This document shows, one piece after another, positions 1-58,534 of a stretch of DNA of 58,534 bases. Where the stretch lies: positions 1 to 58,534 of IMG/VR virus record IMGVR_UViG_3300017763_000017; one strand, written 5' to 3'. Under the pieces are notes generated by a model. The model was not told the DNA's origin. It worked only from the letters and a program-made list of their open reading frames with translations, and did no database searches. The first letter of the stretch is position 1. Every line of letters begins with the position of its first letter. Made by a program: the position numbers and the translations under genes. Source of the stretch: a virus (taxonomy: Duplodnaviria > Caudoviricetes).

Positions 1-1694
1 ACTGCTCGTATTTCACCACCAGCAGTAATTCCACCATCACTCGAAACACCAGCGACATGAATTGTTGCGGTTGGATCAATACCTAGAGTAGATCCAGCGA
101 GTGTCATACCTGCACCAGCGGTTGTAGTTTCTCCAGTGGGTGCAGTTGATTGGAAGGTTCCATCGGCGAAGGTTATACCAGAAGAACCAAGACTGATTCC
201 CTGAGTCACAATATTGTGCGAATCTAATTCTATAGGAACAAGGAATTTTACTTCTGTATTATTAACATGGATTTTTTCAAATCCAGTGTAGGATGCAATA
301 CCTGTTCTAGTGTTAACGAAATTAATATAACCATAAGGTGAAGAAAGTTTACCATCAAGAGTAATACCACCATCACTAGAGATACCAGCGACATGAACTA
401 TGGCGGTTGGATCTATTGAGAAAGTATTTCCACCGGAGAGTGTAAGTCCTGCGCCACCATAGTAAGTAGCACCACCTCCACCACCCGAACCGTCTTGTCC
501 AGTTACACCTCGAGGACCAGTTACACCATCAATACCAGAAATCTGAATCCAGCCCAAAGTAGTTCCGTCAAAAATATAAGCATAATATAGTCCGGTGTCG
601 TTTTCGTACCAGAAATCTCCAGTGTTTGCACCCACGGGTGCAGTATTACCTGCGGTGTAACCAACAGAAGTACCATCTGCCCCAGTTACACCACCAGATC
701 CAGATGCAGCAGTCGATTGGAAGGTTCCATCGGGGAAGGTGATGCCAGCGGCATCCATTGAGATACCTGCGGCAGTGACAAACAACTGATTCGATTTGCC
801 ATACCCGTTACCAACTTCTAAACTCTTACTCGAACTTCCTGCGTACATTAAACGGGCTGTTGCTGAATCTATCTTCAGACCGTGGCTGCTGCTATTTAAT
901 GCTAATAATGTCACGGTATCAGATGCAATTTTAGCATCAGCATTGTCAATAGTTAAAAACTGAGTCTTGATTGGTCCACCAAAGGTAGCACCACCATCAC
1001 TAGAGATACCAGCAACTTCCACTACTGCGGTTGGATCAATACCTAGAGTAGATCCAGTGAGTGTCATACCTGCACCAGCGAATATTTCCAATTGGTCAAA
1101 GGTAACTGCACCTGTTTCGCCGTTGAAACTAGAAACACCAGTTACATCACCAGTTAAACCATTAAACGAAGTGACAATACTTTCTGCTTCTGTTCCGTCA
1201 GGGAATCTGAAGTATTCGGAAGCAGCCTGTGCTGGTGCGTCAGCATAAACGTTTATCGTTACCGACTTACCACTACCAGTTGAAATGTTTGGCAGAATTC
1301 CAGTCGCAGTAAATGAATATGATCCAGAAAATAAAGTTACTGAGTCGTAATAAAAGTTTCTTTCTATTGTGGAGTCACCAAAAATAACACCAATTCTACC
1401 TGTGGTAGTCAGTGTACCATTCAACGCATCAGCAAAACTAGTTCCATTGCTATCGTTTTCATTTATTGAAATTGTATTGTTACTGGTGTTATGTAAGAAT
1501 TCTCCGTCAGCAGAAGCATTTGCAAGACTACCACCAGAGGTATAAACATAGGTTGCACCTGTAGCAGAAGCACCTCCACTAGAACCACTACTACCTGCAA
1601 CTTCCTGTGTCCAAGCATAGCCTGTCCACTTAAAAGTTTTACTGCCTATATTGGTAGTATCATTTACACTCGGACTGTTTGGAAATGTACCCAT
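1..1694 (-). CDS. Modular tail-fibre/virion appendage protein, partial (runs off the left end; absent from the ORF track)
   Basis: ATG at 1694 with GAGG RBS; reads MGTFPNSPSVNDTTNIGSKTFKWTGYAW... open to position 1; G/S/T-rich; three GAG(M/L)TL..IDPTA..VAG(I/V)SSDGG repeats, two GITF.DGTFQSTA repeats, VTSFNG.TG.V repeats, one GDFWYENDTG module. Confidence 0.8.
   Translation of the reverse strand, partial: MGTFPNSPSVNDTTNIGSKTFKWTGYAWTQEVAGSSGSSGGASATGATYVYTSGGSLANASADGEFLHNTSNNTISINENDSNGTSFADALNGTLTTTGRIGVIFGDSTIERNFYYDSVTLFSGSYSFTATGILPNISTGSGKSVTINVYADAPAQAASEYFRFPDGTEAESIVTSFNGLTGDVTGVSSFNGETGAVTFDQLEIFAGAGMTLTGSTLGIDPTAVVEVAGISSDGGATFGGPIKTQFLTIDNADAKIASDTVTLLALNSSSHGLKIDSATARLMYAGSSSKSLEVGNGYGKSNQLFVTAAGISMDAAGITFPDGTFQSTAASGSGGVTGADGTSVGYTAGNTAPVGANTGDFWYENDTGLYYAYIFDGTTLGWIQISGIDGVTGPRGVTGQDGSGGGGGATYYGGAGLTLSGGNTFSIDPTAIVHVAGISSDGGITLDGKLSSPYGYINFVNTRTGIASYTGFEKIHVNNTEVKFLVPIELDSHNIVTQGISLGSSGITFADGTFQSTAPTGETTTAGAGMTLAGSTLGIDPTATIHVAGVSSDGGITAGGEIRA
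66..120. repeat. 55-bp direct repeat, copy 1
   Basis: Matches 1026-1080 at 54 of 55 positions; offset 960 bp (in frame). Confidence 0.9.
1026..1080. repeat. 55-bp direct repeat, copy 2
   Basis: tgcggttggatcaatacctagagtagatccag(t/c)gagtgtcatacctgcaccagcg. Confidence 0.9.
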
Positions 1695-1718
1695 TAATAA
1701 TTCCTCTTACAGTATATA

Positions 1719-2390
1719 TCAGAGTTCTTCAATTATCATCCGAGTTCCTCCAGCAGGAGACATAAAAGTTCCAGAACCGAGACTTCCAAAATCTAAAGAA
1801 TTTTGAACTTTTACAATTACACCAATTACATTATTATTGTAAATGTAAGTACAAGAGGTTGTGTCACCATGAACAAATGAATTTCCCGGAGCTGCTCTAG
1901 GAAAACTATGATACATGTCAGTTCCTGCCTGATCAACTTCGAATATTCCAGTATCATATCTTATTTTAGTCAAAGTTCCTACTGCACTAGATGGTGTTGC
2001 TCCAGTCAATCCAACAGTAACATCTGTAGTAATTTTAAATAATCCAGTTTTATTTATTTTAACTCCACCTTCAGATAGTGTAAGACCAGAAGGATCAGAA
2101 TTGTACATAGTACTATCTATTGTTATTCCACTGGTAGAGTTAAACTCAGAATTAGTTATATTCCTAAAACTACCATATAACTTTGTTATATCACCAGTCT
2201 CTCCATTTATAGAAGAAACTGAGTGTGTAGAACTATTGATTTCCTTGAGTCCATCATCAGAACCTTTGAAAAATAGTTTTTCATCGGCTGCGTTGATGGC
2301 TAGTTCACCATCTTTTAGTAAAGTAGAATCGGGAGTTACACCACTTGTTTCAGAGTATAAAATTTGTATTGTAGATTCTCTATTTAACAT
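1719..2390 (-). CDS. Short fibre protein with Mtd_N-like N-terminal attachment motif and beta-rich head
   Basis: N-terminus RESTIQILY..GVTP..L.DGELAIN..D.KLF shared with 2615-4060; VSSINGETGDI motif. Confidence 0.6.
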   Translation of the reverse strand: MLNRESTIQILYSETSGVTPDSTLLKDGELAINAADEKLFFKGSDDGLKEINSSTHSVSSINGETGDITKLYGSFRNITNSEFNSTSGITIDSTMYNSDPSGLTLSEGGVKINKTGLFKITTDVTVGLTGATPSSAVGTLTKIRYDTGIFEVDQAGTDMYHSFPRAAPGNSFVHGDTTSCTYIYNNNVIGVIVKVQNSLDFGSLGSGTFMSPAGGTRMIIEEL

Positions 2391-2394
2391 TTAC

Positions 2395-2592
2395 TCACTC
2401 AAAATCTTTTTTAGTAGTTCGTCTTCCCTTTGCCTCTAATTTTTTAGTGAGTTCTGCTACCTTAGCAACAGACTCAGTGTAAAGATCGCTCAACTCCTTT
2501 ACCTTAGCCTCCAACTTTATACAATGAGGCATTATCTCGCTATACCGAGTAAGGGAAATCTCGGCCAAATAATCACTATACTTCGAATCCAT
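2395..2592 (-). CDS. Small coiled-coil protein (possible fibre chaperone)
   Basis: 65 aa, heptad pattern KLEAKVKEL..KVAELTKKLE, GAAAGG RBS, between two fibre genes. Confidence 0.5.
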   Translation of the reverse strand: MDSKYSDYLAEISLTRYSEIMPHCIKLEAKVKELSDLYTESVAKVAELTKKLEAKGRRTTKKDFE

Positions 2593-2614
2593 AATATAAA
2601 CCTTTCACTAAAAA

Positions 2615-4060
2615 TCAAGAATATGTACCAGCATTTACCTTACAAACTAGTGTTGCGATGTTACCAGAAGCCATACTAGGAAGTGTAGCGTCTGTACCAT
2701 TATATGCAGCGCCACTTATGTCTTCAAACAACTTAAACTTACCCGAGTCATTCGCATCTCTTGCAAGACCTGTATACTTAATGGCACCATCATTATACTG
2801 ACCAACAAATCCAATGTCAATACTATCTGCGGAATTGTTATGTGCAAGACCCATTAAAGAATCTTCAACCAATACCGTAGTGGTGTTTATTGTAGTAACA
2901 GTTCCATTTACAGTAAGATCTCCCGATATTGTGACATTATCAGGCATTCCAATTTGAACGTTTCCGGCAGTTTCTTCTACTGTAATTTCGTTTGCAGTTC
3001 CTGTAAATCCTAGAGATTGTCCGAGACCGATACTAAAACTACCAGAATCGGTTGAAGTAGTAACCGTAAATCCAGAATTGTCTAACTTAGAAGAAGGAAT
3101 ATCACCAGAAATACCAGTGCTTGGATTCAATCCTGTTGCATCAGTAAGATTAAACGCAGGGGTTGCGTCTGTTTCTCCAAGATTGAGAGACACACCACCA
3201 AATGATACACTAGAGTTGGCTAATTGGTTATTTCCAACACCGCCAGATTTAATATTAACAGTACCATACCCACTAATATCAGTAGCAATAGCAAAGTCAG
3301 TAGCAGCAAAAGCTGCAACGCCAACTTGGGTTGCGGTTGCTGCAGTTACACCTATTGTTACAGTGCTACCAAGTTGAACAACTTGTGTGCTAGTGGATCC
3401 ATCTATTTCAACACCACCGGTTCCACCTGAAAAATTGATGTTACTATTTGCTAGTTTTGAATTTGGAATTCCACTGTTACTCAAACCAAAAGTCAAGGTA
3501 TTACCAGAGGAAGAAGTTGCTACACCATCTGTACCAGAAATAAACGTATTAGAACCCAGACCAATAATTTTTGTAGTAGTATCATCGGTAATAAAGTTAA
3601 TAGCATCGTTTGCCAGAGAAACATTACCGACAGCACTCACAGTAAAGTCATCAGAGTTATATTTTGCAACACCAACTACACTAGTAGTCGCGGTGAGACC
3701 AGCTATTGTTAGAGTACCACTACCACTACCAGTAGTAGAAATACCAATACCCAATCCAGCCGCAACATTAACAGAACCAGTCAGAGCTTCGATACTCGTA
3801 ACACCAGCAGAAGCACCAATAGAGTTATCGACATAAGTCTTAATTGACTGCTGAGAAGCAAGAGAAGTTGCACTATTAGAGTTAAAGTCGTCTTCGTCTA
3901 GTATTTGTGCGCCAACAGTAACTGCAGTATTGTTTCCACCCGCACCAACGAATAGATTTTTTGATCCATGGGCGTAGGCTAATTCACCATCACTCAGATC
4001 CGTGGGCGCTCCTGTAGTGCTACCACCATATAAAATTTGAATAGTTGATTCTCTTGCCAT
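2615..4060 (-). CDS. Tail-fibre-like virion protein
   Basis: Mtd_N-like N-terminus; repeated (N/S).(K/Q)L.NS and AT...VGVA....DF units; C-terminal GDLTVNGTVTTINTTTVLVED...DIGFVGQY..YTGLARDA motif typical of T4-like fibres. Confidence 0.7.
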   Translation of the reverse strand: MARESTIQILYGGSTTGAPTDLSDGELAYAHGSKNLFVGAGGNNTAVTVGAQILDEDDFNSNSATSLASQQSIKTYVDNSIGASAGVTSIEALTGSVNVAAGLGIGISTTGSGSGTLTIAGLTATTSVVGVAKYNSDDFTVSAVGNVSLANDAINFITDDTTTKIIGLGSNTFISGTDGVATSSSGNTLTFGLSNSGIPNSKLANSNINFSGGTGGVEIDGSTSTQVVQLGSTVTIGVTAATATQVGVAAFAATDFAIATDISGYGTVNIKSGGVGNNQLANSSVSFGGVSLNLGETDATPAFNLTDATGLNPSTGISGDIPSSKLDNSGFTVTTSTDSGSFSIGLGQSLGFTGTANEITVEETAGNVQIGMPDNVTISGDLTVNGTVTTINTTTVLVEDSLMGLAHNNSADSIDIGFVGQYNDGAIKYTGLARDANDSGKFKLFEDISGAAYNGTDATLPSMASGNIATLVCKVNAGTYS

Positions 4061-4071
4061 CGATTAATTCC

Positions 4072-4737
4072 TTAAGTAAAAGTCCCGCCGAGTATGAATT
4101 CTAAATCCACTGATATATTTATATATCCCGTAGACCCAGATCCTTCGTTTGTAACACCAATAATAACGTTACTGCCCTGAACAAATTTGAGAGCATTAAT
4201 TCCTTCAATTGTAAAGGTAGGACCAGATAAGTCTACCTCGCCTCCAGATCCAGCAGGACCTTGTGGTCCCTGTGGTCCCGTATCACCTGTATCGCCAGTT
4301 GGTCCTATGGGTCCACCAGAAGGACCAGTATCACCTCTAGGACCCGGCTGACCATTTATTTCTACCCATTGGAGCGAATCTCCGTCACTCACATAAACAA
4401 AGAAAGATCCAGTGTCTTCTTCAAACCAAAAGTCACCAAGGTTTGGAGATGACGGTGGTGATGCATCAAAGGTTATAGCAGTTGCACTCAAAGAAAGTAT
4501 AGACCAATCCGAATTGGATATACCACCTTCTAGTTTGTAATATGTCTGGTCACCCAGAACATAAACCAACATACCTTCTTCCCTGCGATCAGACGGTATG
4601 TTATTTCTTGCAGTTGTATTATTTACAGTACGAAGTCCACCCAAACCAAATTCTGGTTTAGTCACAGGGAAAGTATCCGCCGTATCAGTAGGCGATATGA
4701 ACCCTCCTATTCTAACTCCACCCGTAATAATTGCCAT
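4072..4737 (-). CDS. Virion protein with short collagen-like segment
   Basis: GGLRTV..ARNNIP..RREEGMLVYV domain, GDFWFEEDTG..QWVEI module, Gly-X-Y run GPRGDTGPS..GPTGDTGDTGPQGPQGPA. Confidence 0.65.
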   Translation of the reverse strand: MAIITGGVRIGGFISPTDTADTFPVTKPEFGLGGLRTVNNTTARNNIPSDRREEGMLVYVLGDQTYYKLEGGISNSDWSILSLSATAITFDASPPSSPNLGDFWFEEDTGSFFVYVSDGDSLQWVEINGQPGPRGDTGPSGGPIGPTGDTGDTGPQGPQGPAGSGGEVDLSGPTFTIEGINALKFVQGSNVIIGVTNEGSGSTGYINISVDLEFILGGTFT

Positions 4738-5624
4738 TATGTGCTAACCTTTACTGATACTTCCCCTGCGAAATTGTTGGTAGATTCATATAGATGATAT
4801 ACGACATTTAATCCAAATGTATTCACATGACCAAAAGTTCCTCCATCAGTGAAAGGAAAGTTCAAATTGGTCCCAGTATCAGTAAAAGTTAAAGAGCCGG
4901 AAATTTCTTCTTCCGGTATCACAAAGTATGCTTTGTTTGCTGGAGATGCTGCAGCAAATGTGACCGTATAATTATTAGGTGTTGTTCTAAATGTATCTGC
5001 AAATCCTTGTCCTGTAAGACCAGAACCAGTAAATCCTGCACCAGTCTTGCCACTAAAGTATTTATACTTCCAAGTTAAATTTTGATTTCTCGTAGCATCA
5101 CTACCTTGATCCTGTGACCCCGATATAGTGAAGGTCAACGTAGTCGGCGATGTAAAATTATATGCCGAGTGTGTTATTCCCGTAGGGGAATCATCATAAT
5201 CTAATCCAGAAACTAATGTACCAACACTTTGATTTGCTGATATGGAAAGTGATCCCGAAACCCAATTTCCTGTAGGACCGGATGTATTCCATGTAGCGTT
5301 ATTAGTAGAGTTACCTGCAGTCTGTCCAACTTCATAAGAAGTGGAAAGTGCAGTAGAGAATGAAGTAAAACTAACCGCCTGATATGGATACAACAAACTT
5401 TCCAGAACCTGTATAGCATCAGTTCCGTTTGCCAAAGTTGTTCCCGCTTCAATTCCACCTACAGTTTCTGGAAAAGGATCATCTTGTCGAGTCCAAGTCG
5501 CCCCAGAACCGCCAGTTCCAGTACCACTTATTTTATCCCAAGCATAACCATTCCACTTCCATGTGATACCACTGAAAGTGTACTCGTCATTCGTTGCGGG
5601 CGATACTGGAAATAGTATTGTCAT
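4737..5624 (-). CDS. S/T/G-rich beta-sandwich virion protein
   Basis: N-terminal FPVSPATNDEYTFSGITWKWNGYAW module shared with 1-1694; GGAG RBS. Confidence 0.6.
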   Translation of the reverse strand: MTILFPVSPATNDEYTFSGITWKWNGYAWDKISGTGTGGSGATWTRQDDPFPETVGGIEAGTTLANGTDAIQVLESLLYPYQAVSFTSFSTALSTSYEVGQTAGNSTNNATWNTSGPTGNWVSGSLSISANQSVGTLVSGLDYDDSPTGITHSAYNFTSPTTLTFTISGSQDQGSDATRNQNLTWKYKYFSGKTGAGFTGSGLTGQGFADTFRTTPNNYTVTFAAASPANKAYFVIPEEEISGSLTFTDTGTNLNFPFTDGGTFGHVNTFGLNVVYHLYESTNNFAGEVSVKVST

Positions 5625-5633
5625 TTACTCTCC

Positions 5634-7079
5634 TTAGAATTCTACCCATAAATCTTCATAACGAGTAAAAAGCTTCGCAGTATCTGACTCTATCCACCTA
5701 TCTCCAGTAACAAAAGTTCCCGATGGTGCATTATCAGAAACATAGACATTGCTTCCAGCAGAACCACCAGCAGAAATCGAAACTCGTACACTCTTACCAC
5801 CAACCTTATTTAGTGAAACTCCAGAACCTTCAAAAATTAAATCTTCAGGATTTCTAACAAAAGCAACATCAGAGTCATTTCCATTTTTAATTGATGACAA
5901 TCCACCACCGCCACCATAAGATGCTGCAGTGATAAAATTGTTCATTAGTTTTTCATTTACGTTACCACCAGAGAGGAGTTTTTCAAAAAACTTCTTATCA
6001 ATTGTAAATAACCCACGATCTTCTTGATAAACTAGTGGGTACTTAGCCTTTACTATAGGAGATTCACCGTCCTCTCCCTTTGGTCCAGCAGGACCGACAG
6101 AACCTTGCAATCCATCAGTTCCATCAACACCATCTTTACCTTTAGATCCCCGGGGCCCCTTTGGACCTCTTTCTCCTGTAGAACCGCGTGGTCCAGCAGG
6201 TCCCCGTTCACCTTGTTTACCGGGAACAGAATGTCCAAGAGGACCTCGAGGACCTACCGGTCCTTTTGGTCCCGTGCTACCACGATCTCCTCTTTCTGCT
6301 GCTGTTCCGGGAATACCCCGCTCACCACGTTCTCCCTGCTCTCCTTTATCACCCTTCTCTCCTTTGGGTCCAGTTGGACCGTCAGCACCATCTTTTCCAT
6401 CTTTTCCATCTTTCCCATCTTTTCCGGGTTCTCCTCTAGGACCAGCATCACCACGATCACCTCTAGGTCCAGCAGGACCTTGGTCGCCTACAGGACCCTG
6501 CTCACCCGGAAATCCTCTAGGTCCAGCAGGACCAACTAATTTTTCTTCTTTGATTATTTCAGTTACATATTCTCTTTTTGTTATTTTATCTTCTTCAACC
6601 AAAATATCCAATAGATCATTAGAACTGACTTTTTCAGTTTCATCTATAATAATTTCCATACACTCATTGAATTTTTTCTTTGATCCACGAAGTGCAACAA
6701 CCTCAGAACCATCCTCAAGAAATATTATATTCGTACCTGCATCCAGAGCCTCAGACCTATCAAATTCACTCAAAGGACTTTCTTTGTATATCCTACCAGC
6801 AAATAAATTTGAAACTGGAGGACCTTTCCACCTATACGTTTTTAATTTAGTTTCGGTATATTCATGTAAATATTCATCATAGTCGGATCGTTTTCCTAAT
6901 AATTTAACCACTGCACCAGATTCAATTTTAAAATTCTTTCCTTTAGAGAAAAAGTTAAATCCCCCATCATACTCAGATAAATTAATAGCTTCAACGTGAA
7001 TCAGATTACTCTCCTCTATAATCTGATTCTTCTGTATGGAATCATTTATGGTCTTTTTTACAATCCATTTAGACATCAT
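5634..7079 (-). CDS. Collagen triple-helix repeat protein
   Basis: Roughly 50 Gly-X-Y triplets (about 6065-6535) with two interruptions; C-terminal GDRWIESDT..WVEF module. Confidence 0.85.
   Translation of the reverse strand: MMSKWIVKKTINDSIQKNQIIEESNLIHVEAINLSEYDGGFNFFSKGKNFKIESGAVVKLLGKRSDYDEYLHEYTETKLKTYRWKGPPVSNLFAGRIYKESPLSEFDRSEALDAGTNIIFLEDGSEVVALRGSKKKFNECMEIIIDETEKVSSNDLLDILVEEDKITKREYVTEIIKEEKLVGPAGPRGFPGEQGPVGDQGPAGPRGDRGDAGPRGEPGKDGKDGKDGKDGADGPTGPKGEKGDKGEQGERGERGIPGTAAERGDRGSTGPKGPVGPRGPLGHSVPGKQGERGPAGPRGSTGERGPKGPRGSKGKDGVDGTDGLQGSVGPAGPKGEDGESPIVKAKYPLVYQEDRGLFTIDKKFFEKLLSGGNVNEKLMNNFITAASYGGGGGLSSIKNGNDSDVAFVRNPEDLIFEGSGVSLNKVGGKSVRVSISAGGSAGSNVYVSDNAPSGTFVTGDRWIESDTAKLFTRYEDLWVEF
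6390..6425. repeat. Tandem 9-bp repeat x4 encoding (GKD)4 in the collagen domain
   Basis: atcttttcc atcttttcc atctttccc atcttttcc. Confidence 0.9.
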
Positions 7080-7654
7080 GAGTCATCCCAAAATCGTCCG
7101 AATCCATTTACTCGATACATGTAATAATTAGTACCACCATCAATGGACCAGATCTTCCACATATGTATTCCGCCAGTAAGACCGTCTGTAGCATCACTAG
7201 ACAGTGATCTGTCCATATGCACAGTTCCGGTGATTCCACTATTATTGAGACCAACAATATTAAAATCTGTCGGGTTATCTGGATTATCAACAATTAGTGT
7301 TGCTTCCATAAATGAATTTGTTGTTGGGGGATTTAAAAATCTAACCGTACTAGGAAAAGTTCCAGTAGAAGCTGCAAATCCAATAAAATGAATATCAGAA
7401 ATGCTTAGATATGCATCATATGTAAGTCCAACAGATGTCAAACCCTGACCTAGTATGTTTACGTTAGGATATTCTTTTTCTACCTTCGTATCAGAAACCC
7501 AAGCACCAAGTCTACCATCAAAAAACCATTCCTGAGTAAACCCCTTATTTAGTCCATCAGGATAAGTGCAACCGGATGTCCATCCAAAAGGATAAACATC
7601 ACATGTTGCACCATCAACACCGTTTATTGCAGGAAATCTAATTGGATCCGTCAT
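7076..7654 (-). CDS. Hypothetical virion-associated protein rich in G-x-T
   Basis: 192-aa ORF, first gene after a late-type promoter, stop overlaps next start (ATGA). Confidence 0.55.
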   Translation of the reverse strand: MTDPIRFPAINGVDGATCDVYPFGWTSGCTYPDGLNKGFTQEWFFDGRLGAWVSDTKVEKEYPNVNILGQGLTSVGLTYDAYLSISDIHFIGFAASTGTFPSTVRFLNPPTTNSFMEATLIVDNPDNPTDFNIVGLNNSGITGTVHMDRSLSSDATDGLTGGIHMWKIWSIDGGTNYYMYRVNGFGRFWDDS

Positions 7655-7685
7655 TAATAGATATATCCCTATAACTTATACCTAT

Positions 7686-7693
7686 TATTTATG
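7686..7693 (-). promoter_or_regulatory. T4-type late promoter (CATAAATA) ahead of the fibre cluster
   Basis: TAAATA core of the gp55 consensus TATAAATA, overlapping the upstream stop codon. Confidence 0.55.
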
Positions 7694-8969
7694 CTTTTTG
7701 TTTCGGTCTCTTTTTATATCCACGTTTTTCTGGAGCTTTAGTAGGCTTTTTATTCATATTGGGTTCTTTTTTAGGTGCTCCAACATGAGGTGGTAAATTA
7801 TTCTCTGCAATTTTTCTCTGTTCTTCTATTTGTTTCATAACTTGCTCATATGATCTAAAATTCTGAAGAACTCTTTGTTTGTGCATAGGAGGAATGAGGT
7901 TATTTTCTAGAAGAATTTTACTTGCTTCATATCCAACCTGTGCTTGATTTGCATAAAAGGCAGTCGCAGAAACTTCATCCAAAATACCCCACCTATAAAC
8001 ATCATCCTGAATAAACAAAATGTCCTGTTGTGGATAAGGAATATCCAATGCTATCCTAGCATACATGTATGCTGCAGCAGGCATTTCGTTCATTCTATAC
8101 ATCCTAGACAAGAACCATAAAGGTTCAGCCCTAATAGGTCTATAATTAAATGCATCAACAAACGCTGCTGCGGTTTCTTCTAATGGTCGATTCATTAATC
8201 CTTTAAGTATACCACATCTAAGTTTTGCATAATATACTTCTTCTGCCCAACCACCCAATTCAACTCTTCTTTCGTATGCAACAAGAGACTTCTCAAACTG
8301 CTGAGAGTCAAAGTAAGACTGTGCTAAGTAGAATTGATAACGATCATTTTCGGGTTCATCTAGTATAGCCCTTTCTAGAACTTCCGCATCTCTCTTATAT
8401 TTTTCTATAGGGGTAATACCAACATTACGATTGCCTTCAGTTCTTGCAATTACTTTATAGTTACCACCAAGTTTGCTAGCTTTAATTTCTTCTCTTGGTT
8501 TGGCATCAGTTGTTGCATATTCGTGCAATATACCAGCATATTTCCAGTCCAAATCAAGCTTAAAAATTTGGTTTCTCCACCAAGTAAAATCACCGCGACC
8601 AATATTTAATGAATATGCATCATGGTTCATTGGTTTTGGAAACTGAAAATCACCTTCCACATAATCATCTGCATCAATAACCCATGCGTATTCGGCATCA
8701 GATTTTTTTGCATTTATTAAAGATTCTGACCTAGAACCCATTTTACCGCCATGATCACCAAATCCTTTCCAGTCTGATTGATGAACCTCACCGGGAACTT
8801 TTAGTTCTTCCATAGTCTTCTTGATAAGATCCTGTGTTCCATCGGTGGAACCAGTATCAGTAATATCATATCTATCAACATATTTGGCAATAGAACGAAG
8901 ACATTGTTCTATAATATGAGTTTCATCTTTCACGATCATACACAAGGTAACTTTAGGACGGTCATTCAT
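7689..8969 (-). CDS. Glycosyltransferase family 2 with TPR repeats
   Basis: LCMIVKDE..I..CL, DTGSTDGT, DADD (DxD), Y.G.LHE; TPR-like RYQFYLAQSYFD..YYAKLRCG..P.RAEPL. Confidence 0.9.
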   Translation of the reverse strand: MNDRPKVTLCMIVKDETHIIEQCLRSIAKYVDRYDITDTGSTDGTQDLIKKTMEELKVPGEVHQSDWKGFGDHGGKMGSRSESLINAKKSDAEYAWVIDADDYVEGDFQFPKPMNHDAYSLNIGRGDFTWWRNQIFKLDLDWKYAGILHEYATTDAKPREEIKASKLGGNYKVIARTEGNRNVGITPIEKYKRDAEVLERAILDEPENDRYQFYLAQSYFDSQQFEKSLVAYERRVELGGWAEEVYYAKLRCGILKGLMNRPLEETAAAFVDAFNYRPIRAEPLWFLSRMYRMNEMPAAAYMYARIALDIPYPQQDILFIQDDVYRWGILDEVSATAFYANQAQVGYEASKILLENNLIPPMHKQRVLQNFRSYEQVMKQIEEQRKIAENNLPPHVGAPKKEPNMNKKPTKAPEKRGYKKRPKQKA

Positions 8970-8992
8970 TATATACTCCTATAATCTTTCAT

Positions 8993-10066
8993 TTAAACTT
9001 CAATCAGTTCTTTTAATTTATTTATATCTACTTTCCAGCTGGAATTTATACCCCCAAATATCGAAAGAGCATTTTTGTGTGTCTCTACTTCTTCTTTTCT
9101 GTCTACAAATTCTGTTTCATTGAAATGAATCAAGTCGGTCCTGTTCATGGCAAACTCCAACCTTCTATTAACATCAAAGAACTCAGGGCTGTTTATCGAC
9201 AACACCCTACAATCCGGTCTACAAAATAGAGCATTTGACATCCCACCACCAATCGGTCCTGCTACAAAATCTGCATTACGAAACAATCCAATTTTATCTT
9301 CCATACACAAGTCTTCAGTGAAAACTTCTTCGAATCCGTTATGAATAAAAAATTCCGCTACTTCATCTTCGTTAACACATTTCCTCTGTTGTGTATAATC
9401 AGTTCCGATATTTTCATTCCTTTTCTTTGTCCACGTTCTTCTTGAAACATAGACTTTCTTCACATCGGATCTAGTTCCCTCCATCGAATCTAGTATTTCG
9501 TATAAAGCAGGATGCGGTGGATCCAGAGACATTCTATTGTGAGTTAAAGAGGAGCCAACAAAAACTCTAAAGTAAGACACATCATCTCTCAAAAAAACTA
9601 AATCATTTTTTGCTATACCTAATAGTTCTAGAGTTTCATATACGAATGGATATAGATCATCTTTTCCTTCGGGGGGACTAATTAACAATTTCAAATTTGG
9701 AATTTGTTTTTTAAGATCGAAGTAGGAGTATAAGTAAGGAACCGTATCATACAACCAGTGAAAATAATTAGCACAATTGTACACAAAGTAAAAAACCGGT
9801 GTTGTAATCGATCTAACATCCCAAAGTCTTTTTTCAGATGTTTCATATTCCATTGTGTCTTCATAGACGGTTCCCCTACCCAAAGACATAAATTTTTCTA
9901 TAGTGGGAAGTAAAAGTTCATCGTTGGTGTGCAATAACGGTTGGGGGTAATTTAAAGAAAAACCCTCCACTGTACAATCTCTAAACTCACCAATCTTTAT
10001 GTTTCTTTTTTCGGAAACAGTTCTTATGGATCCGGATTGGCTTTTATCCCAATAATCTATTTTCAT
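8993..10066 (-). CDS. Glycosyltransferase family 61 (DUF563)-like protein
   Basis: NYFHWLYD..P.L, KVYVSR, R..VNEDEV, LF.NADFVAGP.GGGMSN.LF. Confidence 0.8.
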   Translation of the reverse strand: MKIDYWDKSQSGSIRTVSEKRNIKIGEFRDCTVEGFSLNYPQPLLHTNDELLLPTIEKFMSLGRGTVYEDTMEYETSEKRLWDVRSITTPVFYFVYNCANYFHWLYDTVPYLYSYFDLKKQIPNLKLLISPPEGKDDLYPFVYETLELLGIAKNDLVFLRDDVSYFRVFVGSSLTHNRMSLDPPHPALYEILDSMEGTRSDVKKVYVSRRTWTKKRNENIGTDYTQQRKCVNEDEVAEFFIHNGFEEVFTEDLCMEDKIGLFRNADFVAGPIGGGMSNALFCRPDCRVLSINSPEFFDVNRRLEFAMNRTDLIHFNETEFVDRKEEVETHKNALSIFGGINSSWKVDINKLKELIEV

Positions 10067-10781
10067 AATTCAATAAATCCTCTGGTGTTCCCCAGCAATG
10101 ATACTCATCAACATCGAATATACTCATGTCTAAATGACCTATACTATTAAAAATATTATCAATGTAATATTCACCATTACTCTTGATACCATCTTTGTAT
10201 ATCCTAGAAACCCCATCTAAAAAATCACCGGCACGTCGGAAAAAAAACGTACCCACTATGGCACGATTGTTAAATGGATCATCGAAAAAATTTTGTTTTA
10301 CATGTGTTTTTGTTAACCTAACGCCCGATGTTTCTAACCAACTATAAGAACTTGGATTGTTGGAAAACGCAGCGTTGTTTATGGTTGACCAGACAACAAC
10401 ATCAGAGCCTTTCTTCACACTCTCGTACTTTTTATTGGACCACTCTAAACCATAATCACAACAACTTATTGTGATTGAATCTTCTTCATGTATTGACGAT
10501 TGTAAAATACCAATTTCAGCCGTACAAGCTTGTCCCATAGTTGTTTTATCTAAAATAACAAACTCTGATTCTGGATAATAGTCCTTTATAATTTCGTCTA
10601 TAGAATGTTCTTCTATATGTTCTGTTCTACAGACAAAGACATGGGAGTCTGCTTCTGGAAGACAAGAAACGGCTTCTATAATCATGGGTTTGCCGTTAAC
10701 TTCAATTAAAGGTTTTGGTGTTTCTACACCAACACCAGAGAACCTAGAACCTTCACCTGCTAAAGTTATTAGATTTATCAT
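10044..10781 (-). CDS. Sugar-phosphate nucleotidyltransferase (NTP_transferase family), divergent copy
   Basis: LAGEGSRF...PKPLIEVNGKPMI, T.GQACT, NGEYYI, WGTPEDL. Confidence 0.85.
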   Translation of the reverse strand: MINLITLAGEGSRFSGVGVETPKPLIEVNGKPMIIEAVSCLPEADSHVFVCRTEHIEEHSIDEIIKDYYPESEFVILDKTTMGQACTAEIGILQSSIHEEDSITISCCDYGLEWSNKKYESVKKGSDVVVWSTINNAAFSNNPSSYSWLETSGVRLTKTHVKQNFFDDPFNNRAIVGTFFFRRAGDFLDGVSRIYKDGIKSNGEYYIDNIFNSIGHLDMSIFDVDEYHCWGTPEDLLNYENRLLG

Positions 10782-11236
10782 TTGAACGACTCCACATAAT
10801 CAGAACAAACTCCATAGACCTTTGTTTCTTCCCAACCTAGTAATTGTTCTTTCGACAAAAGTGGTATTATACACTTTTCATTTATCATATCTAAATCGTG
10901 AGCCCATATTAACCCATTACTTATCATAGCATATCTTTCATTTTCATGAAAGAATATCCTAAAGCCTGTATTAAGTAGATAACTAAATGCTTGAAAATTC
11001 TTACAATGAATCCACACACGGTCCTTTATGTTTTCTAAAAATAACAGGGGAACCATCCAATCCGGTTTATCGTGACCCAACCAAATACCACTGTCCCACC
11101 AATGAACATCGATCTCAACATCATATCCAGCAGTTATTGCCTCCTGAATATATGATGGAGAATTTTCTCTATCCGGATTAACTCCGTTCAAATTTCCTCT
11201 ATGGGATATCAATTTTATTTTTTGTTTTGTCATCAT
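10778..11236 (-). CDS. Glycerophosphodiester phosphodiesterase (GDPD)-like small protein
   Basis: ISHRGN..G..ENSP.YI..AI..GYDVEIDV..LGHD..WIHCKN..GVCSDY; start placed at the MM codons 11236/11233. Confidence 0.8.
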   Translation of the reverse strand: MMTKQKIKLISHRGNLNGVNPDRENSPSYIQEAITAGYDVEIDVHWWDSGIWLGHDKPDWMVPLLFLENIKDRVWIHCKNFQAFSYLLNTGFRIFFHENERYAMISNGLIWAHDLDMINEKCIIPLLSKEQLLGWEETKVYGVCSDYVESFK

Positions 11237-11498
11237 AAAAAATATCGTAATATGGTTTATCACATCTCAGTTGATGATACTTAACGCCCCAACTTTTTAA
11301 CTGTTTCTCTGTATGATCGAACCAATCAATTCCACTTCTACTTCCCCTAGCTGTCCAATAAACTATTTGGTTACCCTCGTCAAATAGATGATTGATCTTC
11401 TCTATTATTTTTTTCCGTGGAACGGATCTGTGGTAGTCTCTCGGATTATCTGGCGTATCACAGATGGTTTCATCAATGTCAACAAAGATCACTTGCAT
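11199..11498 (-). CDS. Small HAD-superfamily phosphatase (EcbF/BcbF capsule-phosphatase-like)
   Basis: DIDETIC motif I, WTARG motif II, KPYYDIFYDDK motifs III/IV. Confidence 0.85.
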   Translation of the reverse strand: MQVIFVDIDETICDTPDNPRDYHRSVPRKKIIEKINHLFDEGNQIVYWTARGSRSGIDWFDHTEKQLKSWGVKYHQLRCDKPYYDIFYDDKTKNKIDIP

Positions 11499-12306
11499 GG
11501 TATTCTTTCCAGTAACGATAACACTTTACTAGGTCTTCCTCTGAGTTCACTTGTCCCTTGGTCAAAATACTTACCCATGACTCAAAATTTTCTACTTCTT
11601 CCGGTGTTCCCATTACAGTTGCAAATGGGGTATCATAATATCCAACCCGCAAACCATCTCTAACGAAAAGATTATAAACGAGCGTAACGTAATACTCACC
11701 ATTATAACTAACATTTTCTTCTATTGCAACGTCAAAATACTTCTTTATATCCTTCCCTTTAGAAAAATAATAAGTTCCTGTTGATGCGTGTTCGTTTATG
11801 GGATCATCGGTGTAACACTCTTTCTCTTTTATTTCTCGTACCAATCCATCTTTGGTTTTCATAAAAGCCATCTTGGTATGATTTAAACTGTGAGGGTGGA
11901 ACCCACTATGAGAAATCACACACCCATCTAGTTCATTATTCTTAATGTGCCGTATAAAATCGTTTCTGTCCCAAAGGTATGGGTTATCACAATATGAAAC
12001 TATAACCTCTTCATCATCCTCTATATGATCATATACCTGTTTCACACTATAAACAGGCCCTAATTTATGAGGAGGCATAGAAACGATTTTTGCATCAGGA
12101 ACAAGACCAATCAACACTTCTCGCATGTTTGTATTTTCGAGGTGATCGTCGTTACACACAAAAACATACTCATCAGTCGAGGAAAACATTTCAAGAATAT
12201 ATTCTATAATCATCTTCCCATTTACCTTAATCAGAGGTTTGGGATCAGAATAACCCTTGTCGATAAATCTCTGTCCAGATCCAGCCATTGGTATGATAAT
12301 TTTCAT
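11479..12306 (-). CDS. Sugar-phosphate nucleotidyltransferase (NTP_transferase family)
   Basis: IIIPMAGSGQRF..GY..PKPLI.VNGK, YCD, IKEK, ASTGTYYF, NGEYYV, MGTPEE. Confidence 0.9.
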   Translation of the reverse strand: MKIIIPMAGSGQRFIDKGYSDPKPLIKVNGKMIIEYILEMFSSTDEYVFVCNDDHLENTNMREVLIGLVPDAKIVSMPPHKLGPVYSVKQVYDHIEDDEEVIVSYCDNPYLWDRNDFIRHIKNNELDGCVISHSGFHPHSLNHTKMAFMKTKDGLVREIKEKECYTDDPINEHASTGTYYFSKGKDIKKYFDVAIEENVSYNGEYYVTLVYNLFVRDGLRVGYYDTPFATVMGTPEEVENFESWVSILTKGQVNSEEDLVKCYRYWKEYHASDLC

Positions 12307-13706
12307 AGTACACCCATTCTATATTTTTCCTCTTCCATACTTAATAATTTCTCAACTTCATTGTCACATAAAAATCTTGGAGTTAGTCCAACATCACCCT
12401 GTATGTATGTCATATACTGGTTTAAATTTTGCATTTTGTCTTTGAGGATGACCGCATCAGGAAACAGAAAACCAACTGGTTTGTCGAATTCTACTTTCGA
12501 AAAAGTTTTAAATGCCTTTGAATTTTTAATTAACCACTCTTTACACAACTGATTCACACGAAGAGAGTTATCAAATACTTCAATAAAAGATGAACCACTA
12601 CAAATGAGTCCATGATTTTCTAGTAATATAATTTTATTTTCCTGACTAATTTTACCCAACATCAAAGAAATGTCAAAAATATTTGACAAGGATTCACCCG
12701 GAGTAACATATGGAACATAGTCGTAATCATACTCTTTAAGAATTTTTGAAATAATTTCCTCGGATTGTTCGGAACAAAGTATAGTATTCAAATAAATCGG
12801 ATGGGTATGGAAGACAACAGGCCACTTAATCTTGGTATGTAATTTTACTTCCATAGATGGTCGTTCCCGACTCTCGTCAATAGAACAACCATTAGAATCA
12901 CATGCACTAAAACCATCAAGCATAAGAACCTCACTCATGTCTCTGCCGGATGATGTTATGATAATTTTATCCTCGAACTTATAAGAAACATTACCACCAC
13001 CATGTTGAACGAGGTCATATTCAAAAGAAGTCTTCTTACACAACGAAAGAAATTCTCTGTGCATATCGTACAATCTCTTAACCCGTTCAAGTAGTTTCAA
13101 TGACTTATCCGTTTGTGCAGTATATTCTAGATGAACTGTTCTGTCTTTTTTCTCTTCGAACCTAACTACGGCATCAGCATTTTCTTTTTGAGGTTGAATG
13201 TATAATAGTTCATCTTTTTCTCTTCTATCCAAGGTATCTTCAACCTGTTCAACGGTATATCCTCTTTTTTGTGTATCGCGGTTCATTTTCCACTGACGTT
13301 TAAGTCCCTTGTCAGTTTCAACAAAAATTTTTATATCCGATATTTCATTTACATCACCAAACAAGGCATGAAGTCCCTCATAAACAATATATGATTTTGG
13401 TTCAATCAACTCTGGAGGATCAAACTTTCCAGTATCATGGTTATACCTGCACCGTTTTATTGGGTTGTTGTTTGACAGAGAAATCAAATCTTGATATCCA
13501 CCTTCGATATTATTAGACTCGGGATTTAAATGTGTTGTATTCTTCCAGTTTTCATCGTTTCTTTCCCACAAATGTAAATCATCACCACACAGATTTACAA
13601 CTTTGTCAGGACCAATCACTAAAGAAATCAATTCTGACAAAGTTGTTTTTCCAACACCAGAGCTACCAGAGAGTGTTACTATCGTATTCAATGAATGCTC
13701 ATCCAT
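12303..13706 (-). CDS. Phosphoribulokinase-like kinase fused to class II aldolase/epimerase domain
   Basis: GSSGVGKT, DDLH..ER, YNH.TG.FDPPE, EGLH, WK..RD..KRG, YIQPQK..AD (PRK motifs); then GGGNVS, ITSSG, RPSME..LH, HTHP, LENHGL (class II aldolase Zn site). Confidence 0.85.
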   Translation of the reverse strand: MDEHSLNTIVTLSGSSGVGKTTLSELISLVIGPDKVVNLCGDDLHLWERNDENWKNTTHLNPESNNIEGGYQDLISLSNNNPIKRCRYNHDTGKFDPPELIEPKSYIVYEGLHALFGDVNEISDIKIFVETDKGLKRQWKMNRDTQKRGYTVEQVEDTLDRREKDELLYIQPQKENADAVVRFEEKKDRTVHLEYTAQTDKSLKLLERVKRLYDMHREFLSLCKKTSFEYDLVQHGGGNVSYKFEDKIIITSSGRDMSEVLMLDGFSACDSNGCSIDESRERPSMEVKLHTKIKWPVVFHTHPIYLNTILCSEQSEEIISKILKEYDYDYVPYVTPGESLSNIFDISLMLGKISQENKIILLENHGLICSGSSFIEVFDNSLRVNQLCKEWLIKNSKAFKTFSKVEFDKPVGFLFPDAVILKDKMQNLNQYMTYIQGDVGLTPRFLCDNEVEKLLSMEEEKYRMGVL

Positions 13707-14350
13707 TTCCCATCGTATTCAAAAACTCTATTTTCTCTTGACCACTGACGTACTCCCATTACAAATTCATCATTACTTTGATATAAAGTTTTTTTGAAGT
13801 TGAAGGGTTTTTTAATAACACCAACGTCTCTAATACTAGCATCTAAAGTATCATGTGGATTTTTTTCTAGGAACGTCTTTTCCTGCGTTGTGAAAATTTT
13901 TCTAAAGATATCAGGGGAAGTAATACCAATGTTGTCAAATATACCCCAAGGTAAATCCGGTGCATAGTAAGTGTTATGTTCCATAATACTTGGTATTTCT
14001 ATACTATTCAACTCACAGTCAATTCGATGCCTAATAATACAATCAAACGAATCTAAACCCTCTACCATATCCACATGTTTACACAGGATCTCGATACAAC
14101 GAAACATCCTATAATTGTTACCATTATGGTTTCCTATAGTTTCCAGTATGGGATCGATAGAAATCAGTTCTATGTTTAAGTCACTGTTGTCTATGAGAGT
14201 TTTGAGTTTTTTATATTCTTCAGTTTCATATGTGAGGGCATAATGTGTACAATCATAATCAGATAGGGTTGACAGAGTGGTTTTGATATTTTCAAAAACA
14301 CGATCCGCATTAGGTCTAATTACGCCTGTTATGATACTACAAATTTTCAT
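13688..14350 (-). CDS. Hypothetical protein, possibly glycosyltransferase-like
   Basis: MKICSIITG.IR start and FDCIIRHRID motif; inside the glycan island. Confidence 0.45.
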   Translation of the reverse strand: MKICSIITGVIRPNADRVFENIKTTLSTLSDYDCTHYALTYETEEYKKLKTLIDNSDLNIELISIDPILETIGNHNGNNYRMFRCIEILCKHVDMVEGLDSFDCIIRHRIDCELNSIEIPSIMEHNTYYAPDLPWGIFDNIGITSPDIFRKIFTTQEKTFLEKNPHDTLDASIRDVGVIKKPFNFKKTLYQSNDEFVMGVRQWSRENRVFEYDGKWMSIH

Positions 14351-14377
14351 TACCCATTTAACCCCATGTGTAAAATA

Positions 14378-14974
14378 TCAACAACTTGAAAAATGCAATT
14401 TTGGTCTACCATCATTTGGGTTCTCTGTACGTATTAGTTTTAGATTACACAGGGAACATATTTCAATTATTTTATTTTTTTCTTTTTCGTAATCTGTATC
14501 ATCATGTTGTTCTACTTCTAGATGATTTATTTTTAAATTACTAGACAACCCCTCTAGTATAGGAACTTCATATCCTTCTGTATCTAGATAAAAATGTTCA
14601 ACTGTTGAAATATCTAAAGAGTCTAGAATTTCACTTATAGTAAATGCAGGCACTACAATAGAAGATCGTGAATAATTAGTTGGGTTATTTGTTTGTTGCA
14701 CCGAACCCTCCAAACAATTCATTAAACTCCAATGTTTGTGTTTATACAATGTAACAAATTTCTTTTTATATGAAGGAGAAACTAAAGCACAATTAAAAAA
14801 TATAGTTCTTCCGTTATTTCGATTTCTAACACACTCAGAAAATACAACTGGATCGGGTTCTATTAATATACCAACATAATCAGGATTGTCAATTAAAGAA
14901 ATACTTCTACTTTGATCAATTCCATTATTTGCACCACATTCAATATAAATTTTTTTATTTTCGTATAATGTCAT
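14378..14974 (-). CDS. FkbM family O-methyltransferase
   Basis: IECGANNG..QS, GILIEPDP, LDTEGYEVPILEG. Confidence 0.85.
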   Translation of the reverse strand: MTLYENKKIYIECGANNGIDQSRSISLIDNPDYVGILIEPDPVVFSECVRNRNNGRTIFFNCALVSPSYKKKFVTLYKHKHWSLMNCLEGSVQQTNNPTNYSRSSIVVPAFTISEILDSLDISTVEHFYLDTEGYEVPILEGLSSNLKINHLEVEQHDDTDYEKEKNKIIEICSLCNLKLIRTENPNDGRPKLHFSSC

Positions 14975-15777
14975 CTTAAATTATCCACAATAGTTTTTGT
15001 TACAGTAAAAGAACCTTCAGGTGAAGCGTTCCTATTATACCAGTCCTGTCCCGCATCGTGCATGTCTTGCCACTGACTCTCACTGACTGAATCGATTAGT
15101 GGTTTGACTTGACTGGGATAATCCACACGAAGGAAATGAACTCCTTCTTTCATTGGTTCATGGTATGTATTATCAACTTCAGTAGCAAAGAGTGGGACGA
15201 CACCCATACCAAGAAGTTCGATCTCCCGATTGCACTTGGGACCATACCCAGCAAGACATAGTCCAAACTTCGAGTGTCGTAGTTTTTCTAGGTACTCTTC
15301 TTTTGTAAATGGATAGTGGTCTGGTCCCGGTTTGTCAACAGGACAATTAAAGAGTTTTATACCCGATCGTTCCCAGTCTTTGTTTTTTCTGTTCTGATTC
15401 TGAACATTATTTTCAACCTTACCCAAGAAGATAGATTCTATGTCCCGATCTGTATAACCCAACAACGGAGTTTTTCTTGCTTCCATTAGGCGGCGAGGAC
15501 TTCTAGCCCAGAAGATCCAAGGATGACAATTTGGATGCATTGGGACAGTATTACCAAAAATACCATGACGGAATTTGGGAATATGTCGATCATCTAATCT
15601 GGGAAAATCGTATAGTAATACATCACCACACTCTTCTACCCAACAAAAACAGTCTGGACTATCTTGCACTTCACATAGACCAAGTTCTTCCCATATATCA
15701 ACTAGTTCTCTGAACGTATCTCCACAATGACCGTAGCATGTACCATTAGCATCAGTATTACCTTTTAGAATTTTCAT
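14971..15777 (-). CDS. Exostosin (GT47)-like glycosyltransferase
   Basis: EYLEKLRHSKFGLCLAGYGPKCNREIELLGMGVVP matches the GT47 C-terminal motif. Confidence 0.7.
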   Translation of the reverse strand: MKILKGNTDANGTCYGHCGDTFRELVDIWEELGLCEVQDSPDCFCWVEECGDVLLYDFPRLDDRHIPKFRHGIFGNTVPMHPNCHPWIFWARSPRRLMEARKTPLLGYTDRDIESIFLGKVENNVQNQNRKNKDWERSGIKLFNCPVDKPGPDHYPFTKEEYLEKLRHSKFGLCLAGYGPKCNREIELLGMGVVPLFATEVDNTYHEPMKEGVHFLRVDYPSQVKPLIDSVSESQWQDMHDAGQDWYNRNASPEGSFTVTKTIVDNLR

Positions 15778-16207
15778 TTATTACTCCTTGATATTCTAAA
15801 ATATCAGTTGTTGAATATTTACCAAGTCTAGGAAAGAAACTAACCTCATCCACAAATTCAGATCCAATGACTGTCTGGTGTTTATATTCTTCTCCTACTA
15901 CCATAATATCTGGTTTATGTACTTCACTAATCAATCCCTTAAGTTCTTCATCAGTAGAAAACACATCAACAACATCAATCAGTTTCAATGCCCTTAATAT
16001 TTCTACTCTATCTCCAATAGTATTAAAGGGTCGGTCATTTCCCTTCAAAGATTTTACTCTTTCATCAGAATCTACACCAACAACAACCACACCTTCGGGT
16101 CCAGCAAGTTCAAAGCATCGTTTAAACATTTCAATATGACCACGATGTAAAATATCAAAACACCCATTGGTCCAAACAACTCTACTTTTTAAATCAGAAA
16201 AACTCAT
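15758..16207 (-). CDS. Cytidylyltransferase family (RfaE/HldE domain II or TagD-like)
   Basis: TNGCFDILHRGH (HxGH), VGVDSD..V..LKG.DRP.N, YSTTDI. Confidence 0.9.
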   Translation of the reverse strand: MSFSDLKSRVVWTNGCFDILHRGHIEMFKRCFELAGPEGVVVVGVDSDERVKSLKGNDRPFNTIGDRVEILRALKLIDVVDVFSTDEELKGLISEVHKPDIMVVGEEYKHQTVIGSEFVDEVSFFPRLGKYSTTDILEYQGVINENSKR

Positions 16208-16719
16208 TTATTTTCCTTTTCACCAAAAACCATAAAACTATTATTTAAATCAACACCAGATTTAAATATATTACAATAACCATTGTCTTTCATATAATCA
16301 TAAATTATATCAGAAGTGAATATATTTAAATGTTTTTTATTATTCCACGGTCTCCAATATTCCTGACTATAGTCGGGTAAGTATAAAAATAAAACTCCAC
16401 CACCTTTCAATTTACTAAACCAATATTCCATTGTGTCAACCCACGATGGAATATGCTCTAAGCAATGAGAAGAAAAAATATAATCTAAATTTTCATACGG
16501 AAAATTAGAAGCATTATATTCATTAATAGCGGGATCAACTAGATTAGATCCGGGAAATGCCCATTCCTTTTTAGCACACCCTATATCTACCCCGATTCCT
16601 CGACATACATGTTGAGCAAAAGGTATTGCAAATTTAGATGCATTACCCTCACTCTGAAATTTTGGATATAGTTTATTTTTAAATTCTATTGTTTCAATTG
16701 TCATTTTATAATATTCCAA
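16204..16719 (-). CDS. Class I SAM-dependent methyltransferase
   Basis: GVDIGC, DYIFSSHCLEH, LK.GGVLFLYLP. Confidence 0.85.
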   Translation of the reverse strand: MEYYKMTIETIEFKNKLYPKFQSEGNASKFAIPFAQHVCRGIGVDIGCAKKEWAFPGSNLVDPAINEYNASNFPYENLDYIFSSHCLEHIPSWVDTMEYWFSKLKGGGVLFLYLPDYSQEYWRPWNNKKHLNIFTSDIIYDYMKDNGYCNIFKSGVDLNNSFMVFGEKENK

Positions 16720-17390
16720 TTATTCTTCCATATAGTTTTAGTCCACGGTATATTGTTTCTAACATCCACAAAGTATTTCTTCTTGTCTTTAAATTCTTTT
16801 ACTGTTTCTATGAAATGACAAAAGGAACTATCTATGCAGTAAATTTCACTTGATTCATTTGCAATTTTATACCAATCAAATATATTATAACCGGACATGG
16901 GTTCTACTACAATATGTTTATCTTGGAAAGATATCAACTTACCCGAAGAACCAGTATCATGTACTAAGATATATGGTGTTTCACTCACCTTTAATTCAAA
17001 TAATGAATTTTCTTTCTCTAAGTTTCTAGTAAATGATAAATTCCACCTGTTTTCATATGAAACAGAAGATAATTTATATTTTGCTTCTACAAAATTAGAA
17101 GCATATTCGGTATTCATATGATAACTATTTACTTGACTTCCCGGAAATCCAAAACTTAAATCTATTACCTTATCATAATCACCAGTCATTTTATAGCACT
17201 CAGAAACACAATTACCTATACCAGAAAAAATTTCAATTGGTTTAACGTAATCTATATTGTTAAATGTATCTGAGTATTCAGAAAGAACCGGCCAGTAAAC
17301 CTCATGACCAAGATCTTTATAGAACTTAGCAATCGGCAAACAGATAAGAATATCGCCGAGTCTACCCGGCTGTATGATTAAAATTTTCAT
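16701..17390 (-). CDS. GT-B fold glycosyltransferase, GT9-like N-terminus
   Basis: MKILIIQPGRLGDILICLP, YDKVIDL, IDSSFCHF. Confidence 0.65.
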   Translation of the reverse strand: MKILIIQPGRLGDILICLPIAKFYKDLGHEVYWPVLSEYSDTFNNIDYVKPIEIFSGIGNCVSECYKMTGDYDKVIDLSFGFPGSQVNSYHMNTEYASNFVEAKYKLSSVSYENRWNLSFTRNLEKENSLFELKVSETPYILVHDTGSSGKLISFQDKHIVVEPMSGYNIFDWYKIANESSEIYCIDSSFCHFIETVKEFKDKKKYFVDVRNNIPWTKTIWKNNWNIIK

Positions 17391-17412
17391 CACTCACCAA
17401 TAATATAGCACA

Positions 17413-18129
17413 TCAAGACTTAGCTGGAACTGGTAGTCCCAAACGTTCTCTGACTTCATCAATATCAAAGTTGTTTTCGGCTCTTCGACTGAAAACTTCA
17501 CCATCTACACCATAGTAAGATTCATTTCTTTTGTGTAGATCGTCTGCATTTTCGTGATTACCGGGAATCCACTCATGTCTTGCAATGATCATCTCACATA
17601 CTGCAAGTTTACCCAACATACCACAAAGTCGAGTTTGTTCATCATCACAATAAAGAGATGTGTAATCCGGGTGGTAACAATGCCCAATCGCCTTGTACAA
17701 CTTCCAACCAAGACAAGGTAGTGTCATCAAAGCGTCATTACGAAGCCCGTCGTTGAATTTGATTGCACCATCGTAATTAGGAAAAACCTCAGCAAATCCC
17801 TGTGCAATAATTGAATCATAATTCATTGCAGCAGGAACCATATCGTCAGATACGACAAGCAATACGTCGCCCTCTTCGTCTTCTAAATCTGCATTACATG
17901 CTTCTACTTTAGTTTTTGAATGACCATAACGATATACAAGATCCACCGACTTCTGTGTTTCTTCGAACCATTCCCGCATCTCATCGGTGTTCATTGTCTC
18001 ATCATCAAGATCACATGTTATAACAAAGCGAACTTCATTTTCTCCAGATAGAAAGTCGATATATTGCTGGAGTATAGTTTTAAATTTTTCTGGGCGACTT
18101 CTTGTCGCCATCTTCACAATAAGTTTCAT
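17413..18129 (-). CDS. GT-A fold (GT2-like) glycosyltransferase
   Basis: ATRSRP, D.DD, SK..ACN, VSDDM.P, Y.SLYCDDE, H.W. Confidence 0.75.
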   Translation of the reverse strand: MKLIVKMATRSRPEKFKTILQQYIDFLSGENEVRFVITCDLDDETMNTDEMREWFEETQKSVDLVYRYGHSKTKVEACNADLEDEEGDVLLVVSDDMVPAAMNYDSIIAQGFAEVFPNYDGAIKFNDGLRNDALMTLPCLGWKLYKAIGHCYHPDYTSLYCDDEQTRLCGMLGKLAVCEMIIARHEWIPGNHENADDLHKRNESYYGVDGEVFSRRAENNFDIDEVRERLGLPVPAKS

Positions 18130-18135
18130 AATAAA

Positions 18136-18534
18136 TTACCTTCTTCCTATATGGTATTTAGGAACTAATTCCCATTCTTCCTTTTGTTTATGGGGAATTA
18201 TTTTAATCTGAGCCATACTCGCTAATGGTTCTATATCATCATCCAGTATACCAACTAATCCCCACTCTTCAAGTAATTTGCATATTTTATTTCTTCTTGC
18301 GATATCACTTTCTGATATGTCACTTTCTAGACCATCTAAAATAAAAAATTCTTTAAAGTGTAAAATAGCGTATTTACCTCTCTTGTGTAATATATGACAA
18401 GATTGATATAACTTTTTTTCTTTTCTCGACGAAACCCCTATTCGGGTAAGAGTTTCTCTAATTTTAAGGAAATCTTCAGGTGATTTTAATTCAATCTCCA
18501 CCCCAAGTCCATCAAATACATCATTTTCTTCCAT
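18136..18534 (-). CDS. regA: RegA translational repressor
   Basis: DFLKIRETLTRIGV.SRKEKKLYQSCHILHKRGKY.ILHFKE..LDG..W.LVPKY.IG. Confidence 0.97.
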   Translation of the reverse strand: MEENDVFDGLGVEIELKSPEDFLKIRETLTRIGVSSRKEKKLYQSCHILHKRGKYAILHFKEFFILDGLESDISESDIARRNKICKLLEEWGLVGILDDDIEPLASMAQIKIIPHKQKEEWELVPKYHIGRR

Positions 18535-18537
18535 AAC

Positions 18538-18573
18538 TATGAGTCCCTATAAAATCGCAGACTCATATATTTA
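18538..18573 (-). promoter_or_regulatory. Late-promoter core (TAAATA 18568-18573) plus 8-bp hairpin over the regA translation initiation region
   Basis: Perfect inverted repeat TATGAGTC 18538-18545 / GACTCATA 18560-18567. Confidence 0.55.
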
Positions 18574-18960
18574 GGTTTTTGGTGTCTTAACGGACATTCC
18601 GTACATATCTCGTATCTTCTGAACCCCACCAGACCCCAAAACAGCGAGTGCTTCTTTCGCTTTTATATCGGAATAGTTATAGTGAAACTTAATCCACTCG
18701 AGATCATCCGAAGATTCTTCTTTTATCCAACGACTGAATCTCTTTCGTTTTCTTACAGAATTGATGTAGTAATCATATTGCATTTTATTGTCAATATGAT
18801 AATTCATGTTCATTTCGTTGCTGTATAGAATAGTATCTGTAAAATACGAGAGACAGCGATTCACCACAAAAGGAGGATACAGACGCTCACAATTACTGTC
18901 AGCGTCCATAAGGTTCTCCTTTGTGTCATTGATCGACTTGAGAAAATCTTTCAATTGCAT
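18571..18960 (-). CDS. 62: Clamp loader small subunit gp62
   Basis: L.SIN.TK, YPPFVVNRCLSYF.DTILY.NEMN, QYDY.INS.RKRKRFS.W, YNYS..KA.EAL. Confidence 0.95.
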   Translation of the reverse strand: MQLKDFLKSINDTKENLMDADSNCERLYPPFVVNRCLSYFTDTILYSNEMNMNYHIDNKMQYDYYINSVRKRKRFSRWIKEESSDDLEWIKFHYNYSDIKAKEALAVLGSGGVQKIRDMYGMSVKTPKT

Positions 18961-19253
18961 CAATCACTATCCCGTACTACTAGTAGTTGATCAAACGGAA
19001 CCAAATCATATGGTACATCATCAACCTTATAGTGTCCAACTGCAGAATCCAACCTCCAGCAAACCCAGTCTCCAACATCAAGACCCGGTAGGGTTACATC
19101 AGGTCCGATAGAATGAACCTCACTCCAAACATTAACATTAGCACCGTCCAGTTGACTTTCACGGTAAATAATACCATGTTCATTTTCATATTCGTGACGT
19201 TGCAAGTCAGTTTTTACCACAACATTAATACCCAACGCTTTTAAGTCTTTCAT
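18960..19253 (-). CDS. GroES/Cpn10-like co-chaperonin
   Basis: LKALG.NVVV, HGII, V.SIGPDV..LDVGDWV, Y.LV..DQLLVV; about 97 aa; ATGA overlap with gp44 stop. Confidence 0.65.
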   Translation of the reverse strand: MKDLKALGINVVVKTDLQRHEYENEHGIIYRESQLDGANVNVWSEVHSIGPDVTLPGLDVGDWVCWRLDSAVGHYKVDDVPYDLVPFDQLLVVRDSD

Positions 19254-20179
19254 TTGAATTCGCACCTCATCATAAGTTCAACAACACACGCGACAAAATT
19301 AATTTCCTGATCAGATACAAATGCTGCTTTGTACTGATACTCTGCGATGATTAGAATCGCTTCTGGTATAGAGTTCTTTTCTAGACTCTCGTACATAGTA
19401 TCATAAATTTTTCTGAACATCTCAGGAGGTGAATTGTCTAGATTGGAGACAATCCACTTACGAGCTTCCGTAAAATTTTTGTCCTTCATTGCGTTCACAA
19501 GATCCTGAATCTTGATGTTCTCAAAGTTGGAAAGAATACCAACATCAATCTGACCAGATACAGAATACCTTTGAATTTCATTTAGCATTCTCCGGATATC
19601 GGGAAAGTGCTTCATAATGAGTTTAACAAGAACTTCGTTATCGAAAGGTATCGATTCAGTGTCCAGAATAAACTTAATTCTCTCCATCATTAACTTCGCT
19701 AGAAAGGGTTTCTCTGCGGAGGGAATCGAAAACTCGATGTTTGTACACCGAGAATGGATTGGTGCAATAATTCGATTCTTGTAATTGCAAGTAAGAATAA
19801 ATCTGCAGTTACCCGCAAACTCCTCAATCGCACCTCGCAACGCTGGCTGAATTGAATTTGCATTGGAATAGTCAAACTCATCCAGAATTACAACTTTTTG
19901 GTTCCCGTTGAGAGAAACAGTGCTAGCAAAATCTCGAATCTTAACACGAAGAGTATCAATATTCCGATCTTCTGAGCAGTTAATTAGAATGTGCTCTGCA
20001 TTTAGATCGTTACACAGTGCTCGTGCCACACTAGTCTTACCTGTACCAGCAGAACCAGACAACAAAATATTTTGTGCGACTCCACTCTTTACCATTTCTA
20101 GAAATGTATTTTTCAGATCGGACGGTAGAATACAGTCTTCAATTGTCTTCGGTCGATACTTCTCTACGAATAGATCCAT
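19250..20179 (-). CDS. 44: Clamp loader large subunit gp44 (AAA+)
   Basis: VEKYRP, GSAGTGKT, VILDEFD, Q.ALR..IEEF, SRC, ADQEIN-like SDQEIN. Confidence 0.97.
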   Translation of the reverse strand: MDLFVEKYRPKTIEDCILPSDLKNTFLEMVKSGVAQNILLSGSAGTGKTSVARALCNDLNAEHILINCSEDRNIDTLRVKIRDFASTVSLNGNQKVVILDEFDYSNANSIQPALRGAIEEFAGNCRFILTCNYKNRIIAPIHSRCTNIEFSIPSAEKPFLAKLMMERIKFILDTESIPFDNEVLVKLIMKHFPDIRRMLNEIQRYSVSGQIDVGILSNFENIKIQDLVNAMKDKNFTEARKWIVSNLDNSPPEMFRKIYDTMYESLEKNSIPEAILIIAEYQYKAAFVSDQEINFVACVVELMMRCEFK

Positions 20180-20898
20180 CAGACAGATGCTCCAGTAGTA
20201 ACAGAATCCATAGTATAAGAACTAGTTGATTCTAGTGCAACCCAGTAAGTCAAGTCAATCCCATCAGCATTAACAAATTCACTGACAATCTTTTCTGCGA
20301 TGTTCACAGTATAAGAACCGGGAATAAACCTAAGATTTTCAATATTAAAATCATAGTTAAAAACTGCACCTTCTTCGAAATCGACATTCTCAATTTCAAT
20401 TGAGTACGTATTACTTCCCTTGTTACCCTTATCATAGAGGGTAGCAGTTACTTCAGAACCATTAGACTTGATAGTTAGATCCGTAAGACCGAGAACAGAA
20501 CCAGCCTTCTTCAGTTCATTGAAAGATGTTTCCTCTAGGGTCAAAGAAACCACCGAGGTAGGCATCTTAACATCCTTAGTTGGAACTGTAAGGAGAGTTG
20601 GTTCGGAATAAAAATACTTAACCTTAGCCTTACCCCCATTAGAAATGGTGACAAACTTTTCATGAAAATCAAAGTCTGGATCATCAAACAGAGAGACCGT
20701 ACCCAGAAAACTAGTCAAATCCCAAATACCAAATTCAACGGGGAATTGTTCGGTAACCGTGGCTTCTGCCATAACATTCTTTGCACCAGTCAAAGTCTTG
20801 ACTACATTTCCGGGACTGATAAGAATGTTAGAATTCAGGTCACGGAAGTTTTTCAGAATCGAAAGTGTTTCTCTAGAAATATGCATCAATTGCTCCAT
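20179..20898 (-). CDS. 45: Sliding clamp gp45
   Basis: S.ETL.ILKNF..LN.NI, FGIWDL..FL, Y.VALE; upstream of 44. Confidence 0.95.
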   Translation of the reverse strand: MEQLMHISRETLSILKNFRDLNSNILISPGNVVKTLTGAKNVMAEATVTEQFPVEFGIWDLTSFLGTVSLFDDPDFDFHEKFVTISNGGKAKVKYFYSEPTLLTVPTKDVKMPTSVVSLTLEETSFNELKKAGSVLGLTDLTIKSNGSEVTATLYDKGNKGSNTYSIEIENVDFEEGAVFNYDFNIENLRFIPGSYTVNIAEKIVSEFVNADGIDLTYWVALESTSSYTMDSVTTGASV

Positions 20899-21080
20899 TT
20901 TGTATCTTCTAGTTCGTCTATCATATCAAATATACTATCTTTGTCAACACTACCACTAGCTAAATCATGTAAAATATCCTTAGTTTGATGTCTCTTAGAT
21001 TTACTTTCTCTCCTTTCACTTGATCTAGTTGCCTTTTTGTGTGTCTTATCTTCAAAAAATCTTTTAGTCTTCTTCTTCAT
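20886..21080 (-). CDS. Small basic/acidic hypothetical protein
   Basis: 64-aa ORF overlapping both neighbours. Confidence 0.55.
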   Translation of the reverse strand: MKKKTKRFFEDKTHKKATRSSERRESKSKRHQTKDILHDLASGSVDKDSIFDMIDELEDTKWSN

Positions 21081-21391
21081 AATTCAACCCATATGTGAAT
21101 AGAGTTATTTTCTATCCTTTTGTATAAAACGCCACTGGATGTATCAAACCACTCATCACCTAGTTCTGCATGAAAAGGCTCAGTACTAGACTCATACAGA
21201 ACCGATCTATCCGACAAAGAAAGCCATCCTGCTTTCTCCCCCAGACTAGGAGACAATCCCTCAATCTTCTTAGATGCGATATATGTTTTACTTTCATGGT
21301 AAACAACATCACCAACTTTATAACAAATGACATTTCCGGATGCACGTTTTGCCTTAAAGTCTCCGATAAAATTAAAATTAGTAATTTTCAT
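21077..21391 (-). CDS. Small protein with CBM5/12-like motif and GD.W module
   Basis: YKVGDVVY...TYIA; GDEWFDTSSGVLY..WVEL. Confidence 0.55.
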   Translation of the reverse strand: MKITNFNFIGDFKAKRASGNVICYKVGDVVYHESKTYIASKKIEGLSPSLGEKAGWLSLSDRSVLYESSTEPFHAELGDEWFDTSSGVLYKRIENNSIHIWVEL

Positions 21392-22116
21392 GAAGTAACC
21401 CTAACCAAAATTGTGGTATCGTTAAATCTTCCTGTTGCTTCCCTAGATTTTGTTTTACACCTAATTAACTCACCGCGAATGTTAGCAGGTCCAATCTCTG
21501 AAAATCGAGGGATCATCTTATCCGCAGTCCTTCCAATCTTTTTCACGAAGGACTTTTCAGAATTAAAATTCTGCAGAGTAGTTCCCTTAATTCCAAATGA
21601 ACTATCGGTTTCGTAATAAAAGGCGTCACCAGTTTTTATATTATATGCAACAAAAGACTTACAGTCCAAAATCTTGACAGGATCAAAAGAATTTACCAGA
21701 ACTTTTCCAAACATCGAATTGTCCATATACTTCAATGTTTTAACAATATCCTCTGGTTTTTTGACCTTCTTCTTTTTGGTAATCTTGGAGTAAGAGGCAA
21801 AGTCATCACAAATGTCAGAAACAAATTGATGAAGTTTTTTCAACTTACCCGGACTAAGAAAATCATAACCTTCCACTAGATCAGGATCTGTATGATCTAT
21901 AGCCTCAGTCAATTCATCCTTGAGATTAGTAAACCACTGTGCGATATACTTTGCCTCAGACTTTTTGATTTTGTATGTTTTAAGAAGATTAATCAATCTC
22001 TTCTTTTTATTATAGTCATTGTTTTTTAGATTTTCGATATATCCATCAATCCATGACTCTACATGTTCTGCGACTTCTTCTGCTTCTTTTGTTACTCTAG
22101 TTCCTAGTTTAGTCAT
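21388..22116 (-). CDS. Hypothetical protein of a type common in T4-like phages
   Basis: D.DLVEGY.FL, IKGTTLQNF, TGRFNDTTILVRV C-terminus. Confidence 0.65.
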   Translation of the reverse strand: MTKLGTRVTKEAEEVAEHVESWIDGYIENLKNNDYNKKKRLINLLKTYKIKKSEAKYIAQWFTNLKDELTEAIDHTDPDLVEGYDFLSPGKLKKLHQFVSDICDDFASYSKITKKKKVKKPEDIVKTLKYMDNSMFGKVLVNSFDPVKILDCKSFVAYNIKTGDAFYYETDSSFGIKGTTLQNFNSEKSFVKKIGRTADKMIPRFSEIGPANIRGELIRCKTKSREATGRFNDTTILVRVTS

Positions 22117-23684
22117 TGTTCTTTCCTAAAGACATATACTGGTTCATATTTATAATATTTGCTTTCTACCATGCAGTAGTTTTTACATTTAGGCTTACCA
22201 TCATCCCCAACTCTATTTTGTCCGGGCATTCCCTCCATAGCCATCTTTAACTTATCAACGTAAACTAATCCATTTTGTTCTACAAACTTTCGAGAATCTT
22301 CTTCTAGGGGAAGGTATTCGCCCTTAATTAGAATATCTGCTATATTCCACAGAAGATATCCACCACATTTTAGCATATCACAACACGTTTGTAAAGTAGG
22401 TTTTAGGAAACCATCTCGCCACGACTCATATGTGCTGCCATATTTTTTGTAAGATTGGTTCTCGTCTTCACTATATGCCTCCCGGTTAAAGTAAGGAGGT
22501 GAAGTAAATACAATATCTATATCACCACGATGCTTTAGGAAGTCTTCATTTTTGCCTATTTCTTCTGAACCGAGTCTGTAAATCTCGTAACTATTTGTGT
22601 GGGAGAAGAATGAATTTCCTCTGTATGTCTTAGAGTTATAAAAATGTGCCACATGCGAGTAACGACAAGTTCCATCAGGGAAAAAATTATCAGGATTGGG
22701 GTCAGTACCGATATAGTGAACATCACGGTTGTCCCGAACAGACATAGCACCCAAAATCCTGCCACCCCATCCAGCAGAAGGGTCGTAAATTTTAATTTGT
22801 TTCTGACTTGGTTTAGTGAATCGCTCATATAAGTATTTAGCAGTTCCCGGTGGAAAATTCACTGCTGGTTGAATATAACCAATTCTAAATGCCTTAAATC
22901 CAACCGGAAAAATTTTACCACCCCTTTTGTATATACGAATCGAGTACACCCGATCGTCTGACATATTTTCAATATCGAATGTAGAGTGGTGTCTGTACCT
23001 TAGCCAACCCATATCATTATACTCTGAGACCTGATCTGCCGTGAGTTGCAATATATCAGATTGCTCAACTTGATTGTAACTACTACTCAACCCATCTCGG
23101 ACCTTAACCTCTTCCAAGAAGAAATCTCTATCTCCGAATATTTCAGGTCTAGTAAAAAATGATTGTATCCAATCAGTTGCCTCGGAAACAGAGATGACAG
23201 AAACCTTTCTATTATCCTTCAGTGCGGAAACAGCATGGTCATAAAAGGAGTCGCGTCTAAAATGACGCAAGCTCCCCTTATAGACCTGATCAAGTCGGTT
23301 AGGATCTGATACCAGATCATAAATGGAATATCCATTGTCTGTATCAGTATAATTGATTCTGGTCTTGAACATATTCTCAAAGAATTGATCAACTTCAGAT
23401 CCTATCCGAGACTTGTTTATAATCACATCACCCTCAGAGGTCCCCAGTTCGTCTGTGTGCTCATATTTACTGACAGGAAAGGTCTCTAGTAGATTCCACT
23501 TTTTAATTATGTCATCTATCGACTTTCCAGTTCTAGGAGGACACCCGTGACTATCCCAAATATCAGTAAATGCCTTTCTCATTTTGATAACCCAATCCAT
23601 AAACTGATCGGGTGTCATCTCTAAAAGATCTTCAAAATTTACATTTACATCACTATTAATAATATAGTCGTTGCGTTCGTACAA
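22113..23684 (-). CDS. Amino (N4-C/N6-A) DNA methyltransferase-like protein with long N-terminal extension
   Basis: Motif I YDPSAGWGGR, YIGTDPN, motif IV FTSPPYF..E.YS; TTG start with GGAGG RBS. Confidence 0.85.
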   Translation of the reverse strand: MYERNDYIINSDVNVNFEDLLEMTPDQFMDWVIKMRKAFTDIWDSHGCPPRTGKSIDDIIKKWNLLETFPVSKYEHTDELGTSEGDVIINKSRIGSEVDQFFENMFKTRINYTDTDNGYSIYDLVSDPNRLDQVYKGSLRHFRRDSFYDHAVSALKDNRKVSVISVSEATDWIQSFFTRPEIFGDRDFFLEEVKVRDGLSSSYNQVEQSDILQLTADQVSEYNDMGWLRYRHHSTFDIENMSDDRVYSIRIYKRGGKIFPVGFKAFRIGYIQPAVNFPPGTAKYLYERFTKPSQKQIKIYDPSAGWGGRILGAMSVRDNRDVHYIGTDPNPDNFFPDGTCRYSHVAHFYNSKTYRGNSFFSHTNSYEIYRLGSEEIGKNEDFLKHRGDIDIVFTSPPYFNREAYSEDENQSYKKYGSTYESWRDGFLKPTLQTCCDMLKCGGYLLWNIADILIKGEYLPLEEDSRKFVEQNGLVYVDKLKMAMEGMPGQNRVGDDGKPKCKNYCMVESKYYKYEPVYVFRKEQ

Positions 23685-23685
23685 T

Positions 23686-24447
23686 CTATCCTCCTACATT
23701 CCAAAATAAAGCACCCGGACTGGCATACTTCTTCATGAATTCCCACGCTTTCGCGTCGTATGTTTGTGCTGATGGGAACGGGGGCAAGACTTTTGTTGGT
23801 TTGTTGAATGGGTAGGGGGACTCATACGTCTTTGCTCTTCCATATGAGCCACGATGTCCCACACGCACACAATGAAACTCGGCGCTTGGCCATGCGATCT
23901 GTAATCCTCTCGTGAGTGTTCCACTTGATCCTACGCTCCAGACTTCAGTTGGTCTAATATCCATACTACCAGCAACCCTAACGATGGAAGAGATAACAGA
24001 AGGATGTTCAAAACCAATAGGAAGTAATCTACGGCGGATTGGATCTTCTGCAACATAATCTCGTGCTCGCTTTTCTGTTACACTAAGCATCCCGTTTGGG
24101 ATCCAATGAATTATAGCACCAAGTTCCTCCGCACGCAACTGATAAGAATGTAAATTTTTTCTGTCTCGTTTTGCCATAAACAAAACCGACTTCTTACCAT
24201 AGTTGTTGCACAAACAAGTAAGAGAAATCTGTGCGTACCCAGTTGCGGGCGAACTCCCATATACCCATTCTTCTACCTCCGGATTTGATTGTATAATAAA
24301 ATCTGCAAATCTGACCTTAGACCCACCACCCAATAAGTCATCACGAACAACATTAAATCCGTGATAATGCTGAACGACTGGCTTTGGGTTGGGATCCCCC
24401 CAGTCACCTATATCAAATAGATCTTCTTCGAATAGGGATGGACTCAT
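23686..24447 (-). CDS. PLP-dependent enzyme, fold type II (ACC deaminase/Trp synthase beta family)
   Basis: VVRDDLLGGGSKVR (PLP lysine), GSSGTL..GL phosphate loop, YDAKAW, LFWNVG. Confidence 0.85.
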   Translation of the reverse strand: MSPSLFEEDLFDIGDWGDPNPKPVVQHYHGFNVVRDDLLGGGSKVRFADFIIQSNPEVEEWVYGSSPATGYAQISLTCLCNNYGKKSVLFMAKRDRKNLHSYQLRAEELGAIIHWIPNGMLSVTEKRARDYVAEDPIRRRLLPIGFEHPSVISSIVRVAGSMDIRPTEVWSVGSSGTLTRGLQIAWPSAEFHCVRVGHRGSYGRAKTYESPYPFNKPTKVLPPFPSAQTYDAKAWEFMKKYASPGALFWNVGG

Positions 24448-26159
24448 TTTAATCTACTAAAATTATTCTTCTTATAAAAAGTTAAACTATTATTAAAACG
24501 ATCTGCTAGTTGATCACTCTTGTGCGTTATGACAAAAATATTACTTTCGGTGGACAGATCCCTAAGAACTTTCATGAGATCGTCCACACCAACAGAGTCC
24601 AGAGACGAATCAAATATTTCATCTAGTATTAATAAATTGCAGTGAGCACTATTTTTTATCTTTGCAATCTTTCTCCAAGCAAGAAGAATTGCTAGATCAA
24701 TTCTAGATTTTTCACCTTCACTAAAATTCATGTAACTAAAAGTGTCCCTATGTCTACTTTTAATTTCTTCGTTAAATTCTTCATCTAATGAAAAGGAAAC
24801 AAAGAAATTCATATGAGTAAGATATTTATTTATGATCTCGTTAATTACAGGTAAGTAATTTTTTATGATTTTTGATTTTATACCAGAGTCTTTGAGTAAT
24901 AAAAACAACACATCTAAATTTGACTTTAATTCTTTCTGTCTTACCACTCGTTCTTTGTGTGCATATAAATCAGATTCGTAATCTCTCTGTTTTCCTTCAC
25001 ACTCCAATATGTTTTCATCAAAGCTACTGGATTCATTTTCAGATTCTAGTAGAGAAGTCATATACTTATTGGCAGCATTTATTTCACTATTCTTTTCTCG
25101 TATCGACTGCTCTATATTTTTACTAACTAAAAATTTCTGCTTCAATTCATCTAAAGAACTTTTCAATTCAGTGTAATCAGTTTTAAAAGAAATTATACTA
25201 GATTCTATTTCATCTTTAGATTCATTTAAATCAGATAATTTATCTCCTTTAAACTCTTCCGTAATTTCCTGACTGCATGTTGGACAGACGCTGTTCTCGT
25301 CATAGAATGAAATAGAACTAATAGTCTTTTTCTTATCCTTTATCAAATTAACAATAGAACTTTCAAATTTACCCAGTTTATTCTCTATCGTTTTCTGTTC
25401 ACTTTCTACCTCAGAATACGGCAATAAAGAATCGGTTAATTGCGATAGTTCCTCATTAAAAATTTTTATTTCATTCTTTAGTTTCTCTACTTTGTTTGTT
25501 AGGTTGGAGGCGCTTTCATTTTTCTTATCCGAAAAAGATTTAATAGTTTGTTCCTGAACTTCTATCTTTTCGGTTAGAACTTCCATTTTATTTTGTAACT
25601 CTCGAACTTGATTTTTTGTCATGGACAATTTAGCTTTGATAATTTGGTTCATTGCACTGAATATATTAATGTCTAAAATATCTTCAATCACTTCCCTTCT
25701 ATCCACAGCAGAAAGTTGCATGAAAGGAACAAATGAAGAACTACCAAGAGTTACAATCTGAGTGAACGACTTATAATTCATTTTTAAGATCTGATCTTCT
25801 AAAAGTTTTTGGTAATCTTTAGCTTTTGCAGACTGTTGCAGTAGTTCTCCATTTTTGTGAATCTCAAATTTCTTAGGTTTTAAACCACGAACAATTTCAT
25901 AGGTGTCACCATAAATTTCAAATGTTAACTGCACAACACAATTTTTATTGTTCATTGTGTTGATAAGCTGAGGTATATTTATTTTCCTAAATGGCTTACC
26001 AAACAAAGCAAACGTAATAGAATCTAAAAGAGCATAGGATTTACCGTGACCATTTGATCCAGAAACTAGGGTCATGTTATCACTACAAAAATCTATCTCA
26101 GTAAAATAATTACCAAAAGAACCGAAGTTTTTAAATTTAACAGTTTTAAACTTTATCAT
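24444..26159 (-). CDS. 46: Recombination endonuclease ATPase subunit gp46 (Rad50/SbcC-like)
   Basis: FKNF.SFGN, GSNGHGKS, CPTC zinc hook, coiled coils, FSEGEK, LILDE.FDSSLD. Confidence 0.97.
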   Translation of the reverse strand: MIKFKTVKFKNFGSFGNYFTEIDFCSDNMTLVSGSNGHGKSYALLDSITFALFGKPFRKINIPQLINTMNNKNCVVQLTFEIYGDTYEIVRGLKPKKFEIHKNGELLQQSAKAKDYQKLLEDQILKMNYKSFTQIVTLGSSSFVPFMQLSAVDRREVIEDILDINIFSAMNQIIKAKLSMTKNQVRELQNKMEVLTEKIEVQEQTIKSFSDKKNESASNLTNKVEKLKNEIKIFNEELSQLTDSLLPYSEVESEQKTIENKLGKFESSIVNLIKDKKKTISSISFYDENSVCPTCSQEITEEFKGDKLSDLNESKDEIESSIISFKTDYTELKSSLDELKQKFLVSKNIEQSIREKNSEINAANKYMTSLLESENESSSFDENILECEGKQRDYESDLYAHKERVVRQKELKSNLDVLFLLLKDSGIKSKIIKNYLPVINEIINKYLTHMNFFVSFSLDEEFNEEIKSRHRDTFSYMNFSEGEKSRIDLAILLAWRKIAKIKNSAHCNLLILDEIFDSSLDSVGVDDLMKVLRDLSTESNIFVITHKSDQLADRFNNSLTFYKKNNFSRLK

Positions 26160-26773
26160 TTGTCAACTTTAATACTTTTTAACTCCTCATTCCCTACCAT
26201 AGACTTAAATTTTGAACTACGTTTAATTTGGTTTTTTGGTAGTTCGACTGGTTTCTTGTTTAGTATTTTTGGAGGTCCGGAAGATTGCTTAGGTAATGAT
26301 GTTGGTGTTACTCCCGAAGTTTTCTTTTTACCGCAACCACAACCCTTATTTTCTTTATCTGGTTTCATGGGTTTATCCTCCGGAACAATTGGATAAAATA
26401 AAATTTCTTCTCCCACATCTATATCTTTGATTGCTCTAACAGTCACAATTCCAAAACGATGATCGTGTTGATATACTGCGTTGTTTTCTGGATATGAACG
26501 ATATGAGGTAAAGTTCCCCCCGACCATATACAAAGAAGTTTTCTGTGTTGTGATATCATACGAAGTAACTAAACCATCAAGTAGTTCCTCATCTGTATCG
26601 TCCGATTTGTACATAGCCTCTAAAGTAGAAGATATTTTTTTAGTTGCACACTCTTCTATAACCTGACCCATTTTAAATCTCTGGGTTGCAACTACAACAT
26701 ATCCATTTTTAGTGCCTTTGAGTTTACATCCCTTTGATATAAAATCACTATAATAAAAATTACCGTCATTCAT
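26156..26773 (-). CDS. Divergent SET-domain-like protein with basic C-terminal tail
   Basis: GY.VVAT..FK.GQVIEEC, S..NNA, VRAIKDIDVGEEI..Y, GCGCG; NHS motif not intact. Confidence 0.6.
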   Translation of the reverse strand: MNDGNFYYSDFISKGCKLKGTKNGYVVVATQRFKMGQVIEECATKKISSTLEAMYKSDDTDEELLDGLVTSYDITTQKTSLYMVGGNFTSYRSYPENNAVYQHDHRFGIVTVRAIKDIDVGEEILFYPIVPEDKPMKPDKENKGCGCGKKKTSGVTPTSLPKQSSGPPKILNKKPVELPKNQIKRSSKFKSMVGNEELKSIKVDK

Positions 26774-27798
26774 TGGTCTAAAGCCTCCAAATATATTTCA
26801 TTTGCTAATTTTTTAAGGACACTACTATTTATGTCCAATTCTAGATTATCTATTTCTTCGTTTATAATCGTCAAAGTATCCTTAGACAAATCAACAGGAT
26901 CTGTATCTTTATTATCCATTGATATGTCTTCTATTATAGTAAATTCATATGGATTTTGATTTTCTATGTTTGTAATTTTTTCATCGACTACTTTTCTTGC
27001 ACAATCCGATGTTACAATCAATTTAATATATTTGTTAGCGAATTTACTATAGTCTAATATGCTATCGTTTGGGTTTACTGAATAAAACATTTTATCTGGA
27101 TTTTCAATAAATTCAATCTCTCTAGTTTCAGTATCTAAAACATGAAACCCCTTAGTGTCATTCATATCAGAAAATGTAATTTCGTATTGAGTGCCTAAAT
27201 ATTCAACATTGTTATTTGATGACTTATTGTGGAAATGTCCACTAAGAACCATTTCGAATCTAGACAAAAACGAATCTTCCATACCACCAGAAAATTTGAC
27301 ACCCCTAAGAACTTCATAATTATTAAGTTCAAAATGTCCACACAAAATGGGACATGCACAGTTTTGTATGAAATCTAGAACAGAATCTTTATTCTGTGGA
27401 CATATCCAAGGAACCATCCCAACACACAAATCATCAAAATTTAAAACTTTACAATCTTCATATAAATTGAAACATTTATAATGAGAAAACAATTGCTTAG
27501 GTGAATTCACCTCGTTTGTATTTCTGTAAAATGTATCATGGTTCCCAAGAAGCATATGGAGATTTACATCCATACTTTCAAGTCGATCAAAAAATCTACT
27601 CTTGACCTGTGTTAAAGTATTAAAATTTACATACTTCCTTCTATCCATCAGATCTCCCAGATGGAGAACAGTATCAATTTTATTTTCTTCTATGTAAGGA
27701 AAAAATATGTTTTCAAAAAACTCAAAGAAGTAGTTTAAAAAAACAGCAGAATCATTCCTTGCACCGAAGTGGGTATCATTTAGGATCGCTATCTTCAT
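26770..27798 (-). CDS. 47: Recombination endonuclease subunit gp47 (Mre11/SbcD-like)
   Basis: MKIAILNDTHFGAR, HLGD..DRRK, GNHD, GHFE, SGHFH. Confidence 0.97.
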   Translation of the reverse strand: MKIAILNDTHFGARNDSAVFLNYFFEFFENIFFPYIEENKIDTVLHLGDLMDRRKYVNFNTLTQVKSRFFDRLESMDVNLHMLLGNHDTFYRNTNEVNSPKQLFSHYKCFNLYEDCKVLNFDDLCVGMVPWICPQNKDSVLDFIQNCACPILCGHFELNNYEVLRGVKFSGGMEDSFLSRFEMVLSGHFHNKSSNNNVEYLGTQYEITFSDMNDTKGFHVLDTETREIEFIENPDKMFYSVNPNDSILDYSKFANKYIKLIVTSDCARKVVDEKITNIENQNPYEFTIIEDISMDNKDTDPVDLSKDTLTIINEEIDNLELDINSSVLKKLANEIYLEALDQ

Positions 27799-28303
27799 TC
27801 TTTTTACTTTTCTTCTTTTTATCAAACTTTTCTATATCAGTCTTAGACAGAGAAAAATAATCAGCCAAATGTTCTTCGGGGTTTCTTTCTTCTTCAAAGT
27901 TATTATTTTTTAACCAAGAACTGAGAGTACCGCTGGTGTCCATATTCTTTAATACCTTATACTTTATGAAATTTTGTTTCTTTTCTTTTTCTATTCTTCG
28001 TATAAAAGCATAATACGTTATTTGTGTGAAATATGAAAATGGATTCTTTGACTTTTCTGGGTCAAAGTTATGTGCATACATTAAACAGTTTTCTACTGCA
28101 TCTCCAATCATGTCTTCTCTGAATGGGTAGTTTGCAAAGTTAGACTTGAATGATAAGTGCTCTGCTATTTTCCAAAAACACTCACCGATATATTCATTGA
28201 TGGGAGGCTTACCTTCTCCCTGTTCTGCGAGTTCAATTACTTTTAATTTCCACTCACTCATTTCCGCAAAAAATTTCTTGTTATCTATGTAATTATTACT
28301 CAT
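27776..28303 (-). CDS. 55: Late-transcription sigma factor gp55
   Basis: YIDNK.F, YIGECF.KIA.HLS.K.NF.NY..REDMI.D.VENCL.Y..NFDPEKS.NPFSYFTQI.YYAF.RRI.KEKKQ. Confidence 0.97.
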   Translation of the reverse strand: MSNNYIDNKKFFAEMSEWKLKVIELAEQGEGKPPINEYIGECFWKIAEHLSFKSNFANYPFREDMIGDAVENCLMYAHNFDPEKSKNPFSYFTQITYYAFIRRIEKEKKQNFIKYKVLKNMDTSGTLSSWLKNNNFEEERNPEEHLADYFSLSKTDIEKFDKKKKSKKNEDSDPK

Positions 28304-28312
28304 GTTTTTTCC

Positions 28313-28340
28313 TTGACATATTATAAAGTACCTGTAAAAT
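28313..28340 (+). promoter_or_regulatory. Sigma70-type promoter pointing away from gene 55 (antisense to the uvsW operon)
   Basis: TTGACA 28313-28318, 16-bp spacer, TAAAAT 28335-28340; overlaps a minus-strand TATAAT at 28320-28325. Confidence 0.5.
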
Positions 28341-28369
28341 CCGAGTGTAACGAGTTAAAAAGAGTAGTA

Positions 28370-28966
28370 TTAATACTCTCTTGTATCTGAACTCCAATCA
28401 GTCCAACGATTACCATAGTCTGGGTGATTGATATCATTCTCGGTGGTATCTTCACTTATTTCTTCTGATGGAAAACTAAACTCTATATCATACTCAAAAG
28501 ATCCAGATGCACCATTAGCCAATTGGTTAAGTAAATCATCTAGAGTTTGTGGAGGCTCATTTGCTTGTTGAGCTTCTACTTCATCCATCATTTCATCTAA
28601 CATTTTTTGAACATTGTTTTTCATTTCATTTTGAAATGTGTCAATGTTTTTTATTTCTCTTTTCTTACTCGTCAACTTTTTTTCCTTTTCCCTTTCATAA
28701 AGAGAAACTACTTCTTCAATGGGATTGTTGTACGAGAGAACTATAGTCTCAGGAATCTTAATGAACTTATCTGAACTATATGAAACCCAGTCTTTTAAGA
28801 CAGTAATTTCTTTTTGCATACCACTGACAGGATCAGACATGACAATTGTCTTAAATGCCATAGGAGTTTCCATGTATACTTTACCATTTTGTCTTTTTTG
28901 TATTCGGGTGATTAATTCATCACCTGTGTTTAATTTTAGGATGCGGTAAATTGAACTCATTGTCAT
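28370..28966 (-). CDS. Hypothetical protein (Sm-like N-terminus) in the uvsW-55 interval
   Basis: ILKL.TGDELI..P..W..YS....I motif; position typical of marine T4-like phages; acidic tail. Confidence 0.65.
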   Translation of the reverse strand: MTMSSIYRILKLNTGDELITRIQKRQNGKVYMETPMAFKTIVMSDPVSGMQKEITVLKDWVSYSSDKFIKIPETIVLSYNNPIEEVVSLYEREKEKKLTSKKREIKNIDTFQNEMKNNVQKMLDEMMDEVEAQQANEPPQTLDDLLNQLANGASGSFEYDIEFSFPSEEISEDTTENDINHPDYGNRWTDWSSDTREY

Positions 28967-28970
28967 CTCC

Positions 28971-30443
28971 TCATACCTTTATTCTTTTCAGTGTGTAATT
29001 AAACTTCTCATTATTATATATTCGTACACGTTCATCTAAATGTTTCATAGTATGATTAGTATAACTTTTATATGAAAGATCATCTGAAATATCATACACC
29101 TTAGTTTTACCCTTTCCTTTTGCCTTTCTGAGTCCTCTACCTATTGATTGGAGAACACGAATGACAGATTTTGATGGAGAAGAAAATATAACGTTTGCTA
29201 TACTTGGTATATTGATACCAGTAGAACACGTTCCATACGATGCAATTAGAATTGCGTTCTGTTCTTTTTCTAAAATGGTTCTTATATGTTCTCTCTGATC
29301 GGCATCTGTACCACCATAGATGAAGAATATATTTCTATCTGGAGCCTTCTCTTCAATCATTTGATGTAGTACTTTGCCGTGTAGATCTACAAAATTGAAT
29401 AGTAAAAGAGTGTTACCTTTCAGGTTCAATGTCAGATCCCGAATGAAATTATTTCGTTTTTCATTTGTGATAATAAAGTTCAGTTCGTCCTGATATGCAG
29501 CTCGTTTCATTTCATTTTTGATTTCTTGTTCGTAATCTAAAATAAGACATTCTATCTCCACATCAGTGAGAAGTTTCTTTTCTATTAGTTTCTTGGTTGA
29601 TGTAACATTATATACTGGACCAAATAAACCTTCGATAACTAGTTTATGAGTCTGTGTACCATCTAAAGTTCCAGTCGTACCAATCCTATAGTGGGCATCA
29701 GTCAACTTAGTCATAATAGATGTTAGGGACTTCGCTTTAAACAAGTGACATTCATCTCCAAATACAGCTCCGAACTGATCGAAAAACTGTTTAGGCATAT
29801 TATAGAGGCTTTGCCAAGTAGATACAACTATTTTTTTGGCAGTTTCTTTTTCCTCACCAGAAAAAATTCTATGTACATTTGATGGTACATCCCATGTACC
29901 CGCTGAGTAGTCCTCAAAGTCTCTGTAAAGCTGGTTAACCAGTCCAACGGTTGGAACTATGATTAATATTTTTTCGTTGTCATTTAAACGCATTATTGCA
30001 TCTCTGACTAGAATATAGATGATAAGAGACTTACCACTACCAGTAGGAGATAGTAGTAAAGATCTCTTATCTTTCATCGCTCGATAGCAGGCTTTAAGTT
30101 GGTGTGGATGTGGTTTTAATTTTAAGTTTAAAGATTTGATAAAGTTTGCAAACTCGTCCACAGTGTAGTCGTCTGACTCTAAAAGTTTTTCGCTGTCTAC
30201 CTCTAAACTATATTTTCTATCCTCTGCAAACTTTTTAATATAGTCCAAAAGACCCACATATATGTTTCTACTATACAAGTTAAACAGTCGTATCTGACCA
30301 TCCCAAACTTTTTTCTTATATGCAGGTGTATATTGATAATTGGGAACATAAAATGTGAAGTATTGATTCAATTCTTTTGCAATTGATTTTTCGCATTCTA
30401 TGAACAGATTTACAGCATCTTTTTGTTTTATAACTAAATCCAT
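28971..30443 (-). CDS. uvsW: UvsW SF2 helicase
   Basis: WDGQIRL, SPTGSGKS, STWQS, GDECH, GTTGT, QSIGRGLR. Confidence 0.96.
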   Translation of the reverse strand: MDLVIKQKDAVNLFIECEKSIAKELNQYFTFYVPNYQYTPAYKKKVWDGQIRLFNLYSRNIYVGLLDYIKKFAEDRKYSLEVDSEKLLESDDYTVDEFANFIKSLNLKLKPHPHQLKACYRAMKDKRSLLLSPTGSGKSLIIYILVRDAIMRLNDNEKILIIVPTVGLVNQLYRDFEDYSAGTWDVPSNVHRIFSGEEKETAKKIVVSTWQSLYNMPKQFFDQFGAVFGDECHLFKAKSLTSIMTKLTDAHYRIGTTGTLDGTQTHKLVIEGLFGPVYNVTSTKKLIEKKLLTDVEIECLILDYEQEIKNEMKRAAYQDELNFIITNEKRNNFIRDLTLNLKGNTLLLFNFVDLHGKVLHQMIEEKAPDRNIFFIYGGTDADQREHIRTILEKEQNAILIASYGTCSTGINIPSIANVIFSSPSKSVIRVLQSIGRGLRKAKGKGKTKVYDISDDLSYKSYTNHTMKHLDERVRIYNNEKFNYTLKRIKV

Positions 30444-30877
30444 CAGATACCCTGTGTAAACTTAATCCACTCAATGGCAGATTTTATGTTCCATTGTCTT
30501 CCAGTGATTATTTTTATCACTTGTTCTAGATAAGAAACTACAGAGTTTTGTAGTGATATTTTTGCTCTTAATTTTTGCAAGTCAAGATCTGCGTCCATAA
30601 ACATGGGAATATCGGTTTTTAATATAACATGCTCAAAAGGATCCCAGTCTTTTCTTTTTAGATCGTCATCTCCCATCTTGCCACTGTAATACAACCACTT
30701 ATCCCGCTTCATTATTTTTTCTTGGAACGATAGCTTTTCCAACTCCAATTTAGAGTTTTCGTGCATAATCAAATATTTGTTATGTAACTGGGGAGTTTTT
30801 AACGATTCTGAATTTAAATCTGTTTCATCAATAAATATGTCTTCTTTTACCATTTCACGAAGAGATTCAATGTCCAT
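30443..30877 (-). CDS. uvsY: UvsY recombination mediator
   Basis: ESLK.PQLH.KYL, KW.YY.GK, R.WNIK.AIEW.KF..G. Confidence 0.93.
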   Translation of the reverse strand: MDIESLREMVKEDIFIDETDLNSESLKTPQLHNKYLIMHENSKLELEKLSFQEKIMKRDKWLYYSGKMGDDDLKRKDWDPFEHVILKTDIPMFMDADLDLQKLRAKISLQNSVVSYLEQVIKIITGRQWNIKSAIEWIKFTQGI

Positions 30878-30887
30878 ACATTCTCCA

Positions 30888-31409
30888 TCATACTGTTTCT
30901 AAATCATAATAAGAATATCTAAACGTCACTGAAGAAGATAGCTGAATACTATCTGCAGAAGTTGTAGTAAAGGAAAACCCAGTTAGTGATATAGGAAACA
31001 TATTGTAAAAACTAAATTTAAATTCTGGTTTATACGCACTGTTTAATATAATTAATTCACCAACCGTGGTAGATACATTACAATCATTGTACATGATTTC
31101 TTCTGTTTCTTCATTCATTGGACCCAGTCTTTTGAGCCACTCATATATTTCTCTCCAACTCTCTAGTTTTTCATCTACCAAAAACGAAAGTGTTAGATCT
31201 TCAAAAATATACTTACCTGTTGCTGTTGGTATGTTAACACCAAAGGCAGTATTTAAATCTGCACTGATAAATTCAATGGAAGGAACGTTCACCCCAGTAA
31301 CATAATTCGACAGAATTGGAATTCTGGATGTATTGAATTTAAACTGATTTGCTGTTAGCAAATTAGAAGTGCTAGGTGTGCTACCAAGATGTCTGGGATC
31401 GTTGCTCAT
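30888..31409 (-). CDS. 3: Tail tube terminator / sheath stabiliser gp3
   Basis: N.L....FKF, VNVP.I, FLVDE.L..W.EIY.W, FPISL, VTF.Y.YY. Confidence 0.9.
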   Translation of the reverse strand: MSNDPRHLGSTPSTSNLLTANQFKFNTSRIPILSNYVTGVNVPSIEFISADLNTAFGVNIPTATGKYIFEDLTLSFLVDEKLESWREIYEWLKRLGPMNEETEEIMYNDCNVSTTVGELIILNSAYKPEFKFSFYNMFPISLTGFSFTTTSADSIQLSSSVTFRYSYYDLETV

Positions 31410-31414
31410 AATAC

Positions 31415-31422
31415 TATTTATA
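31415..31422 (-). promoter_or_regulatory. T4 late promoter TATAAATA upstream of gene 3
   Basis: Exact consensus immediately after the gene 23 terminator. Confidence 0.8.
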
Positions 31423-31423
31423 C

Positions 31424-31457
31424 AAAAAAAAGGAGCACTCCGAAGAGTGCTCCCTTT
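31424..31457 (-). terminator. Rho-independent terminator after gene 23 with C(UUCG)G tetraloop
   Basis: Minus strand GGAGCACTC-TTCG-GAGTGCTCC followed by T8; T-run on the other side too. Confidence 0.93.
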
Positions 31458-31475
31458 TCGTTTTTGACTGGACTA

Positions 31476-32891
31476 TCAACCAGTTGTACCACCAGCAGCA
31501 AAACCGTGGAGGTTCTTGACTGCGAAGATGCGGTAGTACTGGTTTCCACCGAGTGTACCAAGAACTGTGCTCTCGGCGAATGGGTTGGCAACCATACCGT
31601 ATCGAGTCTTGAACCCGATCTTTGGCTGGAAGGTGTCGTGATCGACAGCTCTTACCATCTGGAGTGGAACGTATGGGCAGTAGAAGAAACCTGCGTCATA
31701 TGGGTTAGTACCCTTATAACCGACTACTGCGTAGTCACCGTAAGCGTGACCTGCACCAACTGAACCGGCGGAGTATGGGTCAACGTAGACCTTGAACTTA
31801 CCGTTGAGTGTACCAACGAAAGTGTTACCGGTGTCATCTGGATCGAGTGCAACGTTCATTGCTGGTGAGATGTTGAGGAATCCACCCATTGCGAGGGCAG
31901 AAGCAACATCAGCGGTGCAGAGAACGAAGTTACCCTTACCACGACGTGTTTCCTTAGCGATCTGGTTGGCTTCACGCTCGATTTGGAACATGAGACCACG
32001 GAATCTTTCAGCACTCCAGCGACCATCAGAGTCAGCGTAGAGGTCATAGATACCATCAGTAGCGATGTCGTTCTGCTTTGCACCAAGCTTGGCGTTGGTG
32101 TAGAGAGTACGGATGACTTCGCGGTTGATTTCACTAAGAATCTCGGTACTGAGGATGTTGGCGAGTTCAGTCTCGGCGTCGAGTCCGTGAACAGCCTTGA
32201 GGTCCTGAGCGAGTTCTGTGGTGTATTCAGCCTTGAGAGCCTTGGTCTTCGCTTCGACGGCAATTCTGTCGATTGAGAAGCCCATGTCAGCAAAGTCCTT
32301 ACCAGCAGCACCAGAAAGTGATTCAGCCTGCGATGTTGACATACCACGGAAGTCTAGTCCGGTTGCAGGAAGACCTTGGTTAGCATTACCGGTGAGCAGG
32401 TCCTCTTGTGTTGCACCACTAGAGAATGGAGAAGCAGAAAGACCTGCACTTGGAGCGGATGCTTCTGTGGCACCTGCGAATGCGTTGGCTTCTTGGAAGA
32501 GAGCTTCAGCACCACCTGTACCGCCACCGTACTTGCTCTTGAGTGCAAAGATAAGACCGGTTGGAGCGGTCATTGGCTGAACACCGCAGAGGTCATATGC
32601 CATTAGGTTTGGCATAGCACGACGAACAAGGCTGATTAGGATTGGATCGTAACCAGCGAGGTTACCAGCACTACCAACCTGTGCGTTTGAGAAGCCACCA
32701 CCCATGTTGTTGGCTGGCTGCTCAACAAGCATTTGCTCGCGGAGTGCGTCCTGTTGGTTTTCGAGGAGAACAGCGGTGGTTCTCTTCTTGTGATAATCTT
32801 CGATATTATCGAGTGAGTCATGGTCTAGAAGTGGTGACCACTTCTCGACTAGCTCGTCATATGGGGTTGAATCGTCTTTATGTGTGAACAT
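31476..32891 (-). CDS. 23: Major capsid protein gp23
   Basis: KW.PLL, DPILISLVRRAMPNL.AYD.CGVQPM..PTGLIFA, LKAEYT.ELAQDLKAVHGLDAE.EL.NILS.EI, FYCPYVPL, FQPKIGFKTRYG. Confidence 0.99.
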   Translation of the reverse strand: MFTHKDDSTPYDELVEKWSPLLDHDSLDNIEDYHKKRTTAVLLENQQDALREQMLVEQPANNMGGGFSNAQVGSAGNLAGYDPILISLVRRAMPNLMAYDLCGVQPMTAPTGLIFALKSKYGGGTGGAEALFQEANAFAGATEASAPSAGLSASPFSSGATQEDLLTGNANQGLPATGLDFRGMSTSQAESLSGAAGKDFADMGFSIDRIAVEAKTKALKAEYTTELAQDLKAVHGLDAETELANILSTEILSEINREVIRTLYTNAKLGAKQNDIATDGIYDLYADSDGRWSAERFRGLMFQIEREANQIAKETRRGKGNFVLCTADVASALAMGGFLNISPAMNVALDPDDTGNTFVGTLNGKFKVYVDPYSAGSVGAGHAYGDYAVVGYKGTNPYDAGFFYCPYVPLQMVRAVDHDTFQPKIGFKTRYGMVANPFAESTVLGTLGGNQYYRIFAVKNLHGFAAGGTTG

Positions 32892-32917
32892 GTCCTATTT
32901 CTCCTTAGAAATTTAAA

Positions 32918-33949
32918 TTATTTGTTTCTGTTCTGAAAACCGATTGCTCTAGTATAAGCGTCCATGAGGGTGTCGGTAGCACCATCAGTCTTTACATCTT
33001 CTGATAGCATTCTAGGTGCAGATTCTTCTGTGCTTGTTTCAGAAGAAGCAACGTTACCTAAGAATGATTCTTTAACTATTTGGAGCTTTCTGTTATATTG
33101 ATCATAATCTTCAAACTCTACTGTCTCTGCTAAATGTGCAAATCTTTCAACCTCTGTATCTGTGAGGTCTTCACACATTGTTGCAAAGATGGATTGAGCT
33201 GCAGTTACGTTAAGAGCTTTGGTCAACTCAATGTTTCTTTCCATTTGAGTATTAAGTTGCTCTTCAAGATCTTCCTTGACTGAGTGAAGTTCTTCAACAA
33301 CTTTGACCTTTTCTTCTGGCATTTCAATATAGTGAGCTTCGAAGAGTGACTTGAGACCGGAAAGGAAAGATTCAGCAATATCTGACTGAATACCTCTTTC
33401 GATTGCAATCTGGTTGTCGGTTGTCCATTCTTCTACAACATAAGAAAGGAAGTCATCAAGTTTTTCTGAAAGATCTTCTGCAATAGTTTCAACTTGACTG
33501 TTGAGTGTATTGTCAAAAGATTCTTGCATTTCTGCTTGAATGAAATTAATTCTTTCTTCTAGTGCAGCATCAAAGACCGTGGTGAGTTTCTCCATGAGTT
33601 CTGGGGAAAGATCGTTCTCACCAAAGAGATTTGAGAGGTAGTCAGCAGAAGTGTTTTCTTTAACTTCTTCTTCTTCCTCTTTCTTCTCTTTCTTTGGAGC
33701 TGAACCACCAGCACTACCTTCGGCATCAGAAGGTTTGGCTGCGATTGTAGCCATGTTCTGTGCAGCGTCGTGAGGTGTTTCTAGAGTTCCGAGTTGAGCA
33801 CCTTTACCAGTTGCGTCTTGGTAAAGTGCTGGATCGTCGAAGCCACTAGGATCTACAGTTTTAGCGGCGTCTGTTGATTCTTTAAATGAACGGAGACCCT
33901 TGTCTACAGCCTCTGCAAGTTCTTCTTTGAATGTTTCTTTTGTACTCAT
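32918..33949 (-). CDS. 22: Prohead core scaffold gp22
   Basis: Acidic coiled coil; LD.FL.YVVEEW...N.IAIE.GI..DIAESF..GLK.LFE.HYI..PEEK; M.AY C-terminus. Confidence 0.93.
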   Translation of the reverse strand: MSTKETFKEELAEAVDKGLRSFKESTDAAKTVDPSGFDDPALYQDATGKGAQLGTLETPHDAAQNMATIAAKPSDAEGSAGGSAPKKEKKEEEEEVKENTSADYLSNLFGENDLSPELMEKLTTVFDAALEERINFIQAEMQESFDNTLNSQVETIAEDLSEKLDDFLSYVVEEWTTDNQIAIERGIQSDIAESFLSGLKSLFEAHYIEMPEEKVKVVEELHSVKEDLEEQLNTQMERNIELTKALNVTAAQSIFATMCEDLTDTEVERFAHLAETVEFEDYDQYNRKLQIVKESFLGNVASSETSTEESAPRMLSEDVKTDGATDTLMDAYTRAIGFQNRNK

Positions 33950-33977
33950 CAATAAGCTCCTTGATGCCTTTCTGGAA

Positions 33978-33985
33978 TATTTATA
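33978..33985 (-). promoter_or_regulatory. T4 late promoter TATAAATA upstream of gene 22
   Basis: Exact consensus, intergenic, followed by AAGGAG RBS. Confidence 0.8.
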
Positions 33986-34020
33986 AAAACTAGATTCTTA
34001 AAAATATAAGTTGTATACTT

Positions 34021-34662
34021 TCATATTTTTCTTAAAAAATCTTCGAACAGTTGAGTAAACTTCTTTTCCATATCTCTGGATGAAGTTCTCTTAATTTCTT
34101 CCTTGTAATGGGAAATTTCTCTTTCTTTGAGAATACCATTATCCCAAATCCATTCCTTTCCTTCCATGATACCGTCAACAAAGGCATCGGGAGCTGAGGG
34201 GTCTGCTACGATATCAACCGCAGCAAGCATAAAATCAGGTTGAACCATATTGACTCCACCCTCAGACTTAAGTGAACCCATACCTCGTGTTGATACACCA
34301 AGTTTGGCACCTTCGTCCATTAGGTTTTGTACAATTTTACCCATCGGTGTATCCATAATTTTAGCTTTACCATTAAAATTTTTACCTTCACACTGAAGGT
34401 CTTTAATGATATGTGATACACGATCTAAATTAACAGTTGGACCCTTTGGGTGGTTGAGTTCACCAAAGGCTCTATTCTTTTCCACAAACTCATTAATGTA
34501 AGAATCTACCTTTGGAGATAATACTTCCATTGGATATATTCTACCATTTCTGTTTTTCTGTTCTGCTTGCATGAAAATGCCAGAAATGAAATAGTTTTTC
34601 TTCCCATCGGAATCTTCAACTAGCAACTCAACGTCTTCGTTCATTTCTGTTATTAGTTTCAT
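34021..34662 (-). CDS. 21: Prohead protease gp21
   Basis: GIFMQAE.KNRNGR.YP, GELNHP.GP..NLDRVSH, LGVS.RGMGS, DIVADPSAPDAFV.GIME. Confidence 0.97.
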   Translation of the reverse strand: MKLITEMNEDVELLVEDSDGKKNYFISGIFMQAEQKNRNGRIYPMEVLSPKVDSYINEFVEKNRAFGELNHPKGPTVNLDRVSHIIKDLQCEGKNFNGKAKIMDTPMGKIVQNLMDEGAKLGVSTRGMGSLKSEGGVNMVQPDFMLAAVDIVADPSAPDAFVDGIMEGKEWIWDNGILKEREISHYKEEIKRTSSRDMEKKFTQLFEDFLRKI

Positions 34663-35099
34663 CAATATGCATCCGTTCCTGAGTTTGCAGCACCACCGGC
34701 TTTAGCCATAGCTGCTAAGATTTCTTTTTTCTTCTTAGAAAGGTCGCCGGGTTCGTCTTTAGGAGCACCGTCTGGTCTTAGGTTGTCTGCACCCTGTGGG
34801 GTCTTACCACCTTCACCTTTTGGTTCTTCTTCGTCGTATTCTTCCTTGACCGATTCCTTATCCTTAAGAGCAGATTTCATTGACTCTTCTTTATCGCCAT
34901 CTTTATCGAAATCTAGGAAATCTGGCTTACCCTTACCCTTCTTGTGCTTTTTCTTTTCGCCTAGAAGAGTTGGTGCAATATCAACGTACATTTCATTTAG
35001 GTGGTTACCTAACTTCTCGTAAAGAAGATCATGAATTTCGTTTTTTGCACCGATTAAGTTCTCATCAATTAGTTCTTTAATAATTTTGTGTGTACTCAT
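34662..35099 (-). CDS. Prohead core protein (gp67/gp68 position)
   Basis: Charged protein between 20 and 21; DFDKDGD motif; GAGGA RBS before MSTHK. Confidence 0.6.
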   Translation of the reverse strand: MSTHKIIKELIDENLIGAKNEIHDLLYEKLGNHLNEMYVDIAPTLLGEKKKHKKGKGKPDFLDFDKDGDKEESMKSALKDKESVKEEYDEEEPKGEGGKTPQGADNLRPDGAPKDEPGDLSKKKKEILAAMAKAGGAANSGTDAY

Positions 35100-35132
35100 T
35101 GGTGTCCTCATTTACAGGGGGTTTGTATAAAC

Positions 35133-35140
35133 TATGTATA
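35133..35140 (-). promoter_or_regulatory. Late promoter variant TATACATA
   Basis: One mismatch to TATAAATA, intergenic directly after gene 20. Confidence 0.55.
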
Positions 35141-35144
35141 TTTT

Positions 35145-36719
35145 TTAGGCTTGTGGAGGAGCTGGTGCCGGAGCCTCTGGTGGTGGTAGCATTCCGGGAG
35201 GAGGTGCAGCAGCAGCAGTTTCCATCTCAGCTTTTTGTCTATCTGCGGTGTTCTGAGAATCAATAAGAGTTATTTCTTCTTCGGACTGTTGTAAAATATG
35301 TTTTCTTACATATTCAGTAGAATAATACTTACCAACTAATGGATCTATTTGACCTAAAAGTTGCAATCTTTCTTTAAGAATTTCTGTGTCTCTTAATTCA
35401 TTGAAGTATGAATCTTCATTAAAATCATAAACTACATTTTGATTTAGATCATCCCAGTCCGTTTCTGCTATTACACCTTTGAGTAATAACTGCTTTCGTA
35501 ATACGTCGTTAAACAGAGTTGCAAATCTATTTCTAAGTCTTTGAATAAACTTATAAAACTTTACTTCATCACGGGTAATTTCTGCAGATCTACCCATGTT
35601 AAAACCATTTTGAGTTTCTAGTCTAGACAGAGGTACGTTTAGTGCTCGGTATAGTTTTCTCTGTAGGTACTCTACGTCCTCCATTTGACCTAGATTCTGT
35701 CCTCCGGATAGAGTACTAATTTCAGTGCCTCTACCACCCTCTCTTCGTGGTAACCAATAATCCTCAAGCATGTGGAGATGATTTCTGTCATCCCTCACCT
35801 CACCAGTTGATTGGTTATAAACAAGTTTATTTCTATACCTGTTCATAAGTTCTTTTAGGTACTGTTCGGCTTTTTGTTTTGGTAAGTTACCTACATCAAT
35901 ATAGAAAATTCTTCTTTCTGGTGCGCGAGATATTCTGTAAATAACCACAGCATCTTCGATTTGACGAAGCATGTTTACAGGACGAATTGCTTTCTGTAAG
36001 TAACCAACTACCTGTTTGGTTGTATAATCGACTATACCACTATGTGCATATGCAATAGAATCCGGAATAATCTTTAATCCACCAGCACCAGTGTATGTGT
36101 TGCTTTGCTTATCACTGTCTGTATAAAGATAAAATTCTTCTATACTAGAAATAATTGGTACAGAAGTAGGACCCTTGGTATATGGTTTTTTATTTACTTT
36201 TCGTACTTTTTTTATCTTAACTGGATCTATTGGTCTGAGTTCTTTGATTCCAGCTCTAGGGTTTTCGGTGTCTATAATAATTTGAAAGTAACATCTACCA
36301 TCAATATACCATCTACGAAATATCTCGTATGCTTTATTTGAAAAATCAAACATCTTTAAAATGTTATCAAATTCTTTGTGTATTTTAGTTTTAATATTGT
36401 CAGAAAACCCTGTGTTTGCAAGATTTAATTTTACTGGTTTTCTATCCTGACCCATTATGATTGAGTCATTTATAATATCCTCAATAGCCATATCAACTTC
36501 TGGATAAAGTGCTATATTCCGATATGTGTGTATAAATTGATTTTCGTTCTGTATACCACCACTAAAATCAACGTAGGTTCCCATGAACCCACCGCTGTTT
36601 ATTGTTTGAGCACCATCGTACTCATCAGGAGAAACAAACGCCTCTTGTTTAAGAGATGTTTGAATTTCTTCTTCTTTTGATTTTTTCCCTATGGAAAATC
36701 CGAATAAGTCAATAGCCAT
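35145..36719 (-). CDS. 20: Portal protein gp20
   Basis: LFGFSI, FRRWYIDG, EDAVVIYRISRAPERRIFYIDVGNLPK.KAEQYL, EDYWLPRREGGRGTEI.TL.GGQNLG. Confidence 0.99.
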   Translation of the reverse strand: MAIDLFGFSIGKKSKEEEIQTSLKQEAFVSPDEYDGAQTINSGGFMGTYVDFSGGIQNENQFIHTYRNIALYPEVDMAIEDIINDSIIMGQDRKPVKLNLANTGFSDNIKTKIHKEFDNILKMFDFSNKAYEIFRRWYIDGRCYFQIIIDTENPRAGIKELRPIDPVKIKKVRKVNKKPYTKGPTSVPIISSIEEFYLYTDSDKQSNTYTGAGGLKIIPDSIAYAHSGIVDYTTKQVVGYLQKAIRPVNMLRQIEDAVVIYRISRAPERRIFYIDVGNLPKQKAEQYLKELMNRYRNKLVYNQSTGEVRDDRNHLHMLEDYWLPRREGGRGTEISTLSGGQNLGQMEDVEYLQRKLYRALNVPLSRLETQNGFNMGRSAEITRDEVKFYKFIQRLRNRFATLFNDVLRKQLLLKGVIAETDWDDLNQNVVYDFNEDSYFNELRDTEILKERLQLLGQIDPLVGKYYSTEYVRKHILQQSEEEITLIDSQNTADRQKAEMETAAAAPPPGMLPPPEAPAPAPPQA

Positions 36720-36734
36720 TATATATCTCCGTTA

Positions 36735-37265
36735 TCACACGCCAGTAAAGTATTCATATTCGACCATGCATTGAAATTGAACTAAGTTATCCATAGCACC
36801 ATGCTGCAATTCAACTGGACCAACCATCGTTGGCCAACAATTATGTAAAGTAATTTGTTTAAGAACAGTGCTACCATTCAGATCATAATGTCCAATTGTC
36901 CAGTCTGCAACAAAATCAGAACCATCTGGATTAAATTGAGTTATATTGCTGAAGTGCTGATTTATTCGATCACTCCATTCGTGAAGTGCTCTCCAAACAG
37001 TTTTACCCGAACTGTATGCCTTTGGTGAATCATAAACAGTAAAGTTCCAAGGAGAATATCTTCTATCTCCCGGTAGTTTTAATATACGACCTCTGAACGC
37101 AACCGGAATTGCCGGTAGTTCTGCCGCAGGTAAAGAAGCAGCAGATACTTCTGCTCTAAGACTATTGGAGAATCCCGGAATGATCATATTAACATCATAC
37201 CGGTTTGCCCTTGTACCAAGACCAACTCTATCTTTAAAGTCTTGTAGTTTTAGATCGAGAGCCAT
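36735..37265 (-). CDS. 19: Tail tube protein gp19
   Basis: G.R.N.Y.V, AASLP, V.FRGR.LK.PGDR.Y..W..TV, CWPT.VG..EL. Confidence 0.92.
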   Translation of the reverse strand: MALDLKLQDFKDRVGLGTRANRYDVNMIIPGFSNSLRAEVSAASLPAAELPAIPVAFRGRILKLPGDRRYSPWNFTVYDSPKAYSSGKTVWRALHEWSDRINQHFSNITQFNPDGSDFVADWTIGHYDLNGSTVLKQITLHNCWPTMVGPVELQHGAMDNLVQFQCMVEYEYFTGV

Positions 37266-37268
37266 CTA

Positions 37269-38465
37269 TTATCCTCCTACGGTGTTTTCTGATTCTGGAA
37301 CAAACTCTAACACGATAGTTTCTATACTATTTATGGGTTTATATTCAACTTTAAGTACAAAGTTACCAATATTAGCAATTTCTGGTGGGTTGTTAGTTTC
37401 GTCACAGGTTACAGTAAATGACTCAATTCCGAATTGGTTTTGTACCGACTGTAGAAGTGCAGTAACTCGATTTGTAACCGAAAGTCTAGTTGAAAAATCG
37501 TTAACTTCAAAAAGAGCTTCTCTTGTGATAAGTCCGACTTCTTCTTGTAAGTAAAGTAGTAGATTTACTAAACCAATTTTTTCTCCTGTCGCAGTCTTAT
37601 CACCAAACAAGAGAATTCCTTGATTTGCAAAAGAGATAATTGGATTTATATTATTTGCATATAAAGCATCTGCACTAGCACCGGTAAGAGGGCTTACCAG
37701 TTTGTAAGCGTTTAGAATCTTACCTCTACTAAATCCGGCTGGTGATGCCCAATTATTTGCAACTCTTCTTGATCTTGACATACATCCTACTACATCTGCC
37801 GCAAGATTAATTTGAATTGGTCCACCATATAATGCCAACTCATTGTCTATCGAACTTGCAGGTGGAATGTATTCTTTCTTACCAAATACCCAAACATCAT
37901 ATTTTGTATTTGCGGATCCGGGGAATGCTGAAAGATTTGCATCCTGTGTATCGTGTACTGCTAATAAATCATTTCCCCTATCAGTTCGTATTTGAGTTAA
38001 CACAACACTACCAACCGTACCATCGACATCACCAGAAAATACACAATCTAATGGTAAGTTTGATGATGTGAATGGATCTGCGGTCTGTAGTCCGACTATA
38101 ACCTGAGAACCATATTGTGCTGCTGTTTCTATAGTATGAAACTGATGTCTTAGAGTTGCACCACTAGGTCCACTTGGGAATCTAACTTCATCTTTATTTG
38201 ATGCATATGACGCACCAACACCACCAGAAAATCCCGGAAAATTAAATCCTGCACTATTTCCAGAATTTAGAGTTAGTCTTGAGTTTAAGTCTTGTAAACT
38301 TGTAAAATGAATATAACCCTGAGAAACTTCTGATGTGGTTCCTAGAGCTTTAATTATAACGTCATCTGCTACAACTGCACCAGCTATAAATGTGCCTGAG
38401 GCTTCACCAGAAGATGGTCTAAATGTATCTTCTGAAATTTTAACTGTAACTGAGGGTAAAGCCAT
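37269..38465 (-). CDS. 18: Tail sheath protein gp18, short and divergent (398 aa)
   Basis: W.SPAG.SRG.I, LY.N.INPI..F..QG..LFGDKT, LFE.ND..TR, CDETNN.P, KP..SI..I.L.FV; between 17 and 19. Confidence 0.85.
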   Translation of the reverse strand: MALPSVTVKISEDTFRPSSGEASGTFIAGAVVADDVIIKALGTTSEVSQGYIHFTSLQDLNSRLTLNSGNSAGFNFPGFSGGVGASYASNKDEVRFPSGPSGATLRHQFHTIETAAQYGSQVIVGLQTADPFTSSNLPLDCVFSGDVDGTVGSVVLTQIRTDRGNDLLAVHDTQDANLSAFPGSANTKYDVWVFGKKEYIPPASSIDNELALYGGPIQINLAADVVGCMSRSRRVANNWASPAGFSRGKILNAYKLVSPLTGASADALYANNINPIISFANQGILLFGDKTATGEKIGLVNLLLYLQEEVGLITREALFEVNDFSTRLSVTNRVTALLQSVQNQFGIESFTVTCDETNNPPEIANIGNFVLKVEYKPINSIETIVLEFVPESENTVGG

Positions 38466-38494
38466 TATATTCTCCTATATATGGGATCAATTTA

Positions 38495-40590
<2,096 letters not shown>

Positions 40591-40601
<11 letters not shown>

Positions 40602-41331
40602 ACTCAATATCTCCAATACTAAAGTCTAATGTACTACCACTAACTCCGGTAGTCTGTGTAGTTTGTGAAAACTCATCGTTCAACCCTGATATCTCAATCA
40701 TACTAGATGAAGAATCTACAATAACAGTTTCGTTTTTAATTTCAGTATATAATCTGGTTTTGCATGTAAATGCAAATGTAGATGCAACAATTCTTCTATC
40801 TAAAAAGTTTCCATCAAAAGTTTCTTGTACTGCAACATTACCTAATGTTATAGGAACATCTAGTTTAGAGTCAACCGCATTAAAATTGAGAGTAACTATA
40901 AATTCTGGAGAAAAGTATGGAACTATTTGCTCAACAATTTGTAAATTATCGTCCATATTTCTAGAAAAAGCAAAAAGTGTAAATCCGACGTTGTATGGAA
41001 CTTCTTGATACATTGTCTGTGTGCCTTCACCCGCAACAGAATATCTTCGTTTATTTAATTTATTTAAATGTCTAGTAGGATCGTAATCTATACCGGTCAT
41101 TTCAAAACCAAGTCTTGGTAAAGAAACTTCAATTTTAGTTTCATCACTAATACCACTTTGCTGTTCTAATCTTTGTATAAACTTTTCTTTCGATGAATAT
41201 ATTAGAGGAACTTTTAATTTTGAATTTATAGTTTCATTTGCATTTTTTCTTTCGACATAAATCTCGTTAAATAAAGATCCAAATGCAACGGTTAGTTTTC
41301 TTAAAGACTCGTTGTAGAAATGTCCAAACAT
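40591..41331 (-). CDS. 15: Tail sheath stabiliser / completion protein gp15
   Basis: FY.E..RK....FG.LFN.I, VPL.Y..KEKF, LPR..FE, QIVEQI.PYF.P. Confidence 0.95.
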
Positions 41332-42266
41332 CAGTAGTTACCCTCCGAGAATGGATCCTTGTCTGTAAAGTCAAACAAGTTTTTATCTGTCTTTTCTTTT
41401 TCTAGGTCCAAACTATCTAAAAGATCTTCTGTGGTTCCGGGTCTAGTTGGAATCTTAAGGTTTAGTGAACCAAACGATTCAATTGCTCCAACAGCTCCAC
41501 TACTTTGTCCATAAATATATTCACCAATTTCAACATTAAATGATCCGGACATACTTCCTATTATAAGAAGTCCATCTTCCTTCGAATTCCATTCGAACAC
41601 CTTACCTATACCAGTTGCATTGTCTATCGAAGGTGCTGTAGGTCCGGTGGGACCATTTCCAGTAATATGGAAAGCTTGCTCACCAAGTATAAAGTCTGTG
41701 GTACTACCAGTTAATCCTAAGTATAATTCAAAAGCCTGAGTATGTTGTTCAGTTTCGACATCATCAATAAAACTTTGATCTGTTTCAAACTCTTCGTGTG
41801 AGTAAGTAAACGCCTCACAACTAAGAACAAACGTATATCTTTTACCCAAAGGATAAAATGGATTTTCGTGTTCAACAAAGTTTATTTCAAATATTGTGTC
41901 ACTAAGAGGAAAGTAGATTAGATCCCCTTCTCTGGGTCTTGGCAATTCAGAATCTGTTCTGGAAATTAAATCTTCAAATACTTTGCGTGAAACTACAAGT
42001 TCAACTCGATCTTTTAGTTCTATTCCAAACTTGCTAATTATATCGCCCTGACCTTCGAATCCATTCACGGATTTAACATACATTTCTATTTTGTACGACC
42101 CTTTAAATTTTGATATAGGGTCTTCACCGTATAGGTAATCTTTATTAAACTGCTTTCTTGGTATGTAATAAACATCACGACCCATAGCACTTATGGTTTC
42201 TCGCGTTAAATCTTCTACGAGTCTTTGTTCACTCGTGTTGTCGTAAAAATACGGATTCTTAGCCAT
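41331..42266 (-). CDS. 14: Neck protein gp14
   Basis: EQ.L.EDL..E.I...G.DVYYIPR, RPREGDLIYFPL, FEI.FVEHE.PFY.LG, DF...DPF. Confidence 0.95.
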   Translation of the reverse strand: MAKNPYFYDNTSEQRLVEDLTRETISAMGRDVYYIPRKQFNKDYLYGEDPISKFKGSYKIEMYVKSVNGFEGQGDIISKFGIELKDRVELVVSRKVFEDLISRTDSELPRPREGDLIYFPLSDTIFEINFVEHENPFYPLGKRYTFVLSCEAFTYSHEEFETDQSFIDDVETEQHTQAFELYLGLTGSTTDFILGEQAFHITGNGPTGPTAPSIDNATGIGKVFEWNSKEDGLLIIGSMSGSFNVEIGEYIYGQSSGAVGAIESFGSLNLKIPTRPGTTEDLLDSLDLEKEKTDKNLFDFTDKDPFSEGNY

Positions 42267-42270
42267 TTAA

Positions 42271-43074
42271 TTATCCCGTCATGAAATCAACTGGTAGTTC
42301 GTACTGCGAGTAGAACTTCTGTTCTATTTCATCAATTTCTCGTTCTGCTTCTGACTGTATTTGTCCGCCACGAAGAACAACTCCACCCGGCATTTGTACG
42401 CCGTCATACTTAGCAAGATTAGATCCCCACTGTCTTTTTATAAGTGCAGTGGTATATTCTTTGAGAAGACGATCATTAAATATTTCGGTGTATGTGTTTT
42501 CGTTAAGTGCAGCATAGGCTTCTATTACGATATACTCGTCAGTTGCAATTTCACTCCACTTCATGTCAATGTGAAGTTTATTTGTAACCTTACTAAAACG
42601 AATTGCCTTTTCTGGTTGGAAAAAGTCTTCGATCATATTGATATATCTCTTAGTAGAATCATAAGAAGCAAGTCCCTGAGAGACTGCTGCGTTGAGACCT
42701 CTGTTGACACCGAAATAATCGGAAAGTGCTAGTTGATACCTAACGTCAAACATATTAATGTTTGAGAATTGACCAAACTGAAACACCTTTAGAACTGTCA
42801 GGATATCAGAACCTCTGGGTCCATCTCCAGTAGGTCCATTTACAGGTCCAATATCATTGGTAAGAATGTATTTTTGTTCTTTGTCTGCTTCGGTGATCTT
42901 ATGTGAGAAAAATACCCTTTCCACTCCGTCGAAGTGTCTTTCTCTAAAGAACTCTAAGGCATCGTCCAGTCTGTCTTCTGCTTGTGTGTAATCTACGTTA
43001 ATTTCGATAACAGGAGCGCCAAGACGCTTGAACGCATATTCTATAAGTGTTTCTCTGGAATTGGGATGGGCCAT
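42271..43074 (-). CDS. 13: Neck protein gp13
   Basis: LI.YA..RLGAPVIEINVD, HFDG, LKEY.TALIKRQWG.NL.KY.G.Q.PGG. Confidence 0.96.
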   Translation of the reverse strand: MAHPNSRETLIEYAFKRLGAPVIEINVDYTQAEDRLDDALEFFRERHFDGVERVFFSHKITEADKEQKYILTNDIGPVNGPTGDGPRGSDILTVLKVFQFGQFSNINMFDVRYQLALSDYFGVNRGLNAAVSQGLASYDSTKRYINMIEDFFQPEKAIRFSKVTNKLHIDMKWSEIATDEYIVIEAYAALNENTYTEIFNDRLLKEYTTALIKRQWGSNLAKYDGVQMPGGVVLRGGQIQSEAEREIDEIEQKFYSQYELPVDFMTG

Positions 43075-43089
43075 AGATACCTCCTTGGA

Positions 43090-43097
43090 TATTTATG
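43090..43097 (-). promoter_or_regulatory. Late promoter CATAAATA upstream of gene 13
   Basis: TAAATA core followed by AAGGAGG RBS. Confidence 0.65.
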
Positions 43098-43115
43098 GCC
43101 TTCCCGATTCTAAGC

Positions 43116-43571
43116 TCAGGATTCTTCTTTATTTTCTGTTTCTGGAACCTCTGGTGTGGTAACAGTAATGGAGTTAATTTCAGAATCTTTCATGTTTTCA
43201 ATGTAATATCTTCTGGTTATTGGTGATATTCCCTCGTCGGGATCTGAAACCATATAATTACCAAATCCGGGCATTTTTAGAGGACATTCTAACTTTGGAT
43301 AATCTAACTTAGAATATTCTTCTTCAGTACCATTCAACCAAGTACCTTTTCTGTCCCCACAACCACACCCACCACAATAATATTTTCCTTTGGTGGTACT
43401 ATTTTTTAGGTGTTCACATGGTGGTAGTTCACCACCACTATGTTCATTACCAAAACAACTAAGAACTCGAAGCTTTTTTATCGTGGGGTCAGTTTTTTTG
43501 TTAGTTAGTCCCCGAGAAATCATAGCTTCAGCATAGCTTTTTGCCATACCTAAACCTTTTCTAATATCCAT
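43116..43571 (-). CDS. Cys-rich hypothetical protein (possible Zn-binding)
   Basis: R...C..PCEHL..YYCGGCGCG..LECP; GGAGG RBS. Confidence 0.65.
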   Translation of the reverse strand: MDIRKGLGMAKSYAEAMISRGLTNKKTDPTIKKLRVLSCFGNEHSGGELPPCEHLKNSTTKGKYYCGGCGCGDRKGTWLNGTEEEYSKLDYPKLECPLKMPGFGNYMVSDPDEGISPITRRYYIENMKDSEINSITVTTPEVPETENKEES

Positions 43572-43589
43572 TAAAAACCTCCGTAAATT

Positions 43590-45020
43590 TCATACAGTAT
43601 AATCTGCATCTGCAACATAATGAAAGAAAATCTCATCAAATATTACATACCCAGATAGAGGAAGAACTCTAACTCCCTTAATATTTGGTGTAACTTGGAA
43701 AGTATCTGATCCTGTTGTGTGTGTTCTAGTTCCACCATATCCAGTAGTACCAGAAGAAAGTCTCATATCTAGTCCAGAAGATCTATTGAATGGATCAGTT
43801 TCAGTTCCGGACTGCGGAGAATAAACAGTTACGGTTGGAGTATCTCGCATTTCCACACCGAAATCGACGTATGTTGTTTCGCCTGTGTTTGGTGCAACAT
43901 GAAAACGAGCTGGAGTAAAATCTGGTTCAGATGTAGTTGACATTGTAGAAGAACCAGTTTCAACTCCTAATCCGTATGTACGTTGATAATATCTTGAGCA
44001 CTTGGATAGTTCGATTTTTGGGTCTGTTTCCTCGAAATATGGAGCACTTGAAAGAGTTGTTCCCTGAGAAGAGAAAACTCTAATGTTAGAGAAATCCCAA
44101 TTTGCAGAGGTAATAGTCGTTCCCAAATTAGTCTTAAACCCAATAGCAGTATATCCGTCTCCAGTTGCACCTGAATGTGTACCAACAGATGCATTGTGGT
44201 TTACGTTGAAGTAAGTCCAGTTAGATGTACTTGGTGTAATTGTAGTAGAAAATTCTTCTGTGGTGTATGTTGTACCATCGGGAATACTAGTTTTGATGTA
44301 CGGAGTTAGTGTAACCCCAGTACCGCTGTTTAGTCTCACATAACCGTCGATGGTTACAGTCTCGCCTACAAATTTCGTTTGACCTTCAATTTTATTTTCC
44401 AGACCATGAAAATCCGATGCAAACAAAGTACCAAACGCCAAGTCTAAGTTTAAGTAGTATGTTGGATTGCCCGGAACTTCAGTTTGTCCCTTGCTGAAAG
44501 AAACTTGCGTTACCTCCTTTTTTCCACCCCCACCATATGCTGCTGGTCTGTTGGTATTGAAGCACCATCTATCTGCTAAGTAATTTGCACTCTTCGCTGT
44601 AAATGACGTACCTCTTTGCCAAACATCAAAATTACCATTTATGAGTTGATTTTTTATTGTGAATTCGTGTGGTCCGGTGCCAACTGCACCAGTTTCGCCC
44701 CTCTCACCCGTATCACCAGTTAGTGCTATAACAACCGCACCTGTTTGTCCGTTAACAGAAGTAACTGGAGCACCAGTAATAGAACCTGTAACTACAAGAT
44801 CACCTGAAATTGTAACACCAGAAATTGTATCGGAAACAGAAATAGTCGCAGTGCCCCCAGTTGGAGCAACTACGTTAATACCAGTAGATCCTGCTAAATT
44901 GTATATGTTTAGAAGGTTTAACTTTTCAATGATTTCGGTATTTTCTTTTACAACCCAATCATAGAAAGTTGTATTTGCGTTTAAATCTGGTATGTTGTAA
45001 CTAGTGTCTTCTACACCCAT
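43590..45020 (-). CDS. Baseplate-associated fibre with carbohydrate-binding-like domain
   Basis: TFYDW..K.N N-terminus, VTSVNGQTGAV, short Gly-X-Y, NQLINGNFDVWQRGTSF..ADRW, EL.KC.RYYQ, HY.ADA. Confidence 0.75.
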   Translation of the reverse strand: MGVEDTSYNIPDLNANTTFYDWVVKENTEIIEKLNLLNIYNLAGSTGINVVAPTGGTATISVSDTISGVTISGDLVVTGSITGAPVTSVNGQTGAVVIALTGDTGERGETGAVGTGPHEFTIKNQLINGNFDVWQRGTSFTAKSANYLADRWCFNTNRPAAYGGGGKKEVTQVSFSKGQTEVPGNPTYYLNLDLAFGTLFASDFHGLENKIEGQTKFVGETVTIDGYVRLNSGTGVTLTPYIKTSIPDGTTYTTEEFSTTITPSTSNWTYFNVNHNASVGTHSGATGDGYTAIGFKTNLGTTITSANWDFSNIRVFSSQGTTLSSAPYFEETDPKIELSKCSRYYQRTYGLGVETGSSTMSTTSEPDFTPARFHVAPNTGETTYVDFGVEMRDTPTVTVYSPQSGTETDPFNRSSGLDMRLSSGTTGYGGTRTHTTGSDTFQVTPNIKGVRVLPLSGYVIFDEIFFHYVADADYTV

Positions 45021-45030
45021 TTAATTTCCC

Positions 45031-46443
45031 TCAAAATCGTTGTATTACTTGAGCAAAAAATCGTTTATTTACTGTGCTACTAGAATCAATAGAAAATCTA
45101 GTACTAGCTATATGTAGTGTCTTTCCTGAATTTTGTTTTACATCAGGACGAGTAACCGAAGTTACTGTATATTCTTCGCTTGTTTTTCCTAATTTGATCT
45201 TATCACCAGTTTCAACATCATTTACATTTAGAGTATGAATTTCCAGACCAATTGTAAATGCAGTTGGCTGTGTGGATGCAACAACTTTATCAGTGGAAGA
45301 TCTTGTAGTACCTACTGACTTTGTTAAGTTGACAGAATCTCCAACAACAAAATTTCCAGAACTTGCAGAAGCACCCGAGAGTGGTGCAATTACAGTTTTC
45401 AATTGATTGGATATACCACTACTGGAAAAATCACCCGTAAATAATGGAGTAGAATTATTTTTTACCACATTCTCGTAAATACCAAAGTTAAAAAACTCTT
45501 TTTGATCTACAGTTGATGCAATTGTTGTCGAGTCGGTTTCTATATTAACAAGAGCGTATTTTGCACCCAATATTTCTCTAATATTCATACCTTCGGGTAC
45601 ACTAAATCCTAAAGTAATAGAATTGAAAATATCTAATATTTGAGATGCACTTTCTTTTGTCAAAATTGCAGTTAGACTGTCTCGTAAAGCTAAATCTCTA
45701 TATGTTGTCACTCCGGGATTTACAAACTTAACACCTACAATCTTGTATTCTTTTTCGCTTAATGTTGTATAAGGACTTGACACAACAATAGTTTCTAACT
45801 GTATAGAAGCTCCAGTTCCAGAATCACTTATAATTGGAATAATTGGATCCTTTGCTTTTATAACTAAATTACTTTCGGATATAGTAGATAAATCAATTTC
45901 AAGTGATGTAATTTTACCTGCATGTGAGGTTAGAGTTTTATCGGGAACACTAATCCATTGAGATGAATTTACATTACCTTTATCTGTTGCAGATATTGTA
46001 TATAAAAACAAATAAGTATAACCATCTCCATAAGTTACAACACCACTTGTATGTGTTGGTGGTGTACTAACGGGTATAGTTTTATTATCCTCTTTTGTAT
46101 TTAAATCTGAGTTACCCAAAATAAGATATACGTTGTTGTTGTATGAAACGTAATAGTTATTATCTGGTTTTTTATCAGTATTCCATTTGCCATATATTTG
46201 ACCACGTACCCATTTCACATCTGCAACCACCACGTTTACTGTAGCTGGATTTACTCTACCAATAAAAGAAGAATCCTTGAATGATTCTCTTCTTCTGTTT
46301 TCATTATTTAAATCTGCGGATGTTTCTGCAGAATCACCACCCAAGAAGTATGATAGTATTCTTTGGTTGTTTTTTACAGATGTAACAAAATCAGTTGCGT
46401 TTGCTACAGAGAGATTTGTTGCGTCTAATGAAGATATCGTCAT
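45031..46443 (-). CDS. 8: Baseplate wedge protein gp8-like
   Basis: W..G.IY, YYV..N.VY....N, ST.PT......DGY...FLYTI, D.K.NSG..L; follows 7-like gene. Confidence 0.75.
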   Translation of the reverse strand: MTISSLDATNLSVANATDFVTSVKNNQRILSYFLGGDSAETSADLNNENRRRESFKDSSFIGRVNPATVNVVVADVKWVRGQIYGKWNTDKKPDNNYYVSYNNNVYLILGNSDLNTKEDNKTIPVSTPPTHTSGVVTYGDGYTYLFLYTISATDKGNVNSSQWISVPDKTLTSHAGKITSLEIDLSTISESNLVIKAKDPIIPIISDSGTGASIQLETIVVSSPYTTLSEKEYKIVGVKFVNPGVTTYRDLALRDSLTAILTKESASQILDIFNSITLGFSVPEGMNIREILGAKYALVNIETDSTTIASTVDQKEFFNFGIYENVVKNNSTPLFTGDFSSSGISNQLKTVIAPLSGASASSGNFVVGDSVNLTKSVGTTRSSTDKVVASTQPTAFTIGLEIHTLNVNDVETGDKIKLGKTSEEYTVTSVTRPDVKQNSGKTLHIASTRFSIDSSSTVNKRFFAQVIQRF

Positions 46444-46447
46444 TTGA

Positions 46448-47398
46448 TTAGCACCCTGTTATACCGTGGTTTGGACTTGAGTCATATGGCATGTATAAAA
46501 ACTCGTATATATTTATACTTCCGAACGACGCTCCAGCAGGAGTAAGAACTCCATTTGGATGGGTATATGTCGGCATATCAGCGGTGTTTGCTGCAATCGC
46601 TCTCGCATGTGAACTACCAGAACATCCGGATGTATATCCTATAGTACCAGTATCTCCTTGATTATAAACCAAGTAATTTCCTATAAGTGGATTTTCAAAC
46701 GAAATTCCTCGTGACAAAGCAGTAGAAAATCCAAACTCTGCTAGCCTTTGTTCTATTCCAGAATCTTCGCTCGACTCCGTTCTTTCACTTCCTAAAGTTG
46801 AGTTAGTACTTATTGTAGTGTTTATTCCTACAGGTTTCATGTACTTATAAGCTTCTTCATAGACTGAAGTATCTTGCATTGTTCCAGAAATTTCAAGATT
46901 AATTTCTTGGTTTAATAGAGAACCTGTTACAGTAACACTTTCAACTTCTGGAAATGCTCGCACAAAGAAAAGAGCAATGCCCTCTGGTGTTCCCTTTTTG
47001 GAGATTATATCTCTTCTGAAATTTTTCAAAAACTCTTCTTCTTGACCTGCGGTGAGTCCGAGTTGAGGAATAAATGAGTTCGTGAAAGCAGATGTAGTTT
47101 CTGGTATTATATTGCTTATATCCTGAAGACTTTCTATGCTTTCAGTGTATAGTCCAGATTCTTTTGTGCAGTACAACCAATCAAAATAGTGCTGAAAGAA
47201 TTTTACAAAATTACTATTTCCTGCATAGTGTTCATCTACCAACCAATTTGGAACTACGGTTTTCACATCAAATGGTACGTTACACGATTCTGTAATAAAA
47301 TCATTTGCTGCATCTGGAGTAACTGCATTTAAAAACGATCTAACTTTTTCACTGTTAGTCAATTCATTTTGGTCTGTTGTTATAAAACTAGGATCCAT
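46448..47398 (-). CDS. Baseplate wedge initiator gp7-like, very short
   Basis: FV.F...Y.DWL, KKGT..GI..FF, Y..KPVG motifs; follows gene 6. Confidence 0.6.
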   Translation of the reverse strand: MDPSFITTDQNELTNSEKVRSFLNAVTPDAANDFITESCNVPFDVKTVVPNWLVDEHYAGNSNFVKFFQHYFDWLYCTKESGLYTESIESLQDISNIIPETTSAFTNSFIPQLGLTAGQEEEFLKNFRRDIISKKGTPEGIALFFVRAFPEVESVTVTGSLLNQEINLEISGTMQDTSVYEEAYKYMKPVGINTTISTNSTLGSERTESSEDSGIEQRLAEFGFSTALSRGISFENPLIGNYLVYNQGDTGTIGYTSGCSGSSHARAIAANTADMPTYTHPNGVLTPAGASFGSINIYEFLYMPYDSSPNHGITGC

Positions 47399-47409
47399 TA
47401 AATTTCCTC

Positions 47410-48537
47410 TTATTCGGGGGCTACTGCGCCCGTGCCATACTCAAATACAATTCCAACTATACATTTTTCATTAAGCGCATTTGTTGCTTGATTTTTTTCA
47501 TCTTCCGAAAGTTCCGGGGTTGTTGTGTAAAATACTTTACCTAACTGTGGACTGGTAAGTTCGTCTCCACCAGTTACAGTGACATTATCGAATGAGGTTA
47601 CATATCCTCTTTCAAGTAAAAATGCTTTTACGTCATCCTTGGTAACCACTCGTGATTGGGAAGAAAATACTCTGGGTATTGCAAACTTTAGGCTTTCAAT
47701 AGATGGTTCGTTTGTTCCAGTTGAAGATAATCCAGAAGATCCGATGTTGGTTATATTAGAAAGGGTGGTTGTGAAAGAGCTTACGCCATTACCCGAAGTT
47801 CCAGATGGGACAACATATGTAACTCTGATATTAGCTGTACTTTGTAAATTAGCAGAGTTAAAAATACCTGTATTTGCGTCATATACACCAGCAAACATTA
47901 CATCATATCCTGTCGCTCTTCTTTCAAGAAAGCATACTTTGGATTGTTGTGTAGTGTTTGGTTCTACTGATGTTGCAACTGCATAATCTACACCATCTAC
48001 TGTTACCTTTAGTGATTTAAATTCTATATCGGTTTCTGGTATAAACACCGACTGTGTTGTTGTATCTAAAGTTAATTCTGTATTTCTAATAATTCGTATT
48101 CCCTCGTAGACATCAAATGTTGACGGAGTATCTGCGGTCAATATTACTGGTTTGATATTATAGAAAAATTTAACTTCACCATTAGTTTTTTGACCTCGAA
48201 ATTGTGTATATGCAGGAATAGTTTGATTGGTACTAGATGTTATACTTAAAGTTGCAACTGAGGAAGTTTTGCCGGGTACGACATAACCTTGAACTTTTGC
48301 GTGTGATATTATAGATTCTAACTTTTGAGCAGAATCCAAAAACATTTCATTAACTAAAATATTCTGAAACAGAATTTGATAAAATGTATTGTATGATAAG
48401 AGGTCTATTATTGTTGATAATGCAGATCCTTCGAAGTTATAATCAGTAAACTCATTTTTACTTTTAATGTAAGTAACAAGTTCATTTTTTATTTGATCAA
48501 ATTCAAGACTCTTTAGATTAATGTTTGGTGTTGACAT
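47410..48537 (-). CDS. 6: Baseplate wedge protein gp6, short (375 aa)
   Basis: LEFD.IK..L..Y......FTDYNFEGS.LS..IDLL.YNT, NEMFLDSA, ES.K..IPR.F..Q.R.VT..D. Confidence 0.9.
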   Translation of the reverse strand: MSTPNINLKSLEFDQIKNELVTYIKSKNEFTDYNFEGSALSTIIDLLSYNTFYQILFQNILVNEMFLDSAQKLESIISHAKVQGYVVPGKTSSVATLSITSSTNQTIPAYTQFRGQKTNGEVKFFYNIKPVILTADTPSTFDVYEGIRIIRNTELTLDTTTQSVFIPETDIEFKSLKVTVDGVDYAVATSVEPNTTQQSKVCFLERRATGYDVMFAGVYDANTGIFNSANLQSTANIRVTYVVPSGTSGNGVSSFTTTLSNITNIGSSGLSSTGTNEPSIESLKFAIPRVFSSQSRVVTKDDVKAFLLERGYVTSFDNVTVTGGDELTSPQLGKVFYTTTPELSEDEKNQATNALNEKCIVGIVFEYGTGAVAPE

Positions 48538-48547
48538 AGGTTTCCTC

Positions 48548-48919
48548 TTATGAATCCAACGATATTACAGCAGTTTCTTCTACAATGTTATCAGAAAAAC
48601 GATATGTGTATTTTAAAGATAGTTCTAATTTACCACTACTATAAATTGGAGTAACTGTTTGTACATTTATTCGTGGTTCGAATGTATTTAGCAACTCTAT
48701 GATATCTAGTGGTAAAGTACTATTTGCCACAGTAGAAGATTCAAAAGTATATTTTTGTATAGACCCACCATAATTTGGACGAAATGATTTTTCTCCACCA
48801 AAACTAAGAAGTATGTTTTTTATAGACTGTTTAATTGCAGCGGAATCTGTTATTAAATTTACATCCGATGTAAAACTATTTTTAGAAAAGTTGAAATTTA
48901 TATCTGTGTAGTCTGACAT
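48548..48919 (-). CDS. 25: Baseplate wedge protein gp25
   Basis: Y.D....F, D..AIKQSIKNIL....GEK.F.P..G, FEPRI.V. Confidence 0.92.
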   Translation of the reverse strand: MSDYTDINFNFSKNSFTSDVNLITDSAAIKQSIKNILLSFGGEKSFRPNYGGSIQKYTFESSTVANSTLPLDIIELLNTFEPRINVQTVTPIYSSGKLELSLKYTYRFSDNIVEETAVISLDS

Positions 48920-48924
48920 ACAGG

Positions 48925-48932
48925 TATTTATC
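48925..48932 (-). promoter_or_regulatory. Late promoter variant GATAAATA upstream of gene 25
   Basis: TAAATA core overlapping upstream stop, 5 nt before the ATG (possible leaderless mRNA). Confidence 0.5.
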
Positions 48933-49839
48933 CTTCTTCTTCTTCTGGTGCCTTTGGTAAACTATCCCGAACAAGAACCAATTCCATTTTGTGTAATTTC
49001 ACGCCAGTAAATCTATGTGCAATGCTATTCACTAACCATTTTCCTGTAAATTTAGAATTCTTTTTGTTTGATGATAAACTAAATGTTCTGGGAGATTCTA
49101 AATCGGAATTTAAATTTTCACTTTCTAAATCTAATTGTATTACATGTCCCGGTCTAATGCTAAGATCACCCGCCACACTTATCTGAATTCTCTGACCATT
49201 GATAAGTGCTCGCTGACCCACGCTGTATAAAGGAACATAATCTGGTGTATTCCAGAAAGTCGCTATCGTATTGTTATATCTAAGATAGTCTGCAAATCTG
49301 GGACCAACTTCTGGACAATTGCAACTCAAAGATGAATTAGGATCTTCCCACAAACACCCAAGCCACTCCGATCCCAAAACTTCTTCTATCTTTGAACACT
49401 CCTTAGATTTCTCCAAAAGGTCGTCGAGTTCTTCTTCGGTAGGCTCATCATATTCTACAGTAATTCCTCTAAGAAATGTAACAGATTCTGCATAATCTGG
49501 AAAATAATCTAATATTTCTGGTATATCACCAGAAGATCCATCAACAACTGCGTACTGATTTACACCGTTTAATATTTCTTGTTTTATTTGATCTTGGAAG
49601 GTTTCGTCTTCTATCGTTACTAACTCAAATAAAGATGCAATATATTCTTTTCTGGGCATCAATTCTTGAGCAGGACAGTTACATAGAGGATCTTCTTCGG
49701 GACATCCTACATTCGAAACTGGCCCTAAAGGATTAGCACAAATATACTCATTTCTTATGGCATGGGTTTCCTCTATATTCACAGATTTTTTTCTGGGAAT
49801 ATATTCGGTTAATATTTTTATTATTGTGTCAGTTGCCAT
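48928..49839 (-). CDS. Cys-rich protein carrying the C-terminal part of a gp27-like hub
   Basis: I.ISVAGD.SI.PG.VI.L..KF.GKWLV..I.H.F..L.LVRDS hub C-terminal motif; two CNCP motifs. Confidence 0.6.
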   Translation of the reverse strand: MATDTIIKILTEYIPRKKSVNIEETHAIRNEYICANPLGPVSNVGCPEEDPLCNCPAQELMPRKEYIASLFELVTIEDETFQDQIKQEILNGVNQYAVVDGSSGDIPEILDYFPDYAESVTFLRGITVEYDEPTEEELDDLLEKSKECSKIEEVLGSEWLGCLWEDPNSSLSCNCPEVGPRFADYLRYNNTIATFWNTPDYVPLYSVGQRALINGQRIQISVAGDLSIRPGHVIQLDLESENLNSDLESPRTFSLSSNKKNSKFTGKWLVNSIAHRFTGVKLHKMELVLVRDSLPKAPEEEEG

Positions 49840-52332
49840 TTATGATCTATTATCTCCAATAGGACAATCTGATGTTGTGTTACAATCACCATCTTGTGCG
49901 TTAGTTGCATTAAAATAGTAAACGGTTTTAATATCAGGACTGTTTATATTTATTCCATATAAAGGTAAATCTTTGGTTTTTATTGCCTGTATTTTTACTA
50001 CATGACCCATAGGAATTTCCAGACACTGAACCCCGGTCTGTGCATTTCCGTTATCATCGGTATTTAATCTTTGATAAGAGCCAACCGGCATCGAAGCAAA
50101 ACCAAGGGGATAATCTGTATGTTCTTTATTTGCATTTATTCCGGGACCAATCAAAATATCAACTTCTGCGCTAACTCCCGGAAGGTTTCCACCTGCACTG
50201 TTAAAATCTTGGTAGTGTAAAACAGAACCACCGCAAGTACCCGCAATATCTGGATACGTAAAATCATTATAAGTTGCACGATTTAAAACTTCATTTAGAT
50301 TATATGCACCTGAATAATCTGTAGTTGAACCTCTAGCACCATTTGGTTTTTCTACAACCAAAAATGGAGACCACTCGTCATTGTGGAAAGCAAGAGTAAC
50401 ACCAGAAGTAGTTCCTTCTATGTCACACTGTAAATATGTCTCCAATACTCGAGTTACAGAATTTTCATTTTCAAACGTTATTCCGCAAGTTGTACCTTGA
50501 ATTCGTATTTCACCCGACAGATCCCCAACCGTAAATGGAGTATCCACCTCCACACCATATTTCGATATTGTTAGATTATCCCAGTTAGATCCTGCCGTAA
50601 GTTCTATTCTATTTAAATCCTCCACACTTAAAGAATAATCTGCTGTTGGTCCAGTAGCACCTGCAAAATTAGCCAACTCTACCTTTGGAATAAATATAAC
50701 TTCATTCCAAGAATATCTCCATATATTTCTACCCACCAAACGAGTGTCTTTAACAACTGCCATAAATCCAGAATCTTCTACTTGTGGTGAGGTACAGCAA
50801 ACTGAATATTTGTAAATATTCCATTGTTCTTTATATGCTAATTTATCTCTATATTCTTTCTTTGCTTTGAATGTTGGAAGTTTGATTTCGTTTACTATTT
50901 TCTTAAGTGGTTCTCCGTCTAGATCCATACAATCAAACATTGCTTGCCATTTATTTGTCTCATAAGCATTAAAATGTGATAGATTGTCCGGTAAATCTCC
51001 ACTAGGACCCGATACACCAGAAACTACACTAAACAGTCCCTCTCCCCCTTCTCCGTCCTCTGAGGAGTCTCCAGAAGGACCAGAAGGACCAGAAGCAGCG
51101 ATTCGTTCATTCCCCATGAGCAACACAGATCTAATTTTGTCCTGATCGTTAAAAGCTCTGTCTGACTGATATCCAAAAAGAACATCATTCGCAGATAACT
51201 CATCGTTTTCTAGATCTTCCAACTGTTCTTTTGTAACGAACGGGAACGGATCACCATCTTCCACACCGTATAGTTTGTTAAATACATCTTTATAATTATA
51301 TACTACCTTTTCTTTGGTAAACTTTTCTCTGTCATCCATTAGTCTTGCATACGGAGATGAATAGTAGTCTGGTTCATATCTGTAATAATAAGAGTAGAGA
51401 GCACCATTAGAAAGACTTGAACTAAAAGAAAAATCGCTAATGACATCAAATCTATAAATTCTATTCTTACCGATCATATTACTGTCGAGTGAAAACGTTT
51501 TATACGTTTCATTTTGCTTTGATTCATATGCAAGAAGATCTATAGATTTAAAGTGGAAACCGTCTATGTCTTGCCAGAAGCAATAGTTTACTGCATTTGG
51601 GTTAGTACCACTGACGGCATAATCTTTGCAGTAATTTAACATCTGGAGTGTGTTCATTCCTTCCACTTGTTTTCTGTGTGGTAATGATATAAAGTGTGGT
51701 TTTATCCAGACATCATTCAAGGTTGCTTCGCTGTCGATTCCATTATCCAACGATTCTGCGATGACCTCCACTAAGCCTCGCTGATCTATACCACCAGAAG
51801 CACCATCAGAATCTTCTTCCGATTCACCACCAGAAGCATCTCCCGAAGAACCGTCTAAAGTAATCCCACTGCAAATTTTTCCTATGAATCCGGAGGGAAG
51901 AAGATCTGGCGTTTCGAATAGTTTTTTTGCATCGGTGCTGCAGAATTGAATTGTGACCTTTCGTGTTGTGAAACCTTCAGGTGTTTTATTTGTTTCTGAA
52001 AAATTAGAGGAATCCTGAAAAGATACAACAGAAAACTTTGGTAATTGAATAGACTCAGATTTTGTAGTTTCAGTATCTGGAGTTTTCATGGTTATAAGTA
52101 ATGTTTCGTTTCCGACCAATTGCATAAATTCGTAGTCACCCTGAGTTCCATCAAACACCAGACTACCATCCATCATTGGTGATGAAAGAGACTCAGTAAA
52201 AACTATGTAATCTAACGATAGTTTACCATCTGCATATGCTGTGGTTAAATCTATAATTGGTTCGTCATTCTCATCTAGAATCAAAACCGACTGAATTTCA
52301 ACTTCGTTGTGGTATGCTTGATATGACATCAT
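49840..52332 (-). CDS. Large baseplate hub-like protein (gp27-like N-terminal part plus insertions)
   Basis: ESL.SP.M.G.L, L.GNE.L.I, Y.FWQD.DGFHFKSID.L hub motifs; follows gene 53. Confidence 0.65.
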   Translation of the reverse strand: MMSYQAYHNEVEIQSVLILDENDEPIIDLTTAYADGKLSLDYIVFTESLSSPMMDGSLVFDGTQGDYEFMQLVGNETLLITMKTPDTETTKSESIQLPKFSVVSFQDSSNFSETNKTPEGFTTRKVTIQFCSTDAKKLFETPDLLPSGFIGKICSGITLDGSSGDASGGESEEDSDGASGGIDQRGLVEVIAESLDNGIDSEATLNDVWIKPHFISLPHRKQVEGMNTLQMLNYCKDYAVSGTNPNAVNYCFWQDIDGFHFKSIDLLAYESKQNETYKTFSLDSNMIGKNRIYRFDVISDFSFSSSLSNGALYSYYYRYEPDYYSSPYARLMDDREKFTKEKVVYNYKDVFNKLYGVEDGDPFPFVTKEQLEDLENDELSANDVLFGYQSDRAFNDQDKIRSVLLMGNERIAASGPSGPSGDSSEDGEGGEGLFSVVSGVSGPSGDLPDNLSHFNAYETNKWQAMFDCMDLDGEPLKKIVNEIKLPTFKAKKEYRDKLAYKEQWNIYKYSVCCTSPQVEDSGFMAVVKDTRLVGRNIWRYSWNEVIFIPKVELANFAGATGPTADYSLSVEDLNRIELTAGSNWDNLTISKYGVEVDTPFTVGDLSGEIRIQGTTCGITFENENSVTRVLETYLQCDIEGTTSGVTLAFHNDEWSPFLVVEKPNGARGSTTDYSGAYNLNEVLNRATYNDFTYPDIAGTCGGSVLHYQDFNSAGGNLPGVSAEVDILIGPGINANKEHTDYPLGFASMPVGSYQRLNTDDNGNAQTGVQCLEIPMGHVVKIQAIKTKDLPLYGININSPDIKTVYYFNATNAQDGDCNTTSDCPIGDNRS

Positions 52333-53219
52333 GTAACTCTAATAATTTGTCCTCGCTCTATATTCTGAGCAATAAGTTTAGTTAAAAATGAACTTAATTT
52401 GAATGCTAAACCAGTGCTCGTGAAATATATGTTTTTATATTCTGCACTTTCGTTTAGTTTCTGGTCTAATAAAGTTTCAAATCTATAATCATCTAAATTT
52501 AAATTATCTGCAGCCAAAGAAACACCTATTGTTCCTGATGGTACATCGGTAAAATCAAAACTTTCTCCACCTATAGTCATATATGGACTTACCTCAGAAC
52601 CTTCTATTCCAGTTCCAAGTATCTTTACTACCTTACTAACCTCGTCCTCTTTTCTTCCGAGATTGTATTTTGTGTTTGATATAGTATCAAATCCATCATT
52701 AGTCTTTTTGTAAATTTCTATTGTTGGATTTGCTGATGGATCCGATGAATTATCGACATTTTCTTCTTCCGACACTAGTATAATTCTTCTAAAGATAGGA
52801 TCATATTCCTTTACAATACCACCATATTTCCAATCGCCTTCTGCACTTATGATGATTAAATCACCGGCATCAATTTCAGTAGAAGAAATCTGTTTTGCAC
52901 CAAGAACATAATATACCTTACCAGTATATGTTTCTGTTATAGTTCTTTGCTCTATGCTTTGACTTTTTGGTATTTTTCTAAATGAATCAATACCATTGAG
53001 TATTGGTGTAATCCAATATAAACTTGTATTACTAGAGTAGTTTGTATATGCAAGATATTCTAAACGTTTGACTTGATCGTAAAAAACTGATTTAGTCGAA
53101 TTACTATTTTTTAAATTTGAAGAAAACACAAAAGATTTAAGTATATTCACAGACTCCAACTCAAGAGTGCTTCCAGCGATTTTAAATTTAGTTTTTGGTA
53201 GTGACTTTATGTAAGACAT
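52329..53219 (-). CDS. 53: Baseplate wedge protein gp53-like
   Basis: MSY...LP, R.E.LAY..Y....LYWI...N.I LysM-like motif, E..NE-like tail; follows 48. Confidence 0.7.
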   Translation of the reverse strand: MSYIKSLPKTKFKIAGSTLELESVNILKSFVFSSNLKNSNSTKSVFYDQVKRLEYLAYTNYSSNTSLYWITPILNGIDSFRKIPKSQSIEQRTITETYTGKVYYVLGAKQISSTEIDAGDLIIISAEGDWKYGGIVKEYDPIFRRIILVSEEENVDNSSDPSANPTIEIYKKTNDGFDTISNTKYNLGRKEDEVSKVVKILGTGIEGSEVSPYMTIGGESFDFTDVPSGTIGVSLAADNLNLDDYRFETLLDQKLNESAEYKNIYFTSTGLAFKLSSFLTKLIAQNIERGQIIRVT

Positions 53220-53220
53220 A

Positions 53221-54225
53221 TTATCCCTCATCTTCCTGTGCTAAATTGTAAACCTCAGAACGACAAAGCAATCTAGGAGCAGTGATCTCTCCGTATGAAG
53301 CTTCTTGTTGTGAGCCTCCAACATCAACTCTAACGACAGGTTCAATCTCTTTGTAAGATAATGTAAGTTGTGTTCTTAGTGGATAAGTATTTCCGTTATT
53401 GTCTAATGCAACGGATGTTGTATCGTGAACTGCAGTTACGTTGTATAGAACCAGTAACTTAGGTTGACCCAAATATGCGAGTGGTGCAGACTGTGGCGGA
53501 ATTGTAACTCCACCATCTTCTCCTACGACTGCATGGTCCATTCTCCAAATTGGTGGTGTTGCAATCAAGTCTCTATTGGAAATTGAGTCTTCAAAAGATT
53601 TAGGGAATGAATATGCTTCCAATTGAGCGATCATGTTTAAAACACCGTTCTCACCATAGATATCGGCTGCAGATTTTGCAACAAAATCATATGCGAGTGT
53701 ATAGTTTCTTTCGACGGAACCTGTATAGAATAGTTCTTGATTTGACATACCAATCGCAGGTTGGTCTGTAGCCATACTAGCCTGACTCCGAAGCATGTCT
53801 ACGGCACCGAGAGCACCAGTAACCAGTTTATTTCCTGCGTTTGCTGCAACACCGGTTGCCATTGCACCAAGAGTTGAAGCTCCGTCTACACCTGCACCTT
53901 GTTGTGCAAGGCCCTTCTTTGCTGCACCTATCAACCCCTGAAGTTTATTATCCAACGAAGGGAACCCTGTACTTCTTTTACCCGAAGGAGAAGATAGTTT
54001 TTGTAGAGAATACGCAAAGCTAGTTTCTACTTGAGTATAATTGTGTGTAGTAATTCTACTTAACTGCTGAGGCATGGGAACAAACCACGTATCCAGTTTG
54101 GTATCACTACCTTTACCACCAGCAATTGCTGCTCTGGAGTCCAGTGTATTTGCCTGATATGCACTAAGTGCAATATAATCTGAAAAGCTGTCTCTTCTTG
54201 TGTCTTGAGATAGTATTGTTGGCAT
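53221..54225 (-). CDS. 48: Baseplate tail-tube cap gp48-like
   Basis: PMP..L.....NY, N.EL.Y.G...R.Y...YDF..KS, P.IW, P..TQLTLSYKE.E. Confidence 0.75.
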   Translation of the reverse strand: MPTILSQDTRRDSFSDYIALSAYQANTLDSRAAIAGGKGSDTKLDTWFVPMPQQLSRITTHNYTQVETSFAYSLQKLSSPSGKRSTGFPSLDNKLQGLIGAAKKGLAQQGAGVDGASTLGAMATGVAANAGNKLVTGALGAVDMLRSQASMATDQPAIGMSNQELFYTGSVERNYTLAYDFVAKSAADIYGENGVLNMIAQLEAYSFPKSFEDSISNRDLIATPPIWRMDHAVVGEDGGVTIPPQSAPLAYLGQPKLLVLYNVTAVHDTTSVALDNNGNTYPLRTQLTLSYKEIEPVVRVDVGGSQQEASYGEITAPRLLCRSEVYNLAQEDEG

Positions 54226-54241
54226 ATTTTCTCCCTATGTC

Positions 54242-54249
54242 TATATATA
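54242..54249. promoter_or_regulatory. Palindromic TATATATA, candidate bidirectional late promoter for genes 48 and 4
   Basis: One mismatch to TATAAATA on both strands in a 27-bp divergent gap. Confidence 0.5.
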
Positions 54250-54252
54250 CCG

Positions 54253-54684
54253 ATGGCATATAAATCCAGATATAAACCAAATAACCCAAGCAAGTACGTC
54301 GGTGACGTAGATAAGATAGTTTGTAGGTCTACTTGGGAAAGAAAAATGTGCAAATTTCTGGATCTCAATGAAAACGTAATCTCATGGGCGTCAGAAGAAT
54401 TAGCAATCCCCTATTTTTCTCCGGTCGATGATAAATGGCATCGATACTATCCAGATTTCATGTGTAAAATCAAAAACAAAACCGGGTCCATAGACAAACT
54501 GATCATAGAAGTCAAACCGGAAAAGCAAACAAAACCACCCAAGTCTAAAAAACAAACAAGAAATTATTTGAGAGAGATGAAAACTTTTGCCATAAATACC
54601 TATAAGTGGGAAGCAGCAGAAAAATTCTGCCAAGAAAATGGTTGGGTCTTTAAAATCTTAACAGAAAAGGATCTCTTCAAATGA
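54253..54684 (+). CDS. 4: Head completion nuclease gp4 (TnsA-like)
   Basis: Y.P.NP.KY.GD...I..RS.WE, W.SEE..IPY.SP.D...HRY.PDF, IEVKP..QT..P, N..KW.AA, F.ILTE. Confidence 0.95.
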   Translation: MAYKSRYKPNNPSKYVGDVDKIVCRSTWERKMCKFLDLNENVISWASEELAIPYFSPVDDKWHRYYPDFMCKIKNKTGSIDKLIIEVKPEKQTKPPKSKKQTRNYLREMKTFAINTYKWEAAEKFCQENGWVFKILTEKDLFK

Positions 54685-55292
54685 ATCTATCCACAATAAA
54701 GAACAAGTTCTTTAACTATGATCGCGTACTCAGACAGAATCGTTTTTCTGTGGATATGTCGTTTGTTAGTCCTGTTGATGGCGGCGGCGTTTTTGCTGCA
54801 GGAGAACCTGCAGTTCTTGTTTCATCGCCAACAGTAAACCTGATGATGGCACCATTTGAGTTTCAAAATGTTCCTATCAATATACCAGTAAAAAGAGAAC
54901 CACAGCAAGATTTGTTAATTCGTTTTTATGCAGTAGAAAGTTTGGATATATACACCCAACTCCTAACATTGATCAAACAATATGGTGGTGAGCCAACTGT
55001 AGCGAATGCAAGACCGACTGCTTACGCACCCGGCACTTTTTATAATGACACCATAAGAAATAACAGAATTTTAGTTAGAATGATCACATCCGATGGTAGA
55101 CCGGGTGGTATTAACCCACAGTCAGACGGAGCGGTAAATTACATACAGTATGCTGATGCATATCCACACTTTATACAGCCGATAAATTTCAGTTCGGAAT
55201 CTGATTCACAACCACTTACATTCGACGTACTATTTAAATATGCATACAACTTTACCAGATACGAGGCTCAACTCGGCGGTACTAACTTTTGA
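54681..55292 (+). CDS. Tube-like baseplate protein (gp54-like tube initiator)
   Basis: R.NRF.V, AYP..IQ.I.F.......TFDV.F.Y tube-fold motifs; between 4 and 26. Confidence 0.6.
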   Translation: MNLSTIKNKFFNYDRVLRQNRFSVDMSFVSPVDGGGVFAAGEPAVLVSSPTVNLMMAPFEFQNVPINIPVKREPQQDLLIRFYAVESLDIYTQLLTLIKQYGGEPTVANARPTAYAPGTFYNDTIRNNRILVRMITSDGRPGGINPQSDGAVNYIQYADAYPHFIQPINFSSESDSQPLTFDVLFKYAYNFTRYEAQLGGTNF

Positions 55293-55304
55293 GTGAGATA
55301 ATAA

Positions 55305-56036
55305 ATGATACATGAAATAATAAAGAAAAGTATCCCAGAATATACATGTAAACTTCCCATTAGTAAAAAAGAAATAAAGATACGTCCCCTTCTAGTGAAG
55401 GAAGAGAAGTTTATAACCCAAATAAATGAATTATCAGAATCACTCTCTGATAAGTTGTACTCGCTAACGCAGTTAGTAAACTCTTGTTGTGAAAACAAAA
55501 TAGATTCTATGAAAATTTCTATGTTTGATTTCCAATACCTATTGGTTGATATTAGAAAACGATCAATAACAGAAGAAACCAAGATGAAAATCCAGTGTCC
55601 ATACACAGAAGAACCTGTGGTAGTTACTATAAATTTTAATGAATTGCTTGCTAATGCAAATACTGGTAAAAAGACAAAGCAAGTAAAAATTAATGATACT
55701 ACATTACTAAAACTACGAGCGCCTAATGTAAATGATGCACTATCTGTAGGTGGTAATATATCAACCGATGATGATATTATGAATTTAATTGCACAAGTAT
55801 TAACTGATCTAGAAACAGAACACAAATCAATAGATTTGAAGGCAGAACCTATAAATGAAAAATTACAAATTATAGAATCGTTACCTAGAACCACATACAC
55901 AGAATTAAAAGAATTTGTACTCACCAGTTTTTTCATACTAAATTTGAAGTATCAAACATCAGATTCTATCGAAAGGACGGTGAAAGTTTCTGACTTTGCA
56001 AATTTTTTAAGGTTTTATTCGGATACGCTGACTTAG
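55305..56036 (+). CDS. 26: Baseplate hub assembly chaperone gp26
   Basis: P.Y...LP.SK..IK.RP.LVKEEK, FD.QYL...IR.RS..E, CP, L.LR.P. Confidence 0.9.
   Translation: MIHEIIKKSIPEYTCKLPISKKEIKIRPLLVKEEKFITQINELSESLSDKLYSLTQLVNSCCENKIDSMKISMFDFQYLLVDIRKRSITEETKMKIQCPYTEEPVVVTINFNELLANANTGKKTKQVKINDTTLLKLRAPNVNDALSVGGNISTDDDIMNLIAQVLTDLETEHKSIDLKAEPINEKLQIIESLPRTTYTELKEFVLTSFFILNLKYQTSDSIERTVKVSDFANFLRFYSDTLT
56000..56009 (+). promoter_or_regulatory. Candidate -1 programmed ribosomal frameshift site (A AAT TTT TTA)
   Basis: Two overlapping X XXY YYZ heptamers in the gp26 frame; -1 frame open to 56200. Confidence 0.7.
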
Positions 56037-56053
56037 TTAAGGTATTGCAGCTT

Positions 56054-56200
56054 ATGTTTAAAATGACAGAAAATACCAAACTGAATCTACATGAGATAGA
56101 AAACATGATCATATGGGAACGTGATGTTTACGTCACCATGATGAACATGGAAATAGAAAAGAAAAACGAAGAAATTAGAGAAAGAAGATTAACCTCATGA
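56054..56200 (+). CDS. 51: gp51-like hub assembly protein (not in ORF track; probably made as a gp26 frameshift extension)
   Basis: MFKMTENTKLNLHEIENMIIWERDVYVTMMNMEIEKKNEEIRERRLTS; EIENMI.WERD.Y is the gp51 signature. Confidence 0.8.
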   Translation: MFKMTENTKLNLHEIENMIIWERDVYVTMMNMEIEKKNEEIRERRLTS

Positions 56201-56703
56201 CGGATCAAATAAAAATACTAAACGAAGCAAAAGAAACACTGTCTTTTAAAAATATTACTGATACCATGATGAAGTCTGCTCCAGCAGGAATGATGGATCA
56301 AGTTGACAGCCTTTCTGGTGGAATTAAAGATATGTTTATGCAGGAACTAGGTGGCATGGTAGATATGGAAGATACCGGTCTCAAAGATCTATTTGGTTCT
56401 ATACTACCAGAAGAAGTTAAAAATTTTCTTGGATTCGATTCAACTCCAGAACTGAAGGATGCTGAAACCCCAGATACAATGGGACCACACATGCCATCAG
56501 AAACTCAACAGAGAGTTGATGTTCAAAATCAACAAGCAGCAGATGCTTCAAGTAGATCAATTAATAACCCCTCGGCAGAAAACCAAGGGGTCATTAAGGA
56601 CATGTCTAAAGCGACTACACCAAATGCAGATCCAGAAAATTCTGTTTATGCAATGCAGGCTTCGATAAACTCACCACCTGCACATAGAACAAATTTCCTA
56701 TGA
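56197..56703 (+). CDS. 168-aa protein in the tape-measure (gp29) position
   Basis: ATGA overlap with gene 51; M/G-rich helical N-half (GGIKDMF..GLKDLFG..VKNFLGF) then low-complexity tail. Confidence 0.45.
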   Translation: MTDQIKILNEAKETLSFKNITDTMMKSAPAGMMDQVDSLSGGIKDMFMQELGGMVDMEDTGLKDLFGSILPEEVKNFLGFDSTPELKDAETPDTMGPHMPSETQQRVDVQNQQAADASSRSINNPSAENQGVIKDMSKATTPNADPENSVYAMQASINSPPAHRTNFL

Positions 56704-57558
56704 TTCATTTGCGAGCTTTTCGAAGTAGTCAAGAGCATCGCTCTCTTCCGAAACTTCTTCTCTCGCACTCTTTGGTTCTTCGACAGTCTCTACAGTTTCT
56801 TCGTTCTTTTCTGTAGATCGAACATCCTCACCAAGAACAGCGTCAAGACGCACCTTCAGTGCTTCATAGGTCTTGAACTGATCATCTGCAATAAACGCCT
56901 GTAGAGAATATTGCTTCTTCCAAAGATCCTCTAGGACAGAATCCTGTCCGTCGAATAGAGCATCGGGAGAATCAAACTCCGACTTGTCGTAGTTGATATA
57001 ACCAGCAACCTTACGAACCTTGAGCTTGAAGTCAGCACCTTCCCAGAAATCAAACGGGTTGATTGCCTTTTCATCTTCAAACTCCGGAGACATGGATTCG
57101 TTGATCTTATCGAAGATCTTCTTACCATACTTGTAGAGAAAGTTCTTTCCTTCGTTCTGAGGATTGGCAGGATCACTGATCACCAGAATGTTGGAGATGT
57201 ACTGCATCTTACGCTTACGAGCACGAGCGATGTCCTTGTCTGAATCTAGACCAGACGACCAGAGCTTGTTGTTGGTCTCACACAGAGGACATTTGCCACC
57301 GATAGTGGTAGGGCAGTTCTCGATGAACCAACCACCCGGACCCTGAAATGCATGTGAGTAGAGCTTCACAAAGGGAAGATCTTCCTGTCCAAACGCAGGG
57401 AGGAATCGAATAACGGCATATCCGTTGCTCGACTTATCCAGTTCGGGTCGCCAAAATCGATCGTCCTTATATGAGTTCTTAGACTCAGACTTTTCGATCT
57501 TCTCCTGAAGACTCTTGGTGCTACTACCTGACTTCTTCTTCATGTCTGCAAAATTCAT
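56698..57558 (-). CDS. 32: Single-stranded DNA-binding protein gp32
   Basis: DDRFW.PELDK..NGYAVIRFLP, HAFQGPGGW.IEN..TT.G..CP.CE, YGKKIFDKI, PFD.WEGA.FKLK, NYDKSEF, YF.KLA. Confidence 0.98.
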   Translation of the reverse strand: MNFADMKKKSGSSTKSLQEKIEKSESKNSYKDDRFWRPELDKSSNGYAVIRFLPAFGQEDLPFVKLYSHAFQGPGGWFIENCPTTIGGKCPLCETNNKLWSSGLDSDKDIARARKRKMQYISNILVISDPANPQNEGKNFLYKYGKKIFDKINESMSPEFEDEKAINPFDFWEGADFKLKVRKVAGYINYDKSEFDSPDALFDGQDSVLEDLWKKQYSLQAFIADDQFKTYEALKVRLDAVLGEDVRSTEKNEETVETVEEPKSAREEVSEESDALDYFEKLANES

Positions 57559-57571
57559 ATTTTGCCTTTCC

Positions 57572-57623
57572 CCGAGGAACTACCTCGGTACGAGTAGATA
57601 TCGGGACCATCCCGATACGAGTA
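57572..57623 (-). promoter_or_regulatory. Structured gene 32 leader: two hairpins each flanked by TACGAGTA
   Basis: CCGAGG-aacta-CCTCGG 57572-57588; TATCGGGA-cca-TCCCGATA 57599-57617; TACGAGTA at 57589-57596 and 57616-57623. Confidence 0.65.
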
Positions 57624-57650
57624 TTATAACACAAAACAACCCAGTGTCAA
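57623..57650 (-). promoter_or_regulatory. Sigma70-type early promoter for gene 32
   Basis: TTGACA-16 bp-TATAAT with extended TGn -10. Confidence 0.8.
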
Positions 57651-57865
57651 AAGGGAAGTTCGGATAATTTTGGAAGGAGATTGATTTCTTCTCCTTCTAT
57701 CTTTATCTTTTCCATAATGGGCTTTGATATAAACTTAGCACCCATTTCCGGACCAAATCCGAATCTTTCAGAAACTGCCAATACGGCATCTATATAAGAA
57801 TCTTGCGATTCCTCTACATACTTCATCACTTCAATACAAAACTTATTCTTAAAATCATTTGTCAT
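57647..57865 (-). CDS. 33: Late transcription co-activator gp33
   Basis: F..EV...V.....YIDAV.....P....K.ISK...EKIK.E....NLL; upstream of 32. Confidence 0.88.
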   Translation of the reverse strand: MTNDFKNKFCIEVMKYVEESQDSYIDAVLAVSERFGFGPEMGAKFISKPIMEKIKIEGEEINLLPKLSELPF

Positions 57866-57871
57866 ATAATA

Positions 57872-58108
57872 TCAATCTTCAAGTATTTTTTTCAAAAATC
57901 CGCGCTTTTTCTTTACAGGCTTAGGTGCCTCTGTTACTACTGGATCTGCTTTTTTCTTTACTACTTTCTTTGGTTTTGTGGTAGATCCTATCCAGACCCA
58001 CCCGCTTCGTGTCTTTTCCCATGATCCTTGATTGTTCTTTGCATGATTTGCTCTAAAGAACGGTGCTCTAGAATCATCGTTTGATAATACCCAGAATTTA
58101 CTTGCCAT
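57872..58108 (-). CDS. Small basic hypothetical early protein
   Basis: ATG at 58108 (MASKFW..) with AGGA RBS; Lys-rich C-half. Confidence 0.6.
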   Translation of the reverse strand: MASKFWVLSNDDSRAPFFRANHAKNNQGSWEKTRSGWVWIGSTTKPKKVVKKKADPVVTEAPKPVKKKRGFLKKILED

Positions 58109-58121
58109 TTTTGTCTTCCTT

Positions 58122-58150
58122 ATTCTAGCAGTGAATATAAAAAATGTCAA
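58122..58150 (-). promoter_or_regulatory. Sigma70-type early promoter
   Basis: TTGACA-17 bp-TAGAAT with extended TGn -10. Confidence 0.75.
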
Positions 58151-58187
58151 CTTTAATATATATACTAGTAATCAATCGGAGAATATC

Positions 58188-58534
58188 ATGTCCATAACCG
58201 TAAACACTGCAGGTGGAACTGCCTGTCTTTCAACAGAGTTTGGTACTTCGCCTGTAGGTGCAACATGTCATCTACCGCTCAATAAAATTGTATGGGGAGA
58301 CGATAGTGTTTCCCATAAAGTAAACGAAACATACCCACTTCCAGTACAGATAATGGAAATTACAGGTGAAGCAATTGCATTCACTGGTAACATGGGTGCA
58401 AGTGGGTCATTTCCAATAGAAAACACAATAAATGGTTCTTCTTTGGAATATATTGCAATAGCAGGAAGCACCGATGGTAACACCCCAGTAGGTGTAACTG
58501 GTAACATTACAATACAAAACTTTCCCGGTGGAAA
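58188..58534 (+). CDS. Probable virion protein, partial (runs off the right end; not in ORF track)
   Basis: GGAG RBS, upstream TATATATA (58157-58164); MSITVNTAGGTACLSTEFG..KIVWG..V..TYPLPVQI..GVTG open to the end. Confidence 0.65.
   Translation, partial: MSITVNTAGGTACLSTEFGTSPVGATCHLPLNKIVWGDDSVSHKVNETYPLPVQIMEITGEAIAFTGNMGASGSFPIENTINGSSLEYIAIAGSTDGNTPVGVTGNITIQNFPGG

Follow-up and report, generated by a model that had tools for sequence, protein, structure and literature searches.

Threonines at the Y position of collagen triplets carry O-glycans in Bacillus anthracis BclA and in Riftia cuticle collagen. In C. difficile the sgtA gene presumably adjoins the bclA3 gene, and Listeria monocytogenes GmaR, also an anti-repressor, is what we take to be a flagellin O-GlcNAc transferase combining GT2 and TPR parts; we know of no G-x-T register in its substrate. 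Virion glycosylation in mycobacteriophages was reportedly studied by Freeman et al. in 2023. The relevant sections of the SgtA report describe a GT-A enzyme with four TPR repeats that transfers beta-O-GlcNAc in vitro onto Thr of GPT triplets, with Ser also accepted (PMC7157674). Passages on mycobacteriophages Che8, Corndog and Myrna describe phage glycosyltransferases that O-glycosylate the C-terminal tails of the phages' own capsid and tail-tube proteins (PMC12363180, PMC12619734); going by these passages, mycobacteriophages are the established case of virion glycosylation in tailed phages.

The locus compared here lies in a window of 58,534 nt (the whole stretch of DNA analysed), in which 71 ORFs were called (Table 1). 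It belongs to a clade of uncultured marine T4-like viruses sharing a module of variable sugar genes, followed by a GT-A plus TPR enzyme (GT2-TPR) and then fibre genes. As in the SgtA/BclA3 system, where the sections cited give Thr (or Ser) of Gly-Pro-Thr as acceptor, a GT-A domain precedes TPR repeats and the enzyme gene adjoins a collagen-like gene; unlike it, the system is viral, belongs to a T4-like phage of a marine host, includes a variable sugar island, and has candidate sites dispersed over virion proteins that are not collagens. BclA and Riftia collagen form long uninterrupted collagen helices, whereas the core-protein sites here are mostly single or double triplets in loops. The mycobacteriophage case differs in that it concerns siphoviruses of actinobacteria and other enzymes, the passages of the citing papers report no G-x-[ST]-G motif, and the tube here lacks the motif.

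Table 1. Features of the window, with counts given as observed versus expected.
Feature	Position	Strand	Basis or remark
Large fibre protein, part (564 aa, cut by window end)	3..1694	-	1077 aa in L081
Tail-fibre N-terminus-like protein, 223 aa	1719..2390	-	phrog_20242 2e-6; NGETGDI motif
Structural protein, 481 aa	2615..4060	-	phrog_697 1.7e-7
Fibre or collar protein, 221 aa	4072..4737	-	Collagen 7e-4; PHROG tail fibre 2.9e-11
G/T-rich protein, 295 aa, no family match	4737..5624	-	G-x-T 10 vs 5.6; five G-x-[ST]-G
Collagen-like tail-fibre protein, 481 aa	5634..7079	-	PF01391 8e-26; PHROG tail-fibre families up to 1e-37
192-aa protein directly downstream of GT2-TPR	7076..7654	-	G-x-T-rich
GT2-TPR, 426 aa, candidate priming protein O-glycosyltransferase	7689..8969	-	Sequence and fold matches
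Variable sugar-building island	8993..17393	-	Gene content by family matches
TATAAATA, T4-type late-promoter-like octamer	9019..9026	-	50 nt before GT2-TPR start codon
gp23 major capsid protein	31476..32891	-	PF07068 2.4e-136
gp18 sheath, short, 398 aa	37269..38465	-	Sites GFSG, GPSGAT
gp15 tail terminator	40591..41331	-	GVSGST in hypervariable C-terminal tail
gp14 neck protein	41331..42266	-	GLTGST and GPTGPT in C-terminal-domain loops
gp13 neck protein	42271..43074	-	NGPTG in variable loop
Tail-fibre protein, 476 aa	43590..45020	-	phrog_4492 2e-29
Baseplate wedge-like protein	46448..47398	-	Sites GDTG, GCSG, C-terminal GITG
Baseplate wedge subunit	47410..48537	-	phrog_219 7e-67; sites GTSG, GSSG
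Hub or tail protein, 830 aa	49840..52332	-	phrog_350

Relative to composition-preserving whole-protein shuffles, which supply the expected counts, the 71 ORFs hold 163 G-x-T against 106 expected and 130 G-x-S against 116. The G-x-T excess, 1.5-1.8 times composition, lies in the fibre block at 3-7654 (8 ORFs; 71 versus 39.3, z 5.8) and the structural block at 30888-54684 (25 ORFs; 69 versus 46.0, z 3.8), and none was found by shuffling in the sugar island (11 versus 8.7), in the replication genes (11 versus 10.7) or across the non-virion genes of the window (24 versus 22); the motif seen in the first-pass annotation is confirmed. Among one-gap residue pairs, G-x-T ranks second of 226 in the fibre block and second of 364 in the structural block, with P-x-G first in both. 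A gap of one is the only spacing with a G-x-T excess, which is kept after shuffling inside 30- and 15-residue blocks, and the structural block without the fibre protein at 43590-45020 still gives 51 versus 37 (z 2.5). Codon choice at the sites does not depart from general usage, which puts the signal at the protein level.

The sharper form of the motif is G-x-[ST]-G, found 22 times in the 24 core virion proteins against 5.8 expected (z 6.5), or 8.0 when residues are shuffled locally within 10 positions; tandem copies number 10 against 0.9, and controls with A, V, D or N in place of Ser/Thr, as well as permuted orders, stay near 1x in the same proteins. The fibre block has 29 against 10.8, and non-virion ORFs 5 against 2.9. 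With Thr only, G-x-T-G reaches 23 versus 5.6 in the fibre block and 14 versus 3.6 in the structural block. This collagen-like form makes up about half of the G-x-T excess and G-x-D-G is equally enriched in the fibre block (14 versus 3.3), which is compatible with ordinary collagen periodicity. The enrichment is real, specific for hydroxyl residues and limited to virion proteins and to this lineage. Outward-facing proteins, namely fibres, hub linkers, baseplate wedge, sheath, neck proteins gp13, gp14 and gp15, and the loops and C-terminus of the capsid protein, carry G-x-[ST]-G about three to four times too often, frequently in tandem.

Within the fibre block, which begins at base 3 rather than at 4072 as first proposed, the truncated large fibre protein has three internal repeats, two NGxTG motifs and 22 G-x-T (12.2 expected), the tail-fibre N-terminus-like protein has 8 (3.0 expected), and the 481-aa structural protein next to it is not enriched (11 versus 9.0). 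The fibre or collar protein contains about 13 collagen triplets in a run, including GDTG, GPTG, GDTG and GDTG, with 8 G-x-T against 3.8 and six G-x-[ST]-G sites. The long collagen at 5634-7079 has only three G-x-T (GPTG, GSTG, GSTG), at or below the composition expectation. The ten G-x-T initially counted in 4737-5624 were recovered, as were the 9 of 20 Thr in G-x-T in 7076-7654, where 2.4 are expected and 9 was reached in 0.1% of 2000 shuffles. The latter ORF found no family in Pfam and PHROG searches, and its Atlas leads all score below 0.9; at its position, L087 encodes a 188-aa relative (27% identity; G-x-T 4 versus 1.0) and L085 a 145-aa G/T-rich ORF (5 versus 1.9). The tail-fibre protein at 43590-45020 has 18 G-x-T against 8.5 and six G-x-[ST]-G sites.

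Every string quoted for the core proteins was present: LGLTGST and GPTGPT in gp14, NGPTG in gp13, AGAT, SGAT and GGTTG in gp23, SGPSGAT in gp18, GVSGST in gp15, the hub strings, and GDTGTIGYTSGCSGSS plus GIT in 46448-47398; in gp44 the sole G-x-[ST] is the P-loop GTGKTS. Alignments with T4 and Syn1 support the placement of core sites in variable loops, tails and linkers, in keeping with the exposed regions first suggested. In gp23, a variable loop of low complexity contains GGTGG, AGAT and SGAT, while GGTTG forms a C-terminal extension; the hub protein has seven G-x-[ST]-G in acidic linkers (SGPSGPSGDS, SGVSGPSGD, AGATGPT); and five of five G-x-T Thr are predicted as coil in a weak gp14 model (pLDDT 69.9).

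Across relatives, whose sequences are phylogenetically non-independent, G-x-[ST]-G is in excess in gp15 (122 versus 11; 52 sequences), gp13 (64 versus 8; 60), gp18 (59 versus 15; 23) and gp14 (53 versus 19; 61), with no excess in the interior tube (5 versus 4) or portal (3 versus 3), and so marks exterior proteins. The family of 46448-47398 shows 2.87x for G-x-T, and in the gp15 tail, hypervariable as it is, a core of the G-x-T-G type is almost always retained. Against L081, Thr in G-x-T is scarcely more conserved than other Thr (62/71 versus 160/201), and core proteins of more distant enzyme-bearing relatives, represented by record G001, reach only 1.28x (range about 1.2-1.3x). Among outgroups, 33 structural proteins of T4 and 13 of cyanophage Syn1 each have 95 G-x-T against 85 (1.11x); for G-x-[ST]-G, T4 has 16 versus 14 and Syn1 a mild excess of 28 versus 16.5 (z 2.7). 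Described at first as virion-wide, the motif holds for exterior proteins, and the term is too broad because interior proteins lack it: tube, portal and several baseplate proteins show no excess. That it was acquired is doubtful, because motif and enzyme are both old in the clade; none of the relatives examined could be shown to be without the enzyme.

The AF2 model of GT2-TPR (pLDDT 89) comprises a GT-A domain at residues 1-175 and TPR helices at 187-390. The Pfam GT2 match (7.8e-5) is just under the cut-off, 33 of 33 sequences have DADD at 99-102, and the best 120 of 1903 homologues are at least 56% identical. Among solved structures the best sequence match is GmaR (1.6e-7; 6.9e-9 with a profile), confined to residues 3-66, the first 65 or so, followed by SunS and ThuS. 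Foldseek places SunS first (1.1e-14, 410 columns, TM 0.54), then ThuS, with TarS at 7e-7. SunS and ThuS (PDB 7msn, 7msk), which pair GT-A with a helical TPR-like peptide-binding domain, are thus the best whole-length fold matches (about 400-410 columns, TM 0.54-0.55), ahead of TarS/TarP by about seven orders of magnitude. In contrast, they share 13-18% identity with GT2-TPR, which reaches 28 bits with the NCBIfam SunS model where the cut-off is 350, and as glycocin S-glycosyltransferases they modify Cys or Ser of small bacteriocin peptides, for which the locus has no gene. SgtA, likened by architecture, has 358 aa and four TPR in the sections cited, and GT2-TPR has a longer helical arm. Sequence and fold matches support the view that GT2-TPR, the enzyme singled out at first, looks like a protein or peptide glycosyltransferase.

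Upstream of the enzyme, the island encodes GT61, two sugar-1-P nucleotidyltransferases, a PRK plus class II aldolase fusion, an FkbM methyltransferase, a cytidylyltransferase, a SAM methyltransferase and ORFs with no assigned function. It is 93-100% identical in L081, has mostly given way to other genes in L085/L086 (where a single ORF resembles 14971-15777, with 31% identity) and is wholly replaced in L087; across the last three its content is swapped while GT2-TPR stays. Neighbourhoods of relatives likewise bear out that GT2-TPR is kept where the fibre genes begin: 43/55 viral loci have a collagen-like ORF no more than 5 kb downstream of it, 0/68 have one upstream, and related viral loci have 1031 G-x-[ST]-G against 300 downstream versus 45 against 47 upstream. 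A search of 50,697 phage records (E<=1e-3) found no enzyme homologue in any cyanomyovirus or T4 record. The unrelated jumbo phage Tunturi_5 has a homologue 3.7 kb from a fibre with 74 G-x-[ST]-G against 7.3, and 14/80 bacterial loci with a homologue have, no more than 6 kb away, a G-x-T collagen resembling BclA. The late-promoter-like octamer, itself starting 57 nt ahead of the GT2-TPR start codon, is a weak signal, as the window has 7 matches where 6 would be expected; 7/7 lie on the coding strand, and it is kept in L081 and not in L085 or L087.

The motif could be purely structural, forming lineage-specific turns, flexible linkers or short collagen-like or polyproline-II segments while the island and GT2-TPR act elsewhere, for instance on a host surface polysaccharide or another protein. 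We consider this unlikely, if worth keeping in view: G-x-T-G matches the collagen register, P-x-G is the top residue pair, many hub sites lie in Gly/Ser linkers, the evidence for a glycan is at the sequence level, and excesses occur where this enzyme is absent, in the T4 fibres gp36 (z 3.9) and gp37 (z 2.5) and mildly in Syn1. Against it, the order-specific excess survives 10-residue local shuffles, A, V, D and N are not enriched at the same position in core proteins, T4 core proteins show no excess (9 versus 7.1), the folds closest to the enzyme belong to peptide glycosyltransferases that have a TPR arm, and the enzyme's fixed place ahead of fibre genes would be coincidence. Somewhat less plausible still is that GT2-TPR glycosylates just the adjacent collagen-like and fibre proteins, the core sites being structural and not substrates. 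The enzyme gene is indeed linked to fibre genes and not to core genes, Tunturi_5 and the bacterial loci tie homologues to long G-x-T collagens alone, and core enrichment is weak in the distant enzyme-bearing relatives; yet the excess and its tandem copies persist in core proteins with the fibre protein left out, Ser and Thr alone are enriched at that core position, which sets the pattern apart from generic collagen periodicity, the motif persists in the gp15 tail inside otherwise free-running sequence, and exterior and interior proteins split across relatives.

It is very improbable that the island and glycosyltransferases instead hypermodify phage DNA with sugars, as in T4 or in cytosine hypermodification pathways described of late, with the protein motif unrelated. 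DNA-glycosylating phage GT-A enzymes are widespread in viral metagenomes according to sections of a preprint (bioRxiv 10.1101/2023.12.21.572611), and a DNA-methylase-like gene lies at 22113-23684. The preprint's DNA-type enzymes, as far as those sections describe them, match TarP best, whereas GT2-TPR matches SunS/ThuS far better, and neither TPR nor tetratricopeptide occurs in its main text. The island lacks 5mYOX, thymidylate-synthase-like and C5-methyltransferase genes, although the window covers 58.5 kb of the genome and distant partners are possible.

To the reading in which GT2-TPR primes G-x-[ST]-G, the island extends the glycan and the exterior is partly decorated, we give, taken as a whole, an even chance. 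The TPR arm would bind G-x-[ST]-G stretches that are unfolded or extended, and late in infection the enzyme, working in the cytoplasm, would place the first sugar on the hydroxyl of Thr or Ser, a transfer modelled on C. difficile SgtA acting on the GPT triplets in BclA3. Island enzymes may then provide and lengthen a glycan that is specific to the strain and probably methylated. The glycan-coated virion of the first-pass annotation is partly supported in these results: fibres would be glycosylated and the particle exterior partly glycan-decorated. Given the motif excess in exterior proteins and the enzyme beside collagen-like fibre genes, the exterior of the particle is predicted from sequence to be probably sugar-coated.

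In the 71 ORFs of the window, called greedily as longest ORFs, G-x-T occurs 163 times against 106 expected from whole-protein shuffles, and G-x-S 130 times against 116. The first-pass annotation had proposed G-x-T/S as an O-glycosylation sequon of the virion; its manual counts of G-x-T were correct on recount and all the strings it quoted were found in the window's ORFs. The comparison of structural with non-structural ORFs that it had suggested confirms the enrichment: G-x-T is in excess in the fibre block (eight ORFs, 3-7654; 71 versus 39.3, z 5.8) and in the structural block (25 ORFs, 30888-54684; 69 versus 46.0, z 3.8), with no excess in the sugar-building genes (11 versus 8.7) or the replication genes (11 versus 10.7). 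In a scan of all one-gap residue pairs, for which G-x-T was not preselected, it ranked second in both blocks, among 226 (fibre) and 364 (structural) pairs, each time behind P-x-G. The structural figure is conservative, because a few interior or non-virion proteins were included in that set. The excess of G and T is confined to a gap of one residue (gaps 0 and 2-5 are near 1.0) and remains when shuffling is limited to blocks of 30 or 15 residues, which excludes local composition as the explanation. Codons at motif sites match general usage, which places the signal at the protein level and rules out a DNA-level cause. As expected of an acceptor motif, G-x-T is over-represented relative both to composition and to presumed non-substrate proteins.

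The signal is sharpest in the form G-x-[ST]-G. G-x-T-G stands at about four times expectation (23 versus 5.6 in the fibre block, 14 versus 3.6 in the structural block) and makes up roughly half of the G-x-T excess, with G-x-T lacking a following glycine still at 1.3-1.4 times expectation. The 24 core proteins, which are the structural block without the fibre protein at 43590-45020, contain 22 G-x-[ST]-G against 5.8 expected (z 6.5; 22 versus 8.0, z 5.2, when shuffled within 10-residue blocks), 33 G-x-[ST]-[GA] against 10.8, and 10 tandem G-x-[ST]-G-x-[ST] against 0.9. Controls in the same proteins with A, V, D or N in place of [ST] are near 1x, and permuting the order, to G-x-x-[ST]-G or [ST]-x-G-G, brings the count to expectation. 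Non-virion ORFs carry 5 G-x-[ST]-G against 2.9, small counts that would allow a weak excess there.

Two other repeated patterns were seen among the fibre proteins. S-[FIV]-N-G-x-T-G-[DA]-[VI] recurs in three of them (3-1694, 1719-2390 and 43590-45020, all minus strand), and within the ORF at 3-1694 a repeat of the pattern GAGMTLxGSTLGIDPTA...VAG[IV]SSDGGIT occurs three times.

The excess is not generic to T4-like phages. In 33 structural proteins of T4, G-x-T occurs 95 times against 85 (1.11x) and G-x-[ST]-G 16 times against 14; the only enriched ones are gp36 (z 3.9) and gp37 (z 2.5), both from the fibres. Thirteen structural proteins of cyanophage Syn1 likewise have 95 G-x-T against 85, with a mild excess of G-x-[ST]-G (28 versus 16.5, z 2.7). 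The core proteins of these two outgroups show no excess. We gathered relatives by scanning IMG/VR with gp14 and used the best 80 of more than 593 loci. Over the ORFs of these best 80 loci G-x-T stands at 1.46x; among them, every locus with at least 1500 aa of structural protein exceeds 1.2x, and the closer relatives range from 1.2x to 2.4x, mostly 1.4x or more.

Across the relatives, in family counts that are not phylogenetically independent, G-x-[ST]-G is strongly enriched in gp15 (122 versus 11), gp13 (64 versus 8), gp18 (59 versus 15) and gp14 (53 versus 19), and is near or below expectation in the tail tube (5 versus 4), the portal (3 versus 3) and a 151-aa protein (1 versus 6). The control G-x-[ADNV]-G lies at 0.3-1.3x overall and 0.3-0.9x in the four enriched families. 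The motif had been described as virion-wide; given this split between exterior and interior proteins, that description holds for the exterior of the virion and fails for the tube and portal. Sites in gp15 and gp18 are spread over 19 and 21 alignment columns, mostly rare ones, and the C-terminal tail of gp15 is free-running sequence in which a G-x-T-G-type core is nearly always kept. Against a single close relative, L081, motif threonines are 87% conserved, compared with 80% for other threonines, a difference that tells little. When aligned with T4 and Syn1, the core sites of the window map to variable loops, to the C-terminal extensions of gp23 and gp15, and to an additional domain at the C-terminus of gp14. 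In an AF2 model of gp14 of mediocre quality (pLDDT 69.9), DSSP assigns coil to all five G-x-T threonines (186, 189, 207, 210 and 279).

The candidate enzyme is GT2-TPR, a 426-aa glycosyltransferase encoded next to the fibre block. It scores 23.1 bits against the Pfam GT2 cut-off of 23.3, and a DADD motif (D99-A100-D101-D102) is invariant in 33 sequences. Its AF2 model (pLDDT 89) has a GT-A domain of alternating strands and helices over residues 7-175, followed in the same chain by ten TPR-type helices over 187-390; its profile matches consensus TPR proteins (2e-5, residues 186-310), and Foldseek also matches it to the TPR domain of OGT. The top Foldseek hits in the PDB are SunS and ThuS (E 1e-14, about 400-410 columns, TM 0.54-0.55), at an rmsd of 13-14 A that indicates a different domain orientation; hits of the next class, TarS/RmlT/TarP, reach 7e-7 at best. 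SunS and ThuS transfer sugars to sulfur in peptides (S-glycosyltransferases) and share this two-domain layout, a modelled likeness that makes GT2-TPR a candidate protein or peptide glycosyltransferase. The SunS NCBIfam model scores far below its cut-off on GT2-TPR. The best solved sequence relative is GmaR (1.6e-7, profile 6.9e-9), over the first ~65 residues only. GT2-TPR has both the GT-A domain with DxD, a motif that binds metal and nucleotide sugar, and the C-terminal TPR region of SunS/ThuS/GmaR/SgtA-type enzymes. Clostridioides difficile SgtA is described as a GT-A domain with four TPR repeats that in vitro transfers beta-O-GlcNAc onto threonine of BclA3 GPT triplets and also accepts serine (PMC7157674); we liken it to GT2-TPR by this described architecture.

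The GT2-TPR family is very common in marine metagenomes: we found 1903 homologues, and in the top 120, which are similar in length, identity does not fall below 56%. A search of 50,697 phage records gave just 11 matches, with no cyanomyovirus or T4 relative among them. Both the enzyme and the G-x-T excess are missing from T4, Syn1 and other cyanomyoviruses, and both are present in two long records of relatives. We found no loss of the enzyme inside the clade, where contigs are fragments, and no relative known to lack it.

We surveyed 80 viral loci with GT2-TPR at 51-87% identity. Within 5 kb downstream of the enzyme, a collagen-like ORF is present in 43 of the 55 loci with sufficient sequence, and G-x-[ST]-G occurs 1031 times against 300; within 5 kb upstream there is none in 68 such loci, and the motif is at expectation (45 versus 47). 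Outside the clade, the jumbo phage Tunturi_5 encodes a 34%-identical homologue 3.7 kb from a 1469-aa tail fibre with GATGPTG-type repeats (G-x-[ST]-G 74 versus 7.3; G-x-T 79 versus 30.5). Homologues were also examined at 80 bacterial loci, most of them from spore-forming Bacillota; a BclA-like G-x-T collagen lies within 6 kb in 14, a raw count in which two pairs of loci overlap. C. difficile is absent from the bacterial loci returned, among which other Bacillota are present.

The window shares with BclA-type fibres a long Gly-X-Y run, but not their threonine-dominated Y position (GPT repeats), which neither of its collagen-like proteins has: the ORF at 5634-7079 holds 3 G-x-T, equal to expectation, and that at 4072-4737 has G-x-T in 4 of about 13 triplets. 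The collagen-like homologue in the relative L087 (G-x-T 10 versus 4.1) does have threonine at Y, as does the Tunturi_5 fibre. In the literature searched, virion glycosylation by phage-encoded enzymes is established among tailed phages only for mycobacteriophages (as cited in PMC12363180 and PMC12619734), and the search returned no paper on threonine O-glycosylation of phage collagen-like tail fibers.

The 58.5-kb contig makes up the entire record and covers part of a compact T4-like myovirus; almost every gene lies on the minus strand. Its nearest cultured phages are cyanomyoviruses, and since these are only 35-40% (gp14) and about 58% (gp23) identical, we regard the clade as uncultured. Searched at near identity against phage records, 20 kb of the DNA matched only in short stretches of gp20 and gp23, so there is no annotated close relative.

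Genes and features of the window, broadly in order along the minus strand; assignments are from Pfam, PHROGs and NCBIfam
Feature	Coordinates	Strand	Position or family match
Baseplate and hub genes	54225-45031	-	
Tail-fibre protein	43590-45020	-	after baseplate and hub genes
gp13, gp14, gp15, gp16, gp17, short gp18 (398 aa), gp19, gp20, gp21, gp22, gp23		-	after fibre gene 43590-45020
gp18 sheath	37269-38465	-	
Portal gp20	35145-36719	-	
Two tail-tube family genes	36735-37265; 30888-31409	-	phrog_45 (both)
Second tube-like gene, UvsY, UvsW, gp47, SET-domain gene, gp46, DNA-methylase-like gene, gp45, gp44, gp62, regA		-	after gp23
SET-domain protein	26156-26773	-	between gp46 and gp47; PF00856, 3.8e-6
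523-aa protein	22113-23684	-	C-terminal N6/N4 DNA methylase domain (PF01555, 8.6e-7); N-terminal 380 aa without family assignment
Sugar island: SAM methyltransferase, cytidylyltransferase, FkbM methyltransferase, PRK/class II aldolase fusion, two sugar-1-P nucleotidyltransferases, GT61	17393-8993	-	
268-aa protein of the island	14971-15777	-	no known family
PRK/aldolase fusion of the island	12303-13706	-	phosphoribulokinase/uridine-kinase-like (PF00485, 8.9e-36) fused to class II aldolase/epimerase (PF00596, 4.3e-20)
GT61 of the island	8993-10066	-	no relative among solved structures, E<=1
GT2-TPR glycosyltransferase	8969-7689	-	between sugar island and fibre block
Gly/Thr/Ser-rich fibre-type proteins, including collagen-like protein	7654-3	-	
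ORF of the fibre block	7076-7654	-	no Pfam or PHROGs family; Atlas neighbours score <0.9, leads only
Collagen-like ORF	5634-7079	-	long Gly-X-Y run; PF01391, 8e-26
Collagen-like ORF	4072-4737	-	about 13 triplets

Several structural genes depart from their T4 and Syn1 counterparts. The sheath protein gp18 is short (659 aa in T4, 635 in Syn1); in alignment the C-terminal core is retained, and the N-terminal and middle domains are for the most part missing. The last ~40 residues of the portal protein form a Pro/Ala-rich tail (AAAAPPPGMLPPPEAPAPAPPQA) not found in T4 or Syn1, and the tube-like gene after gp23 occupies the position of gp3 in Syn1. The SET-domain protein is a possible lysine methyltransferase. 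The late-promoter-like octamer TATAAATA has seven matches in the window, all on the coding (minus) strand and in total not above chance; six precede a start codon by 6-67 nt (2615-4060, GT2-TPR, 21388-22116, 30888-31409, gp22 and 45031-46443). We rejected a late promoter before GT2-TPR, for which one such octamer, not conserved in the relatives L085 or L087, was the sole basis.

The sugar island upstream of GT2-TPR is variable. In two more distant relatives its genes are almost all different and GT2-TPR is kept (64% and 51% identity); in both, genes for a small G/T-rich protein and for collagen-like proteins come after it. Between L081 and the window the island is 93-100% identical, and the fibre-block proteins are 59% to 100% identical. 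Such divergence is expected for host-recognition genes under diversification. Besides GT2-TPR, the 268-aa protein is the sole island gene with a clear homologue in the otherwise different island of the relative G001 (31% identity over 266 aa), and it contains 4 G-x-T against 0.9; a SAM methyltransferase has a marginal match there (26% over 110 aa).

These observations establish the statistics of the motif, its split between exterior and interior proteins, the fold class of the enzyme and the conserved linkage; from them we infer the acceptor specificity, the timing and the glycan itself. The reading we prefer, to which we give about an even chance, is that GT2-TPR would prime threonine or serine within G-x-[ST]-G segments of the fibres and of at least some exterior core proteins, and that the variable island enzymes would complete the glycan. 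The enzyme might instead act on the fibres only, as its position beside collagen-like genes would suit; given the excess in the core proteins, we think this unlikely. Slightly less improbable, though still doubtful, is that the motif is purely structural and the island acts elsewhere. The enrichment of T4 fibres without the enzyme is a point against a simple sequon reading. Glycosylation of DNA by the island or GT2-TPR is very improbable: partner genes for it are missing from the island, and TPR goes unmentioned in the main text of a preprint on DNA-modifying phage glycosyltransferases (bioRxiv 10.1101/2023.12.21.572611).

Should the motif prove purely structural, it would still mark the exposed segments of the virion with a clean sequence signature specific to the lineage. 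A broader version of priming by GT2-TPR, which we advance tentatively and consider somewhat less probable than the core proposal, is that a phage GT-A/TPR enzyme recognises a minimal O-glycosylation sequon, G-x-[ST]-[GA], on all outer parts of the particle (capsid loops, sheath, neck, baseplate and fibres) in an abundant uncultured marine T4-like clade, with swappable islands giving strain-specific glycan coats. Glycan-coated virions would then be widespread in the ocean, and the sequence alone, through one short motif, would tell which positions are coated. If the acceptor motif is real, it would provide a compact pair of enzyme and tag for glycoengineering; the glycans on ocean phage particles, and the positions carrying them, would become directly testable, as would the possibility that variable islands tune host range, particle stickiness, grazing and recognition by host defences.

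Follow-up and report, generated by a model that had tools for sequence, protein, structure and literature searches.

What a phosphoribulokinase (PRK)-like kinase is doing among sugar-nucleotide genes is the question raised by this locus of a marine, T4-like phage, analysed here within a window of 58,534 nt (the whole stretch of DNA that was examined). We propose, with a probability of roughly 55%, that five overlapping genes, an adjoining GT61-family glycosyltransferase and probably a further open reading frame, orf220, constitute the phage copy of a widespread ribulose-phosphate sugar-activation module. If so, the Calvin-cycle sugar ribulose phosphate would be turned into an activated five-carbon sugar for glycan building. 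No description of such a cassette, or of the route proposed below, was found in the literature. The genes and domains are as follows.

13688..14350, minus strand: orf220, a probable GT-A-like (DUF7796-like) glycosyltransferase, judged from its structure model
12303..13706, minus strand: kinase-aldolase fusion, 467 aa (PF00485 and PF00596)
13155..13682, minus strand: PRK-like kinase domain of the fusion, residues 9-184 (PF00485, PDB alignments, tree)
12534..13046, minus strand: class II aldolase-fold domain of the fusion, residues 221-391 (PF00596), with a conserved C-terminal extension to residue 467
11479..12306, minus strand: NTPb, a sugar-phosphate nucleotidyltransferase (PF12804)
11199..11498, minus strand: minimal HAD phosphatase, 99 aa (DIDET motif, phrog_1238)
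10778..11236, minus strand: compact GDPD-fold protein, about 150 aa (motifs, AF2 model, Foldseek)
10044..10781, minus strand: NTPa, a second, paralogous sugar-phosphate nucleotidyltransferase (family motifs; PF12804 below cut-off)
8993..10066, minus strand: GT61-family glycosyltransferase (PF04577, phrog_29695)

The preliminary description had drawn a unit of five overlapping genes at 10044..13706, and all five indeed lie on the minus strand with every neighbouring pair overlapping; downstream of the fusion the order is NTPb-HAD-GDPD-NTPa-GT61. For the GDPD-like gene the ORF list gives a GTG start at 11263 (10778..11263); the ATG at 11236 is likelier. The five-gene set is real and part of a conserved module, but its borders were drawn too narrowly, leaving outside the GT61 gene at 8993-10066, which belongs to the module; orf220, upstream, is probably also a member.

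Analysis of the kinase domain placed it with PRK. PF00485 matched residues 9-182 (8.9e-36), and the top PDB matches were cyanobacterial PRKs (1.9e-36 to 8e-33), to whose structures every PRK motif listed in the preliminary description, and all ribulose-5-phosphate (Ru5P) and ATP motifs, could be aligned. These motifs (D42-D43-x-H45...R49, Y88-N89-H90, E110-G-L-H113, W139-K140..R143-D144 and R148-G149) were invariant or nearly so in 46 family members. The domain comprises about 185 N-terminal residues and is without the C-terminal half of PRK, and its score against the NCBIfam PRK model, 190.6 bits, falls short of the cut-off of 236. In a tree, module kinases formed the sister group of true PRKs.

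A reading of the kinase as a uridine/cytidine-type nucleoside kinase, raising the NTP supply for the nucleotidyltransferases, is hardly credible. It could appeal to the breadth of PF00485, which spans PRK and uridine kinase, and to the label "uridine kinase" that JGI and PGAP attach to homologues. However, the PRK-specific Ru5P-binding residues are conserved in the module kinase, the uridine kinase model of NCBIfam scored only 68.7 bits, and PDB matches to uridine kinase reached 4e-6, compared with about 1e-36 for PRKs. The tree, which had been put forward as a check and in which only two rows were uridine kinases, separated these from module kinases and PRKs at 100/100 support; the kinase groups with PRK and away from nucleoside kinases.

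The second half of the fusion matched PF00596 (Aldolase_II) at residues 221-391 (4.3e-20). Its three histidine ligands, described earlier as intact, are invariant (H300, H302, H365), as are E286 and the phosphate-site residues G237-G238-N239-x-S241 and S253-G254; the domain retains its zinc and phosphate sites. The nearest PDB matches were 3m4r and FucA, and the closest NCBIfam models were the aldolase domains of bifunctional rhamnulose-1-phosphate aldolase/SDR proteins. All 120 of the best homologue clusters carry a kinase and an aldolase domain together, which rules out an assembly artefact as the source of the fusion. In contrast, a first step catalysed by this domain as an epimerase is not shown. 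One 89.5-kb relative (L009) has no aldolase at all and still carries contiguous kinase, HAD, GDPD and NT-NT (paired nucleotidyltransferase) genes. The domain therefore looks like an optional tailoring step; alternatively, it may catalyse true aldol cleavage, a dehydration or an isomerisation.

Searches for the gene set elsewhere revealed overwhelming co-occurrence. The kinase, aldolase-like, HAD, GDPD-like and two nucleotidyltransferase domains recur jointly in many bacterial phyla, on an E. coli plasmid, in phages and on giant-virus contigs. Among 39 bacterial loci with full flanks, the kinase and the aldolase were each found in 37, the HAD in 33, the GDPD-like protein in 35, a GT2 in 37, and NTPb and NTPa, as one polypeptide, in all 39. 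The 42 full-flank viral loci contained the GDPD-like protein without exception, the aldolase in 39, the kinase and the HAD in 36 each, and the single NTPb-NTPa polypeptide in 24. Further fusions join HAD to aldolase in a giant-virus locus (L005, by Pfam; the matches in L006 are consistent with it), GDPD to NTPb and NTPa in both of these loci (E about 1e-106), and a GT-C domain to the kinase in bacteria. Bacterial copies continue into GtrA (PF04138, 2.9e-21), an ArnC/PpgS-like GT2 and GT-C domains, neighbours that point to a glycosyl donor. The cultured cyanophage Bellamy has NT-NT, GT61, aldolase, HAD and GDPD and is without the PRK-like kinase, which fits a supply of ribulose-1,5-bisphosphate (RuBP) by host PRK.

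The HAD protein of the window (99 aa) has a DxDxT motif (DIDET), matches phrog_1238 (7.6e-25) and has homologues in 36 of the 42 full-flank viral loci; its match to HAD_PNKP (2.5e-4) lies below the Pfam cut-off. The suggested link to EcbF/BcbF is weak, TIGR01689 scoring 23 bits where the cut-off is 162. The HAD of bacterial and giant-virus modules is of a different type and matches the RuBP 5-phosphatase model NF053830 (8.4e-53; 179 bits, below the cut-off of 330). The characterised haloarchaeal enzyme of that family provides a direct precedent for the suggested order of C1 phosphorylation followed by removal of the 5-phosphate. The window's own HAD shares no homology with the RuBP phosphatase, and only its position suggests its substrate.

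Cyanophages redirect Calvin-cycle carbon, and kinase, HAD and aldolase might likewise form a catabolic or host-takeover shunt from ribulose phosphates to DHAP and glycolaldehyde, with unrelated nucleotidyltransferase and glycosyltransferase neighbours. HAD and aldolase-type enzymes act in exactly this way in haloarchaea, according to passages of PMC9700705, and passages of PMC11421388 read viral "PRK" calls in a Calvin-cycle context. Against such a shunt, which we regard as very improbable, linkage and fusion to the two nucleotidyltransferases and the GDPD-like protein are near-universal, heterotrophic bacteria carry the GT-C-kinase fusions and GtrA/GT2 neighbours, and the set persists without aldolase in L009 and without kinase in Bellamy.

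The GDPD-like protein, earlier grouped with the other four, proved to be a core member, invariably present in the viral loci and fused to both nucleotidyltransferases in giant viruses. The window copy had no Pfam match at E<=0.01. Its motifs (HRG; ENS, of the form EN[ST]; EIDV, of the form ExD; and GHD, of the form HD) and a medium-confidence AF2 model (pLDDT 78), for which the ten best Foldseek PDB matches were all GDPDs (best E 4e-4), suggest a GDPD fold. The motif region aligned by hhalign with a bacterial 200-aa family (E 3.1e-5, 73% probability) whose model (pLDDT 95.6) matches GDPDs at 7.5e-8, and PGAP assigns the copy on the E. coli plasmid to the PI-PLC/GDPD family.

NTPb, the nucleotidyltransferase always found with the core, passed the Pfam cut-off for PF12804 (3.3e-12; 47.3 bits against 27), shares 40-52% identity with copies from bacteria, phages and giant viruses, and belongs to a family in which the motifs GxGxRF..PKPLI, YCD, FHPH, EK, GTYYF and WGTP are conserved (90 sequences). 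NTPa remained below the same cut-off (8.5e-5; 23.2 bits), and its family has the full RmlA-like set (GxGSRF..PKPLI, GQA, DN, SvK, FyF, EfYvD, WGTP). Both match GlmU, RmlA and AglF models, and they are fused in bacteria, L007-type phages and giant viruses. GT61 (PF04577, 1e-16; phrog_29695, 1.2e-130) has homologues adjoining the module in L005-L009 and, at 52% identity, in Bellamy; it is probably the enzyme to which the activated sugar is passed.

In viruses NTPa is linked to GT61: 25 of the 42 loci have both, 15 neither, two NTPa only and none GT61 only. The 15 loci, mostly of the window's own kinase-aldolase fusion architecture, establish a stable one-nucleotidyltransferase version, so the two enzymes need not act in series and may serve two different donors; the joint loss fits late steps and a two-donor model alike. 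The module might consist of two sub-modules, in which NTPb makes a non-glycosidic NDP-1-linked pentulose (an activated alcohol phosphate like CDP-ribitol or CDP-glycerol), transfer or trimming of the pentulose phosphate falls to the GDPD-fold enzyme, and NTPa supplies GT61 with another, ordinary nucleotide-sugar. This arrangement, which we consider unlikely, would account for the co-variation of NTPa with GT61 rather than with the core and for the retention of only NTPb and GDPD in the short version; in addition, ribulose-1-phosphate is phosphorylated at a non-anomeric carbon, and GDPD/PLD-fold enzymes do carry out transphosphodiesterification. However, the frequent union of NTPb and NTPa in one polypeptide, joined by the GDPD domain in giant viruses, speaks against separate functions, the bacterial GT2, GtrA and GT-C neighbours point to a true glycosyl donor, and Pfam scans showed no CDP-alcohol phosphotransferase, TagF-type or LicD-type enzyme.

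Slightly less likely still, the module may yield an aldopentofuranose, whether ribofuranose or arabinofuranose, in nucleotide-activated form. Ribulose-1-phosphate or RuBP would be isomerised to an aldose-1-phosphate and then nucleotidylated, with either the barrel of the GDPD-fold protein or the aldolase-fold domain running the MtnA or ribose-1,5-bisphosphate isomerase reaction in reverse. The canonical sugar-1-phosphate nucleotidyltransferase motifs and the GlmU, RmlA and AglF matches favour such a product, plant GT61 enzymes use UDP-pentoses, and the one-nucleotidyltransferase loci could be explained by a route of kinase, phosphatase, isomerase and nucleotidyltransferase. Also on the side of this reading, according to passages of a review, a nucleotide-activated Ribf has yet to be demonstrated (PMC7685785). 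However, the module contains no member of the known aldose-1-phosphate/ketose-1-phosphate isomerase family, the GDPD-like protein retains the phosphodiesterase catalytic set (HR, ExD, HD), the aldolase-fold domain, being dispensable in L009, is not an essential isomerase, and the second nucleotidyltransferase is left without explanation.

The gene for orf220 shares 19 nt with the kinase gene and had no match in the Pfam scan. When its model was compared with the Atlas structures, it matched the N-terminal region of a viral cluster of 491 aa with PF00485 in every member (TM 0.74), as well as DUF7796 and GNT-I clusters; the L007 kinase has an N-terminal domain that likewise fell among DUF7796 clusters. 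An hhalign comparison (A6 with A5) was not significant (E 0.17). As a lead only, orf220 may represent, as a separate gene, the N-terminal domain that the kinases of some other phages and of giant viruses carry in fused form.

For the ribulose-phosphate module we propose the following route. The PRK-like domain, judging by its residues and the tree, would phosphorylate D-ribulose-5-phosphate at C1, and the HAD, by analogy, would remove the 5-phosphate from the resulting RuBP to give ribulose-1-phosphate, able to close to a furanose. The aldolase-fold domain may then, optionally, tailor the ketose-1-phosphate, most likely by epimerisation towards a xylulose-type sugar. Co-occurrence and fusions suggest that the always co-travelling NTPb and GDPD-fold enzyme would process the ketose-1-phosphate, that NTPa would make the nucleotide-sugar and that GT61 would transfer its glycosyl part. 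The favoured chemistry would lead from NDP-1-ketose through ketose-1,2-cyclic phosphate and ketose-2-phosphate to NDP-2-ketofuranose; this "phosphate walk" of nucleotidyl transfer, cyclic phosphate and second nucleotidyl transfer, already suggested in the preliminary description, is favoured but unproven, and we infer it purely by reasoning. Against it, a ketose 1,2-cyclic phosphate would, on chemical grounds, be hydrolysed preferentially back to the 1-phosphate. A collagen-like protein encoded nearby is a candidate acceptor in the phage.

Comparison with known systems revealed partial likenesses to four of them. Class II PRKs of cyanobacteria, plants and archaea have Walker A, DDxH..R, YNH, EGLH, WK..RD and RG in common with the module kinase, at about 40% identity over residues 9-184 to the cyanobacterial structures (estimated by eye from printed alignments). 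In contrast to these Calvin-cycle enzymes, the module kinase has an aldolase-fold domain in place of the C-terminal half, is preceded in relatives by GT-C or GT-A-like domains, and is set among glycan genes. The NDP-heptose pathways (GmhA, HldE/HddA, GmhB, HldE/HddC) follow the logic seen in the module, in which a sugar phosphate becomes a bisphosphate, a HAD enzyme removes the distal phosphate and a nucleotidyltransferase activates the product. In those pathways the phosphate is placed on the anomeric carbon of an aldose, whereas the PRK-type kinase would act on C1 of a ketose, which is not anomeric. A glycosyl donor can then be reached only through further chemistry, for which the GDPD-fold enzyme and the second nucleotidyltransferase are candidates.

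In the haloarchaeal non-carboxylating pentose bisphosphate pathway, as described in passages of Sato et al. 2022 (PMC9700705), a HAD enzyme acting as RuBP 5-phosphatase likewise yields ribulose-1-phosphate beside a FucA-like class II aldolase-fold enzyme, and it is the phosphatase model of this pathway that the bacterial and giant-virus HAD, as opposed to that of the window, matches. The same passages present that pathway as catabolic, fed from nucleosides via ribose-1,5-bisphosphate isomerase and ending in DHAP and glycolaldehyde, whereas entry into the module is by the PRK-like kinase and its enzymes are firmly tied to a pair of nucleotidyltransferases, to the GDPD-fold enzyme and to glycosyltransferases. 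Finally, the bacterial relatives alone resemble the three-component Gtr-type glycosylation systems (GtrA flippase, GtrB/ArnC-like GT2 and GT-C transferase), with a GtrA flippase, an ArnC/PpgS-like GT2 and PMT_2-like GT-C domains following the sugar genes; they differ in that module relatives fuse GT-C to the kinase, and in the phage and giant-virus versions the export arm is replaced by soluble GT61 and DUF7796-like proteins.

The window derives from a marine T4-like myovirus (record of 58.5 kb, CheckV completeness estimate 32%) and encodes homologues of T4-like RegA, gp44/62 clamp loader, gp45, gp46/47-like, UvsW, gp23, gp20, gp18, gp17, gp15, gp6 and gp32; its major capsid protein shares at most 59% identity with T4-like cyanophage counterparts. 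The five genes under study, which overlap head to tail throughout, lie in a minus-strand glycan cluster flanked by RegA and a collagen-like protein. Besides the five-gene set, a GT2+TPR protein, a GT61 glycosyltransferase and orf220, the cluster includes an FkbM methyltransferase, an RfaE-domain-II-like nucleotidyltransferase (NT), another methyltransferase and a further glycosyltransferase.

Genes of the glycan cluster and its collagen-like flank in the window
5634-7079, collagen-repeat protein (PF01391, 8e-26), directly downstream of the GT2+TPR gene
7689-8969, minus strand, GT2+TPR protein with weak likeness to SunS-type peptide glycosyltransferases (TIGR04195, 9e-7)
8993-10066, minus strand, GT61 (PF04577, 61.9 bits; cut-off 27)
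10044-10781, minus strand, NTPa, sugar-phosphate NT
10778-11236 (likely ATG start at 11236), minus strand, GDPD-like protein
11199-11498, minus strand, predicted HAD
11479-12306, minus strand, NTPb, sugar-phosphate NT
12303-13706, minus strand, kinase-aldolase fusion
13688-14350, minus strand, orf220
15758-16207, minus strand, RfaE-domain-II-like adenylyl/cytidylyltransferase (TIGR02199, 8e-31, under cut-off)

The collagen-repeat and GT2+TPR pair also occurs in the related loci L003, L004 and L126, and the collagen-like fibre may be a glycosylation target. A second set of sugar genes upstream of the module (14378-17393), comprising the FkbM methyltransferase, the RfaE-domain-II-like NT and a class I methyltransferase together with ORFs that carry no annotation, is missing in most related loci. 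Elsewhere in the window, a SET-domain protein (26156-26773; PF00856, 3.8e-6) separates the genes for the gp46-like and gp47-like recombination nucleases, and a 523-aa protein with a C-terminal N6/N4 DNA methylase domain (22113-23684; PF01555, 8.6e-7) adjoins the replication genes.

The fusion protein of 467 aa pairs a PRK/uridine-kinase domain (residues 9-182, Pfam 8.9e-36) with a class II aldolase domain (221-391, 4.3e-20). The phosphoribulokinase (PRK) motifs ascribed to the kinase in the preliminary description (DDxH..R, YNH, EGLH, WK..RD and RG) were all found and, together with the P-loop, align to the cyanobacterial PRK structures 9qko and 6hzk; the motif residues are invariant or nearly so among 46 kinase-aldolase homologues, and a study of plant and algal PRK structures assigns them to the ribulose-5-P (Ru5P) phosphate and catalysis (bioRxiv 10.1101/422709). 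The NCBIfam PRK model NF005655 scored 190.6 bits, under its cut-off of 236 and covering profile positions 8-193 of 326, versus more than 490 bits for true cyanobacterial PRKs, and the full-length class II PRK architecture of about 330 aa is absent from the window kinase. In a tree with eight cyanobacterial PRKs and only two uridine kinases, from which the Bellamy (L091) and L103 rows were excluded for want of a match to the kinase query, the module kinases were sister to the PRKs (91/78) rather than nested within their clade, and a split at 100/100 support set both apart from the uridine kinases, as the proposed kinship with PRK had anticipated. We infer from these comparisons that the kinase is a predicted Ru5P C1 kinase making ribulose-1,5-bisphosphate.

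The second domain had been described as a class II aldolase/Ru5P 4-epimerase-family domain with intact His ligands; the fold and the ligands were borne out. Membership of the L-ribulose-5-P 4-epimerase (AraD) subfamily was not supported. PF00596 matched at 72.8 bits (cut-off 22.2), FucA 4c25 and 3m4r both align to the domain, and the residues invariant in the 46 homologues correspond to the three His zinc ligands (H300, H302, H365), a Glu (E286) and the phosphate-binding site (G237-G238-N239-x-S241, S253-G254). AraD-type enzymes carry Asp at the PSxE position where FucA-type enzymes have Glu, and this position is occupied by Glu286 in the window. The AraD model NF005123 gave only 6.5e-5, the best models being the aldolase domains of bifunctional rhamnulose-1-P aldolase/SDR proteins (8e-17) and FucA. 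Since the 89.5-kb phage record L009 lacks an aldolase gene and has contiguous kinase, HAD, GDPD and NT-NT genes, the aldolase-fold step looks like an optional modification, not part of the core activation.

The window HAD is a minimal form of 99 aa, assigned to the HAD superfamily because it contains the nucleophile motif DIDET (DxDxT); matches to TIGR01689 (EcbF/BcbF; 23.1 bits, cut-off 162) and to the Pfam family HAD_PNKP (21.6 bits, cut-off 27.6) were weak. The HAD proteins of bacterial and giant-virus loci matched the NCBIfam "ribulose-1,5-bisphosphate 5-phosphatase" model at 8.4e-53, below the model cut-off. In haloarchaea, where the family of that name was characterised, its product is ribulose-1-P, the substrate cleaved by a FucA-like class II aldolase (PMC9700705).

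No Pfam or NCBIfam family, including the glycerophosphodiester phosphodiesterase (GDPD) family PF03009, matched the window GDPD-like protein at the thresholds used, and a five-copy phage profile reached the GDPD structure 3i10 at E 0.021 over 49 residues only. The window model (pLDDT 78) has GDPDs as its ten best Foldseek PDB matches (TMq about 0.5, E 4e-4 to 6e-3), and the model of the bacterial 200-aa protein is a compact GDPD barrel (pLDDT 95.6; best Foldseek E 7.5e-8, TMq 0.72). The phage and bacterial proteins have the catalytic motif region in common (hhalign E 3.1e-5): H12-R13-G14, E24-N25, E41-x-D43 and H55-D56 are invariant in the five phage copies, the window protein showing EN[ST] among its HRG, ExD and HD motifs, and 20 copies from bacteria and giant viruses show little or no variation at HR, ExD and H-D-P. 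Lengths of 150-200 aa fall below those of GDPDs (about 240 aa), and the E. coli plasmid copy is named "PI-PLC/GDPD family" by PGAP.

The two NTs are paralogues (about 26% identity), for which PF12804 gave 47.3 bits for NTPb, against a cut-off of 27, and 23.2 bits for NTPa, under the cut-off; PDB sequence searches with either returned generic pyrophosphorylases only. NTPa-type domains (80 sequences) keep GxGSRF..PKPLI and the downstream RmlA-like motifs, and NTPb (90 sequences) has a different, likewise complete RmlA-like set, so that both enzymes look catalytically competent as judged from their motifs.

The components of the module are found together well beyond this phage. At least 120 homologue clusters contain the kinase-aldolase fusion, with both domains present in all 120 listed, and all seven viral loci found through this fusion encode NTPb together with a GDPD-like domain and one or another kind of HAD. 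An NTPb profile search of species-representative prokaryote genomes identified 197 bacterial or archaeal relatives (in Flavobacteriia, Leptospiraceae, Bacillales, Clostridia, Campylobacterota, Melainabacteria, Bdellovibrionota, TM6, Cloacimonadota and others), and the NT-NT fusion matched 3,656 protein clusters. The bacterial operon has a stereotyped layout of seven genes.

Layout of the bacterial operon
Gene 1, GT-C membrane domain (PMT_2-like) and then PRK-like kinase, about 690 aa in all
Gene 2, HAD, 233 aa
Gene 3, aldolase-like protein, 360 aa
Gene 4, NTPb-NTPa fusion, 550 aa
Gene 5, GtrA
Gene 6, ArnC/PpgS-like GT2
Gene 7, 200-aa protein (GDPD-like)

Among 39 bacterial loci with full 10-kb flanks, the NT-NT fusion was present in all 39, the kinase, aldolase and GT2 in 37 each, the 200-aa protein in 35, the HAD in 33 and GtrA in 25. 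Gene fusions link the module parts into one network: kinase-aldolase in the window phage, HAD-aldolase in L005, a giant-virus locus, as judged by Pfam (giant-virus L006 having corresponding HAD and aldolase matches), GDPD-NTPb-NTPa in both giant-virus loci, GT-C-kinase in bacteria and, in further phages and giant viruses, the kinase with a GT-like domain. One phage type of this last kind, L007, bears an N-terminal domain on its kinase, to which orf220 showed no significant similarity by BLASTP or hhalign; a possible homology between the two is a lead suggested only by structural neighbours in the Atlas.

A complete bacterial module (NT-NT, GtrA, GT2, GDPD-like, GT-C-kinase, HAD, aldolase-like and a 586-aa membrane protein) is carried at 6022-14984 by NZ_CP145712.1 (L092), a plasmid of 33 kb from an E. 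coli stool isolate. Its neighbour there is an IS26 transposase gene with a frameshift. When 5,426 E. coli genomes were searched for distant DNA similarity, matches fell on two plasmids only, this one included; the E. coli plasmid copy is mobile.

The viral survey found 158 contigs with an NTPb relative, of which 80 were kept and 42, having full flanks, were counted. The GDPD-like gene was present in all 42, followed by the aldolase (39), kinase and HAD (36 each), NTPa (27) and GT61 (25). NTPa and GT61 varied together: 25 loci had both, 15 neither, two NTPa only and none GT61 only. Because 14 of the 16 viral loci with the window's kinase-aldolase architecture lack this pair, the window and a near-twin contig are composites, in which a short core (kinase-aldolase, NTPb, HAD and GDPD) is joined to the NTPa-GT61 pair. 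This co-variation fits NTPa and GT61 as the last two steps of a single pathway, and the window order NTPb-HAD-GDPD-NTPa-GT61 agrees with the scheme of the preliminary description; it fits equally well NTPa supplying GT61 with a different donor.

Two candidate substitutes for NTPa were rejected, a NadE-like PP-loop enzyme being present in only two of the 15 NTPa-less viral loci and an RfaE-domain-II-like NT, of the kind at 15758-16207, in none of the 15. The kinase-aldolase gene is immediately preceded by an unannotated ORF of some 300-340 aa (for example, L004 8988-10010) in 9 of 15 NTPa-less versus 1 of 27 NTPa-containing viral loci; this ORF is a candidate alternative transferase. In L004, a relative at 74% identity, a NadE-like PP-loop enzyme (PF02540, 2.4e-51), a GT2 and UDP-glucose dehydrogenase (12869-15734) come after the module and may form a uronamide.

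Across 50,697 phage records, a DNA-level search with the five genes gave no match, and tblastn with the fusion protein matched only its aldolase part, in cyanophage Bellamy alone, and found no kinase-domain match. This cultured phage encodes NT-NT, GT61 (52% identity), aldolase, HAD and GDPD-like proteins without a PRK-like kinase; its Synechococcus host makes its own ribulose-1,5-bisphosphate. Bellamy without the kinase and L009 without the aldolase are both natural variants compatible with the proposed entry steps. Near the Bellamy module, gene 206 (6779-7936) encodes an NT-ribose-5-P isomerase B fusion (PF02502, 3.9e-32) that could supply or use Ru5P, and separate GHMP kinase, cupin and NT genes lie downstream.

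The preliminary description had proposed that the five genes form one route to an activated ketose. The gene set as described is confirmed, and the interpretation is supported in part. The entry steps and the unity of the pathway are well supported, by the kinase tree, the HAD model match, the fusions and the co-occurrence of the genes in the 39 bacterial and 42 viral loci with full flanks, whereas the subsequent nucleotidylation, cyclic phosphate and second nucleotidylation are steps that we only infer. From the PRK-sister position of the kinase, the RuBP phosphatase match of the bacterial and giant-virus HAD and the haloarchaeal precedent, the kinase would convert Ru5P to ribulose-1,5-bisphosphate, the HAD would convert this to ribulose-1-P, and the aldolase-fold enzyme would act on the ketose-1-P. 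Kinase and HAD would in this way shift the phosphate from C5 to C1, the first NT would activate the C1 phosphate, the GDPD-fold enzyme would turn the NDP-1-ketose into ketose-2-phosphate via a 1,2-cyclic phosphate, and the second NT would yield a true glycosyl donor. This phosphate walk is attractive because the phosphate of ribulose-1-P sits on a non-anomeric carbon and a phosphodiesterase-fold enzyme is the most constant companion of NTPb. We put at roughly one in four the chance that bacteria of many phyla, phages and giant viruses use it as the general route, so far missing, to ketofuranosyl donors (NDP-xylulofuranose or NDP-ribulofuranose, for instance).

PMC7685785 describes xylulofuranose in the E. 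coli O95 and O97 O-antigens and reports no NDP-Xulf synthesis genes in those clusters, and PMC9614988 describes it in chlorovirus capsid N-glycans. In the open literature, our search returned neither a description of the gene set nor a CDP-, UDP-, GDP- or NDP-ribulose or -xylulose donor. Other reference points are the Xulf-positive chloroviruses MT325 and TN603, the Xulf-negative PBCV-1 and the capsule of C. jejuni RM1221, which contains xylulose; ketofuranosides are acid-labile. Ketopentose activation for glycan synthesis, so far without an assigned pathway, becomes testable, and because the module is widespread, its reconstitution would annotate thousands of genes at once. The phosphate walk, if true, would be nucleotide-driven and without described precedent in sugar-nucleotide biosynthesis. 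For viral metagenomics, "PRK" calls, read as Calvin-cycle genes in PMC11421388, should not default to Calvin-cycle auxiliary genes.

Among characterised systems, those nearest to the module are the RuBP-phosphatase/Ru1P-aldolase pair of haloarchaea, class II PRK, the logic of the NDP-heptose pathways and, where only bacterial relatives are concerned, Gtr-type three-component glycosylation, none of which combines all module parts. The haloarchaeal non-carboxylating pentose bisphosphate pathway has the phosphatase and aldolase pair in common with the module and nothing else: its feeder enzymes, ribose-1,5-bisphosphate isomerase and ribose-1-P kinase, gave no match in Pfam scans of the window or related loci, and the module, unlike that pathway, is entered through a PRK-like kinase.
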